Source of the DNA: Alkalibaculum bacchi | Lineage (GTDB): Bacteria > Bacillota > Clostridia > Eubacteriales > Alkalibacteraceae | DNA length: 32,000 nt | Assembly: GCF_003317055.1 (NCBI RefSeq) | Contig: NZ_QNRX01000001.1 | Location: 93,641 to 125,640 of the forward strand | Direction of reading: 5' to 3' | In this document: positions 1 to 32,000 of the stretch, piece after piece | Position numbering within the stretch: the first letter of the stretch is position 1 | Layout of the letters: each line of letters starts with the position of its first letter | Notes under the pieces: model-generated | Seen by the model: the letters and a program-made list of their open reading frames with translations, nothing else | Database searches by the model: none | Told to the model about the DNA's origin: nothing | Position numbers and translations under genes: made by a program

Positions 1-1
1 C

Positions 2-103
2 GGACAAACAGCAGCACTAAGCAGAATCATCTATGGTCTCGTTGGATTAGCTGGACTTTATTCTATTAAATTCTTAGTAGGAGAAAGAAGAGTAGATAGC
101 TGA
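2..103 (+). CDS. 3' end of a small membrane protein, possibly DUF378/YuzA-like (partial)
   Basis: Frame 2 reads GQTAALSRIIYGLVGLAGLYSIKFLVGERRVDS and stops at TGA 101-103. The Gly/Leu-rich hydrophobic tail resembles DUF378 proteins. The 5' end lies outside the window. Confidence 0.4.
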   Translation, partial: GQTAALSRIIYGLVGLAGLYSIKFLVGERRVDS

Positions 104-107
104 TAGA

Positions 108-305
108 AACGAGGTGGTCAGGTGGTCAGCAAAACCGTGGCCACCAATGGTGGCTATTATGGCGGAACGGTGAGACACCGTTCCCTACCTCTTCTAGCCT
201 ATAGACGAGTTTTTCCACTTTCCACCTTTAACTCTACACATCATGCTTTTCCCATCTAACTGTCCAACTAAAAGATTTCCGCTTTCCGCATTCAGCTTTC
301 AGCTA
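108..305 (-). repeat. Mosaic intergenic element (heptamer GCnGAAA words, octamer GACCACCT words, hairpins), inverted relative to copies at 3579 and 19211
   Basis: GGTGGTCAGGTGGTCAGC lies at 113-130. The hairpins are GCCACC-aat-GGTGGC and GGAACGGTG-aga-CACCGTTCC. A degenerate CTAGCCtataGACGAG+T5 hairpin and TTTCCGCTTTCCGCATTCAGCTTTCAGC (276-305) follow, abutting the sbcC-like stop. Confidence 0.7.
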
Positions 306-306
306 A

Positions 307-2433
307 TTACAATTTTATTATTTGAAAATCTTCCGTATATTTACTCATTATTTCCATCTCTCTTCTCTGAGAAGTAAAGATGATGATCTGCCTATTAGAT
401 GATTTTTTTATAATATATTTTAGTACATTAGACAATCGATTTTCGTCGTATTGAATAAAGGTTTCATCTAATAACACGGGAAAGGTGGTACTGCTTATAA
501 ATTCATTTAATCCCAATCGAAAGGCAAAATAAATTTGATCCATAGTACCTGAACTAAGTTTATTTAAGTCTATAAATTGATGATATATAGGGTCTTCAAC
601 TTTTATTTCTAAATCTTTAGATACTTTAACTACTTTATATTTTTCTGTAATCTCTCCTACAATTTTGCCGAGAAGTCTGTTTAACTCTGGTGCAAATTCA
701 TTGTGAATTTCTGCTGAAAGTTTTTGAATGGTATCCATAGCTAATTGTAAGGCGTCTTGTTTTCCTTGAAGCTTTTCTAATTCTCTTTCATGGTAATGAA
801 TATCATTTTCTACATCTGAAAGATCAACTAATTCATCTAAAATACTCTCAACACTTCCTTGAAGTTTAGATTTCTTCAAATTCATATCATTGATTTCTTT
901 ATCTTTTGCATTTTTCTTAAGTACTAATGCATCTAGATCTAATTCTACCTTGAACTGTGCATATTGAGAGTATTCTAAAGCTTTTGCCTGCCATTTATCT
1001 AGTTCTTTTAAGGGAATAAGGGTCTCTAATAATATGGTGCTGTTTTCTAATTGTTTCTCTAGTGCTTCTACATCCCTTTTACTTTTCAAATGGGCTTCAT
1101 ATGCTTCAATACTTACAACTTTATTCTTTTGGAGAAGTTTTCTTACCTCTAAATCAAGGCGTTCTATCTTGCTTTTATAATCATCAATGGTTTCATTAAA
1201 CTCTTTTGTCTTTTGTCTTTCAAAAACGAACTCTTCACCTACAGCCTTTCTCTGCTCTTCGTATTGCCTGCCATAATCTGAGGTCTTTTTATAAAAGTAA
1301 ATAACAAAGAAAATAAAGATAAGAAGAGTGTAAAAAAGAGGATGAAGAATACTACCCAGAAGACCGCAAATACTTGCTATACTGCTTAAGATCATAAATC
1401 TTTTGCTTTGATTCTGTTTTTCTTTTAAAGAATCCACTCTTTGTTGATTTTGTTCATCTTTTATCTCTGTTTTATGGGTACCTTTTTTAGAGATCATATC
1501 CTCTACATGCTTTTCTAATATTTCAATTTCCGTCCGCATGCCCTTTATGCGATCATATTCTTCTTCTGAAACCTCTTCATAGGAGATTTTAGAGATTTTT
1601 TTTAGAATTTCATTATTTTCTTTTAATTTTGATTCATATTCTTGCACTTTGCATAATGCTTCATAGGACTGACCGGATAAAATATTCTTATGATACTCTT
1701 CCCTCTCTATTATTGCTTTTTGAATACGATCTTCTATTTTGTTGATTTCTTCCGTGAGCTCTTCTACCTTTATCATATTAGATCGTATTTTATCTTTATC
1801 TTCTTGAAGGCTTTTAATATGATATTTTACTTTATAAATAGGCGAGTCTTTTCTTCTTTCCGTTCCAATCTCATTATAGCTATCATTTAAACTCTTTAAT
1901 GCCTTCTGAACAGATAGATCTCCCTTGCTTTCTCCTAAATTAGCAAGATAGTCTTTTAACTCTTCAGATAGCTCTTTGCTAGTTCTACATCCTAGTTGAG
2001 AGATGCTCACAGTATTATTGTAAATTCTCCTATTCATCATACTCTCCTCAAAGGGTGCATACAGTTTTATTGCAGAATCGTAGTAAAATTCCTTGCTAAT
2101 ATCTTCACCTGTTCCCTCATCATAGAGCACTACTTTATCTTTGCCTTTTAGAAGATTTCTCTCTATTCGTACCTCTCTGCAATCTTCTTCATAAATCAGA
2201 ATGCCTTCATAAGAACTAGAAAACATGGGCAAGTATTTTTCATAATCAGGATTATAGGTTCTACGGCTTTTATAATCTTTATAAAAACCAAAGAACATAG
2301 CCTCAATAAACTTATGTACAGTGGATTTTCCAGCTTCATTTTCTCCATATATAATATTAATTCCTGGTTTTAGTGAAATCTTTTTATTTTGGTACTTGCC
2401 AAAAGAAGTAATGATTAATTCTTTTATATACAC
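307..2433 (-). CDS. SbcC/YhaN-like AAA ATPase (DNA repair, Rad50/SMC-like) with a central transmembrane hairpin
   Basis: The N-terminal Walker A is GENEAGKST. Long charged coiled-coil stretches are present. The hydrophobic segment is FMILSSIASICGLLGSILHPLFYTLLIFIFFVIYFY. The C-terminal signature/Walker B region reads LSSGTMDQIYFAFRL...PVLLDETF. It overlaps the upstream phosphoesterase gene by 10 nt. Confidence 0.8.
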   Translation of the reverse strand: MYIKELIITSFGKYQNKKISLKPGINIIYGENEAGKSTVHKFIEAMFFGFYKDYKSRRTYNPDYEKYLPMFSSSYEGILIYEEDCREVRIERNLLKGKDKVVLYDEGTGEDISKEFYYDSAIKLYAPFEESMMNRRIYNNTVSISQLGCRTSKELSEELKDYLANLGESKGDLSVQKALKSLNDSYNEIGTERRKDSPIYKVKYHIKSLQEDKDKIRSNMIKVEELTEEINKIEDRIQKAIIEREEYHKNILSGQSYEALCKVQEYESKLKENNEILKKISKISYEEVSEEEYDRIKGMRTEIEILEKHVEDMISKKGTHKTEIKDEQNQQRVDSLKEKQNQSKRFMILSSIASICGLLGSILHPLFYTLLIFIFFVIYFYKKTSDYGRQYEEQRKAVGEEFVFERQKTKEFNETIDDYKSKIERLDLEVRKLLQKNKVVSIEAYEAHLKSKRDVEALEKQLENSTILLETLIPLKELDKWQAKALEYSQYAQFKVELDLDALVLKKNAKDKEINDMNLKKSKLQGSVESILDELVDLSDVENDIHYHERELEKLQGKQDALQLAMDTIQKLSAEIHNEFAPELNRLLGKIVGEITEKYKVVKVSKDLEIKVEDPIYHQFIDLNKLSSGTMDQIYFAFRLGLNEFISSTTFPVLLDETFIQYDENRLSNVLKYIIKKSSNRQIIIFTSQRREMEIMSKYTEDFQIIKL

Positions 2434-3512
2434 GGTTCACTCTCCTTTAAAAGAGCTTCTAAACCCAAATACAAGGCATCTTTGTTTTTTTGTTCCTCTA
2501 AATCCAATCTCTTCATTTCGTCTATGAACATCCCAATAATATTATCTTTATTTTCTAAATAGATTTTCTCTAAATCGTAATCTGGTCTAGTACTATCATT
2601 GATTTCTACATAGTAAAATTCTTTAGTGGCCTCTTCCATCAATTGTTCTATATTAATATCTGAATCTCTAAATCCCTTCAAATGGAGCCTATAAAGGTTT
2701 TTTCTATCTTTAAAACTACAGAGTTTATAAAGGATTTCTTCATACGTCATCTCAGGGGTACATTCTACTTCTTTTATGAAGAATTCTCTTTTAGCCATAG
2801 GCACGAATTGTACCTGCAACTTATGAACGCCTATTACTCCTAATAACACCCCTCGATCTCCAACTTCTCCAAAATCTAAAGGTTCCGGGCTACCTGCATA
2901 CCTCATATTTTTTTGTATTTCATCTTGTTTATGTATATGACCTAAAGCAATGTACTGAAAAGGAAATGTAGCCAAATGATCTTTATCAATTGGCAGATAT
3001 TGTGAGTTCTTATTGTACACATCTCCATGAAGCAAAAGAATGTTCTCTTGAGACTCATCTAATTCACCTAAGTCAAAGGTAAAGGGCTCTTCTATATACT
3101 TGGTCGTCCAGGCAAAGCCGTATACATTTGTCTGAAGCTCTGGAAAACTAACCTTTGTCAGCTTCCTAGTTTTAAAGACTGTAACATTAGGATTCCATTC
3201 TATTTTTTTGTAAGGAGACCTGTCCCAATAATAATCATGATTTCCAGGGGAAATAATCACATTTGTCTCAGGAATACTCTTAAAAGCCTCATTTATTCTC
3301 TTTACTTGACCTATGGTGATGAGATGATCTTCAAACAAATCTCCACTGATGAATAAGAAATTTGTACTTTCCTTCTTTGCTAATTGAATAATATCAAAGA
3401 AAGTATCCCACATTTCCTCCCGTCGATTTTTTGCAATATCTCTTGGAAAACTAGCATGATTAAAAGTAGAACCCAAATGTAAGTCTGCCGTGTGAATAAA
3501 TTTAATGGTCAT
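2424..3512 (-). CDS. SbcD/YhaO-like metallophosphoesterase (DNA repair exonuclease)
   Basis: MTIKFIHTADLHLG, GDLFE, GNHD and GHIH are calcineurin-like phosphoesterase motifs. The start is trimmed to the ATG at 3512, which is preceded by GGAGG. The longer ORF up to 3665 runs into repeat DNA. Confidence 0.8.
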   Translation of the reverse strand: MTIKFIHTADLHLGSTFNHASFPRDIAKNRREEMWDTFFDIIQLAKKESTNFLFISGDLFEDHLITIGQVKRINEAFKSIPETNVIISPGNHDYYWDRSPYKKIEWNPNVTVFKTRKLTKVSFPELQTNVYGFAWTTKYIEEPFTFDLGELDESQENILLLHGDVYNKNSQYLPIDKDHLATFPFQYIALGHIHKQDEIQKNMRYAGSPEPLDFGEVGDRGVLLGVIGVHKLQVQFVPMAKREFFIKEVECTPEMTYEEILYKLCSFKDRKNLYRLHLKGFRDSDINIEQLMEEATKEFYYVEINDSTRPDYDLEKIYLENKDNIIGMFIDEMKRLDLEEQKNKDALYLGLEALLKESEPCI

Positions 3513-3578
3513 GTCTGCCTCCGTTCTAGTTATACGTTCTATTGGTATGTGAAAAAGGAAAAAATTATTCGCTAATGA

Positions 3579-3772
3579 GATGATGGTTGGACGGTTGGAC
3601 GGGAAAAAGCAGAAAGCTGAATGCTGAAAGCGGAAAACTCGCCTTTGGGCGAGAAAAGGACCCATGCTTATGATAATTTAATTCCTAGATCCTTCGTCGC
3701 AAGCTCCTCAGGATGACCGTGTAGTAGCTAGAGGCTCAATAGAGATTCGCAGACGATTGCTTTCTAGCTACT
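3579..3772 (+). repeat. Mosaic intergenic element copy F
   Basis: GGTTGGACGGTTGGAC comes first. Four heptamers follow (GCAGAAA GCTGAAT GCTGAAA GCGGAAA, 3609-3636). The CTCGCC-tttg-GGCGAG hairpin lies at 3638-3653. The mini-core GATCCTTCGTCGCAAGCTCCTCAGGATGACCGTGTAG lies at 3688-3724. A 10-bp hairpin AGTAGCTAGA/TCTAGCTACT spans 3723-3772. Confidence 0.8.
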
Positions 3773-3782
3773 TCACAATTGT

Positions 3783-4523
3783 TCAACTATTGTTCTTTTT
3801 CAATTCCATCTGTATTTCCGCTTGAGATTTTCGCATGTAGTTTGGTTCTAGATTGGAATAGGTGGTGGTTACTCCTTTTTTAGCAACATCTAAGGACAAA
3901 CTGGCTAGAGAGGAAGCCTTTGGCATTCTACTAGATACTGGGGCTACTTTTAGCAAATTTTTGTATTTTTCTAGAGCTTCGTAGGGGATTTTTTTTACGC
4001 CATCTCCTAATAGAACCACTCCTTTTCCTTGACCTGTAATGATATTTAAAAGCTCCTCTATAGAATACACAGATTCTTGAGTTAATGCTTGTAAACCTTC
4101 TTCTGTCCATTCATAAAAACAAGTGTATACTTGATCCCTTTGTGCGTCAATAATAGGGCATATGATTTCCTTGCAAAAAGGCAGATTATATGCTAAAGCT
4201 TCTAATGTGGATAAAGGGATGACCGGTTTATTTAAACTTTGGGCTAAGCCCTTAACCGTAGCTATAGCGATTCTAAGCCCTGTAAAAGAACCAGGTCCTA
4301 CTGTACAGCTAAATAAATCTACATCTTTAAGTTCTAAACCTGAATTTTTTAGCACCTCTTCGATTAAAAGCATAAGCCTTTCTGAATGATTTTTTTTCTT
4401 AGAATGTATGGTAGTTTCACTATATAGTTTTTCTTCATCTGCTATTGCAGCAGTTGCAACTACAGTTGCAGTATCTAAGGCCAATATTTTCATAATATTC
4501 CTACTTTCTACGTTATACTTCAT
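3783..4523 (-). CDS. tsaB: tRNA t6A37 biosynthesis protein TsaB
   Basis: MKILALDTATVV...GPGSFTGLRI is typical of TsaB/YeaZ. An ATGA overlap with the tsaE stop occurs at 4520-4523. An alternative start at 4493 gives MKILALD. Confidence 0.85.
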   Translation of the reverse strand: MKYNVESRNIMKILALDTATVVATAAIADEEKLYSETTIHSKKKNHSERLMLLIEEVLKNSGLELKDVDLFSCTVGPGSFTGLRIAIATVKGLAQSLNKPVIPLSTLEALAYNLPFCKEIICPIIDAQRDQVYTCFYEWTEEGLQALTQESVYSIEELLNIITGQGKGVVLLGDGVKKIPYEALEKYKNLLKVAPVSSRMPKASSLASLSLDVAKKGVTTTYSNLEPNYMRKSQAEIQMELKKNNS

Positions 4524-4963
4524 AAATGAATGTCATAATACTCTAAGCCTTTAAGAAGAAGGCTTCTCTTATTAAAATCTTCTGCCTTATTTAACGTAAT
4601 CCATATCTTTTTCTGTGGTAGCTCATGAGCAATAATATCTGCCCACTCAATAATAATCACACTATCATCTCGGATGTACTCCTCAAAACCCATTGCAGAT
4701 AATTCATCGTAATCACTTACTCTATAAATATCAAAGTGATAAACGAAACAATCATCTAGATGGTATTCGTTGACTAATGTATAGGTAGGGCTCGTTATAT
4801 ACTTGTCTTCTACGCCTAAGCCCCGAATGATTCCCTGGGATAATGCGGTCTTGCCGGCTCCCATTTCACCTTCGATACACACAATAGAACCAGGAGGGAG
4901 TTTTTGGCCTAGAGCAAATCCAAACTCATAAGTTTCCTCTGACGACTTGCTATTTATTTTCAT
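4520..4963 (-). CDS. tsaE: tRNA t6A37 biosynthesis ATPase TsaE
   Basis: The P-loop is GEMGAGKT, and SPTYTLVNEY and HFDIYR motifs are present. The start at 4963 is preceded by AAAGGAGAA. The longer ORF up to 5002 runs into a heptamer repeat. Confidence 0.85.
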   Translation of the reverse strand: MKINSKSSEETYEFGFALGQKLPPGSIVCIEGEMGAGKTALSQGIIRGLGVEDKYITSPTYTLVNEYHLDDCFVYHFDIYRVSDYDELSAMGFEEYIRDDSVIIIEWADIIAHELPQKKIWITLNKAEDFNKRSLLLKGLEYYDIHL

Positions 4964-4984
4964 TTGTTCTCCTTTCGTCAATAA

Positions 4985-5029
4985 GCGGAAAGCAGAAAGC
5001 AAAAAGCCGAAAAAGCAATTTGCTTTCTG
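4985..5029 (+). repeat. Heptamer word array (GCGGAAA GCAGAAA GCAAAAA GCCGAAAAA) with a CAGAAAGCA/TGCTTTCTG stem
   Basis: Period-7 units were read directly, between the MetH-like stop and the tsaE start. Confidence 0.7.
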
Positions 5030-5103
5030 TCAAATAATCTTTCCTTTGGAATTTCTGCTAAAGAGATGTTACATTTCGAAATAAATGAATTCCTAAGCTT
5101 ATC

Positions 5104-6846
5104 TTATGATCTACTATTGGGAGCTACATCTACTTCAGTAGTATTAATACGATATTTCTTAGTATACTCTTTGCCATTAGGGTCTGTGCCTGTAAAAACT
5201 CTGTAGGCTTCTATGGTTTCAAGCATATCTTTATCATATACGTTCATCATGACTGCATCAAGACCTTTGGCTAAAGCCATTGCAAAATACGTTCGATCTA
5301 GCACCCTTCGGTTAGGTAAACTAAAGGACACATTAGCAACACCTAACATAGTCTTTACTCCTAGTTTCTTTATCTGTTCTACTACTTGTAGGGTATCCAT
5401 CAAACTCTCTCCGTGTGTTTTAGCAGGAAGAGACAGACAGTCTACGATGATATCCTTTTTATCAATGCCATATTCTGAAGCCCTTTGAATAATCTTTTTA
5501 GCAATCTCAACCCTTTCTGAGGCCTTTTCGCAAATTCCCCTTTCATCAAAAGTCATTGCAATAACTAAAGAACCGTATTTTTGCGCAATTGGGAAGATCT
5601 TCTTCATACTCTTCTCTGTACCATTGACAGAATTAATGATTGCTTTTCCTGGATATACTCGCAAAGCTGCTTCAATGATTTCAGCGTGAATGCTGTCAAT
5701 TTGAAGTGGTGCGTCTACGCTTGAAGCGATTTCTTCTATTCCACAAAGCATAGCCTCCATCTCGTCAACTCCAGGAACGCTAACATTTAAATTAATAATT
5801 TGTGCGCCACATTTTTTTTGTTTTCTAGCAGTGGAATAGAAAAAAGAATCCTTCTTATTTAAAAGAGCATCTGTATACTCTTTTCTTCCGGTTGGAACTA
5901 AGGCCTCACCCATGATGGTAATCCCTTCAAATAAGATGGGGTTTTTTGGTGATGCTGCAATGGTAAAATTTTTCTTTTCTTGAAGATTTAACTCCACATT
6001 TTGTAATAGTTTTTTACATTCTGCAATATGAAGTGGTGTTGTTCCGCAACACCCTCCAACTATGGATACTCCCATATGAACCATCTTTTTCATATTTTCA
6101 GCAAATGCCTTTTCATCAATATCATAGTGAGTTTGATTGTCTACTACTATTGGAAGCCCAGCATTAGGCTGCGCAATAATTGGTGTAGAAGAATAAGCCA
6201 CGATCTTTTCAACTATAGGAAGTAATTGTTCTGGGCCAAAGGAACAATTAATGCCTATAGCATCTACTCTTAAACCTTCCAATACAGCTACCATAGTCAC
6301 TGGATCTACACCAAACATGGTTTTTCCGTTTTTGTTAAAAGTCATCGTGCATACAATTGGTAAATCGGAATTTTCTTTTGCTGCTAAAACGGCAATTCTT
6401 GCTTCTGAAATATCCGTCATAGTCTCAACTATAATGAGATCACAACCTGCTTTCTTTCCAGCTAGAACTTGTTTTTTAAATTGTTCATACGCTTCATCAA
6501 AGGTCAAATCTCCAATAGGCTCCATCATTTTTCCTAAAGGTCCTATATCTAATGCCACATAAGCGTCTTCTGCTACTTCTCTAGCATTATGAACCCCTGC
6601 AGTAATAATCTCTTCAAGGGAATAATTGCTCCCCTTTAACTTAAAGTCATTGGCTCCAAAAGTATTGGTAGTAATTACATTTGCTCCAGCATGTACATAT
6701 TCTTTGTGAATTTTTTGAATGAGTTCTGGTTTCGTTATATTAAGTTCATCTGGAATCTTAGCTTCTGGTGCCTCCGCTTGAATCCTCGTTCCCAAAGCTC
6801 CATCAAAGATGAGTAATTCCCGTCCTAATTTGTCTATTATATCCAT
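5104..6846 (-). CDS. Homocysteine S-methyltransferase plus pterin-binding domain protein (MetH-like, no cobalamin module visible)
   Basis: The N-terminus DGALGT...TNTFGAN...GGCCGTTP matches the Hcy-binding domain. The C-terminal half looks like the pterin-binding barrel (INLNVS...INSVNG...GVANVSFSLP). At 580 aa it ends before any B12-binding domain. Confidence 0.75.
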   Translation of the reverse strand: MDIIDKLGRELLIFDGALGTRIQAEAPEAKIPDELNITKPELIQKIHKEYVHAGANVITTNTFGANDFKLKGSNYSLEEIITAGVHNAREVAEDAYVALDIGPLGKMMEPIGDLTFDEAYEQFKKQVLAGKKAGCDLIIVETMTDISEARIAVLAAKENSDLPIVCTMTFNKNGKTMFGVDPVTMVAVLEGLRVDAIGINCSFGPEQLLPIVEKIVAYSSTPIIAQPNAGLPIVVDNQTHYDIDEKAFAENMKKMVHMGVSIVGGCCGTTPLHIAECKKLLQNVELNLQEKKNFTIAASPKNPILFEGITIMGEALVPTGRKEYTDALLNKKDSFFYSTARKQKKCGAQIINLNVSVPGVDEMEAMLCGIEEIASSVDAPLQIDSIHAEIIEAALRVYPGKAIINSVNGTEKSMKKIFPIAQKYGSLVIAMTFDERGICEKASERVEIAKKIIQRASEYGIDKKDIIVDCLSLPAKTHGESLMDTLQVVEQIKKLGVKTMLGVANVSFSLPNRRVLDRTYFAMALAKGLDAVMMNVYDKDMLETIEAYRVFTGTDPNGKEYTKKYRINTTEVDVAPNSRS

Positions 6847-7116
6847 TTTTCTATTCTCCGCCCCTTCTTTTTTAAAATATTTAATAAACTTATTAACTTA
6901 TTAAATATTTTTCATCTTTCAACAAATCATATATGTATTATAACAATATTGTGCTTTAAAAAAAACTTATTTCAACTATTGTTCAATAGTATTTACAAAA
7001 ATTGTAATCAAAAATCTCTTTATATCTTTGATTCAATACTACAAAATATTACCAGATTATTTTTTTGAAATAGATACAAACTATAACTACACCAACAAAT
7101 AAAGGAGGCAACAAAA

Positions 7117-7302
7117 ATGAGTAGAAGAAAACAAAAAGCAGGATTAGAAAATTTTAAACAAGAATGTGCTAATGATTTAAACATTAATTTGAAACAAGGC
7201 TACAATGGAGATTTAACTTCTAAGCAAGCTGGCTCCATTGGTGGAGAAATGGTTAAGAGAATGGTTCGTTCTTACGAAGAAAAAAATATGAATAATCAAT
7301 AA
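7117..7302 (+). CDS. Small acid-soluble spore protein, alpha/beta type
   Basis: The 61-aa product carries the LENFKQECANDL and GSIGGEMVKRMV motifs typical of alpha/beta SASPs. A strong RBS (AAAGGAGG) lies upstream. Confidence 0.85.
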   Translation: MSRRKQKAGLENFKQECANDLNINLKQGYNGDLTSKQAGSIGGEMVKRMVRSYEEKNMNNQ

Positions 7303-7308
7303 TAAAAA

Positions 7309-7400
7309 ATGTGCCTTGGTTGCTAGTCATTAGTTTCTAGTCACTAGCACTAATGTATTTCTTTAGGGTCTAAATGCTTCATTTACGCTTAAGTGTCTAA
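7309..7400 (+). repeat. Mosaic intergenic element copy H
   Basis: The heptamers TAGTCAT TAGTTTC TAGTCAC TAGCACT lie at 7324-7351. GTATTTCTTTAGGGTC follows, related to the GTATTCCTTTTGGGTC module. Confidence 0.7.
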
Positions 7401-7442
7401 TAAATCATTAAATCCTAAAGTAAAATTTTCAATAAAAGACAT

Positions 7443-7469
7443 GAAAGCGTCCCTCTATGGGACGCTTTC
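7443..7469. terminator. Bidirectional stem-loop between the convergent SASP and ribU genes
   Basis: GAAAGCGTCCC-tctat-GGGACGCTTTC forms an 11-bp perfect stem. The flanking runs are A/T-rich but short. Confidence 0.55.
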
Positions 7470-7489
7470 AACATTCTAATTTTCGAAAT

Positions 7490-8077
7490 TTATTTATGTA
7501 ATATAGGAGATACTTTTTTATACATTAACATAGTGATAATAGAAATACCTAAAGTTTTTAATATATTAAATGGTGTAATTCCGTATAATATTAATGTTAA
7601 ATAGTCTTTTATAGCCGGATTCACTACAGAGCCCATTCCTACAATTGCTTCCATTGGCATCATGGTCTCGTAAAATGGAAGAGTAATATAATAGTTTACA
7701 AATCCTGCAATGATAATCATGCTTATGGCTCCTACTGTCAATCCAGTAATTGCATTTTTCTTTGTTTTCTCACGTTTATAAATCATTCCTATAGGAATGA
7801 CCCAAGCACAACCTATAAGGAAGTTTGCCAATTGTCCTACCCCACCTGTTTCCGATCCTTTTACAATAAGATGCAAAATATTTTTGATGAACTCGATAAG
7901 TACACCAGCTACTGGACCCATAGAAAAAGCACCTAGTATAGCGGGAATATCGCTGACATCAATTTTTAAAAACGCTGGAAATAACATAGGAATAGGAAAA
8001 TCAATATACATTAAAATAAATGCAATTGTACTGAGAACTGCTATTCTCACCAAATATTTTGTTTTGTTGCTAGCCAT
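7490..8077 (-). CDS. ribU: ECF transporter S component, riboflavin (RibU-like)
   Basis: The 195-aa product is a multi-pass membrane protein. It sits downstream of an FMN riboswitch on the same strand. Confidence 0.75.
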   Translation of the reverse strand: MASNKTKYLVRIAVLSTIAFILMYIDFPIPMLFPAFLKIDVSDIPAILGAFSMGPVAGVLIEFIKNILHLIVKGSETGGVGQLANFLIGCAWVIPIGMIYKREKTKKNAITGLTVGAISMIIIAGFVNYYITLPFYETMMPMEAIVGMGSVVNPAIKDYLTLILYGITPFNILKTLGISIITMLMYKKVSPILHK

Positions 8078-8126
8078 AATAAAGCCTCCTTAAATTATAA
8101 TTGGAATAATTACTCTCATGTGGATA

Positions 8127-8259
8127 AGAAAGCGCCTTCGGCACTTTAGTCGTTCATCTTTAATCCTTAGCATTCGGGCATTCCTTTTGGGTCAAAATCC
8201 TTCGCTTGCGCTCAGGATGACTAGGAAAGAGCTAGGTCAAAAGTGGGACTTTCGTATTC
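8127..8259 (+). repeat. Mosaic intergenic element copy A (full core)
   Basis: The AAAGCGCC-ttc-GGCACTTT hairpin lies at 8129-8147. The core spans 8176-8259 and reads GGGCATTCCTTTTGGGTCAAAATCCTTCGCTTGCGCTCAGGATGACTAGGAAAGAGCTAGGTCAAAAGTGGGACTTTCGTATTC. Confidence 0.85.
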
Positions 8260-8261
8260 AA

Positions 8262-8445
8262 TAAAAAACCAGCTCTCAATTACTCAAGGGCTGGTTTTAT
8301 ACTAACTTAATATTAACGTAAGTCAAATATTAATCCTCTCTCATCCAGACTTTACTGTCGGTCTTGGAATTGCACCAAGTCAACCTAAAAAGGCTCGCGG
8401 ACTTTACCGCCGGTCGGGAATTGCACCCTGCCCTGAGAATTTAAT
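8262..8445 (-). ncRNA. FMN (RFN) riboswitch with intrinsic terminator
   Basis: The minus strand reads TTCTCAGGGCAGGGTGCAATTCCCGACCGGCGGTAAAGTCCGCGAGCC...GGTTGACTTGGTGCAATTCCAAGACCGACAGTAAAGTCTGGATGAGAGAG, which matches the RFN consensus. A CCAGCCCTT...AGAGCTGG hairpin plus a T-run follows at 8262-8296. Confidence 0.9.
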
Positions 8446-8462
8446 TATTCTTTTATGAGATA

Positions 8463-8491
8463 ACTATAACATACTCGGCATAAGAGTGCAA
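8463..8491 (-). promoter_or_regulatory. Sigma-A type promoter for the FMN riboswitch-ribU transcript
   Basis: On the minus strand, TTGCAC (8491-8486) is followed by a 17-nt spacer and TGtTATAGT (-10 at 8468-8463). Confidence 0.5.
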
Positions 8492-8500
8492 TGCCTTTTT

Positions 8501-8599
8501 AACTATAGTCGAACGGTTGTTTTTTAACAGTAGTTAAACCATTGTTGAACAGTCGCTAGACAGTAGTCAAACAATGGCTTAACCATAGTTTAACTATCG
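8501..8599 (+). repeat. 11-nt periodic array (9 units, consensus about TTnAACnrTnG)
   Basis: The units are aactatagtcg aacggttgttt tttaacagtag ttaaaccattg ttgaacagtcg ctagacagtag tcaaacaatgg cttaaccatag tttaactatcg. The array lies between the tex stop and the ribU promoter. Confidence 0.8.
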
Positions 8600-8604
8600 T
8601 CCCA

Positions 8605-10758
8605 CTATTGCTCTTCTTTCATACTAAGTGAAATTCGTCCTCTCTCTACGTCTACTCCTATGACTCTTACTTTGACAATATCGCCTACTGCCACTACATC
8701 CATAGGGTTTCTGACAAATTTATCGCTTAATTGTGAAATGTGCACTAATCCATCTTGATGTACTCCTATATCTACAAAAGCGCCAAAGTCAATTACATTA
8801 CGTACAGTTCCTGTCAGTACCATACCTTCTTTAAGGTCTTTTACTTCCATTACTTCTGTCTTAAAGATTGGTCTATCGAATTCATCTCGAGGATCCCTTC
8901 CTGGTTTTTGAATTTCTTTTAGGATATCCACAAGGGTTAGCTTTCCAATGGACAAATCATTAGAGAACTGTTCTATATTTACCTTACTAAAGGCTTTACC
9001 TATTTCAGAATATTTTGTTCGTATATCTTCAATTTTATAATTGAAATGATCTAAAAGCCTTATTGCATCTTCATAAGATTCTGGATGCACGGCAGTATTA
9101 TCTAAGGGATTTTCGCCTTCTGAAATCCTTAAAAAGCCTGCCGCTTGTTCAAAAGCCTTGTCCCCAATTTTTTTTACCTTTTTTATGGTAGCTCTATTTG
9201 TAAAAGGACCATTTTCTCTTCTATATTCAATAATATTTTGAGCAGTTGTATTGTTAAGACCAGAAATATTTTTTAAGAGAGACACAGACGCTGTATTAAT
9301 ATCTACTCCAACGCTGTTCACCACGTCTTCAATGACTCCATCTAATGATTTTTGAAGCTCTTTTTGATTTACATCGTGTTGATATTGTCCTACTCCTATG
9401 TGCTTTGGATCGATCTTTACCAATTCAGCTAAGGGATCTTGTAATCTTCTAGCAATAGAAATAGCTCCTCTTAAAGATACATTGATATCTGGAAATTCTT
9501 CATTGGCTAATTTTGATGCAGAATATACAGATGCCCCTGCTTCATTGACTACTAGGTATTCTACTTTTAAATTGTTCTTCTTAATAAAACCTGCCACAAT
9601 GATTTCTGATTCCCTAGAAGCCGTTCCATTTCCTATAGCAATTAATGTAATAGCGTGGTTTTTGACAAGGCGTAAAAGGGTCTTTTCAGATTCTTCAATC
9701 TTATTCTCAGGAGCAGTAGGATAGATCGTAGCCGTATCTAAAAGTTCTCCAAATTCATCTACTACAGCTAGCTTGCAACCTGTACGAAAGGCTGGATCAA
9801 AGCCTAAAACCACCCGACCTTTTACTGGTGGCTGCAATAAATAGTTCTTTAAATTAGTGGCAAATACCTTTATAGCTTCTTTTTCCGCTACTTCAGTAAG
9901 GGTAGAACGGATTTCTCGCTCTATTGAAGGAAAAATAAGTCTCTTATAAGAGTCTTTTATAGCATCTATCATAAATTGATTTGTGTGTTCATTTAAGAGT
10001 TTGCTGTTTAAATACTGCAAAATTCTTTCTTCATCCATCTGAACCTTTACATTCAGTATGCCTTTTTTCTCTCCACGATTCGTTGCTAGTACTCGATGAT
10101 TTGCAATTTTATTTACTTTTTCAGAGAAATCGTAGTACATCTCAAATTCTGTGATCTCTTCCTGCGATTTCTTCGAGTAAGTGGATGTAAGAAAACCATA
10201 TTCAAAGACGAATTCACGAATCTTTTTACGATACTCAGCCTCATCAGATATATCCTCAGCTATAATATCCATAGCTTTGATTACAGCGTCTTCTCCAGTT
10301 TCAATTTTCTTTTCAAGATCAATGTATTTCTTACCTTCTTGAAGAATCTCTTCATCTGTGGATATTTGCAGTCGAATAAGCGTAGCGAGTGGCTCTAAAC
10401 CTAATTCTCTAGCTATAACGGCCCTAGTCTTTCGTTTTTGCTTATACGGAAGGTATAAATCCTCAACTTCTTGGAGGATTCCCGCCATTTCGATTTTTTT
10501 AGTTAGTCCATCTGTCAATTTACCCTGGTTTTCAATAGAACGGAGGACTTCTTCTTTTCGTTTTTCTAAATGCCTTAAATACATTAATCTTTCATCTAAT
10601 TCACGAAGAGTAACATCATCTAAATTTCCAGTGGCTTCCTTGCGATATCTAGCAATAAAAGGAATCGTATTTCCCTCGTCGATGAGATGAATTGTAGTCT
10701 CGACTTGATTTCTTTTTATATTAAATTCTTTTGTAATTTGTTCTATAATCTTATTCAA
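8605..10758 (-). CDS. tex: Transcription accessory protein Tex (S1 RNA-binding domain protein)
   Basis: The 717-aa product has a Tex N-terminal region (IPFIARYRKEATG), a YqgF/RuvC-like middle region, HhH motifs and a C-terminal S1 domain (GTVRNVIDFGAFVDIG). Confidence 0.9.
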   Translation of the reverse strand: MNKIIEQITKEFNIKRNQVETTIHLIDEGNTIPFIARYRKEATGNLDDVTLRELDERLMYLRHLEKRKEEVLRSIENQGKLTDGLTKKIEMAGILQEVEDLYLPYKQKRKTRAVIARELGLEPLATLIRLQISTDEEILQEGKKYIDLEKKIETGEDAVIKAMDIIAEDISDEAEYRKKIREFVFEYGFLTSTYSKKSQEEITEFEMYYDFSEKVNKIANHRVLATNRGEKKGILNVKVQMDEERILQYLNSKLLNEHTNQFMIDAIKDSYKRLIFPSIEREIRSTLTEVAEKEAIKVFATNLKNYLLQPPVKGRVVLGFDPAFRTGCKLAVVDEFGELLDTATIYPTAPENKIEESEKTLLRLVKNHAITLIAIGNGTASRESEIIVAGFIKKNNLKVEYLVVNEAGASVYSASKLANEEFPDINVSLRGAISIARRLQDPLAELVKIDPKHIGVGQYQHDVNQKELQKSLDGVIEDVVNSVGVDINTASVSLLKNISGLNNTTAQNIIEYRRENGPFTNRATIKKVKKIGDKAFEQAAGFLRISEGENPLDNTAVHPESYEDAIRLLDHFNYKIEDIRTKYSEIGKAFSKVNIEQFSNDLSIGKLTLVDILKEIQKPGRDPRDEFDRPIFKTEVMEVKDLKEGMVLTGTVRNVIDFGAFVDIGVHQDGLVHISQLSDKFVRNPMDVVAVGDIVKVRVIGVDVERGRISLSMKEEQ

Positions 10759-10776
10759 ATAGTAAAACTCCTTTTT

Positions 10777-10891
10777 TAGTCTCTAGTCAATAGTCATTAG
10801 TCACTAGCTTGCATGTATTCCTTTTGAGTCTTATATGCTACCTTCGGGTAACTAAGTGCTAGAGACTAGGGTCTAATGACTAAAGACTAGC
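10777..10891 (+). repeat. Mosaic intergenic element copy I (long hairpin with heptamer arms)
   Basis: The left arm is TAGTCTC TAGTCAA TAGTCAT TAGTCAC TAGC (10777-10808). The right arm GTGCTAGAGACTAGGGTCTAATGACTAAAGACTAGC (10856-10891) is its imperfect complement. The loop carries GTATTCCTTTTGAGTC and GCTACCttcgGGTAAC. Confidence 0.8.
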
Positions 10892-11978
10892 TTTGAGGTA
10901 TTCATTTATAAATAGCTCCAAATCCCCGTCCATAACAGCTTGCACATTTCCCGTTTCTGCATTCGTGCGATGGTCCTTGACCATGCTGTACGGATGGAAT
11001 ACATAGGACCTGATTTGATTTCCCCAAGCAATTTGTCCGTATTCTCCTTGGATATCTTCTATTTTTTCTTTGTGTTCTCTCTCTTTGATTTCTACAAGCT
11101 TACTTAATAGCATTTTCATAGCTGTCTCTCTATTTTGAATCTGAGAGCGTTCGTTTTGGCATTGAACGACGATGCCTGTAGGGATATGAGTAATTCGAAT
11201 AGCCGATTCCGTTTTATTGACGTGTTGACCACCTGCCCCACTAGATCTATAGGTATCGATTCTTAAATCATCGGTATTTATCTCTATATTACTATCTTCT
11301 TCTATTTGAGGTGTAATATCTACAGAGGCAAAGGATGTATGCCTTCTACCGGAAGCATCAAAAGGAGAAATTCGAACTAATCGATGTACACCTTTTTCAC
11401 TTTTTAAATACCCATAGGCATTATTCCCCTCTATTGATACTGTTACACTTTTTATTCCAGCTTCATCCCCTGGTTGATAATCTAAAGTTGTAACTTTAAA
11501 GCCTTTCTTTTCCGCCCATCTCAAGTACATTCTAAGGAGCATTTCAGCCCAGTCGTGAGACTCTGTCCCTCCAGCGCCAGGGTGTATGGAGAATATCACA
11601 TCATTAGCATCGTACTCACCACTTAATAGAGTTTCTAGATTAAATTCTTCAATAGCTTTTTCTAGTTCGTCCATAGAAGATTTCAAATCTTCCTCTAAAT
11701 CCTTATCTTCGCTTTCTTCTATTAATTCTATTAGTAAGCTAATATCCTCTAATTTGCTCTCAAGTCCAGCAACTTTTTCCCATTTATCTTTAAGAGCGCT
11801 AGATTGCTTTAGTATTTTTTTTGCATTTTCCTGATCATTCCAAAAGTCAGGAGCATTCATTTTTTGCTCTAACTCATCAATTTCAAATTTTATCTTTGAC
11901 AAGTCAAAGTGAATCCCTCAATTCTTTAAATATTTCATTTGCTTCTTTATATCTACTTTTATACTCCTGTATATCCAT
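10880..11978 (-). CDS. prfB: Peptide chain release factor 2, requiring a programmed +1 frameshift
   Basis: ORF0 reads [24 protein letters not shown] and ends at the in-frame TGA 11906-11904. The +1 frame continues as [14 protein letters not shown]... and carries SPF and [11 protein letters not shown] motifs. Confidence 0.9.
11903..11921 (-). promoter_or_regulatory. prfB +1 frameshift site (SD-like GAGGGA, then CTT TGA C)
   Basis: The minus strand reads TTGAGGGATTCACTTTGAC. This is the classical RF2 autoregulatory shift site. Confidence 0.85.
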
Positions 11979-11991
11979 ACTTTTTCACCTC

Positions 11992-14499
11992 TTATAGATT
12001 ATTTCCACAGCATCGCTTATACTTCTTGCCACTACCGCAAGGGCAAGGGTCATTTCTTCCAACCTTGTCTTTATTGACAATAGGCTTATTTACCTTTTCG
12101 TCTTTATTGGTCGTCACCTGAGACAAATCTGTAGCTTCCCTTTGTTCTACTTTGTCCTTTCTTACATCAATATGGAACAAATACTTTACAGTATCTTCTT
12201 GAATGCTTTGATTCATCTGTTCGAACATATCAAAGCCCTCTTTGGTATAAGCAACAACTGGGTCTATCTGGCCATAAGCTCTTAGTCCAATTCCCTGTCT
12301 CAATTGATCCATATTGTCGATATGATCCATCCATTTGCTATCTACAACTCTCAATAAGACTACTCTTTCAAGCTCTTTCATCTGGTCTATACCTATTTCT
12401 GCAATTTTTGCTTCATAGGCTTTTAAAGCTTTATCCATTAAAGCTTCTTTTATCTCATCTTGAGTAATATCATTCTCTTCAAATGTCAGAGTGCCCTTTT
12501 CTAAAAATATAGATTCACAATGTTCTACTAATCCCTTTAGGTCCCACTCATCTGTATGTTGACTAAAACCAGTATATATGCTGATGCTGTCATCGATAAG
12601 CCCCTCTAACATCTTTAGGATTTGCTCGTGCACATCTTGTCCTTCTAATACAGACCTTCTCTGAGAATAGATGATTTTTCTCTGCTTATTCATGACATCA
12701 TCATATTGTAAGACATGCTTTCTGATACCAAAGTTTTTGCCTTCTACTTTCTTTTGAGCATTTTCGATACCCTTGGTCAGCATTCGATGTTCTATTGGAA
12801 CATCTTCCTCTAAACCAATAGTGTCTACTAATCCTAAGATTCTTTCCGATCCAAATAATCTCATTAGATCGTCTTCGAAGGAAATAAAGAATTGTGAAGA
12901 ACCTGGATCCCCCTGCCTTGCAGCACGACCTCTTAATTGATTATCAATTCTTCTACTTTCATGTCTTTCTGTACCTATAATGTGTAAACCGCCTAGTGAT
13001 TTTACTTCTGAATCTAAGACAATGTCCGTACCTCTACCTGCCATATTTGTAGAGATGGTAACGGCATTTTTTTGTCCTGCATTACTAACGATTTCAGCTT
13101 CTTTCTCGTGGTATTTTGCATTTAATACTTCATGTTTTATGCCTCGTTTTTTTAACATGCTACTTAATTCTTCTGATTTTTCAATAGAAATGGTACCCAC
13201 TAATATTGGCTGACCTGTTTTATGCCTTCTTTCAATTTCATCCACTACTGCTTTAAACTTAGCTTTTTCAGATTTGTAAAAGGCATCATTAATATCTTTA
13301 CGAATCATATCTTTATTTGTTGGAATGGACAATACATCCATATTATAAATAGATTTAAATTCTTCTTCCTCTGTTTTAGCTGTACCTGTCATACCGCTGA
13401 GCTTCTCATACATTCTAAAATAATTTTGAAAGGTAATTGTCGCAAGAGTTTTAGATTCCCTTTCTACTTTTACATTTTCCTTAGCTTCTATAGCTTGATG
13501 AAGCCCATTACTATACCTTCGCCCCTCCATAAGTCGCCCAGTAAATTCGTCGACGATGACAACTTGACCATTTTGTACTACATAATCTTTATCCCGTTTC
13601 ATAGAATACACTGCTTTTAAGGCTTGATTAATATGATGAGACAATTCCATATTTTCCATATCCGCTAAGTTCTCTATACCGAATTGTTTTTCTGCTTTTT
13701 CAACTCCATTTTCTGTCAATGTTACTGAATCAGCCTTTTCGTCAATGGCATAATCTTCTTCTTCTTTTAATCTCTTTACAAAGCTGTCTACGATATTGTA
13801 GAGCTTTGTACTCTTATCTCCACTTCCTGAAATAATAAGAGGAGTTCTAGCTTCATCAATTAATATACTATCCACTTCATCCACAACAGCATAGTGAAGT
13901 TTTCTCTGCACCATTTGTTCTAAGTGGACCACCATATTATCTCTTAAATAATCAAAGCCAAATTCATTGTTTGTCCCATAAGTGATATCTGCACCGTAAG
14001 CTACTTTTTTTTCTGCAGAAGTCATTCCATGTACGACTAAACCTACTTTTAGCCCTAAAAATTCATGGAGTTTACCCATCCATTCACTATCTCTTTGAGC
14101 TAAATAGCTATTGACCGTAACAATGTGCACTCCTTTTCCTGAAAGGGCATTTAAATAAGCTGGAAGGGTAGACACAAGAGTTTTACCTTCACCTGTCTTC
14201 ATCTCTGCAATATTTCCTTGATGAAGAACAATTCCACCGAGCAATTGAACTGGAAAATGCTTCATCCCTAGAACTCGGTCTCCAGCTTCTCTAACGACAG
14301 CAAATGCCTCTACTAGAAGGTCATCTTCACTTTCCCCATTAAGAAGCCTGCTTTTAAACTCACTCGTTTTATCCTTTAGCGCTTCATCCGTAAGCTTTTT
14401 CATTTCTTCGTCTAAATCAATAATTTTATCAACAGTTTTCATTAATCTCTTTACTTCTTTTGCATCTAAATCACCAAATATTTTTTTTAGCAATGACAT
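11992..14499 (-). CDS. secA: Preprotein translocase ATPase SecA
   Basis: The 835-aa product has MKTGEGKT and [19 protein letters not shown] motifs and a C-terminal zinc finger ([14 protein letters not shown]). Confidence 0.95.
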
Positions 14500-14635
14500 A
14501 TTTACACCTCTTTGTTAGGATTATGTTTTAGTTGGATTTGTAAGTTTTTTATTGCTTATCCATACTGCAATAATCTTAATGAATTCAATTCTAAGCCTGC
14601 AGCTATTTATGCAATTTTCTGTTCAGATAGTATAT

Positions 14636-14672
14636 CATAAAAAAGACTTGTTTACATTACAAGTCTTTTTTC
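14636..14672 (-). terminator. Intrinsic terminator overlapping the stop codon of the 14657-16012 gene
   Basis: AAGACTTGT-aatgtaa-ACAAGTCTT forms the stem, with T-runs on both sides. Confidence 0.65.
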
Positions 14673-16012
14673 CAAAAGTTAATTTTTTTACCACCAACAG
14701 TAATCTCAACCAAAGTATATCCTTCGGCTTTCCTTTTTTTCATTTTTTTCATCAATTCAATTCTGTCACTATCCGTAAGATTTTGAAGCATATGGTTCTC
14801 CTCTTGAGGCCTTTCTCCTTTATCTTGCAAATCAATATGGGATAGCTCTAATTCTTCTATATTATTATCCTCAGTATCATTGACCTTTACAGATTCTTCT
14901 CGGTTTACTTCTTCATGATGAATAGGTAATTGGTAATTAGGATTTTTCTTGATTTTACCATCTACAATGATAAACTGATTTGTAGTATCAATTTCTTCAT
15001 AATTCGTTTCTTGTTTTTCTTTATACGGATTCAAATCAACTTGAGGTGTTTCATCTACTAATGGCTCATTTTCCTCAATATTATTCATTTGATCAATATC
15101 TTCCTTTTCTATTTCTATAGTATCTTCTTTTTCTTGGTTGTTTGTACTATCAAATTCCATCAAATCATCTTGAGAAGATTCATCTTCTTGCCAAGGCATA
15201 ACCACTGTAGCATCATTTAGGGTAATTTCCTCTCCTACGCTTTGCTCCTCTTGGACACTTGTTGCTTTGCTCGTATTTAAGACAATTGTTTCTTGGCTAT
15301 GACCTTCTATATCTTGTTCTACCTCTATTGCCGTCTCTCCTTTTGCAGAGTTGATTTTTTGTTCAAACAACAGCATTTCTTCTAGGGAGTCCATAGGCTT
15401 AAAATTTTCATAGCAGCTATTCTCTTCTTCTCCCTCGTCTATCTCATCTCGATCTTCTGAAAAAATCATAAGAGATTGAAGTAAACCAAAAATTCCGACA
15501 AACATAACGATATCACCAATACTGTAAATATTGTTAAACAAACTCAGCGCTTTCGGTAAACCAAAAGGTATAATATCTGCCAAAATTCCCAGCAAAGTAC
15601 TTGGCTCCAATAACTGATGGGTTCCTACTTTAGCCATCAATAATTCGGACAGGGCAGTAGCATCTAAGCCTATTTTTTCTGCAGCATCTAGTGACACGGG
15701 CATTCTTCCTCCGTTTAAGAAAATCACTATAAAATTGAGTACAATTCCTAAAGTAACGAGAATAAACCACTTGTTATCAAAATTACCCATTAAGCCAGCA
15801 AATAGAATAATGTAGCTGACAAAATGAATTAAAACATCATAATTTTGAACAATCTCTATATTGTATTTATAAGCAAAATAAATGCCTATTTGCATAACAA
15901 ATGACAATAAAATCAATGGCACAAGTTTTATTTTATAATGCATTAAATTCTTTAGACTACCTTTTTTTATATATCCAAATATAATCGCAAGAGTAAATAC
16001 AGCAATAATCAT
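14657..16012 (-). CDS. Membrane protein (DUF5317-like N-terminal domain) with a long acidic C-terminal extension
   Basis: The N-terminal ~190 aa is multi-pass hydrophobic (MIIAVFTLAIIFGYIKKGSLKNL...). About 260 aa of D/E/Q-rich low-complexity sequence follows. It overlaps the upstream HD-GYP gene by 4 nt. Confidence 0.6.
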   Translation of the reverse strand: MIIAVFTLAIIFGYIKKGSLKNLMHYKIKLVPLILLSFVMQIGIYFAYKYNIEIVQNYDVLIHFVSYIILFAGLMGNFDNKWFILVTLGIVLNFIVIFLNGGRMPVSLDAAEKIGLDATALSELLMAKVGTHQLLEPSTLLGILADIIPFGLPKALSLFNNIYSIGDIVMFVGIFGLLQSLMIFSEDRDEIDEGEEENSCYENFKPMDSLEEMLLFEQKINSAKGETAIEVEQDIEGHSQETIVLNTSKATSVQEEQSVGEEITLNDATVVMPWQEDESSQDDLMEFDSTNNQEKEDTIEIEKEDIDQMNNIEENEPLVDETPQVDLNPYKEKQETNYEEIDTTNQFIIVDGKIKKNPNYQLPIHHEEVNREESVKVNDTEDNNIEELELSHIDLQDKGERPQEENHMLQNLTDSDRIELMKKMKKRKAEGYTLVEITVGGKKINFWKKDL

Positions 16013-17268
16013 ATTTTGAACCTACCTTTATTATATAATACTAAAAATTTATCCACTACAAAGGGATCTAATTTTTTACCGGACTCGTCTTTTATTATAT
16101 CAATGGCTTGTCTATTTGTCATGGCTTTTCTATAAGGTCTATCTGTAGTTAGAGCATCGTATATATCCGCTACAGAAATAATCCTTGCCTCTAAAGGGAT
16201 CTCTTTTCCTTTTAACCCATTAGGATACCCTGTTCCATCATACCCTTCATGATGTGATTGAATGAATGTTGTGGCCATTTTTAAAAAGCTAATACCATCA
16301 AGGATATTGACGCTTTTTTGAGGATGTTGTTTTATGGCTTCATATTCTTCCTCTGTAAGCCCTCCAGGTTTATGTAAGATGCTATCTTCTACTCCTATCT
16401 TGCCTATGTCGTGAAAAATTGCAGCGTATTGAAGCTGCTGTATATCTACTTTTGAATGACCTATTTCGTTAGCAATCATAATAGAGTACTTTTCTACCCT
16501 CTCTGAATGACCTTTTGTATAAGGATCTTTTTCTTCTAGGGCAGAAGATAATGCCTTGATAGTGGACAAATAATTTGCCTGCATATCGTACACTAATTTA
16601 AAAGAATATCGTATAAGCATATAAGGAAAAAAGAGAATCAAGACCATTTCTATCCCAGTTTTTTGGTAGGTCATAACGATGATAATGCTGACTGTAGATA
16701 ATCCAAAGAAATTTGGAATAACGCCCTTAAAGTTCTCTCTAAATAGAAGTATTGGGTCAGCTTCCGAACTTACTATCATAAATGTCGTAATCAACATTAC
16801 ATCCATTAGGATATACAATATACCTGAAATGAACATGGGTATAATAGAACCTTGTTTGAATTCTAAGCCCTGGTTTAAATATATAAAGAGCAATGAGGAC
16901 AACCCGCTACTAATAATATAAGCATTTAAATTACCTAGGGTTTTATACCATGAAATATTAAAAAAATATTTTACTTCTCCATCCATCTTATATACTGAAA
17001 ACAAAATACTAGCAATAGCACAGAGTAAACCTTCGCTAGGTCCAAATAATATGGCTACAGATAAGACAATGCCAAAAGTGAGGGTCACACCGCCTTTATT
17101 AGGCGTGAAAATAACCACCGATTCTGTAATAATTGCAAATACAATAAATAACAACAAATGAAAATTAAAATTTATAGGAAATTCTTTAAAAATAATGAAA
17201 GAAAGAATGACTGAAATAATGCTTAGGCCTAATAATATATGTAATGTTATTGCATTGACTTTTCTCAT
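16009..17268 (-). CDS. Membrane-anchored HD-GYP domain protein (probable c-di-GMP phosphodiesterase)
   Basis: About 7 TM segments are followed by HSERV...HDIGK...HHEGYDGTGYP. The start is set at the ATG at 17268, preceded by AAGGAG. The longer ORF up to 17298 begins inside an inverted repeat. Confidence 0.85.
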   Translation of the reverse strand: MRKVNAITLHILLGLSIISVILSFIIFKEFPINFNFHLLLFIVFAIITESVVIFTPNKGGVTLTFGIVLSVAILFGPSEGLLCAIASILFSVYKMDGEVKYFFNISWYKTLGNLNAYIISSGLSSLLFIYLNQGLEFKQGSIIPMFISGILYILMDVMLITTFMIVSSEADPILLFRENFKGVIPNFFGLSTVSIIIVMTYQKTGIEMVLILFFPYMLIRYSFKLVYDMQANYLSTIKALSSALEEKDPYTKGHSERVEKYSIMIANEIGHSKVDIQQLQYAAIFHDIGKIGVEDSILHKPGGLTEEEYEAIKQHPQKSVNILDGISFLKMATTFIQSHHEGYDGTGYPNGLKGKEIPLEARIISVADIYDALTTDRPYRKAMTNRQAIDIIKDESGKKLDPFVVDKFLVLYNKGRFKI

Positions 17269-17333
17269 GTAAATCTCCTTATATATTAAAGCCGGCATAC
17301 TTTTATGTAATTTTGTTTAAACGATTTTGTGTA

Positions 17334-17414
17334 TTAGCACCATTTGACGCCAGCGCCGCCAGCTACAAATAAAGTCATGATAACCAAAAGTACTTGGATT
17401 ATTTTAGCCTTCAT
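17334..17414 (-). CDS. Candidate 26-aa hydrophobic micro-protein (MKAKIIQVLLVIMTLFVAGGAGVKWC)
   Basis: The ATG at 17414 is preceded by AAGGGGG with a 7-nt spacing. The product has a single predicted TM helix. It lies on the same strand directly upstream of the HD-GYP operon and falls below the ORF-track size cut-off. Confidence 0.45.
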   Translation of the reverse strand: MKAKIIQVLLVIMTLFVAGGAGVKWC

Positions 17415-17506
17415 GTAAATGCCCCCTTATATAAATAATGGGACTGTTTTCCGCTAAATAAAACAATCTAATCCGCTTCGCTCAAAAGTATGCCAGCCTT
17501 AATTTC

Positions 17507-18136
17507 TCATGGAATAACTCTAATTTGTCGATTTATAGAATTTAATACTGCCTTTATAATAGCTGTATTGATATCGCTTTCAACGATGCACTTTCCAACA
17601 AAAAGTTTCTCTCTTTGTTCATACATCTCATATAAAGCCAATAGTACCACTTCTCGTCCAGCTATAGATACCAGTTTTATTTCCTCTAAGATGAATTTGA
17701 CTTTATAATTTAAAAATATTTCAATAGCGTCTAAAGTTGCTTCTGCAATTAATCTATTAATTTGAGAAGTACTCCTAATTCCTTCGCTTTTCCCCTCATA
17801 CGTTTTACCATCACATTCTAGTGTAACTTTTGCTTTGGCTTGCATATTATAACTTCCGTATTCAACGGAGCCAATTTGCAATCTTTGGCTCTGAGGAGTT
17901 TCCCCTTTTTCATATATCTGGGCAATGCTTATGATTTTATGATCAACTTTTATATTATATTTAGCCATAAGAAGGGATTCGACATCTCGAATAATTTGCT
18001 TCACAGACCTTTGATTATCAGAAAGAATATGTATTTCAGTAATTATATGTGACTCATTGACTACTATACGAGAGCACATTACGCCAATGACTTTACCTAT
18101 AGATTCTTCCACATTTTGAATATCAGTGCTTTCCAT
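17507..18136 (-). CDS. Hypothetical cytoplasmic protein (209 aa), possibly with a LeuA-allosteric-like fold
   Basis: The start at 18136 (MESTDIQ) is preceded by AGGAG. Segments such as GKSEGIRSTSQINRLIAEATLDAI and GKCIVESDINTAIIKAVLNSINR resemble the G-x-G...DI..A...A.l.AiNr pattern of IPMS regulatory domains. This assignment rests on memory only. Confidence 0.5.
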   Translation of the reverse strand: MESTDIQNVEESIGKVIGVMCSRIVVNESHIITEIHILSDNQRSVKQIIRDVESLLMAKYNIKVDHKIISIAQIYEKGETPQSQRLQIGSVEYGSYNMQAKAKVTLECDGKTYEGKSEGIRSTSQINRLIAEATLDAIEIFLNYKVKFILEEIKLVSIAGREVVLLALYEMYEQREKLFVGKCIVESDINTAIIKAVLNSINRQIRVIP

Positions 18137-18378
18137 TTCAACAACTCCTAAATTATAGATATATATAATGATACCATTAAAATACCATATAATGATATAA
18201 AAAAACACAAATCATTAAAAAATATTCTAATAAATATACAGCTATATGCAGTCAAATAGAAAATTTAAGTTTATACTATATGAATGATAGTTGAACGATG
18301 ATAAATAGTAGTTAGGTGATTACTTAAAATATTGAAAACAGGTACGTTTAGATTTTTATAGTTAGTGCATTTCACAAG

Positions 18379-18491
18379 AAAGTGCCATGGGGTGTATTAG
18401 TCTCTAGCGTATTCCTTTTGGGTCAAGATTCTTCGCTTGTGCTCAGGATGACTGGGTAGGAGCCCATGTCAAAAGTAGGACTTTCCTATTA
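18379..18491 (+). repeat. Mosaic intergenic element copy B (full core)
   Basis: AAAGTGCCATGG comes first. The core then reads GTATTCCTTTTGGGTCAAGATTCTTCGCTTGTGCTCAGGATGACTGGGTAGGAGCCCATGTCAAAAGTAGGACTTTCCTATTA. Confidence 0.85.
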
Positions 18492-18500
18492 CATTACATC

Positions 18501-18531
18501 AAAAAAGAGCAAAGCGAAAAGCTTTGCCCTT
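18501..18531 (-). terminator. Intrinsic terminator of hpf
   Basis: The minus strand reads GGGCAAAGC-ttttc-GCTTTGCTC followed by TTTTTT. Confidence 0.8.
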
Positions 18532-18547
18532 TAACATTTTGAACTAT

Positions 18548-19075
18548 TTAGATGGTCGGCTCGATTAATCCGTAATTGCCATCTTTTCTCTTATATACTA
18601 CATTTACTTCATCGCTTTCACTATTTAAGAAAACGAAAAAATTATGTCCTATTAAATCCATTTGAAGAGAAGCTTCTTCTGGTGACATCGGCTTTATTGG
18701 GAATCTCTTTGTCTTTACAATTCGATTTTCTTCTTGATTGTTACCACTTTCAGGAATAGAGTCGAATCGAATAGTAGCTTGTTCTTTGTATTTTCTTTCA
18801 ATTTTTGTTTTATGTTTCCTTAGTTGTCCTTCTAATTTATCAACAACTTTATCGATAGAGCCATACATATCGTCAGTAGCTTCCTCAGCTCTCAAAAAAG
18901 AACCATTAATTTTAATTTGTACTTCTAAAATATGCATATTCTTTTGAGTACTAAGAGTTGCAGTTGCTTCCACCTCAGGAACGAAGTATTTGTCGAGCTT
19001 AGACAATTTCTTTTCCAACATATTTCTTAACCCTTCAGTTACTTCGATATTCTTCCCATATACTATTACTCGCAT
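18548..19075 (-). CDS. hpf: Ribosome hibernation promoting factor (long HPF/RaiA family)
   Basis: The 175-aa product begins MRVIVYGKNIEVTEGLR and has a C-terminal dimerisation region (FFVFLNSESDEVNVVYKRKDGNYGLIEP). Confidence 0.9.
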   Translation of the reverse strand: MRVIVYGKNIEVTEGLRNMLEKKLSKLDKYFVPEVEATATLSTQKNMHILEVQIKINGSFLRAEEATDDMYGSIDKVVDKLEGQLRKHKTKIERKYKEQATIRFDSIPESGNNQEENRIVKTKRFPIKPMSPEEASLQMDLIGHNFFVFLNSESDEVNVVYKRKDGNYGLIEPTI

Positions 19076-19210
19076 AATAACAACTCCTTTAAGAAAATAT
19101 AGTGATTAGTTAGTATTATTATTATACCCCTAAAGAATATGACAAAACATTTTTGTTTGTAGTAAATACTTCATTATATAAAAGGAAATTATTGGTAAAT
19201 TTAAAAATTA

Positions 19211-19328
19211 GGTGGACAGGTAGTCTGAAAAAAAGCTGAATGCGGAAAGCGGAAAGCGGAAAAAAACTCGCTGTAGGCGAGGTTGTGTAGGATCCTTCGT
19301 CGCTTCGCTCCTCAGGATGACTATGTAG
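19211..19328 (+). repeat. Mosaic intergenic element copy G, co-linear with copy F
   Basis: GGTGGACAGGTAGTCTG is followed by the heptamers GCTGAAT GCGGAAA GCGGAAA GCGGAAA (19235-19262). The CTCGCtgtagGCGAG hairpin comes next. The mini-core is GATCCTTCGTCGCTTCGCTCCTCAGGATGACTATGTAG (19291-19328). Confidence 0.8.
19267..19281 (-). terminator. Hairpin plus T7 run, a possible terminator for the upstream ncRNA transcript
   Basis: The minus strand reads CTCGC-ctaca-GCGAG followed by TTTTTTT (plus A-run 19260-19266). The stem is short (5 bp). Confidence 0.4.
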
Positions 19329-19390
19329 AAAATTATATTATAGTAGAAATTAGTACCTTAATGATAACTTTAAAATCGTTTTTTAGATAC

Positions 19391-19445
19391 TTAAACAATT
19401 GTTTAACTACCGTTTAACCATTGCTCAACAATCGTTTAACAACTG
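19391..19445 (+). repeat. 11-nt periodic array (5 units)
   Basis: The units are ttaaacaattg tttaactaccg tttaaccattg ctcaacaatcg tttaacaactg. The first unit is identical to the last unit of the 30544 array. Confidence 0.8.
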
Positions 19446-19484
19446 TTTTTACTTACAACTTAAAGCTTAAAACGTAGAACTATT

Positions 19485-19692
19485 ACCGCCTTAGCTGACC
19501 TGGTCTTTGCCCCCACACTCGCCAGCTGGAAGTTTAGCTAGGGTTCGCCTTCACAACTCCTTCTCTCAATTTCTTAATTGGCTGGTCTTACATCTAAGCC
19601 GCACCATGCTCAGTATGCTCTTTTGGCTTACCTTACGTGGATCGTTTTGCCTGCGACTGGCATCGATTTTCAACCACAGACCTAAGGCGTCC
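19485..19692 (-). ncRNA. Candidate structured ncRNA of about 205 nt, possibly raiA-motif class
   Basis: It is a GC-rich island in AT-rich DNA. Nested helices can be drawn on the minus strand. The closing stem pairs CGCCTTAG (RNA 5' end, plus 19682-19689) with CTAAGGCG (3' end, plus 19487-19494). Internal stems are TGTGG/CCACG, ATCG/CGAT, TGCC/GGCA, TAAGCC/GGCTTA, CCAGC/GCTGG, CAATT/AATTG and GGAGTT/AACTtCC. A consensus promoter lies immediately upstream, and the element sits upstream of hpf/raiA. Confidence 0.55.
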
Positions 19693-19696
19693 TTTT

Positions 19697-19726
19697 ATTA
19701 TACTAACTTAAAAGGAAAAAAGTCAA
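19697..19726 (-). promoter_or_regulatory. Near-consensus sigma-A promoter driving the candidate ncRNA
   Basis: On the minus strand, TTGACT (19726-19721) is followed by an 18-nt spacer and TATAAT (19702-19697). The predicted start is near 19690, at the first base of the closing stem region. Confidence 0.6.
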
Positions 19727-19727
19727 G

Positions 19728-20064
19728 ATGAAAGTGCCAAGGCACTTTATCGATCAGCAACCAGCCGCCAGTCACCTGTACTCTCGGGCTAAGCTTTGCG
19801 GGTCAAAGATCCTTCGCTAGCGCTCTAGGATGACTCGGCAGTTGCTAGGGCCAAAAGCGTATGTTTCCTAGTATAGAAAGCATATGCCACCAAAGGTAGC
19901 TTGTCTGTTTTGCTGACCACGTGGGAGTAATACCCGATTTATCTAGCCCGAAGAATAAGAGAAATCGAGTGGCATTACCCCTGTCAAGGTGGGCAGGTTT
20001 GTAGCGACTAGAAGGAGCTAGAAACCCGCAACCTACGACAGACCACCTGACCACCTGACCACCT
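19728..20064 (+). repeat. Composite mosaic element copy C
   Basis: The AAAGTGCCaaGGCACTTT hairpin lies at 19730-19747. The heptamers are AGCAACC AGCCGCC AGTCACC. The core variant is GGGTCAAAGATCCTTCGCTAGCGCTCTAGGATGACTCGGCAGTTGCTAGGGCCAAAAGCG. A GCCACCAAAGGTAGC module follows, then an extended imperfect hairpin of about 90 nt (19911-19999). The element ends with GACCACCT x3 (20041-20064). Confidence 0.75.
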
Positions 20065-20108
20065 TATCAATCTTGTAAACGAGCACATTCTCATTTTCTG
20101 TGTTTTAG

Positions 20109-20138
20109 TTGGATATTTTACCACAATTATTGTATACT
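20109..20138 (+). promoter_or_regulatory. Possible fba promoter
   Basis: TTGGAT (20109-20114) is followed by an 18-nt spacer and TATACT (20133-20138), about 55 nt upstream of the fba start. Confidence 0.3.
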
Positions 20139-20191
20139 ACTTTTGTAGAACACTTTACGTTATCCATTTAAGTAAAATAGGAGGTTTTGTA

Positions 20192-21121
20192 ATGGCTTTA
20201 GTAAATTCTAGAGAAATGTTTAAAAAAGCTTATGAAGGAAATTATGCAGTAGGGGCGTTTAATGTCAATAATATGGAAATTGTTCAGGGTATTATGGCTG
20301 CTGCTCAACAAGAAAATGCACCTGTTATCTTACAAGTATCCGCAGGAGCTAGAAAATATGCTAGCCCAATTTATTTAAGAAAGCTAGTAGAGGCTGCAAT
20401 AGAAGAGACTGGTCTTGACCTTGTTCTTCATTTAGATCATGGTGAAGATTTTGAAATATGTAAAGCTTGTATCGATGATGGCTTTAGCTCTGTCATGATA
20501 GATGGATCAAGATTTCCACTTGAAGAAAATATTGCATTAACAAAAAAGGTTGTAGAATATGCTCATGATAAAGGAGTTACAGTAGAAGCAGAATTAGGAA
20601 AGCTTGCAGGTGTAGAAGATGCAGTTAAAGTTGCTGCAAAAGATGCTACGTACACAGATCCTGACGAAGCAGTAGAATTCGTTGAAAGAACAGGCGTAGA
20701 CTCCTTAGCTATTGCTATTGGCACAAGCCATGGAGCTTATAAATTTACAGGAGATCCAACTTTAGACTTTGATCGATTAGCTACTATCACAGAAAAATTA
20801 AAAGGTTTCCCATTAGTATTACACGGTGCTTCTTCTGTACCTCAAGAATTTGTAGAACTAAACAACAAATACGGCGGACAAATTCCAGGCGCTCAAGGTG
20901 TACCTGAATCTATGCTTAGCCAAGCTGCTAAACTAGGTGTATGCAAAATCAATATCGATACAGACTTAAGATTAGCTCTAACAGCTTCTATCAGAAAGAC
21001 TTTCGTAGAAAGTCCAGCTGAATTCGATCCAAGAAAATATTTAGGACCAGGTAGAGATGCGATTAGAGATATGGTAGCTCATAAAATGAGAAATGTATTA
21101 GGTTGCTCTGGTAAAAAATAA
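20192..21121 (+). CDS. fba: Class II fructose-1,6-bisphosphate aldolase
   Basis: The 309-aa product carries GAFNVNNME, HLDHG and the metal-binding pattern GTSHGAYKF...LVLHGASS. The RBS is AGGAGG. Confidence 0.95.
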   Translation: MALVNSREMFKKAYEGNYAVGAFNVNNMEIVQGIMAAAQQENAPVILQVSAGARKYASPIYLRKLVEAAIEETGLDLVLHLDHGEDFEICKACIDDGFSSVMIDGSRFPLEENIALTKKVVEYAHDKGVTVEAELGKLAGVEDAVKVAAKDATYTDPDEAVEFVERTGVDSLAIAIGTSHGAYKFTGDPTLDFDRLATITEKLKGFPLVLHGASSVPQEFVELNNKYGGQIPGAQGVPESMLSQAAKLGVCKINIDTDLRLALTASIRKTFVESPAEFDPRKYLGPGRDAIRDMVAHKMRNVLGCSGKK

Positions 21122-21140
21122 AGAAGAAGCTTCAATATTT

Positions 21141-21203
21141 TAGCCATCAGCCACCAGCCACTAGTGCTCTAAGCCAGGGGCTTGGGTCAAAAGTAACACC
21201 TGC
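21141..21203 (+). repeat. Mosaic element copy E, lacking the CCTTCGC..CAGGATGAC insert ('empty site')
   Basis: The heptamers AGCCATC AGCCACC AGCCACT AGTGCTC come first. CCAGGGGCTTGGGTCAAAAGTAACACC follows, with a single GGTCAAAAG where copies A-D have two flanking an insert of about 45 nt. Confidence 0.7.
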
Positions 21204-21244
21204 ATATAAAATGGCTCAAATAGTTGCATTTTCTCAAAGTAGCA

Positions 21245-21296
21245 AAACAGAGACAAAGGGGACAGATTTATAAATCTGTCCCCTTTGTCTCTGTTT
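21245..21296. terminator. 52-nt perfect palindrome, a bidirectional terminator between convergent fba and the radical SAM gene
   Basis: AAACAGAGACAAAGGGGACAGATTTA and its exact reverse complement TAAATCTGTCCCCTTTGTCTCTGTTT abut each other. A/T runs sit at the stem base. Confidence 0.6.
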
Positions 21297-21304
21297 CCCC
21301 TTTG

Positions 21305-22249
21305 TCACCACTGAAATCTTAATGTTTTTCCGCCTAAATAATTACACTTTTTTCCTTGATAGCTTTCTCTTTTTTTCATTTCTTCTTCAATCATATCCTT
21401 AATCTTCCACCAACTAGTATTCCAATTGCAAAAAAGAGTGTTTTCCTGTGGCGCTCTGCCTATAAGCCTTTGTATGGATATATTAGGTTTCAAATATTCT
21501 AAAAACAATATCACTCTGTTAATGTAATTATCCAATGAGACTATTTCAAACTCATTATTCATATATAATTCAGCCATCCTTGTGTGTTTTTCAATATAAA
21601 GGGCATGAGACTTTATAGAGTCTATATTTAATGCAGATATGATTTTTGCGCTCTCAATTACATCTAATTCATTATCCCAAGGCAAATTTAATATTACATG
21701 AGCACATATATCAAAACCATAGCTCTTCACCATAAGAGCTCCATCAATAAATTCCCCTAGGGTATGACCTCTATTGATCTTATTTAATGTGTGGTAATTA
21801 GCTGTTTGCAAACCCAGCTCTATGGTAATATCTAAATTATTTTTCGTTGAAACATCTTTGAGAAATTCTAGATACTTTTCATTTATAGAATCAGGTCTAG
21901 TGGATACAGAAATACCGACTATATTCTCCCTGACAACTTGCACAATATGCCTTTTAAAGTCTTCTAAAGGTAAATAAGTATTCGTGTAGTTTTGAAAATA
22001 AGGAATAAATTTTTTTGCCTTATACCTTTTAGATATATACTCAATATTTTTATCTAGTTGTTCACTAGAACTCAGACTATTTGGCAAATTTTCATAACCT
22101 ACTCCACTCTCACCACAGTAAATACAACCTCCCGTAGAAATATTTCCATCTCGATTTGGGCAAGAACAAGGTATGCTAATAGGAATCTTATAGACCTTTT
22201 CTCCGTACTTTTCTTTTAAATAATGTGAGTAATTATTATACAATTTCAT
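21305..22249 (-). CDS. TIGR01212-family radical SAM protein (YtqA-like)
   Basis: CPNRDGNISTGGCIYCG is the cluster motif typical of this family. The product is 314 aa. Confidence 0.8.
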   Translation of the reverse strand: MKLYNNYSHYLKEKYGEKVYKIPISIPCSCPNRDGNISTGGCIYCGESGVGYENLPNSLSSSEQLDKNIEYISKRYKAKKFIPYFQNYTNTYLPLEDFKRHIVQVVRENIVGISVSTRPDSINEKYLEFLKDVSTKNNLDITIELGLQTANYHTLNKINRGHTLGEFIDGALMVKSYGFDICAHVILNLPWDNELDVIESAKIISALNIDSIKSHALYIEKHTRMAELYMNNEFEIVSLDNYINRVILFLEYLKPNISIQRLIGRAPQENTLFCNWNTSWWKIKDMIEEEMKKRESYQGKKCNYLGGKTLRFQW

Positions 22250-22273
22250 GTTTTATTCCTCCGTTGAGAAGTA

Positions 22274-22316
22274 TTATAACACAGTAAAGTGCCTTTGGCA
22301 CTTTACTGTGTTATAA
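22274..22316. repeat. 20-bp perfect hairpin containing the AAAGTGCC/GGCACTTT module
   Basis: TTATAACACAGTAAAGTGCC-ttt-GGCACTTTACTGTGTTATAA ends 25 nt upstream of the radical SAM start codon. Confidence 0.8.
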
Positions 22317-22371
22317 GTTCTAACCACATCAGAGTTGACTTTTTGTTTTTCCTGAACACCTTTTACAAATT

Positions 22372-22402
22372 AAAAAAAGCAAAGCGCTAGCTCTGCTTTT
22401 TT
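22372..22402 (-). terminator. Intrinsic terminator after the small P-loop ATPase gene
   Basis: AAGCAGAGC-tagc-GCTTTGCTT plus T7 on the minus strand. The single mismatch is G-U in the minus sense and A-C in the plus sense. Confidence 0.7.
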
Positions 22403-22455
22403 ACTCTATTCATAATAAATTGTTTTCTACATTATTTCATTAGTAAAGGCAAATT

Positions 22456-22878
22456 TTACGAGAAAGCGTAGGCTCTATATTCCTCGGGTAATGGTTCATC
22501 GCTTGTGACGCTTACTATAAATGTTACATCGTACTTTTCGCTAAGGAGGTCTATTCCTTTAAAGAGTTCTTCTAAATCATCTAATTCTTCAATCTTTGCA
22601 ATGCGAACTAAATTATCAACAAATATTGTATCGATGTCGTAATTGCCAGCAATCAATCCGTTAAGAAATCCAAATAATACGGCCGGTGTGTAAATATAAA
22701 AGTCGTTTGTGCTCACATAACGTATGCTCTTATTTATTTTTTCTCGGTACTTTTCTCTGTCGTTTATGAACACAATTTCTCCAGTTGTCTCTTTGATTTT
22801 CTCATTTGCAAAATCAATGATTTTCTTGGTTTTTCCACTTCCTTTTGGACCAGAAATAATTCGAACCATCTTAGACAC
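22456..22878 (-). CDS. Small stand-alone P-loop NTPase of unknown function
   Basis: The 140-aa product has Walker A GPKGSGKT and a Walker B-like motif (DTIFVDN). Confidence 0.6.
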   Translation of the reverse strand: MSKMVRIISGPKGSGKTKKIIDFANEKIKETTGEIVFINDREKYREKINKSIRYVSTNDFYIYTPAVLFGFLNGLIAGNYDIDTIFVDNLVRIAKIEELDDLEELFKGIDLLSEKYDVTFIVSVTSDEPLPEEYRAYAFS

Positions 22879-22957
22879 CTCTTTCGCCTTTTTATTATAT
22901 TATAGTATGTATTCGAGTACATTTCAAATAAAGTTCAAGAAAAGATCGAAATACCTA

Positions 22958-23683
22958 CTACATTTTACATAAATAGGATAAAATTAAAAAATTCACCTTA
23001 CATGGATCTTCTTTAAATATAAAATGATTAACTCCTTCTATAACTTGAAGTTTTGACATAGGTATATGGCGAGCAATAAGTTCAGTATGTTCTTTTTTGA
23101 CCATATCTTTTTCTCCTACTAGAACTAAAGTTGGGCACTGTATCTTTTTTAACTCTCCAGGATCAAAATTTGGTTGACATACTATCAAATCTAATAAACT
23201 TGCTTTTTTCTTTGCTCTTTTGCTAAACCCAGAAGTAATCTTACACAACAAATAAGCCATAACAATAGGTACCTGACTTGCCATTTTTATTCCTGTAGGA
23301 TATAAATTAGCTCCAGCTAGAACTAGTTTTTTAATTCGCTCAGGATATTTTAGAGCAATCTGTATGGCAATATTTCCTCCATCGCTAAATCCTATAATAT
23401 GAGCTTGCCCAATTTCCAGCTCATTCATAACAGCTATGATATCATTTGCCATAAATTCAATAGTAAGGGGGTACATCCCAAAGGAGGAACGGCCATGACC
23501 TCTACTATCGATGGTCACTATTTTATATAGTTTAGAAAAAGGTTTTATTTGCTTATTAAAAGTATGCCAATCTTCTCCATGTCCATGAATGAGTATCATT
23601 ACGGGTCTATCTTCTTCTCCAAAAACTTGAAAATAGATATTTGCAGTATTGGAAAATACATACCCTGTCTTATTTGGACTCAC
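22958..23683 (-). CDS. Alpha/beta hydrolase
   Basis: It has an HGHG oxyanion motif, a GFSDGG nucleophile elbow and a C-terminal H (VNHF). Confidence 0.8.
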   Translation of the reverse strand: MSPNKTGYVFSNTANIYFQVFGEEDRPVMILIHGHGEDWHTFNKQIKPFSKLYKIVTIDSRGHGRSSFGMYPLTIEFMANDIIAVMNELEIGQAHIIGFSDGGNIAIQIALKYPERIKKLVLAGANLYPTGIKMASQVPIVMAYLLCKITSGFSKRAKKKASLLDLIVCQPNFDPGELKKIQCPTLVLVGEKDMVKKEHTELIARHIPMSKLQVIEGVNHFIFKEDPCKVNFLILSYLCKM

Positions 23684-23899
23684 AAAATTTCACCTCAGAT
23701 GTGATTATTACTATTCGCTTTTATTATAATATATAGAAATCTAAACCTCTACTAATTAAATCCTACAAAATAGTCTATAATATTTAATAACTCGTAAAAA
23801 ATTTGATTCTTTATAAATTATCTAATCACCTTTTCGGGAATCTTATAGAAATTTTTACCTTAATATACTATAATTATTTTATGGGAGGAGGTAATTTAT

Positions 23900-25279
23900 A
23901 TGAGTGAAACTTATTTAAATTATTTTAAAGATGCAATTACATATCAACTAAAAGAACTTGAAGAACAAATCCCAATATCCATTAAAGATATTACTTGTCC
24001 TGTACGCAATGAATTAGGCCAAAATATCGACCTAGTATACATGCGACTTTTTAGACTTGCACTTCGCGATACTTATGGGAGCAAATTGTCTAGCTCTTTA
24101 TTGTACGAAGCTGGAAGACATACGGCAATTAATAATTTTAAGTTTGTATCAATAGATGATATAGTAAATACCCTTAATGATCTTTCCATTGGCGTAATGA
24201 AAGTTGTTTATAATAATGGAGAACATATTATATTTCAAGAAGAGGAATGTGCAATTTGCTCGGGTATGCCTACTACTGATGAAGCACTGTGCTCTTTTGA
24301 ATCTGGCTTTTTAGCAGGCGCCTTATCTTGTATTATGAACAAAAATGTAGTAGTTGAAGAAACAGAATGTTGGGGTCTAGGTGATCAAATCTGTCAATTT
24401 GAAGCATCTATTATCTCAGACACCCCTCCTAAATCTGATGAAAAGATGAACACCCTTGATCTTATTGCAACTCTTGCATCTAGGTCCTCTAAAGCAATAG
24501 CACTTAATAAAGAATTAAAAAAGAAAAATGACATCTTTAGTAAACAATTAGAATTTGCCCAACGAATCCAAAAGAAGATTATCCCTCATATGGATGCTTT
24601 TAAATCAGATTACTATAACTTCTACTCTTATTTAAAGCCTTTTAGAGAAGTGGGTGGAGATTTCTACGATTTCTTTTTTGATAAAGATAGCAATAAAGTT
24701 GCCATTGCAATTGCTGATATGGCTGGTCATGGTATTGATGCAGCAATGATTACGGGCATGATTAAACTCACTCTTAAACATTGCAGCAAAAAAAAGGGTC
24801 TTTTATGCAAACCAAGTAAAGTCATGGCATTTATAGAGGCAGATATATCGGACGTGGTACCAGACAACTTTTTTAGCATGATTTATATGGTCTTTGATCC
24901 GGACAAGCAATCTATTCGCTACTGTAATGCTGGACATCCTTCTGCCATACTGTACCGTAAAAAACAAAATATCATGCAGTTCCTGCATTCAAACCAACCC
25001 TTAGTTGGGCTAAGCCAATATATTGACGACTATCCTTTTGTTCAACAGTCCATCCTATATGAAAAAGGCGATCAAATTTTTCTATATACAGATGGAGTAA
25101 CAGAACTGCGAAATAGATATGGAGAGTTTTACAAGACAAGTACTTTATTAGACATTATTCGAAACTCCAAGGACTTGTCTATATCCACAGCTTGTGAGAA
25201 TATCATAGCCAGTTTAAATGAGCACAGGCAAGAAAGAGATTTTGAAGATGACATGTGCTTACTAGGAATACAATTGTAA
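23900..25279 (+). CDS. V4R-like sensor domain fused to a PP2C/SpoIIE-family serine phosphatase
   Basis: The N-terminal half has a Cys pattern (CAICSG...C...ETECWGLGDQICQFE) like 4-vinyl-reductase domains. The C-terminal half carries GGDFYDF...IADMAGHGIDAAM...TDGVTE. The RBS is GGAGG. Confidence 0.7.
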   Translation: MSETYLNYFKDAITYQLKELEEQIPISIKDITCPVRNELGQNIDLVYMRLFRLALRDTYGSKLSSSLLYEAGRHTAINNFKFVSIDDIVNTLNDLSIGVMKVVYNNGEHIIFQEEECAICSGMPTTDEALCSFESGFLAGALSCIMNKNVVVEETECWGLGDQICQFEASIISDTPPKSDEKMNTLDLIATLASRSSKAIALNKELKKKNDIFSKQLEFAQRIQKKIIPHMDAFKSDYYNFYSYLKPFREVGGDFYDFFFDKDSNKVAIAIADMAGHGIDAAMITGMIKLTLKHCSKKKGLLCKPSKVMAFIEADISDVVPDNFFSMIYMVFDPDKQSIRYCNAGHPSAILYRKKQNIMQFLHSNQPLVGLSQYIDDYPFVQQSILYEKGDQIFLYTDGVTELRNRYGEFYKTSTLLDIIRNSKDLSISTACENIIASLNEHRQERDFEDDMCLLGIQL

Positions 25280-25280
25280 T

Positions 25281-25399
25281 CTAGTGACTAGCCATTAACC
25301 GCTAGTCACTAGTATCATGGTATTCCTCTAGGGTCCTTTTGCTATCAAAGGTAGCATTACGGTTTTTGGTTTTAAGATTTAGCTTACCACCTTATGTAG
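25281..25399 (+). repeat. Mosaic intergenic element copy J
   Basis: The 12-bp perfect hairpin CTAGTGACTAGC-cattaacc-GCTAGTCACTAG begins right after the PP2C stop. GTATTCCTCTAGGGTC and GCTATCAAAGGTAGC follow. Then GGTTTTAAGATTTAGCTTACCACCTTATGTAG parallels 30657-30685. Confidence 0.75.
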
Positions 25400-25402
25400 A
25401 AC

Positions 25403-25451
25403 GATATAAGGGACGATTTCACACGATTTGATGAAATTCGTCCCTTATATC
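25403..25451. other. Strong stem-loop of about 18 bp in a long convergent intergenic region
   Basis: GATATAAGGGACGATTTC pairs with GAAATTCGTCCCTTATATC (one bulge) around a 12-nt loop. No flanking T-run is present on either strand. Confidence 0.6.
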
Positions 25452-25795
25452 TTGTACTCAATCTCCATGCAATTTCCTTCCTGAAGCTAATCTTCCAAGG
25501 TGTGGTTTTATTAAAGATCAATCTATACTTTTAAGTGGTCACGCGTTACCTCTAATCCACTCCATAATGTAAACAGTTTAGACTACTTCCTAATTCCGTT
25601 TTAGGTTCCTTAATAATCCTTAAAGATTATTGGAGGATTCATCTGCTTATTTACCTACTGCTATTTTATAGATTAGCTTAAAAGCTTTGATTATCTTTTT
25701 ATGAAACCTGTTACCTTGTACTGATAATATACCCTATTTTTTGAGGATTAAACACAATATTTTATTTTTGGAGTTAAAAACATCTACAAGGTTTT

Positions 25796-25968
25796 AGCCA
25801 TCAGCTGCCAGCTATTAGTCACTAGTCTTTAGTCCCTAGCATTAGGGGATTCCTTTTGGGTCAAGATCCCTCGCTTGCGCTCAGGATGACCGGGTAAGAG
25901 CCAATGTTAAAAGCAGAGATTTCCTATTAAAAAACACTAGCGACTCTTGACTAGCCGCTAGTGACTAA
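25796..25968 (+). repeat. Mosaic intergenic element copy D (full core with inverted heptamer arms)
   Basis: Seven heptamers span 25796-25844 (AGCCATC AGCTGCC AGCTATT AGTCACT AGTCTTT AGTCCCT AGCATTA). The core is GGGGATTCCTTTTGGGTCAAGATCCCTCGCTTGCGCTCAGGATGACCGGGTAAGAGCCAATGTTAAAAGCAGAGATTTCCTATTA. The inverted arm is CACTAGCGACTCTTGACTAGCCGCTAGTGACTA (25936-25968). Confidence 0.85.
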
Positions 25969-25973
25969 CGCGC

Positions 25974-26942
25974 CTAAGGCGCGTACTTAATGCCATTCCA
26001 GTATACTGTGTGTTCTACCTCTGCTTCTTCTGGGAACTCTACATCTTTTAAGGCCCACTTTTTAAATTCTTCAAAGCCAGTTCTGTCTACAATGTATCCG
26101 ATGTGCTCTTTTCCACCTGGGGCATCTTTAGCAATATACTCTGTAACGTAATCATAAGTGTTTAATATGATTTTTACGATACTTTCTTCATCAATCCATT
26201 TAACAAAGTTTTCTCCTTGGCGAGGGTTTTTCTTGCCTGTTCTACCTAGAAGAGTTAATCTATAATATTTTTTATCACTGCGAGTCCATGCACCTGTTGG
26301 GCAATTTAAAACGCACTCACCACAACCTATACATTTTTCATGATTTCTTTCTACCTTATAATTCACCGTTTCTAAAGCGTTTACGGATTTCTTTAGGCAT
26401 TTTTTCACGCAAGCACCGCAGTTGACACATCGGTCCTTGTCATATTGAGGCTCAGTCATTCCGATAATTCCAAAATCATGCATTCGCACTTTTGCACAAT
26501 CATTATGGCAACCTGTTAGGGCAATCTTAAAGTGTAAATCATTTGGAAATATGGCTTTTTCAATTCGCTTAGCAAATGCAGATGTATTATAACATCCATA
26601 GGGACAGACATTATTTCCGATACAAGCTGTTACATTACGAGTTCCTGAAGCATTATAACCCTCTCCAGGATTTTCTTGATTAATATCCAATCCTTCAATA
26701 ATTGGTTGTAATAGCTCGTTGACTTTTGGCATATCTTGATATGCAATACCAGGTACTTCAAAGCCCTGTCTCGATGTAATATGTACCGTTCCATTTCCGT
26801 ATGTTTCTGCAATATTTTGTATCATAGACAAAAATTTAGCATCTAAATGACCACCAGGAACTCGAATTCGGGATGCAGTGATTCCCCTATGTTTTGTTAC
26901 ACGAAAAGCGTTCTTTTTTAATTGTTTTGTATTCATATCCAT
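25974..26942 (-). CDS. asrC: Anaerobic sulfite reductase subunit C (siroheme/4Fe-4S)
   Basis: The 322-aa product has a nitrite/sulfite reductase fold with an inserted ferredoxin (CVNCGACVKKC, CIGCGECVLNC). It is third in an asrA-asrB-asrC order. Confidence 0.85.
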   Translation of the reverse strand: MDMNTKQLKKNAFRVTKHRGITASRIRVPGGHLDAKFLSMIQNIAETYGNGTVHITSRQGFEVPGIAYQDMPKVNELLQPIIEGLDINQENPGEGYNASGTRNVTACIGNNVCPYGCYNTSAFAKRIEKAIFPNDLHFKIALTGCHNDCAKVRMHDFGIIGMTEPQYDKDRCVNCGACVKKCLKKSVNALETVNYKVERNHEKCIGCGECVLNCPTGAWTRSDKKYYRLTLLGRTGKKNPRQGENFVKWIDEESIVKIILNTYDYVTEYIAKDAPGGKEHIGYIVDRTGFEEFKKWALKDVEFPEEAEVEHTVYWNGIKYAP

Positions 26943-26957
26943 ACTAGCTTCTCCCCC

Positions 26958-27749
26958 CTAATCCAATAATTGGCGACCTTTTGTATAATTAAATACTGGG
27001 CCATCTAAACACACATACACGTCATCGATTTTACAGTGACCACATTTACCTAGACCACAACACATTTTTCTTTCTTGTGAAATCCAAATGTTTTCTTCTT
27101 TAAATCCGATATCTAGTAGACCTAATGTTGAAAACTTCATCATCGGAGGCGGTCCTACGACGACAGCTACTGCTTCTTCTATATTTTCAAGTTGTAGTTT
27201 TGGAATATATTCTGTAACCATGCCTACATTGCAGATAAATCCTTCTTCAGCACAATCTACAGTCAAAATAACGTCCATAGTTTTTTCCCATTTTTCAAAA
27301 TCTTTTGTAAACAAAATATCATCAGGGCTTTTAAATCCTGCAATGAAAGTAAGAGACTTAACTTCATCTTTATGATCGCTAAAATAATCTATTACCCCTC
27401 TAATAGGAGAAACACCTGTACCACCAGCTACAACAACTAAATCTTTTCCCTTATACTCTTCAATATCAAAACCATTTCCGTAAGGTCCTCGTAAAAACAA
27501 TTTGTCTCCTACATAATGCTCAAAAATTTCATCTGTTACTTTACCTACTCGGCGTACGGTCAAATCTACAGTTCCTTCTCCTATCCCACTTACAGAGATT
27601 GGGGCTTCTCCAAACTTAGGAATAGAGACTTCAAAAAACTGTCCTGGTTTTACAGGTCCTGTATAGGTCATTCTAAAGGTGTATTCAATATCTGTATGCT
27701 TAATAACTTCTTTTATTTCTGATTGAAATGGAATATATTCATTTTGCAT
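26958..27749 (-). CDS. asrB: Anaerobic sulfite reductase subunit B (FAD/NAD and 2Fe-2S)
   Basis: The 263-aa product has an FNR-like flavin/NAD fold (GGTGVSP) and a C-terminal CCGLGKCGHCK...C cluster. Confidence 0.85.
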   Translation of the reverse strand: MQNEYIPFQSEIKEVIKHTDIEYTFRMTYTGPVKPGQFFEVSIPKFGEAPISVSGIGEGTVDLTVRRVGKVTDEIFEHYVGDKLFLRGPYGNGFDIEEYKGKDLVVVAGGTGVSPIRGVIDYFSDHKDEVKSLTFIAGFKSPDDILFTKDFEKWEKTMDVILTVDCAEEGFICNVGMVTEYIPKLQLENIEEAVAVVVGPPPMMKFSTLGLLDIGFKEENIWISQERKMCCGLGKCGHCKIDDVYVCLDGPVFNYTKGRQLLD

Positions 27750-28759
27750 TATTTAGACACCTCCTGTATTGCATCTTCTAATTTATTGAGGATTTTAGAA
27801 TAAGAGATATATTCTGGACAAACATCATCGCAACGGCCACAACCTGTACACATGTGATAGCCATTTCTCTTTTTAAAGTCATACACTTTATGCAATACTT
27901 TAAAGCGCATTCTTTGACCATTTTTCTTTCGGTAGCTTCCGCCGCCTGCTACATCTGTAAATCCATCAACCATACAGGAAGCTTGAACTCTTCTACGCTC
28001 ACCAACTTTGCCATTGTCTGTGTAGAAGATATCCTGCATTGTAAAGCAAGTACAAGTAGGACATGAGAAATTACATCTACCACAATTAATACAACGGCTA
28101 TCGTATTCATCCCACATTGTGGAGTTAAAAATGTCTAGTGTAATATTTTCTGGAATAGATACTCTTGTCATTGTTTCTGTTACGTGCGCAGGAACTACTT
28201 CCTCTATGCAAGAGCTATTAGCTGAAAGGAGGTCTTCCCAATCATTGTTTTTATTATCTATGCAGACTGTATCTCCTTTTCGTTCTAATGAAGCATCATA
28301 ATCTTTTGATTCATTGGTACCCATATCTACGCAGAAGCAACTATCAAATGCACTTTCGCAGCCTATTAGCACAAATTTCACTTTATCTCTTAGTCTCTTA
28401 TAGTAATAGTCTTCTGGACCATTATGTAAATAAATCTCATCTAGTCTTTTTACACTGTGCAAATCACAACTTCTAAGTAGTACAATTGCTCCTTTTTTTG
28501 GTGAATCTGCCTCTTTCACTTCATCTTCTGTAAAGAAGAAAAGGGTTTCTGATAGGGGAATAAGAATCTCTTTAAAAGAAAAATCGGATTTTTCATTTAA
28601 TTCAATTTCCTCTACCTTTTGTACTTCTCCATAGCGTATGACGTCCGTATCTGAAAAAGCTCCACCTCCTACAAAACGCTTTGGGGCATAAATTACATTT
28701 TCTTCAGACCATTGCTTGAATACATCATTGGCTTTTTCCAGTGTCAAATGATAACCCAT
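27749..28759 (-). CDS. asrA: Anaerobic sulfite reductase subunit A (4Fe-4S)
   Basis: The 336-aa product has CINCGRCNFSCPTCTC and CTGCGRCDDVCP motifs. It overlaps asrB by 1 nt. Confidence 0.85.
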   Translation of the reverse strand: MGYHLTLEKANDVFKQWSEENVIYAPKRFVGGGAFSDTDVIRYGEVQKVEEIELNEKSDFSFKEILIPLSETLFFFTEDEVKEADSPKKGAIVLLRSCDLHSVKRLDEIYLHNGPEDYYYKRLRDKVKFVLIGCESAFDSCFCVDMGTNESKDYDASLERKGDTVCIDNKNNDWEDLLSANSSCIEEVVPAHVTETMTRVSIPENITLDIFNSTMWDEYDSRCINCGRCNFSCPTCTCFTMQDIFYTDNGKVGERRRVQASCMVDGFTDVAGGGSYRKKNGQRMRFKVLHKVYDFKKRNGYHMCTGCGRCDDVCPEYISYSKILNKLEDAIQEVSK

Positions 28760-28851
28760 GTTTTACACCTCTTTCTTTTAATTTAAAGTCCATTTAGGAC
28801 TACTTGCTCACTAGGTTTGTTTTATATGTTTGTTTTTTATTTTTCAAGTAT

Positions 28852-28893
28852 AGTATATAATTCTAGAACAATGTTCACAGTGATATTTATCAC
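28852..28893 (-). promoter_or_regulatory. Crp/Fnr-type box plus -10 element upstream of asrA
   Basis: GTGATatttATCAC at 28880-28893 fits TGTGA-N6-TCACA / TGAT-N4-ATCA. On the minus strand TATACT lies at 28857-28852. The box centre is about 41.5 nt upstream of the implied start, a class II geometry. Confidence 0.45.
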
Positions 28894-28958
28894 GAACTTA
28901 ATATTTTTTATTTTACCACTAATTTGCAACTATCAAACACAATTTATCTATTATTTTA

Positions 28959-29756
28959 CTATTGTTCAAGAGCTTTTCCGACTTTTTTCCCTGCTATTAT
29001 ATAATAAGGAATGGCTAAAAATAAAATTCCGCCTATCATATTCCCTATAGTTACAACACCAATATTGTACAAGTATCCCCCTAAAGAAATTGCAGTTCCA
29101 TGAGGAGCTAATAGCCCAATAGTTAAAAGAGTCATATTAGCGATGCTGTGTTCAAACCCTGATGTTATGAATGCAAATAAACAGAGAAAAATCATAATCA
29201 ATTTGCCGCTCTCTGATTTACATCTAGTACTGCTCCAAATAGCTAAGCATACTAATATATTACATAGAACTCCTTTTAACAGAAGGGAAATCAGCGGAAT
29301 GCTCATTTTTGTTGCTGACATTGCAGCAACAAACTCGCCAATTGGTCCAGTACTAATACCTGCCCCCCAGGATAGAATAGCTAAAACAATTGAACCTGCC
29401 CAATTGCCAAGGTAGCATACGATCCAAACTTTTATAGTGTCTTTCCAAGAAACCGTGCCCATTAACGCACCTGTGCCTATGACGAAATTATTTCCCGTAA
29501 ACAATTCTGCCCCTGCAATTACTACTAGACTTAAGGCAATGGAAAAAGACACCCCCATAATGATTTTAGTATAGGGCCCACCTTGAAGCATCCCCCCAAT
29601 AGAATGAATGAGCAATACGCCAAACCCTACATAGGCTCCACCTAACATAGATGCAATAAAATAGCCCAAAAGATTACCTTTCATAAAACTGACTTTTGCT
29701 TTTGCTGCCTTTGAAACTAGTTTTAAATCCTCTTCATACATTTTAGCTGTCCTCAC
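28959..29756 (-). CDS. Formate/nitrite transporter family channel (likely the hydrosulfide/nitrite-type FNT linked to asrABC)
   Basis: The 265-aa product has 6 TM segments and FNT motifs (GAELFTGN, SGFEHSIANM). It lies immediately upstream of asrABC on the same strand. Confidence 0.8.
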   Translation of the reverse strand: MRTAKMYEEDLKLVSKAAKAKVSFMKGNLLGYFIASMLGGAYVGFGVLLIHSIGGMLQGGPYTKIIMGVSFSIALSLVVIAGAELFTGNNFVIGTGALMGTVSWKDTIKVWIVCYLGNWAGSIVLAILSWGAGISTGPIGEFVAAMSATKMSIPLISLLLKGVLCNILVCLAIWSSTRCKSESGKLIMIFLCLFAFITSGFEHSIANMTLLTIGLLAPHGTAISLGGYLYNIGVVTIGNMIGGILFLAIPYYIIAGKKVGKALEQ

Positions 29757-29802
29757 AATCTATGTTTGTCTTTTATTTATCAACAATAGTATAGTACATA
29801 AA

Positions 29803-29838
29803 TAAAAAAGGAACCGTGATAAAAGTCACGGTTCCTTA
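29803..29838 (-). terminator. Intrinsic terminator overlapping the stop codon of the Crp/Fnr gene
   Basis: The minus strand reads AAGGAACCGTGA-ctttta-TCACGGTTCCTT followed by a T-run. The stem is 12 bp. Confidence 0.8.
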
Positions 29839-30530
29839 AAATAACTTGCTAATTTTTCACGATCGTAAACAATAAATTTCTTGTCTTCTATTCCCACGAG
29901 ACCATGTTCCTTTAAAATTTTTATCTGTCTTGAAACCGTTTCTCTTTGGGATCCTAACATATCGGCGAGATATGTAATACTTAAGTCCATATCAATACAA
30001 ATGCCTTTCTCACAAGCTACTCCGTAATCTCCAGACAATTTCCACAATTTAGCTGCAATTCGTTTATCTGCTCGTACAGAATTAGATGTATTTTTAAGCT
30101 GGCGATATAAGCGTCTAGTCTTTAATGACAGAGATCGCAAGACTCCCTTTGTCAAATTAAAGTCTTGGCTCATAATATGTAAAAACTTGTCTTTGTTCCA
30201 GCACAAAATCTCACTAGGCTCAAAGGCATCACAACTTATAGAAGATGGCAAACCCTGGAGTACTACTTCATTTATCATCTTTCCTTTTCCCAAAATAAAG
30301 ATCACCTTTTTCTCACCCTGAGAACTCATCTTATAAAGAGAGACCAAACCACTTTTCACAAGATATAGACTAGAACACTCGTCTTTATCTTTGAAAATGT
30401 GTTCATTTTTCTTATACTGACGAACACTAAAACAATCAGCAAGAGTATCTAAAGTTTCAGATTTAGCCTCTCTAAATACTTCAATACCCTTAAGGATTTC
30501 TATTTTATCTGCACTGGTCCACTTTTCCAT
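29826..30530 (-). CDS. Crp/Fnr family transcriptional regulator
   Basis: The 234-aa product has an N-terminal cNMP-binding-like beta-roll and a C-terminal HTH (ITYLADMLGSQRETVSRQIKILKEHG). No N-terminal Cys cluster is present. Confidence 0.85.
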   Translation of the reverse strand: MEKWTSADKIEILKGIEVFREAKSETLDTLADCFSVRQYKKNEHIFKDKDECSSLYLVKSGLVSLYKMSSQGEKKVIFILGKGKMINEVVLQGLPSSISCDAFEPSEILCWNKDKFLHIMSQDFNLTKGVLRSLSLKTRRLYRQLKNTSNSVRADKRIAAKLWKLSGDYGVACEKGICIDMDLSITYLADMLGSQRETVSRQIKILKEHGLVGIEDKKFIVYDREKLASYFKEP

Positions 30531-30543
30531 TTTACACCTCTTT

Positions 30544-30620
30544 TTGAACAGTAGTTAAACGATCTTGAAACCATAGTTGAACAATGGTTGAGCAATAGTT
30601 AAACGATGGTTAAACAATTG
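30544..30620 (+). repeat. 11-nt periodic array (7 units) directly upstream of the Crp/Fnr start codon
   Basis: The units are ttgaacagtag ttaaacgatct tgaaaccatag ttgaacaatgg ttgagcaatag ttaaacgatgg ttaaacaattg. The array ends 14 nt from the ATG at 30530. Confidence 0.8.
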
Positions 30621-30629
30621 TATTAGACT

Positions 30630-30740
30630 CTCGCCTACGGCGAGTTCAACTTTAAAGGTTTTAAAATTTTGCTTACCACCTTACCACCTTACTACCTTAC
30701 TACCTTACCACCTGACCACCTGACTACCTGACTACCTTAA
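30630..30740 (+). repeat. CTCGCC-tac-GGCGAG hairpin plus an 8-unit octamer array
   Basis: The octamers at 30672-30735 are CTTACCAC x2, CTTACTAC x2, CTTACCAC, CTGACCAC, CTGACTAC x2. Only positions 3 (T/G) and 6 (C/T) vary. Confidence 0.85.
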
Positions 30741-30741
30741 C

Positions 30742-30775
30742 GAAAAAAACACGAAATCATCTCTGATTCGTGTTT
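30742..30775 (-). terminator. Intrinsic terminator after the tRNA
   Basis: The minus strand reads AACACGAAtcagagatgaTTTCGTGTT followed by TTTTTT. Confidence 0.75.
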
Positions 30776-30782
30776 TATGAAA

Positions 30783-30858
30783 TGGTTGCGGGGACAGGAC
30801 TCGAACCTGCGACCTCCGGGTTATGAGCCCGACGAGCTGCCAACTGCTCCACCCCGCG
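30783..30858 (-). tRNA. tRNA-Met (CAT), initiator type
   Basis: The minus strand reads CGCGGGGTGGAGCAGTTGGCAGCTCGTCGGGCTCATAACCCGGAGGTCGCAGGTTCGAGTCCTGTCCCCGCAACCA. It has three G-C pairs closing the anticodon stem, a C1 mismatch typical of tRNA-fMet and an encoded CCA. Confidence 0.9.
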
Positions 30859-30889
30859 ATAATATTTATGTTCCTTGCGTGTAATATCT

Positions 30890-30917
30890 ATTATAGCACT
30901 ATTTCAAAGTTTGTCAA
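30890..30917 (-). promoter_or_regulatory. Consensus sigma-A promoter for the tRNA
   Basis: On the minus strand, TTGACA (30917-30912) is followed by a 16-nt spacer and TGcTATAAT (-10 at 30895-30890), about 30 nt upstream of the mature 5' end. Confidence 0.65.
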
Positions 30918-30964
30918 CATCTTTTTTACTTTAAATTAACTTATTATGAGAAAAATACTAAATA

Positions 30965-30998
30965 AGTGGAAAGCTGCAATAAACTCACACTTTCCACT
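30965..30998 (-). terminator. Stem-loop after the PBP gene
   Basis: AGTGGAAAG...CTTTCCACT forms a 9-bp stem followed by T-rich sequence on the minus strand. Confidence 0.5.
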
Positions 30999-31011
30999 TT
31001 ACATTTTACAC

Positions 31012-32000
31012 TTATTCATCCTTTTCTTGCTGATCTACTTCAGCTTTTTCTTCTTCGTCGTTTTCTTTTTTAGGCTCTTCTTCTTTTTTCTTCATTTCTT
31101 GAGCTTCTTCAAAAGTATAATTATTGTAGAAATAAGCATCTATTACATCTCTCGCTACTGGGACAGAGTTGATACTTGTATCCCCTTGAATAATCATGGT
31201 CACTACAGCTATTTCAGGATCATCATAAGGAGCAAATGCCATAAACCACCCAGTATTGTCTATCTTTTCCGATCCGTATTGAGCTGTACCTGTTTTACCA
31301 CCTACTCCTATGCCATTGTGATCAAAACCTAGAAAGCCTGATCGACCACTTCCTTGTAGCATTACATCCTTCATGCCTTTTTTGATTTCATCAATATATC
31401 CTTCATCTACGTTAACTTTATTTAGTATTTTTTCTTTATGTTCATAAGTGACTTTTCCATTGCTGTCTACAATCTTATCCACTAAATAAGGTTCTCTCCG
31501 AATGCCCCCATTTACTAAAGTAGCTAAAAAATTTGCCATTTGGATTGGCGTAGTAGAGTTTCCACCTTGACCGATAGATGCATTAATTGTGTCTGTTGTT
31601 ACCCATCTTGAATCCATAATTTGCCGAGTGATATTTTGCAAATATACATTGTCTTTTACATTGTACTTAGCCATAATCGCAGTAACTTCTTCAAAAATAC
31701 GATTGTATAATTGAGAGATTGAGTCGTATTCGTATTTGTCAGGCGTTATTTGAGTGTATAATTCTCTCGCAATCGCGTATGACTTATATACAGCTTGCTC
31801 TGTTCCATCCTCATTTGTAATAATAGCATTTCCCTTAATGCCCACGTTTTTTCGAATATAGTCTGATGTAGAATACGTTCGAATTTGTACTTTATCGGTT
31901 TTTGTCGCCAAGTAACCTGAAGACTCCGATATTTCTAGACCTGTTTTCTGGCCTATTCCAAATTCTTTAGCATATTTTTCGATATTATCTATACCTAATC
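31012..32000 (-). CDS. Penicillin-binding protein 2 / transpeptidase, C-terminal part (partial)
   Basis: KTGTAQ (KTG motif) and transpeptidase-like sequence are present. The same frame stays open to the window edge (..LGIDNIEKYAKEFGIGQKTGLEI..). The tail is acidic and Lys-rich. Confidence 0.8.
   Translation of the reverse strand, partial: LGIDNIEKYAKEFGIGQKTGLEISESSGYLATKTDKVQIRTYSTSDYIRKNVGIKGNAIITNEDGTEQAVYKSYAIARELYTQITPDKYEYDSISQLYNRIFEEVTAIMAKYNVKDNVYLQNITRQIMDSRWVTTDTINASIGQGGNSTTPIQMANFLATLVNGGIRREPYLVDKIVDSNGKVTYEHKEKILNKVNVDEGYIDEIKKGMKDVMLQGSGRSGFLGFDHNGIGVGGKTGTAQYGSEKIDNTGWFMAFAPYDDPEIAVVTMIIQGDTSINSVPVARDVIDAYFYNNYTFEEAQEMKKKEEEPKKENDEEEKAEVDQQEKDE

Follow-up and report, generated by a model that had tools for sequence, protein, structure and literature searches.

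The intergenic DNA of the analysed stretch of the Alkalibaculum bacchi genome (the window, 32,000 nucleotides) is rich in short repeats, which are probably several related families of non-autonomous miniature repeats of a REP/BIME-like kind, mobilised in trans and expanded by slippage. On the best reading they belong to the general class that also holds REP/BIME, NIME, BOX and MITE sequences, and they combine hairpins with arrays of 7-, 8- or 11-nt words. An earlier note on this DNA had described a set of five modules shared by 17 loci. The set is real: at least one of the modules is present at all 17 loci when the coordinates are checked, and the modules together cover about 1.86 kb, or about one third of the non-coding DNA of a window in which only housekeeping genes are found.

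Pattern counts were compared with the expectation from shuffled sequence. Module 1 (AAAGTGCC-N3-GGCACTTT) occurs exactly at 22286 and with one mismatch at 8129 (0.13 expected), with variants having an N2 loop (19733), a decayed copy (18381) and a GCGCC form (25966-25984). The CTCGCC hairpin of module 2 is found three times (3638, 19267 and 30630; 0.01 expected). For module 3, TRF gave 7-nt word arrays at 276, 3606, 4983, 7323, 10784, 19232 and 21142, 8-nt arrays at 112, 3585, 20041 and 30672, and 11-nt arrays at 8496, 19394 and 30544. Module 4 (GTATTCCTTTTGGGTC) is present six times at up to two mismatches as compared to 0.23 expected, and the core, module 5, has four full copies (0 expected) and two variants (3688-3717 and 19291-19321). 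These counts exclude a chance origin. The modules are not quite as pervasive as had been claimed, since they occur in 12 of the 16 gaps longer than 100 bp rather than in nearly every one; the gaps at 14500-14656, 17299-17506, 23684-23899 and 28760-28958, each upstream of a gene start, lack them.

The description of the elements as a non-coding, non-autonomous system with shared modules was borne out. There is no coding capacity inside the elements, no transposase or integrase among the ORFs of the window, as noted before, and no transposase in about 400 kb of related sequence. Among the covariance models of Rfam 15, only those for raiA, FMN and a tRNA pass in the window, the modules being unmatched even at E<=1, and a literature search found no published description that matches them. 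The elements match no named family in these comparisons. Their kind, mosaic miniature repeats with hairpins, is already known.

Composite families and their loci

The modules of the window make up miniature repeats of two or three composite families. The main one of these, composite A, is about 120-190 nt long and reads on the gene-sense strand TAGGAAAGTCC-TACTTTTGACCC...-[GTCATCCTGAGCGnAGCGAAGGATC hairpin]-TTGACCCAAAAGGAATAC-...-(GTGACTA)n-AAAGTGCCnnnGGCACTTTCTTG, with a terminator-like hairpin of its own at the far end. Its ends, TAGGAAAGTCC ... GGCACTTTCTTG, are terminal inverted repeats that match at about 10 of 12 positions, and other elements have inverted word arrays as arms. H1 stems are either GTGCC/GGCAC or GCGCC/GGCGC. 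Copies 94-130 nt in length are 64-83% identical to one another. In the second family a variant of the core hairpin is combined with a CTCGCC hairpin and T-run that has the look of a functional terminator; word arrays of CCGCTTT and GACCACCT come after it.

The earlier note also held that the modules recombine in different orders and orientations. Their order in the composites is largely fixed and common to several genomes, and the strand bias is strong, with all six module 4 copies and all six cores of the window on the + strand; the alternative orientations that do exist are mainly inverted word arrays or occur in other strains and genomes. In 19 of the 23 core copies from Alkalibaculum, GTCATCC lies on the strand that carries most of the coding sequence of the locus, with positive GC skew, and no copy runs antisense to the genes on both its sides. 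Most genes here point the way replication moves, so that a replication-linked mechanism and transcription-linked selection are not separable as sources of this bias.

Composite A has the same orientation as the upstream gene, and 13 of its 14 canonical copies begin 8-16 nt past a hairpin with a T-rich tail. Among these preceding hairpins are the terminators of hpf, asrC and the FMN riboswitch, as well as the hairpin that ends an earlier copy; a rough control on them gave -12.0 versus -5.7 kcal/mol. No fixed short target, such as the tetra- or pentanucleotide 3' of which miniature IS200/IS605 elements insert, was discernible in the 14 copies, the flank being T-rich and located after a hairpin. 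No consistent direct repeats flank the copies, comparison of filled and empty sites recovered no target-site duplication, and no conserved structure beyond the short hairpins was found on either strand. Composite A probably inserts a few bases past a hairpin of the intrinsic-terminator type, in the direction of the terminated transcript. Its far-end hairpin would re-form the insertion target, which would explain tandem and nested copies.

Full copies of composite A are found on the - strand at 8126..8259, between the FMN-riboswitch terminator (8266-8300) and the ribU ribosome-binding site, at 18376..18492, beginning 16 nt after the hpf terminator (18504-18532), and at 25793..25984, where an inverted heptamer hairpin with T6 (25935-25963) is likely the asrC terminator. 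The asrC stop codon is located in the loop of an H1-like hairpin of the latter locus, ACGCGCC-TTAG-GCGCGT. A diverged copy on the - strand (19728-19876, locus 19728..19900) is preceded on that strand by a GCTACC..GGTGGC hairpin (19886-19900). A half composite A at 7308..7370 (- strand), composed of module 4, a heptamer array and half of an H1 hairpin, is found downstream of the ribU terminator and the SASP stop codon; the sister species has no element there. At 10776..10891 (- strand), inverted TAGTCNC heptamer arms flank module 4 and a GCTACC/GGTAAC hairpin. This element encodes the final codons and the stop codon of prfB, so that both the prfB and asrC stop codons are inside repeat sequence, in agreement with the earlier description; the sister species has a 42-nt spacer and no element at the prfB site.

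The second family is represented on the - strand in the tsaB/sbcD gap (3585..3717), which is intergenic because sbcD actually begins at the ATG near 3509. On that strand the core variant GTCATCCTGAGGAGC..GACGAAGGATC (3688-3717) comes first, followed by the CTCGCC hairpin and T-run (3638-3653), (CNGCTTT)4 (3606-3637) and, last, (GTCCAACC)2 (3585-3602). In the gap between the raiA RNA and hpf (19210..19328, - strand), the core variant is followed by CTCGCCTACAGCGAG with T7, which is terminator-like (19267-19281), then by (CCGCTTT)4 and 8-mers.

The mosaic locus 3' of the sbcC stop codon (108..306, + strand) holds several modules: (AGGTGGTC)2 at 112-129, a GCCACC/GGTGGC hairpin at 137-157, a GTAG-tagged REP-like hairpin, GGAACGGTG..CACCGTTCC-CTAC, at 164-188, TTTCCAC words at 211-226 and a (TTTCCGC/TTTCAGC)4 array at 276-304. 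Its hairpin GGAACGGT..ACCGTTCCCTAC is also present in a Lutispora locus (L012). Further + strand loci are a solitary AAAGCNG heptamer array between a metH-like gene and tsaE (4983..5012), a (GACCACCT)3 array upstream of fba (20039..20064), CAGCCAC heptamers with a GGGTCAAAAG fragment after the fba stop codon (21139..21200), and a heptamer array with module 4 and a GCTATC/GGTAGC hairpin 2 nt past the stop codon of a PP2C-type phosphatase gene (25281..25362). The remaining loci have no assigned strand: a quasi-palindromic array of the 11-nt word AACnaTnGTTn directly 3' of the tex stop codon (8496..8604), an 11-nt word array immediately downstream of the raiA RNA (19384..19448), a solitary extended H1 palindrome, TATAACACAGTAAAGTGCC-TTT-GGCACTTTACTGTGTTATA (22275..22315), and a locus of three arrays or hairpins between a tRNA and a crp/fnr-type gene (30544..30739), namely an 11-nt array (30544-30620), a CTCGCC hairpin (30628-30644) and an (AGGTRGTM)8.5 array (30672-30739).

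Recurrence and turnover

The modules are not confined to the window. Two further Alkalibaculum genomes, an A. bacchi MAG and that of an uncultured species of the genus, have the same modules with the same words and order, and Lutispora and other Clostridia have part of them. Metagenome assemblies break at the elements, which fits dispersed repeats. The presence/absence polymorphism that had been raised earlier was found as well, as element content differs among strains whose flanking genes are 96-99.9% identical. Related strains lack the copy at 18376..18492 or have other sequence in its place: five contigs with flanks of 96-97% identity carry 30-47 nt where the window has the 118-nt element after hpf. 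In the strain comparison the hpf-raiA spacer has a different set of modules, in which the core is inverted. Other strains have a different module cassette in place of the 122 nt that follow fba, with fba itself 99.9% identical, and strain alleles upstream of this gene part exactly at the 8-mer array (20039..20064). In the sister species, which shares the gene order, the prfB-tex and ribU-SASP elements are absent, and the site after the FMN-riboswitch terminator holds a different repeat; this site is empty in Alkalibaculum sp. M08DMB.

The differences between strains and the absences in the sister species show that turnover is fast. Gain, loss and replacement of this kind supports mobility or rapid turnover. 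Filled and empty alleles differ by replacement, without a clean insertion; the replaced appearance of the polymorphic sites means that recombination between diverged lineages may play as large a part as transposition.

A different and unlikely explanation is that the elements are immobile RNA-level parts, selected in neighbouring transcripts as terminators, 3'-end stabilisers or leaders, which are alike through a common function or binding protein. Nearly all copies are co-oriented with the upstream gene, the hairpins at 19267-19281 (raiA RNA) and 25935-25963 (asrC) score as intrinsic terminators at the right place, and an 8-mer word is presumably complementary to the 3' end of 16S rRNA. The 11-mer array after tex is found at the matching site in the sister species too, where it gives a -35-like hexamer, and with its position kept in two species it could have a function. 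However, selection for such roles agrees poorly with elements that close strains and the sister species lack or have replaced although their genes are the same, and with conservation of structure being limited to short hairpins on either strand. One copy is located in a riboswitch leader, where an added terminator-like hairpin would bring harm and no benefit. Moreover, the core has no orientation preference to genes in viral contigs, where 26 copies point the same way as the two genes beside them and 25 point against both. Under the preferred reading of miniature repeats mobilised in trans, copies would be kept mainly at gene 3' ends since they are tolerated there, and some would have been co-opted as terminators.

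Relation to known repeat systems

Mosaic intergenic repeats composed of hairpins and other motifs are an established kind, for example the BIMEs of E. coli, the NIMEs of Neisseria and the pneumococcal BOX elements. The view of the earlier note that the density and combinatorial design of the elements go beyond a single REP/MITE family was not supported as a mark of something unlike REP/MITE biology; REPIN clusters have been described too (PMC3116915, PMC2817692). Similar to REP, REPIN and BIME sequences, the elements are dense, short, extragenic hairpins in mosaics with other motifs, mostly at gene 3' ends, with inverted doublets as longer hairpins outside Alkalibaculum, tandem clusters and some members that would act as terminators or stabilisers (PMC2817692, PMC3116915, PMC3733652). 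Like REPs, which are extragenic imperfect palindromes of 20-40 nt in many copies, the core hairpin, H1 and the CTCGCC hairpin recur between genes, and as in BIME-type mosaics hairpins and motifs are joined in two or three fixed-order composites whose order is common to several genomes. Unlike in REP systems, 7-, 8- and 11-nt word arrays are integral to the elements, the core of Alkalibaculum is single and strongly strand-biased instead of forming doublets, and the host is a Firmicute, outside the groups covered by the REP surveys that were compared.

Still less probable than the RNA-level explanation is a REP/BIME system driven by a RAYT and corresponding directly to those of E. coli and Pseudomonas. 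The short extragenic imperfect palindromes and the BIME-like mosaic layout (PMC2817692) agree with it, and the module at 164-188 is a textbook GTAG-tagged hairpin. Outside Alkalibaculum, inverted core doublets with 20-45 nt spacers are common in Syntrophomonadaceae and Clostridiaceae MAGs and occur in viral contigs, where 38 of 161 copies are partnered. The published REP definition requires a conserved GTAG or GTGG 0-2 nt 5' of the hairpin (PMC6006769), whereas the core hairpin has neither and only the minor module at 164-188 is tagged. Neither a RAYT nor an IS200-type gene was found in the window, in about 400 kb of related loci or between inverted pairs. Furthermore, REP families are normally species-specific, whereas the core hairpin is nearly identical across several phyla and viral contigs.

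BOX elements have the composition boxA-boxB(n)-boxC with a boxB of 45 nt, and NIME units are 50-150 nt long. Like these, the elements are modular, non-coding and strain-polymorphic, with a variable internal unit between conserved modules and no transposase in cis; they differ in showing no sequence similarity and in having variable units of 7-11 nt from several word families. The STRR sequences of cyanobacteria are heptamer arrays, and Nostoc has very small dispersed repeats. Intergenic tandem heptanucleotide arrays and sharp-edged hairpins of about 20-28 nt that nest in other repeats, without a known transposase, are common to these and the present elements, but the phylum and the words differ. 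A CRISPR array was rejected, as words of 7-11 nt follow one another head to tail with nothing between them, instead of forming regular repeat-spacer units of 24-48 nt with unique spacers.

Bacterial class C group II introns insert after intrinsic terminators. The directional insertion a few bases past a terminator stem-loop, in the orientation of the gene that ends there, is similar, but the elements are 120-190 nt long without intron domains, reverse transcriptase or ORF, and with no intron match in Rfam this class was ruled out. The terminal inverted repeats of composite A resemble those of DDE-derived MITEs, from which the elements differ by having no target-site duplication around the copies. 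Miniature IS200/IS605 elements have end hairpins, cause no duplication and are oriented according to replication (lagging-strand template); the coding-strand bias of the core copies is in line with this, and equally fits co-orientation with transcription. The copying enzyme would be supplied in trans from another part of the genome; the most plausible candidate is a Y1/HUH transposase of the IS200/IS605-RAYT type that works on hairpins in single-stranded DNA. The word arrays may lengthen and shorten via replication slippage or stuttered copying beside hairpins, a proposal for their origin that is a conjecture.

That the elements are ordinary intergenic sequence, with unrelated terminators and chance microsatellites, or assembly artefacts is refuted by the recurrence statistics: low-GC intergenic DNA is full of hairpins and low-scoring tandem repeats and TRF also gives weak A/T-rich arrays within genes, but neither accounts for pattern counts far above the shuffled expectation or for the identity among the 94-130 nt copies, and the source is a 299-kb contig of an isolate genome whose elements recur in independent assemblies.

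The 28-nt core hairpin outside Alkalibaculum

The core hairpin, TGTCATYCTGAGCGnAGCGAAGRATCT, is not specific to the Alkalibaculum lineage, to judge from its matches in more than 120 viral contigs and several phyla. Copies outside the lineage have sharp edges, compensatory changes in the stem and an otherwise nearly unchanged sequence. All pairs of the stem triplet are formed in 217 of 219 units, with six pair types (shuffled mean 152, maximum 163). At the inner stem pair, 201 of these units have G-C, 17 have A-T and one has a mismatch. The unit starts at T|GTCAT, with T at -1 in 144 of 161 viral-contig units. The tip of the hairpin is the sequence d(GCGNAGC), an unusually stable DNA mini-hairpin, which would suit a single-stranded-DNA substrate and in that respect also a RAYT.

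Tentatively, and with more doubt than confidence, the 28-nt hairpin might be an undescribed and near-universal miniature mobile DNA of Bacillota, Cyanobacteriota, Bacteroidota, other phyla and viruses that seeds lineage-specific mosaics. The Alkalibaculum mosaic would in that case be a directional, terminator-seeking and target-renewing form, with word arrays made by stuttering copying without a known transposase. Doublets of the 28-nt hairpin are also found on plasmids of Planktothrix and Gloeothece.

Repeat modules and the genes around them

The earlier note had described five kinds of recurring module: the H1 hairpin, the CTCGCC hairpin, arrays of 7-, 8- or 11-nt words, module 4 and the core hairpin. 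The coordinates of all loci were verified, and pattern searches of the window gave counts above those expected from shuffled sequence. There are 4 copies of the core (0 expected), 6 of module 4 (GTATTCCTTTTGGGTC; 0.23 expected), 3 of the CTCGCC hairpin (0.01 expected) and 2 of the AAAGTGCC hairpin (0.13 expected), the last with variants besides. TRF recovered the 7-, 8- and 11-nt arrays at the positions named; with a repeat finder the arrays fall into families, and a 94-nt composite appears at 8174, 18405 and 25843. Summed, the repeat loci cover about 1.86 kb, i.e. about 6% of the window and, from the sum over mapped gaps and loci, roughly one third of its non-coding DNA (about 5.6 kb). The repeat system is real and unusually dense, if somewhat less pervasive than the proposed presence in nearly every gap above 100 bp: 12 of the 16 such gaps hold modules and four are empty, namely those upstream of the starts of secA, the HD-GYP regulator gene, asrA and the divergent hydrolase/PP2C pair.

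The window matches contig RXYD01000002.1 of A. bacchi GCA_008086585.1 at 100% identity. It has a G+C content of 35%, and its minus strand holds most genes and positive GC skew. The genes are housekeeping genes: sbcCD, tsaBE, a metH-like gene, genes for an alpha/beta SASP and a RibU-type ECF component behind an FMN riboswitch, tex, prfB, secA, genes for a DUF5317 protein and an HD-GYP regulator, hpf with a raiA RNA upstream, fba, mnmL, genes for a hydrolase and a PP2C-type phosphatase, asrABC, and genes for a formate/nitrite transporter, a crp/fnr regulator, a tRNA and a penicillin-binding protein. As stated earlier, no transposase or integrase is among them. Rfam located the raiA-motif RNA (19486-19690), the FMN riboswitch (8329-8444, upstream of the RibU-type gene) and the single tRNA (30786-30858), all on the minus strand. 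Repeat loci lie on either side of the raiA RNA (19210-19448 and 19728-20064). Between fba and mnmL there is a perfect palindrome with 31-nt arms (21245-21296), a terminator-like hairpin; the palindrome of other strains is related to it but not the same.

The stop codons of prfB and asrC both lie inside repeat sequence: that of asrC in the loop of an H1-like hairpin, that of prfB, with the last codons, within a heptamer array. The repeats thus rewrite gene ends, supplying the C-termini and stops of both proteins. In the sister species, an uncultured Alkalibaculum sp. with a 91% identical RibU and the same gene order as the window, prfB is six codons longer, the window's version being shorter because of the repeat. 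The mechanically found prfB ORF (10880-11990) starts at model position 19, and the public gene call has 365 amino acids; this discrepancy is consistent with the programmed +1 frameshift that prfB usually carries. The arrays at 3585-3637 are intergenic because the true start of sbcD lies near 3509.

Organisation and placement of composite A

The modules do not shuffle freely, contrary to the proposal: all 6 copies of module 4 and all 6 cores lie on the plus strand, opposite to the genes, so that the gene-sense strand of the core reads GTCATCC... The main composite is composite A, an element of about 120-190 nt found in full at 8126-8259, 18376-18492, 19728-19876 and 25793-25984, and as halves at 7308-7370, 10776-10891 and 25281-25362. 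On its sense strand a TAGGAAAGTCC end is followed by TACTTTTGACCC, a short variable stretch and the core hairpin, and then by TTGACCCAAAAGGAATAC, CCTAATGCTA, a (GTGACTA)n array and a hairpin AAAGTGCCnnnGGCACTTTCTTG; the ends are mutual inverted repeats of about 10 nt. The second arrangement, family 2 (3585-3717 and 19210-19328), has the sense-strand order core variant, CTCGCC hairpin with T-run, (CCGCTTT)n and (GWCYACCT)n, and the order is identical at L004, a related locus outside the window. At L004 and at another such locus, L001, 8-mer arrays form inverted arms that flank a CTCGCC-core-CTCGCC centre. The 11-nt words (AACnaTnGTTn) are individually near-palindromes.

Composite A nearly always follows a terminator-type hairpin. 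In 13 of 14 canonical copies the sequence read upstream on the sense strand contains a hairpin with a T-rich tail, and the element starts 8-16 nt after it. These hairpins are all unlike in sequence and include the terminators of hpf, asrC and the FMN-riboswitch expression platform as well as terminators in five other loci; where composite A occurs in tandem, the upstream hairpin is provided by the end of the preceding element. A rough folding control gave -12.0 kcal/mol upstream of composite A as against -5.7 in random intergenic windows. Of 23 Alkalibaculum copies, 19 have their sense strand on the majority coding strand of their locus; the remaining 4 are co-oriented with the adjacent upstream gene, and none of the 23 is antisense to both neighbours. 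The pattern would be expected if the element selected terminator-type hairpins in one direction and restored that target with the hairpin at its own end, and it is compatible alike with a replication-linked mechanism, a transcription-linked mechanism or selection. Post-terminator placement in a single direction offers a testable handle on how tiny elements choose their sites. The repeats also appear to supply terminators, and one copy sits inside the riboswitch leader.

Two functional readings of composite A were abandoned. A structured sRNA was dropped since consensus folding of 17 copies on both strands predicts the invariant core hairpin only, with no extended structure or within-genus covariation. 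A promoter role for its two TTGACC boxes fails on wrong spacing to any -10-like hexamer, and a promoter scan showed no enrichment.

Recurrence and turnover

The modules recur outside the window. A core-pattern scan of species-representative genomes returned 42 loci, mostly in an A. bacchi MAG and the uncultured Alkalibaculum sp., the others in Clostridiaceae, Lutispora, Syntrophomonadaceae and Oscillospiraceae with single matches in other phyla. By our own pattern-complexity estimate about one chance match is expected among the 42; two, in Nannocystaceae (L016) and Bacteroidia (L024), lie inside long ORFs, lack element-like flanks and were taken as chance. The Alkalibaculum copies elsewhere have flanking modules and a module order identical to those in the window, and have in common the word families AGGTGGTC, TAGTCNC, AAAGCGG and AACAATnGTTn, plus AGTTCTA and GAAAGAG. 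Lutispora and other Clostridia share module 4 and the core, with heptamer or octamer arrays. A Syntrophomonadaceae MAG (L007, L038 and L040) has 6-7 hairpin units per 8 kb, with the T..A and C..G types on opposite strands, and a second repeat, GGCAGCGCCCCTGTCCAGAGGGCA, adjoins them.

Contigs encoding exactly the window's proteins differ in element content. Downstream of hpf, the 118-nt composite A is replaced by 30-47 nt in five contigs (flanks 96-97% identical), and the hpf-raiA spacer of these contigs carries another module set with the core variant inverted. Downstream of fba (99.9% identical), three independent assemblies have a different 122-nt cassette, composed of an H1-like hairpin, AGTTGTA heptamers and a GTCACC hairpin, and two others match the window; on the upstream side of fba, the alleles part precisely at a (GACCACCT)n array. 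No additional polymorphic contigs emerged from look-ups with tsaB, crp and tex. Since elements change between strains of 99.9% identity, they should be useful strain markers.

In the sister species the prfB-tex spacer is 42 nt long and lacks the element, and the ribU-SASP spacer lacks the half element. After its riboswitch terminator (contig L198, 3640-3960) a different repeat of about 250 nt occupies the same site as composite A in the window; its inverted arms (GGGATTCTGAG..CCTCAGAATC) are long, and it contains two TTGACCC boxes. In Alkalibaculum sp. M08DMB this site is empty (about 60 nt). None of the strain or species comparisons revealed a clean insertion with duplication, and neither target-site duplications nor a fixed target tetranucleotide could be found convincingly among the strain alleles, the flanks of 14 composite A copies and the sister-species sites. 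The polymorphic sites rather resemble replacements, often where flank identity changes, which suggests that recombination between lineages is also involved.

Most metagenome contigs with hpf, ribU or fba are shorter than 2 kb and end at or inside repeats (L044-L050, L052-L056 and L060-L064). The repeats therefore fragment assemblies of the genus and are one reason for the fragmented state of Alkalibaculum metagenome assemblies. On the metagenome contig L048 (Logan SRR26442553, 1-969) a composite A copy joins hpf to an ORF that is not its neighbour in the window and that we guess to be riboflavin-kinase/FAD-synthetase-like; the join reflects a rearrangement at the repeat or else a chimeric assembly.

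The core hairpin and relation to known repeats

The core unit GTCATYCTGAGCGnAGCGAAGRATC folds into a 5-bp stem (ATYCT/AGRAT), a GA/GA internal loop, a GC/GC stem and a loop of 3-4 nt. The Y/R positions covary (C..G in 62 units, T..A in 20, mismatched in 5). A looser pattern applied to all collected sequence yields 219 units, of which 217 have a completely paired stem triplet, with six pair types in use (shuffled control: mean 152, maximum 163 of 219); at the inner pair, 201 units have G-C, 17 have A-T and 1 is mismatched. An IMG/VR scan found exact core matches in at least 120 viral contigs. Among the matches listed, 161 viral units have sharp edges, with T at -1 in 144 and at +1 in 125 and no conservation beyond; 38 are paired with an inverted copy no more than 150 nt away, the units favour neither orientation with respect to genes, and the adjoining genes encode capsid, portal and terminase proteins. 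A collection of cultured-phage genomes gave no match to the hairpin doublet. The unit also occurs on plasmids of Planktothrix, Gloeothece, Phocaeicola and Hymenobacter. In Planktothrix agardhii (plasmid AP017994.1; L202, 1450-1700) a doublet lies within an annotated 'hypothetical protein' CDS, where three stuttered partial copies of TGTCATTCTGAG precede it and a 21-nt tandem array containing ATGACAG comes after it; similar hairpin-adjacent stutter is found in several viral contigs among the matches listed.

The well-studied mosaic hairpin repeats are those of a few Proteobacteria, Neisseria and pneumococci. Rfam gave nothing on any module at gathering thresholds or E<=1, in line with the earlier statement that no named family is recognisable. 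Full-text searches with core strings, the GCGAAGC hairpin and Alkalibaculum repeats returned only unrelated primers and papers, and literature searches found no published description for acetogenic Clostridia. The REP surveys consulted make no mention of Firmicutes or Clostridia as hosts. The further claim that density and design exceed what a single REP/MITE family would give could not be upheld, and the system belongs most naturally to the known class of mosaic hairpin repeats and calls for no new category. Among established kinds, REP/REPIN/BIME, NIME and BOX elements come nearest, with cyanobacterial STRR closest for the word arrays. Similar to REPs and BIMEs, the repeats are extragenic hairpins with mosaic organisation, 3'-end location, clusters and, outside Alkalibaculum, doublets; unlike RAYT-type REPs, the core hairpin lacks the defining GTAG/GTGG tag. 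Inverted ends are present as in MITEs, but target duplication is absent. The system goes beyond the ordinary in its directional post-terminator placement, integral tandem word arrays, turnover speed and a 28-nt hairpin that crosses phyla.

On balance we favour, with some reserve, non-autonomous hairpin repeats that are copied in trans, with word arrays shaped by slippage. Copying would act on a single-stranded-DNA hairpin, and the end hairpin of composite A would provide a new terminator-type target for further copies. One reason for leaning towards a single-stranded substrate is the tip GCGnAGC, the sequence of an unusually stable DNA mini-hairpin. Any specific mobilising enzyme would merit far less confidence than this general explanation. 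Searches by tblastn with approximate RAYT/IS200 TnpA queries found none in the related loci compared, all-against-all ORF comparison over the 42 loci gave ordinary paralogues only, and inverted hairpin pairs enclose ordinary genes with no RAYT among them. A Pfam scan of 150 ORFs beside the hairpin in viral contigs, among the matches listed, revealed no transposase or homing endonuclease. The core hairpin is almost unchanged in very distant bacteria and in viral contigs, and its stem changes are compensatory; one may ask what widespread enzyme or process could copy a sequence of 28 nt.

The word arrays have features of their own. The 8-nt word AGGTGGTC (arrays 112-129, 20039-20064 and 30672-30739) is predicted to pair at 8 of 8 positions, including one G-U, with the 3' end of 16S rRNA usual in Bacillota (GAUCACCUCC); on one strand the arrays would thus be runs of strong Shine-Dalgarno-like sites, and the opposite strand would mimic the anti-Shine-Dalgarno sequence. 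The AAAGCGG heptamer (arrays 276-304, 3606-3637, 4983-5012 and 19232-19262) contains AGCGG, which has been reported as the Chi site of Bacillus subtilis AddAB, and is near GAAGCGG, that of S. aureus; one such array adjoins sbcCD. The Chi likeness is probably a coincidence. The 11-nt array after the tex stop (8496-8604), with a period of one DNA helical turn, keeps its position in the sister species (L198, 3415-3525) with diverged words. Its words contain TTGAAC/TTAAAC, which is -35-like, and the LexA-box-like GAAC-N4-GTT, and in L198 the last word lies 17 nt upstream of a TATAGT that precedes the FMN riboswitch.

Follow-up and report, generated by a model that had tools for sequence, protein, structure and literature searches.

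RAYTs (TnpA-REP) are Y1 HUH transposases related to IS200/IS605. The repeats of the REP, REPIN and BIME type combine a head with an imperfect palindrome whose middle is non-complementary, and they form inverted doublets and alternating arrays (PMC2817692, PMC3116915). The foot of the REP palindrome bears a conserved GT(A/G)G head (PMC2817692), and group 1 RAYTs have been reported in Clostridia (PMC5581495). The Alkalibaculum bacchi repeat analysed here resembles REPs in several respects: its core is a short extragenic imperfect palindrome (25-31 nt) with a non-complementary middle and a 3-4-nt head, it is multicopy, it is frequent at gene 3′ ends, and both of its strands can fold. The wide family of hairpins to which this core belongs adds REPIN- and BIME-like features, namely 58 outward-head inverted doublets with a short spacer and an alternating array with an 87-nt period (contig L114). 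The element differs from REPs in its head, (Y)GTC(AT) / GAC(R), from which GT(A/G)G is absent (GTAG was found only 5 nt downstream of two solo cores), and in that the frame of the wide family extends across phyla and phages, whereas REPs are lineage-specific. Unlike REPINs, copies in A. bacchi occur singly, point one way (19/20) and lie inside an ~80-nt composite. Because the GT(A/G)G head is absent and the copies are polar solos, the element was not filed as a REP. No rayt gene was found in the 2.5 Mb of loci searched.

A second comparison is with the MITE-like repeats Correia, RUP, BOX, SPRITE and ERIC (reviewed in PMC3184786). The element shares with these a length of ~80-110 nt, an ORF-less, intergenic and modular organization, arms that can pair (~91%), presence that varies among strains, and co-transcription of some copies with neighbouring genes. 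Unlike MITEs, it has no clear IS-type terminal inverted repeats, target-site duplication or related full-length IS, and its polarity is strict; unlike SPRITE-type terminator repeats, it has no U-run right after the hairpin within the element. The bcr repeats of Bacillus cereus offer a further comparison from the Firmicutes. In cyanobacteria, Elhai et al. reportedly described in 2008 the STRR heptamer arrays and the nested small dispersed repeats (SDR) of Nostoc, which the A. bacchi repeats recall in having intergenic tandem heptamers (TAGTCNN here), small hairpin repeats nested in larger mosaics, and hypervariable intergenic regions, although both phylum and sequences are different.

Group IIC introns insert just downstream of intrinsic-terminator hairpins, in upstream-gene sense and leading-strand sequence. 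The likeness of the element to them is one of position only. An intron fragment was rejected on the basis of size (~80 nt) and the lack of ribozyme domains, an RT ORF or an Rfam intron match, and group II domain V was rejected on inspection, the lower helix being 3 bp (GUC/GAC) with a 3-nt bulge and with neither an AGC triad nor the domain V bulge geometry. By analogy, the polarity and post-terminator position recall IS200/IS605, RAYT, group IIC introns and other users of single-stranded DNA at the replication fork.

A composite repeat in intergenic DNA

A. bacchi is a syngas-fermenting acetogen. Repeats are not mentioned in its genome paper. The window (the whole 32,000-nt stretch of DNA analysed) is 100% identical to contig RXYD01000002.1 of A. 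bacchi GCA_008086585.1 and has ordinary chromosomal gene content, including SecA, Tex, HPF, fba, asrABC and an ECF S-component. Its GC content is 34%, its GC skew is negative along the whole length, and the majority of its genes lie on the minus strand, as the preliminary description had correctly noted.

The contig was extended to 50.2 kb for a local copy census, and a profile built from the copies was searched with nhmmer. Five full copies and two solo cores were found in the 50.2 kb, all on the plus strand, with the fifth full copy located 1.7 kb before the window start; the resulting density is approximately one copy per 7-10 kb. Full copies were recovered with E-values of 1e-20 to 1e-26, and the solo cores at 3686-3735 and 19291-19331 with E = 2e-4 and 7e-3, respectively (features are listed in the table below). 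Nine further copies were found in contigs of a 97%-identical strain. Pairwise divergence among copies is 11-20%. All copies are intergenic, as are all 20 A. bacchi hairpins. A strict pattern searched against 185,579 species-representative genomes matched one A. bacchi MAG only; its four matching loci are non-syntenic, and two lie where a contig ends.

These searches largely bear out the preliminary description of the copies. The four same-strand copies in the window do align over their full length (~80 nt, all plus), with starts that had been placed 3-4 nt too early, and the consensus drawn from them agrees with a 14-copy alignment (A4), which is the basis of the consensus and pairing counts given here. 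The six short motifs reported on the plus strand comprise five occurrences of CTCAGGATGAC in the window (all plus, chance expectation 0.21) and one of CTCTAGGATGAC, with a 1-nt insertion, in the diverged copy 4. The supposedly truncated cores at 3688 and 19291 are real, as solo hairpins of a sister subtype with the loop TCGTCGC..GCTCCTC.

Features of the repeat and of adjoining terminators in the window
Feature	Position	Strand	Description
Full copy 1	8180-8258	+	Between the FMN riboswitch terminator and the riboswitch-controlled ORF
Arms of copy 1	within 8180-8258	+	Left ATTCCTTTTGG; right GTCAAAAGTGGGACTTTCGTATT; second small hairpin between core and right arm
Core hairpin of copy 1	GTC 8191-8193, ATCCT 8197-8201, AGGAT 8214-8218, GAC 8219-8221	+	
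Full copy 2	18411-18490	+	Stem ATTCT/AGGAT (U.G on +); directly after the HPF gene terminator in minus-strand sense
Full copy 3	25849-25928	+	Stem ATCCC/AGGAT; between convergent genes, abuts the asrC terminator
Diverged full copy 4	19791-19873	+	Two 1-nt insertions; divergent raiA-RNA/HPF - fba intergenic region
Solo core hairpin	3688-3724	+	ATCCTTCGTCGCAAGCTCCTCAGGATGAC then CGTGTAG
Solo core hairpin	19291-19328	+	ATCCTTCGTCGCTTCGCTCCTCAGGATGAC, TGTAG on either side
Variant	7324-7420	+	Upstream module (TAGTCNN heptamers and GTATTTCTTTAGGGTC); compensated outer pairing CTTTAGG/CCTAAAG; interior differs
Variant	10784-10880	+	Same heptamer and GTATTCCTTTTGAGTC left module; interior differs
Variant	25289-25370	+	Left module GGTATTCCTCTAGGGTC; interior differs
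TAGTCNN-type heptamer tract with small CTAGCATT(A/C)GGG hairpin	8147-8179; also 25809-25848, 18395-18410	+	
HPF gene intrinsic terminator	18504-18532	-	T-run abuts right end of copy 2 (terminator scan)
asrC intrinsic terminator	25935-25963	-	T-run abuts right end of copy 3 (terminator scan)
FMN riboswitch expression-platform terminator hairpin and T-run	8262-8303	-	Abuts right end of copy 1

On the plus strand the modules follow one another in the order (TAGTCNN)n heptamers, small hairpin CTAGCATTAGGG, left arm GTATTCCTTTTGG (~20 nt), bulged core hairpin (31 nt), second hairpin and right arm GTCAAAAGTAGGACTTTCCTATTA (~24 nt); the heptamer tract and small hairpin precede nearly every A. bacchi copy. 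The core reads GTC-AAG-ATCCT-TCGCTTGCGCTC-AGGAT-GAC and is followed, after its GAC, by the second hairpin, a weak TGG(G)-loop-(C)CYA structure, without a T-run of its own. Read directly on the minus strand, the core is GUC-AUCCU-GA-GC-GCAA-GC-GA-AGGAU-CUU-GAC, with tandem G.A pairs and a GNRA-like tip. Comparison by eye with the cores of the hammerhead, K-turn, C/D-box and group II domain V showed these motifs to be unlike it.

The core stem is paired in 97% across the 14 copies, with double changes from C-G to U-A in 3/14 and U.G in 2/14. The left arm CCTTTTGG and right arm CAAAAG(T)AGG can also pair (91% of cells, one compensated pair), but they are short and were dropped by RNAalifold, which retained the core hairpin alone on either strand. 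A three-way junction of outer P1, core hairpin and second hairpin leaves 93% of cells paired, with little covariation outside the core. This fuller model contains 29 G.U against 6 A.C wobbles, a count that favours the plus strand and that is biased because the structure was drawn with plus-strand wobbles in mind; similarly, 93% of cells pair on the plus strand versus 86% on the minus strand. The RNAalifold consensus energy is instead slightly better on the minus strand (-10.6 vs -8.4 kcal/mol), and single sequences fold no better than shuffled ones (z-scores -1.9 to +0.7). The core hairpin is the only robust part of the element, and a three-way-junction fold of the whole is a possibility. No Rfam 15 covariance model fits the element at either gathering or permissive thresholds; the only matches around it are raiA, FMN and tRNA, and weak matches to Chlorobi-1, RsaH and L10-leader were set aside as chance or as a neighbouring terminator.

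Orientation, terminators and strain turnover

Polarity was counted for 20 hairpins in 11 A. bacchi regions, including contigs of a strain ~97% identical. Nineteen of the 20 lie on the negative-GC-skew strand, so that the orientation bias first described in the window holds well beyond it. Orientation tracks regional GC skew in 11/11 regions, with 7 convergent and 2 divergent gene contexts among the cases, and a single distant inverted pair was found in A. bacchi (contig L291). Within the window itself, replication direction and gene direction are confounded. On a Clostridia-like contig (L276) both hairpin orientations occur, the majority on the positive-skew strand, and replication-coupled polarity is therefore not universal.

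Relative to the plus-strand form, the gene on the 3′ side is encoded on the opposite strand in 16/18 cases, while the 5′ neighbour runs the opposite way in 10 and the same way in 7. At least 9 of the 13 full copies have, 0-10 nt away, the end of a strong opposite-strand hairpin with its T-run; reading along the local genes, one meets gene, terminator, T-run, element and heptamers in turn. The adjoining terminators are separate, non-repeated hairpins. Neither a consistent promoter-like site at the copies nor a consistent terminator belonging to the element was found on either strand.

Copy 1 illustrates this arrangement at a riboswitch. An FMN riboswitch (8329-8444, minus strand, 121.7 bits) and its terminator are parted by ~190 nt of repeat DNA from the ORF they are expected to control, which encodes an ECF S-component (7490-8077, minus strand). 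Besides the element itself, that DNA comprises a heptamer tract together with a GAAAGCGCC..GGCACTTT hairpin, and the layout is kept in strains 99-100% identical. Since copy 1 follows the riboswitch terminator, it lies inside the 5′ UTR of the controlled ORF, a position that speaks more for opportunistic insertion than for a dedicated function. Near copy 4, a full-length raiA motif RNA (19486-19690, minus strand, 186 bits) lies upstream of the ORF for the HPF/RaiA-family ribosome hibernation factor (18548-19075, minus strand). This is the classic context of raiA RNA, whose function is not known.

Closely related strains were compared at the HPF site. The element is present there in the window and in one strain contig (L010), and is missing in five others (L006-L009 and L011), which have 47 unrelated nt instead, although the HPF protein is identical and the flanks are 97% identical. 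A clean empty site was sought at this locus and none was found, the "empty" allele being 47 nt of other repeat-like DNA; nor was a target-site duplication evident at A. bacchi element boundaries. In L010, from a 99% strain, 626 nt over the HPF gene, terminator and right arm are identical to the window, whereas the next 36 nt, the centre of the element, contain 7/36 mismatches, and the heptamer tract also differs in length. Replacement or loss of copies, together with such patch divergence, points to rapidly turning over repeat DNA that is moving or being converted between copies, and not to a fixed regulatory RNA. Logan and metagenome contigs often stop inside the element, and short-read assemblies break within copies.

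Intergenic hypervariability is general in A. bacchi. DNA flanking fba is unrelated between strains in which fba itself is 99.9% identical, and is made of other short repeats; in L028-L033, for example, it bears no relation to 19880-20041 and 21128-21251 of the window and includes GTTCTAC/GTTGTAA heptamers. The interval 21128-21250 is wholly replaced in other strains and lies just upstream of a perfect 52-nt palindrome (21245-21296, 31-nt overlapping arms) between the convergent fba (+) and radical-SAM (-) genes, which is probably a bidirectional terminator.

Several other repeats were seen in the window. Quasi-palindromic 11-mer (AACAATGGTTT-like) tandem arrays occupy intergenic positions 8527-8611, 19384-19446 and 30548-30632, and a similar array adjoins an element in L291. 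Tandem 8-mer CT(T/G)ACCAC arrays at 20039-20078 and 30664-30743, one upstream of fba and one beside tRNA-Met, vary among strains in length and in adjoining DNA. A dispersed repeat of GCGGAAAGC/GCTGAATGC units was found at 3604-3637, 4980-5013 and 19230-19263 (+), inverted at 273-304, and also upstream of fba in other strains (L030). A small hairpin, GAAAGTGCC-NNN-GGCACTTT(AGTC), stands beside heptamer tracts at 8129-8148, 18366-18390 and 19727-19746, and at ~3300-3325 of contig L004, and adds one more module to the intergenic mosaic.

A wider hairpin family in other bacteria and phages

A scan of metagenomes identified the A. bacchi left arm and core (~50 nt) in nearly identical form in other Clostridia-like contigs, with differing tips (GGCTGAAGCC, GGCTAGTGCC, GGCTAAAGCC) and without the A. 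bacchi right arm. One carrier of this module, which has hairpins in both orientations, encodes a SecA 66% identical to that of A. bacchi. Three metagenome contigs from different samples (L286, L287, L288) have in common a different conserved non-coding sequence, TTCCTTTTGGGTCAAACAACCCA...GATGACATAAAATATCCC..GGTTGGGGGTCCGTGAATATATTGAAT, that opens with the same 15-mer; having no relation to the repeat, this sequence is possibly a leader or an RNA element. The loop of the 19291 solo core (TCGTCGCTTCGCTCCTC) recurs in unrelated metagenome contigs with an ATTGC/GCAAT stem.

To reach further relatives, IMG/VR was searched with the patterns ATCCTTCG-N4-14-CTCAGGATGAC and ATTGCTTCG-N4-14-CTCGCAATGAC. 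Each matched at least 120 contigs, with an estimated ~5 expected by chance. The matched contigs contained further stems (ATTCT, ATTCC, ATGCT, ATCCC), and a GAC tail, for which there had been no selection, was present in 80/134. The resulting frame is AT-NNN-(T)TCG…CTC-N'N'N'-AT-GAC, in which the internal loop reads on the opposite strand as tandem G.A pairs (GAG/CGA). Three stem pairs covary and the tip varies within an otherwise invariant scheme of head and tail (GTC..GAC), closing A-T/T-A pairs and TCG/CTC internal loop; stems are perfectly paired in 442/464 hairpins. The family occurs in hundreds of phage-like contigs, and host GC content spans 30-72%. Approximately two thirds of these hairpins are intergenic, without orientation bias relative to genes.

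The usual arrangement is a doublet, (Y)GTCAT-NNN-GAG..CGAAG-NNN-AT, then a spacer, then AT-NNN-TTCG..CTC-NNN-ATGAC(R). Among 58 inverted doublets the spacer is mostly 17-26 nt and hairpin-forming. Only 7/58 have halves that are exact reverse complements, and each half is thus an independent hairpin. At 57/58 there is no flanking direct repeat of 2 nt or longer. Tandem arrays were seen on two phage-like contigs, one with the 87-nt doublet period (L114, 8545-8969) and one with a 33-nt period (L194, 2695-2817). Translation of such arrays yields the spurious peptides CHPERQRRIS / VILSVSEGS / SLRMT, which recur in "hypothetical proteins". The doublet also occurs in alphaproteobacterial megaplasmids and replicons of Novosphingobium (at least 40 places in one replicon), Methylosinus and Methylobacterium.

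Searches for a described counterpart or a dedicated enzyme were negative. Fourteen loci in which the wide-family hairpin abounds drew no Rfam match, the full element had no BLAST match among plasmids and phages, and literature searches by sequence strings for the element and core family returned only unrelated primers. ORFs beside wide-family hairpins are ordinary phage genes: Pfam analysis of 150 neighbouring ORFs identified no Y1/HUH ORF next to hairpins, none was present among ORFs bracketed by inverted hairpins, and a tblastn search of 2.5 Mb of loci with approximate IS200/IS608 TnpA queries likewise gave no hit. Two of the ORFs beside IMG/VR hairpins carry an Mtd_N domain (major tropism determinant). 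The major tropism determinant is a target of diversity-generating retroelements, and a link of these hairpins to DGR target hairpins is possible.

The preliminary description had taken conservation beyond the short stem as a sign of sequence-specific recognition. Within one genome such conservation is no argument for function, because recent amplification explains it. Recognition of more than a generic hairpin is supported on other grounds, by the near identity of left arm and core in an organism whose SecA is 66% identical and by an invariant frame with covarying stems. We tentatively suggest that the core hairpin is a member of an undescribed, REP-like superfamily spanning phyla and phages and served by one very widely distributed recognition machinery, of which the Alkalibaculum version would be derived, polar and terminator-targeting. 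Its frame would be (Y)GTC-AT-NNN-GAG-[variable tip]-CGA(A)-N'N'N'-AT, or AT-NNN-(T)TCG-..-CTC-N'N'N'-AT-GAC(R) when the complementary strand is read, with a three-hairpin inverted doublet closed by GTC/GAC as the putative typical unit. Retention of the same frame across 30-72% GC would imply a single, very widely distributed machinery. Instead of lineage-specific RAYTs, that machinery might be a hairpin-specific DNA enzyme not yet known, or else a universally present factor of RNA processing or DNA replication.

A proposed mobile DNA repeat and its alternatives

Multicopy, intergenic, polar and adjacent to terminators, with compensatory stem changes, with gain, loss and patch replacement between strains and with a core belonging to the wide family, the element is in our view, held with moderate confidence, a non-coding, non-autonomous interspersed DNA repeat of A. 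bacchi of the REP/BIME/MITE kind. The best-supported reading is that of a composite of several modules in which the core hairpin is the active one. In the model we propose, the core hairpin would extrude while the DNA is single-stranded, and an enzyme specific for both its structure and its sequence would recognise it, the closest precedent being a RAYT/IS200-like HUH transposase. Copies would then spread, or be patch-replaced via gene conversion between copies, and new copies would settle in a single polarity right after an intrinsic-terminator hairpin and T-run, where harm is small. Against the REP/MITE reading, the G.U versus A.C counts favour pairing on the plus strand, whereas a lagging-strand-template model would favour the minus-strand sequence.

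An alternative that we regard as unlikely is that the element acts as RNA in the minus-strand sense, stabilising or insulating read-through or 5′-UTR transcripts or giving RNase a processing site in them. REP, BOX and phage intercistronic hairpins are precedents for action within transcripts. The orientation of the repeat places the stable minus-strand form in local mRNAs in 16/18 contexts, copy 1 is necessarily transcribed within a ribU-like 5′ UTR, the minus-strand RNAalifold energy is slightly the better one (-10.6 vs -8.4 kcal/mol), and the spaces that separate structural genes on phage contigs are marked by hairpins and doublets. However, most copies lie past a terminator T-run and should be poorly transcribed, and a close strain lacks the element, or has it replaced, with the flanking gene unchanged. 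Moreover, the GNRA tip is not kept in related organisms, where the minus strand has UUCA, ACUA or UUUA, and the wide family has no orientation bias relative to genes. Such a role at the RNA level could coexist with mobility.

Less probable still is that a host protein of chromosome replication or organisation uses the element as a polar DNA site, for which the gyrase/IHF-binding BIMEs and the strand-skewed motifs KOPS/SRS are precedents. The agreement of orientation with GC skew in every region, convergent and divergent contexts included (11/11; 7 and 2), is what such a site would predict, but copies are lost or replaced between strains, and other organisms with the same module differ in polarity. 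The second-hairpin loop, GGGNAGGAG, would in our inference be only loosely KOPS-like, and on lagging-strand sequence.

The processed small RNA raised in the preliminary description fared poorly: Rfam gave no match, neither a consistent promoter nor an own terminator was found, folding is no better than that of shuffled sequences with RNAalifold keeping the core alone, and the element sits just past terminators and can be missing or replaced from one strain to another. That the plus strand gives rise to an independent small RNA or antisense RNA is very improbable. The uniform orientation of the element and the plus-strand wobbles (G.U 29 vs 6; 93% vs 86% of cells paired) would suit it, though the wobble count is biased by how the structure was drawn; a consistent upstream promoter, a consistent downstream terminator and an Rfam family are all wanting, the z-scores (-1.9 to +0.7) and a consensus fold limited to the core hairpin speak against it, and strains dispense with the element. 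A purely passive origin, with copies left over from old local duplications or from a dead element and having no current activity or recognition, is scarcely credible: their 11-20% divergence and the negative search for a mobilising gene would fit, but not the patch replacement of 7/36 positions beside 626 identical nt, the presence/absence differences at 97% identity, the compensatory stem changes or the nearly identical 50-nt module in a different genus-level lineage.

Taken together, the element is a real, lineage-specific composite repeat, ordinary in kind; its strict polarity, its terminator adjacency and the tie of its core to an apparently uncatalogued hairpin family spanning phyla and phages are unusual. 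It accounts for the mosaic, hypervariable intergenic regions of A. bacchi beside genes that are 99-100% identical, for the shattering of short-read A. bacchi assemblies and for a riboswitch parted from its ORF by repeat DNA. If one conserved machinery reads the frame, small hairpins of DNA or RNA would be moved or used by a system that is both new and very broad, and annotation would often pick up spurious small ORFs from the wide family (...CHPERSEGS.../...SLRMT... peptides).

What the first reader, a model, noticed from the sequence alone, without database searches (positions are those of the whole stretch)
8190..8242. Nested mini-element flanked by an 8-nt direct repeat, with an apparent empty site at 21181-21200
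In copy A the segment TCCTTCGCTTGCGCTCAGGATGACTAGGAAAGAGCTA (8198-8234) is flanked by a perfect direct repeat, GGTCAAAA, at 8190-8197 and 8235-8242. Copies B, C and D show the same arrangement in degenerate form (GGTCAAGA/TGTCAAAAG, GGTCAAAG/GGCCAAAAG, GGTCAAGA/TGTTAAAAG). Copy E (21141-21203) has the left and right flanks fused as CTTGGGTCAAAAGTAACACC, with one GGTCAAAAG and no insert. In copy G the same mini-core is flanked by TGTGTAG / TATGTAG. This is the signature expected for a tiny insertion element with target-site duplication sitting inside a larger repeat. The alternative is deletion by recombination between the direct repeats.
Basis: inference. Interest (0 to 1): 0.65.

Follow-up and report, generated by a model that had tools for sequence, protein, structure and literature searches.

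The report
REP-type hairpin nested in mosaic repeat
The small segment is one copy of a short hairpin repeat (REP-like) found across many bacterial phyla, sitting inside a larger intergenic repeat of an Alkalibaculum-like genome; the 8-base repeat beside it is more likely inherited architecture than an insertion scar, so this is a new member of a known kind of element.

Summary
TCCTTCG...GAGCTA (8198-8234) is flanked by a perfect GGTCAAAA repeat, degenerate versions flank three more copies, and 21181-21200 has one GGTCAAAAG and no core.

- **The core is an independent unit.** The same ~28-nt hairpin (GTC-ATCCT-GA-GCGNAGC-GA-AGGAT-CT on the minus strand) occurs with unrelated flanks in at least 240 loci from many phyla and viral contigs. 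Its stem covaries. It forms tag-outside inverted dimers and tandem arrays, and no gene recurs beside it.
- **It belongs to a known kind.** By description it fits the CGTC/TGTC-tagged REP superfamily (Di Nocera 2013). Some REP families in that paper also sit inside larger repeats, and in one genome the REP-less target occurs as well.
- **A model built only from other phyla finds exactly six copies in the window**, all on the minus strand.
- **Target-site duplication is not supported.** 310 copies elsewhere show no abutting repeats above control. The left repeat overlaps the unit's own conserved AGA. The five composite copies are paralogues, so they count as at most one event.
- **No clean 45-nt presence/absence was seen.** Of five orthologous sites, two were conserved and three had whole intergenic cassettes swapped.

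Copy E is a core-less version of the mosaic. Whether it arose by insertion or deletion is unresolved.

The parts
8193..8223 (-). REP-type hairpin, copy A. Minus strand reads tAGTC-ATCCT-GA-GCGCAAGC-GA-AGGAT-TTT.
   Evidence: R1 model, 32.1 bits, E=1.9e-6. Conserved in three other contigs. It lies between the FMN riboswitch terminator and the start of the ECF-transporter gene.
8190..8197 (+). Left GGTCAAAA repeat of copy A. GGTCA can pair with the hairpin's TGAC, and the last 3 nt lie where the unit's conserved AGA sits.
8224..8234 (+). Tail of the unit in this genome (GGAAAGAGCTA). The consensus after GAC is YGKGTAGNAGCYAG. The tail is shared by composite copies and by G-type copy 1.
   Evidence: Read from the sequences and the alignment.
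8235..8242 (+). Right GGTCAAAA repeat of copy A. It is the start of the right arm, CAAAAGT-GGG-ACTTTCG, which is itself a small hairpin.
8120..8262 (+). Mosaic composite A, made of an upstream GC hairpin, heptamers, the left arm ATTCCTTTTGGGTC, the hairpin with its tail, and the right arm.
   Evidence: Repeat families D3, D4, D11 and the alignment.
18424..18454 (-). REP-type hairpin, copy B, with one stem mismatch. The mosaic spans about 18366-18494.
   Evidence: R1 23.9 bits, E=2.7e-4. The whole mosaic is absent from sister contigs L128-131 and L133, and present with a changed core in L132.
19805..19836 (-). REP-type hairpin, copy C. The mosaic spans about 19745-19870 and has CAGC-type heptamers upstream.
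   Evidence: R1 22.7 bits, E=5.6e-4.
25862..25892 (-). REP-type hairpin, copy D. The mosaic spans about 25784-25932.
   Evidence: R1 28.1 bits, E=2.1e-5. Conserved in five other contigs.
21130..21212 (+). Copy E, the mosaic without the hairpin. It has CAGC heptamers, then ...AGGGGCTTGGGTC joined to AAAAGTAACACC...
   Evidence: Families D6 and D11; pairwise alignments. The site is replaced by unrelated repeats in L002-L004.
3685..3719 (-). REP-type hairpin, G-type copy 1. It has an extra GA-GA module and unrelated flanks.
   Evidence: R1 27.7 bits, E=2.7e-5.
19288..19323 (-). REP-type hairpin, G-type copy 2, between the raiA RNA and hpf.
   Evidence: R1 26.5 bits, E=5.5e-5.
7324..7371 (+). Left-arm module (heptamers plus ATTTCTTTAGGGTC) joined to a different right-hand sequence. 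Similar modules lie at 10784-10831 and 25289-25336.
   Evidence: Family D4.

Best explanation
The 37-nt segment is a REP-type hairpin (about 28-31 nt) followed by a short tail specific to this genome.

**Anatomy of the hairpin.** The structured strand is the minus, purine-rich one. It reads: an unpaired (N)GTC tag; a stem of up to 5 pairs that begins A, T (four covary; the outermost is unpaired in about a quarter of copies); a tandem G.A/A.G block in Y-GA-R context; a GCGNAGC or GCGNNAGC mini-hairpin; and a C(T/C)N tail. These features are shown.

**Family.** It belongs to, or is very close to, the CGTC/TGTC-tagged REP superfamily. This is inferred from the published description only.

**How it spreads (inferred).** Such units probably spread as single-stranded DNA hairpins, handled by an enzyme acting in trans that has not been identified. 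They leave no target duplication. They accumulate in non-essential intergenic spacers as singletons, as inverted dimers with the tags outside, and as arrays.

**Setting in this genome.** In this Alkalibaculum-like genome one such unit became part of a modular mosaic of about 90-160 nt. The mosaic was then copied, so the GGTCAA(A/G)A ... (G/T)GTCAAAAG repeat is inherited mosaic architecture. GGTCA on either side is complementary to the hairpin's own TGAC end. A related metagenomic copy extends the repeat into the unit itself, which points to a partial tandem duplication.

**Copy E.** E is a hairpin-less version of the mosaic. It arose either before the hairpin joined, or by slippage or recombination between the two GGTCAA repeats. 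This is unresolved.
For: **Identity of the unit**
- The same unit occurs in at least 120 genome loci across many phyla and at least 120 viral contigs.
- Its boundaries are A-G-A ... A, and the flanks beyond them are random.
- A model built from foreign copies finds six hits in the window, E = 2e-6 to 6e-4, all on the minus strand. The next hit is at E = 0.69.

**Structure**
- The stem covaries: ATCCT/AGGAT, ATTCT/AGAAT, ATGCT/AGCAT, ATTCC/GGAAT, ATCCC/GGGAT, ATTTC/GAAAT, ATGTT/AACAT, GTCCT/AGGAC.
- 93.6% of cells are paired. 22 cells changed on both sides, against 3.6 +/- 1.6 in shuffles (0 of 500 reach it), and slid controls give 5 or fewer.
- The loops are GCGNAGC or GCGNNAGC, the described ultra-stable DNA mini-hairpins (PMC13037366).

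**REP-like organisation**
- The tag is TGTC in 74% and CGTC in 18% of copies. The tail is CTN in 71% and CCN in 16%.
- Tags-outside (HH) dimers number 66, against 17 tags-inside (TT) and 16 tandem (HT). The median spacer of HH dimers is 29 nt (HH is defined).
- A tandem array with 87-nt period occurs in L214, and inverted pairs occur in L204.
- About 80% of copies are intergenic, and sites between divergent genes are rare.
- No protein family recurs beside the copies.
- All of this matches the published description of CGTC REPs, including the lack of a dedicated transposase. Some REP families (GTAG-15, GTAG-23, CGTC-1) are also reported nested inside larger palindromes, with REP-less targets found in one genome (GTAG-23 in T. 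roseum) (PMC3733652).

**Against a target duplication**.

**Repeat extends into the unit**: in L274 it is GTCAAGATCC / GTCAAGATCC.

**Mosaic modularity**: left-arm modules are joined to other sequences, and there are two kinds of upstream module.
Against: - Window copies carry AGTC or GGTC rather than CGTC or TGTC.
- The published CGTC consensus sequences are in figures that are not held, so sequence-level membership is untested.
- Nearest-neighbour folding is unremarkable (z from -1.5 to +1.5). The mini-hairpin review says such models do not capture these motifs.
- No mobilising enzyme was found, and no movement was observed.
- Orientation is uniform here (7 of 7 on the G-rich, gene-sense strand). 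In the wider set the orientation is mixed and leans the other way, so a simple lagging-strand-template rule does not hold.
- A wider-window test shows a small excess of flanking repeats of 7 nt or more (13 against 3.8 +/- 2.0). L218 has a 10-nt abutting repeat.
Confidence: 0.6

Rival explanations
1. A tiny element of about 37 nt inserted into a GGTCAAAA(G) site of a pre-existing larger repeat and duplicated 8 nt of target. Copy E is the unoccupied site.
For: - Copy A has a perfect 8-nt abutting repeat, and E has a single copy of it.
- The core plus tail recurs in a different context at 3685-3732, flanked there by CTAGA/CTAGA.
- One foreign copy (L218) has a 10-nt abutting repeat.
- There is a small excess of nearby repeats of 7 nt or more in a wide window.
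Against: - Across 310 foreign copies there is no excess of abutting repeats.
- The left repeat overlaps the unit's conserved AGA.
- Copies A-D and the fifth copy are paralogues with homologous flanks, so they amount to one event at most.
- The G-type repeats are 5 nt, and 5-nt repeats occur in about 15% of mismatched-partner controls.
- No clean filled/empty polymorphism was seen at five orthologous sites.
- REP and IS200/IS605-type mobilisation makes no target duplication (established knowledge; PMC3333891 abstract).
Confidence: 0.12
2. Copy E is derived. A filled mosaic lost the 45-nt segment by replication slippage or recombination between the GGTCAA(A/G)A and GGTCAAAAG repeats. Alternatively, a larger internal deletion left part of the core and the tail.
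For: - Short direct repeats around a hairpin are the classic substrate for slipped-strand deletion (established knowledge).
- E is the only hairpin-less copy among six mosaics in 50 kb.
- A multiple alignment aligns E's GTGCTC and GCCAGGGGCTTGG with the core's 3' half and the tail.
- The hairpins are mutation hot spots.
Against: - The best pairwise alignments (with D and C) favour a simple junction of left flank and right flank.
- Polarity cannot be set without an outgroup, because E's site is replaced outright in the sister lineage.
Confidence: 0.35
3. The hairpin is chiefly a functional RNA element, such as a transcript stabiliser, processing site or protein-binding site in untranslated regions. 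It would be kept by selection rather than spread as mobile DNA.
For: - In the window all copies put the structured strand in the sense of the flanking genes.
- Copy A lies inside the 5' leader of the riboflavin-transporter gene, between the riboswitch terminator and the ribosome-binding site, and is conserved.
- G-type copy 2 lies between the raiA RNA and hpf.
- GNRA-type loops and tandem G.A pairs are also RNA motifs. The REP paper argues that many REPs act as RNA.
Against: - Orientation relative to genes is mixed in 240 other loci.
- Inverted dimers and tandem arrays are frequent.
- No Rfam family matches.
- The GNA triloop form is the DNA-favoured mini-hairpin.
- Copy B and G-type copy 2 are dispensable in sister strains.
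Confidence: 0.15

Closest known systems
CGTC/TGTC-tagged REP superfamily (Di Nocera, De Gregorio and Rocco 2013, PMC3733652). It includes Neisseria dRS3 and Rickettsia RPE-4 and RPE-6.
   Same: - Short intergenic stem-loop with an unpaired (C/T)GTC tag at one end.
- Stem starting with A, T, and a short C-rich tail.
- Tags-outside dimers predominate.
- Spread over distant phyla.
- No dedicated transposase.
- Some REP families, including one CGTC-1 case, sit inside larger palindromic repeats; REP-less targets are reported for one GTAG family.
   Different: - Here the nine-position stem contains a tandem G.A block.
- The loop is a 3-4-nt GNA or GNNA mini-hairpin, not 4-5 nt.
- The tail is mostly CTN rather than CCA.
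- Window copies have AGTC or GGTC.
- The paper reports five phyla and none of Bacillota, Acidobacteriota, Chloroflexota or the candidate phyla radiation.
- The published consensus sequences could not be compared.
GTAG REPs, REPINs and BIMEs, mobilised by RAYT (TnpA-REP) Y1 transposases
   Same: - Hairpin with a conserved unpaired tetranucleotide at its foot.
- Singletons, inverted doublets and alternating arrays.
- Intergenic location and no target duplication.
- Presumed single-stranded DNA substrate.
   Different: - The tag is GTC(A), not GTAG.
- No RAYT or other gene recurs beside the copies.
- The sequence is nearly identical across phyla, whereas GTAG REPs are lineage-specific.
Neisseria intergenic mosaic elements (NIMEs, built on dRS3) and E. 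coli BIMEs
   Same: A REP-type unit interleaved with other short repeat modules, in large variable intergenic mosaics that differ between strains.
   Different: The partner modules here are tandem heptamers, octamers and 11-mers plus small arm hairpins. None of these was matched to a described family.
IS200/IS605 elements and their miniature derivatives
   Same: Hairpin-guided single-strand transposition next to a short specific target, without duplication. The target and the element's own end can look like a direct repeat, and excision restores a single copy.
   Different: Those elements need hairpins at both ends. Here there is one hairpin, and the candidate sites are on the strand opposite its tag. 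No TnpA gene was seen.
Cyanobacterial small dispersed repeats nested in heptamer repeats and MITEs (Elhai et al. 2008). This is recalled from memory; the paper is not held.
   Same: Very small units (about 20-30 nt) nested inside larger repeats, in genomes whose spacers are full of tandem heptamers.
   Different: Different phylum. The sequences were not compared, so this is a lead only.

Membership tests
CGTC/TGTC-tagged REP superfamily | Short (20-40 nt) repeated stem-loop, mostly intergenic | tested here: met
   Units are 27-36 nt. There are six good copies and one degenerate copy in 50 kb. About 80% of foreign copies are intergenic by crude gene calls.
CGTC/TGTC-tagged REP superfamily | Unpaired terminal tag CGTC (variants TGTC, CCTC) | tested here: inconclusive
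   Foreign copies have TGTC in 74% and CGTC in 18%. The seven copies of this genome have AGTC or GGTC, so only GTC is kept.
CGTC/TGTC-tagged REP superfamily | Stem of 8-9 bp with complementary A and T in first and second position | tested here: inconclusive
   The stem has nine positions and starts A, T. However, positions 6-7 are G.A/A.G mismatches, not Watson-Crick pairs. Four of the five outer pairs covary.
CGTC/TGTC-tagged REP superfamily | Loop of 4-5 nt | tested here: inconclusive
   The loop is GNA (3 nt) in most foreign copies and GNNA (4 nt) in the window's composite copies.
CGTC/TGTC-tagged REP superfamily | Three-nt unpaired tail, consensus CCA | tested here: inconclusive
   The tail is CTN in 71% and CCN in 16% of copies. 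CCA itself is seen in 7 of 391.
CGTC/TGTC-tagged REP superfamily | Tags-outside (HH) dimers predominant, TT rare, HT negligible | tested here: met
   HH 66, TT 17, HT 16 among neighbours within 120 nt.
CGTC/TGTC-tagged REP superfamily | No flanking dedicated transposase gene | tested here: met
   1,603 ORFs lying within 1.2 kb of copies in 120 loci were clustered. The largest cross-locus cluster spans 3 loci.
CGTC/TGTC-tagged REP superfamily | Sequence match to the published CGTC-1 to CGTC-4 consensus | not testable with these tools
   The consensus sequences are in figures that are not held. The supplements hold no matching strings.
GTAG REP / RAYT system | GTAG tag at the hairpin foot | tested here: not met
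   The tag is (T/C)GTC followed by A.
GTAG REP / RAYT system | A RAYT gene flanked by the REPs somewhere in the genome | not tested
   Only 50 kb of the source contig could be read. No Y1 transposase lies in it according to the Pfam labels of called genes.
   Abutting repeats equal the control in 310 copies, apart from L218. The composite copies share one inherited repeat.
   Five sites were compared. A and D are conserved. At B, E and G-type copy 2 whole cassettes are replaced, not a 45-nt segment.

The most novel reading that the evidence does not exclude
The 45-nt segment (AAGA + hairpin + tail, ending in (G/T)GTC) may be an active single-stranded mini-transposon.
- It would integrate immediately 3' of a GGTC target and end in the same motif, following IS200/IS605-style logic with no true duplication.
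- The apparent direct repeat would then be the target plus the element's own end.
- Copy E would be an unoccupied or precisely excised site.
- The many module junctions at ...GGGTC in this genome would record the same cleavage-and-joining activity, which would also drive the wholesale turnover of intergenic cassettes.
- That would give the 'orphan' CGTC/TGTC REPs a transposition mechanism and a testable target.
Probability: 0.12. Interest if true: 0.7.

Novelty: new member of a known kind. Interest (0 to 1): 0.4.

Why it matters
- **An open question about REPs.** REPs with the CGTC tag are the class for which no mobilising enzyme is known. How nearly identical 28-nt hairpins come to sit in distant phyla is unexplained.
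- **Wider host range.** The unit appears in Clostridia, Acidobacteriota, Chloroflexota, candidate-phyla-radiation bacteria and viral contigs.
- **A structural reading.** The conserved core is a tandem sheared G.A block plus a GNA/GNNA mini-hairpin. This points to a single-stranded DNA structure as the selected object.
- **A system to test movement.** Sister strains with identical genes but swapped intergenic cassettes are available, so movement, deletion or conversion of the unit could be looked for directly.
- **Practical use.** These hairpins and their mosaics generate spurious small ORFs, break assemblies and mark strain-level variation.

Tried and rejected
- **Rfam.** At gathering and at permissive thresholds, on the window and on five foreign loci, only generic hairpin noise overlapped the unit.
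- **Pfam and NCBIfam** on translations of an array found nothing.
- **Literature searches** by DNA 12-14-mers and by the peptide strings the unit encodes returned only unrelated primers. The assembly and run accessions gave nothing. Elhai 2008 is not held.
- **A GIY-YIG or other fixed neighbour gene**, a lead from memory, is rejected: no protein family recurs near the copies.
- **Hammerhead-like reading of CUGA...GAA** is rejected: the NGA of the catalytic core is absent in the common form.
- **Thermodynamic support for the hairpin or the composite** is not significant.
- **Cultured phage and plasmid collections** gave no match among phages and one partial plasmid hit.
- **The metagenome scan with the 16-nt left arm** returned 119 chance hits and one true relative, L274. 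A longer pattern would have served better.
- **A lagging-strand-template orientation rule** fits the window but fails in the wider set.
- **Walking the source contig** was limited to about 9 kb on each side. One look-up failed because the ORF was a fragment of a longer gene.
- **Look-up for sister contigs at G-type copy 1** found none, only the source assembly.

Full report
**Setting.**
The window has 34.7% G+C. It matches contig RXYD01000002.1 of assembly GCA_008086585.1. Its HPF protein clusters at 90% or more with Alkalibaculum bacchi HPF, so the source is an Alkalibaculum-like member of the Eubacteriaceae.

Most genes lie on the minus strand. The plus strand has a G/C skew of -0.15 over 50 kb.

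The spacers between genes are packed with short repeats: tandem heptamers, octamers, 11-nt periodic runs and small hairpins. Rfam finds a raiA RNA, an FMN riboswitch and a tRNA, and nothing at the finding.

**Observation.**
The core pattern TCCTTCG-N-GCTC-N-AGGATGAC occurs four times exactly, against none in shuffles.

Joining the window to the neighbouring stretches of the same contig adds one more degenerate composite copy about 1.8 kb to the left, and no others.

**The core is an independent, widespread unit.**
One scan of species-representative genomes with the core pattern hit its 120-locus limit. The hits lie in Acidobacteriota, Chloroflexota, Bacteroidota, Verrucomicrobiota, Planctomycetota, candidate-phyla-radiation lineages, Gemmatimonadota, Nitrospirota, Omnitrophota, a cyanobacterium and many Clostridia. 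A scan of viral contigs also hit its limit.

Across 155 copies the conserved unit runs from A-G-A before TCCTTCG to an A after GATGAC. Beyond that the flanks are random.

I built a covariance model only from copies in other organisms. It finds exactly six hits in the window, all on the minus strand: 8193-8223, 25862-25892, 3685-3719, 19288-19323, 18424-18454 and 19805-19836, with E from 2e-6 to 6e-4. The next hit is at E = 0.69.

**Anatomy.**
On the purine-rich strand the unit reads (T/C)GTC-ATCCT-GA-GCGNAGC-GA-AGGAT-C(T/C)N.

- **Stem.** The five-pair outer stem covaries. Variants include ATTCT/AGAAT, ATGCT/AGCAT, ATTCC/GGAAT, ATCCC/GGGAT, ATTTC/GAAAT, ATGTT/AACAT and GTCCT/AGGAC. In a 47-sequence alignment 93.6% of cells pair. 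22 cells changed on both sides, against 3.6 +/- 1.6 in shuffles (0 of 500 reach it). Sliding the partner by one to three columns gives 5 or fewer.
- **Inner part.** It is a 5'-GA/GA-3' block in pyrimidine-GA-purine context, which from established knowledge favours tandem sheared G.A pairs. This is followed by GCGNAGC. In the window's composite copies it is GCGCAAGC, that is GCGNNAGC. These two are exactly the classes of extraordinarily stable DNA mini-hairpin reviewed in PMC13037366. That review also says ordinary thermodynamic models do not capture them. This fits my unremarkable folding z-scores.
- **G-type copies.** They carry a second GA/GA module.

**Organisation and neighbours.**
Of 396 copies in 240 loci, 181 lie within 120 nt of another copy. 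Inverted pairs with the tags outside number 66, with a median spacer of 29 nt. Tags-inside pairs number 17 and tandem pairs 16. L204 shows clean inverted pairs, and L214 shows a tandem array with an 87-nt period that alternates two stem variants.

Copies are mostly intergenic and rare between divergent genes. They show no consistent orientation relative to genes. Clustering 1,603 ORFs that lie within 1.2 kb of copies found no family shared by more than three loci.

**Comparison with the literature.**
Di Nocera et al. (PMC3733652) sort REPs into GTAG-tagged and CGTC-tagged superfamilies. They describe the CGTC class as follows:
- a tag often changed to TGTC;
- stems of 8-9 that start with A, T;
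- loops of 4-5 nt and a 3-nt tail;
- predominance of tags-outside dimers;
- presence in distant phyla;
- no dedicated transposase;
- identity with Neisseria dRS3 and Rickettsia RPE-4 and RPE-6.

Here the tag is TGTC in 74% and CGTC in 18% of copies, and the tail is CTN or CCN in 87%.

The same paper reports that some REP families sit inside larger palindromic repeats. REP-less targets are absent in two of the genomes it examined and abundant in a third, T. roseum, for the GTAG-23 family. That is the situation in this window.

I could not compare sequences, because the consensus figures are not held. Membership therefore rests on the described features. Several of these fit only loosely: the G.A pairs inside the stem, the shorter loop, and AGTC/GGTC in this genome.

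**The larger repeat is a mosaic.**
Alignment of the composite copies shows these modules in order:
1. an upstream GC hairpin (AAAG-YGCC-loop-GGCRC-TTT) or, alternatively, CAGC-type heptamers;
2. TAGTCAC-type heptamers;
3. the left arm ATTCCTTTTGGGTC;
4. the hairpin with a tail (YGKGTAGNAGCYAG, shared with the G-type copy at 3685-3732);
5. the right arm (G/T)GTCAAAAG-NGG-ACTTTCC, itself a small hairpin.

The left arm also occurs three times joined to other sequences, at 7324-7371, 10784-10831 and 25289-25336. Modules are therefore shuffled.

**Is the 8-nt repeat a target-site duplication?** The evidence is against it.
- Foreign copies show no excess of flanking repeats in a 14-nt window.
- They show no excess of abutting repeats. 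The one outlier is L218, with a 10-nt AAAAAAACCA on both sides.
- A wider window gives a small excess: 13 copies with 7 nt or more, against 3.8 +/- 2.0. Part of this comes from tandem arrays and low-complexity flanks.
- The AAGA/AAAA half of the left repeat is where the unit's own AGA sits.
- The five composite copies share homologous flanks, so their repeats descend from one ancestor.
- GGTCA on each side is complementary to the unit's TGAC end. Predicted folds use the left one to extend the hairpin, and the right one to close a tail hairpin.
- In the one related metagenomic copy (L274) the repeat is GTCAAGATCC on both sides. It therefore includes the unit's first bases, as expected from a partial tandem duplication.

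**Copy E.**
The best-scoring pairwise alignments (with D and C) join E's upstream heptamers and ...AGGGG-CTT-GGGTC to the left flank. E's downstream 20-25 nt is about 65% like the right arm. This supports reading E as a mosaic copy without the hairpin.

A multiple alignment instead pairs E's GTGCTC and GCCAGGGGCTTGG with the core's 3' half and the tail. That would make E an internally deleted copy. Insertion and deletion cannot be told apart from this evidence.

**Orthologous sites.**

| Site | Result in other contigs |
|---|---|
| Copy A | Conserved in three contigs |
| Copy D | Conserved in five contigs |
| Copy E | Contigs with an identical fba gene (0 of 930 nt different) carry an unrelated 122-nt cassette in place of window 21129-21250 |
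| Copy B | Contigs with 9-10 differences in 528 nt of hpf lack the whole mosaic: 136 nt are replaced by 47 nt |
| G-type copy 2 | In three of those contigs the 321 nt around it are replaced by 332 nt of other modules |

One contig (L128) is a recombinant of the two types. No site differs by just the 45-nt segment.

**Mechanism.**
- *Shown:* a covarying hairpin with a fixed tag and tail; REP-like dimers and arrays; intergenic location; no linked gene; no general target duplication.
- *Inferred:* the purine-rich strand folds as single-stranded DNA and is copied by a trans-acting enzyme, as proposed for REPs. The mosaic, once it contained the unit, was itself copied and recombined.

The uniform orientation here puts the structured strand on the G-rich strand, the one that by standard reasoning templates lagging-strand synthesis. 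This would suit a single-stranded DNA mechanism. The wider set, however, leans the other way (197 against 98), so I do not rely on it.

**Verdict.**
The finding is real. The element is best filed as a REP-type hairpin of, or next to, the CGTC/TGTC superfamily, nested in a lineage-specific mosaic. The target-duplication claim is not supported, and the origin of copy E is open.

Noticed in passing
window 21129-21250; 19166-19486; 18365-18500: Whole intergenic cassettes are replaced by unrelated repeat-built sequence in sister contigs. The flanking genes in those contigs are identical (fba, 0 of 930 nt different) or about 98% identical (hpf). One swap is length-neutral (122 nt for 122 nt), and one contig (L128) is a recombinant of both types.
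   Followed up: partly
window 18427-18452 and 25865-25890: Differences between strains concentrate in the hairpin cores. For copy B against L132 there are 5 differences in 26 nt, against 2 in 657 nt outside (Fisher p = 1e-6). For copy D, 2 of the 3 variable sites in 290 nt are in the core. One change restores a stem pair, as expected from hairpin-templated mutation or from conversion between copies.
   Followed up: partly
window 8527-8611, 19384-19446, 30548-30632: Runs of an 11-nt periodic repeat (ACNNTNGTTNA-like) occur in three spacers, in both orientations. A fourth related run lies about 7.3 kb left of the window.
   Followed up: no
window 30664-30743, 20039-20078, 110-130; also 3604-3637, 4980-5013, 19230-19263, 273-304: Tandem octamers (CTTACCAC/CTGACCAC) and heptamers (AAAGCGG/AAAGCTG) recur in many spacers, in either orientation. 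This resembles the short tandem repeats of filamentous cyanobacteria, but here it is in a member of the Clostridia.
   Followed up: no
window 8077-8444 and 19075-19690: Two regulatory RNAs are separated from their genes by repeat-filled DNA. The FMN riboswitch and its terminator are followed by mosaic copy A before the transporter gene starts. The raiA RNA lies about 410 nt upstream of hpf, with 11-mers, a hairpin copy and heptamers in between.
   Followed up: no
L214 8520-8980; L218 around 687-710: A viral contig carries a tandem array with an 87-nt period that alternates two stem variants of the hairpin. Another viral contig has a copy flanked by a perfect abutting 10-nt repeat, AAAAAAACCA. 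It is the only such case among 310 copies.
   Followed up: partly
240 loci L007-L126 and L141-L260: The purine-rich strand of the hairpin lies on the locally C-rich strand twice as often as on the G-rich strand (197 against 98, p about 1e-8). This is strongest in viral contigs and is the opposite of the orientation in the window. It is unexplained.
   Followed up: partly
window 25340-25780: About 440 nt between the convergent SpoIIE-domain and sulfite-reductase genes have no ORF of 80 aa or more and no Rfam hit. The whole 694-nt intergenic stretch containing them is identical in one other contig (L264). It holds a long hairpin at 25396-25457.
   Followed up: no
window 21245-21296: A perfect 31-nt-arm palindrome sits between the convergent fba and radical-SAM genes and probably acts as a two-way terminator. 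It is kept, with compensating changes, in the sister lineage even though the adjoining cassette is replaced.
   Followed up: no
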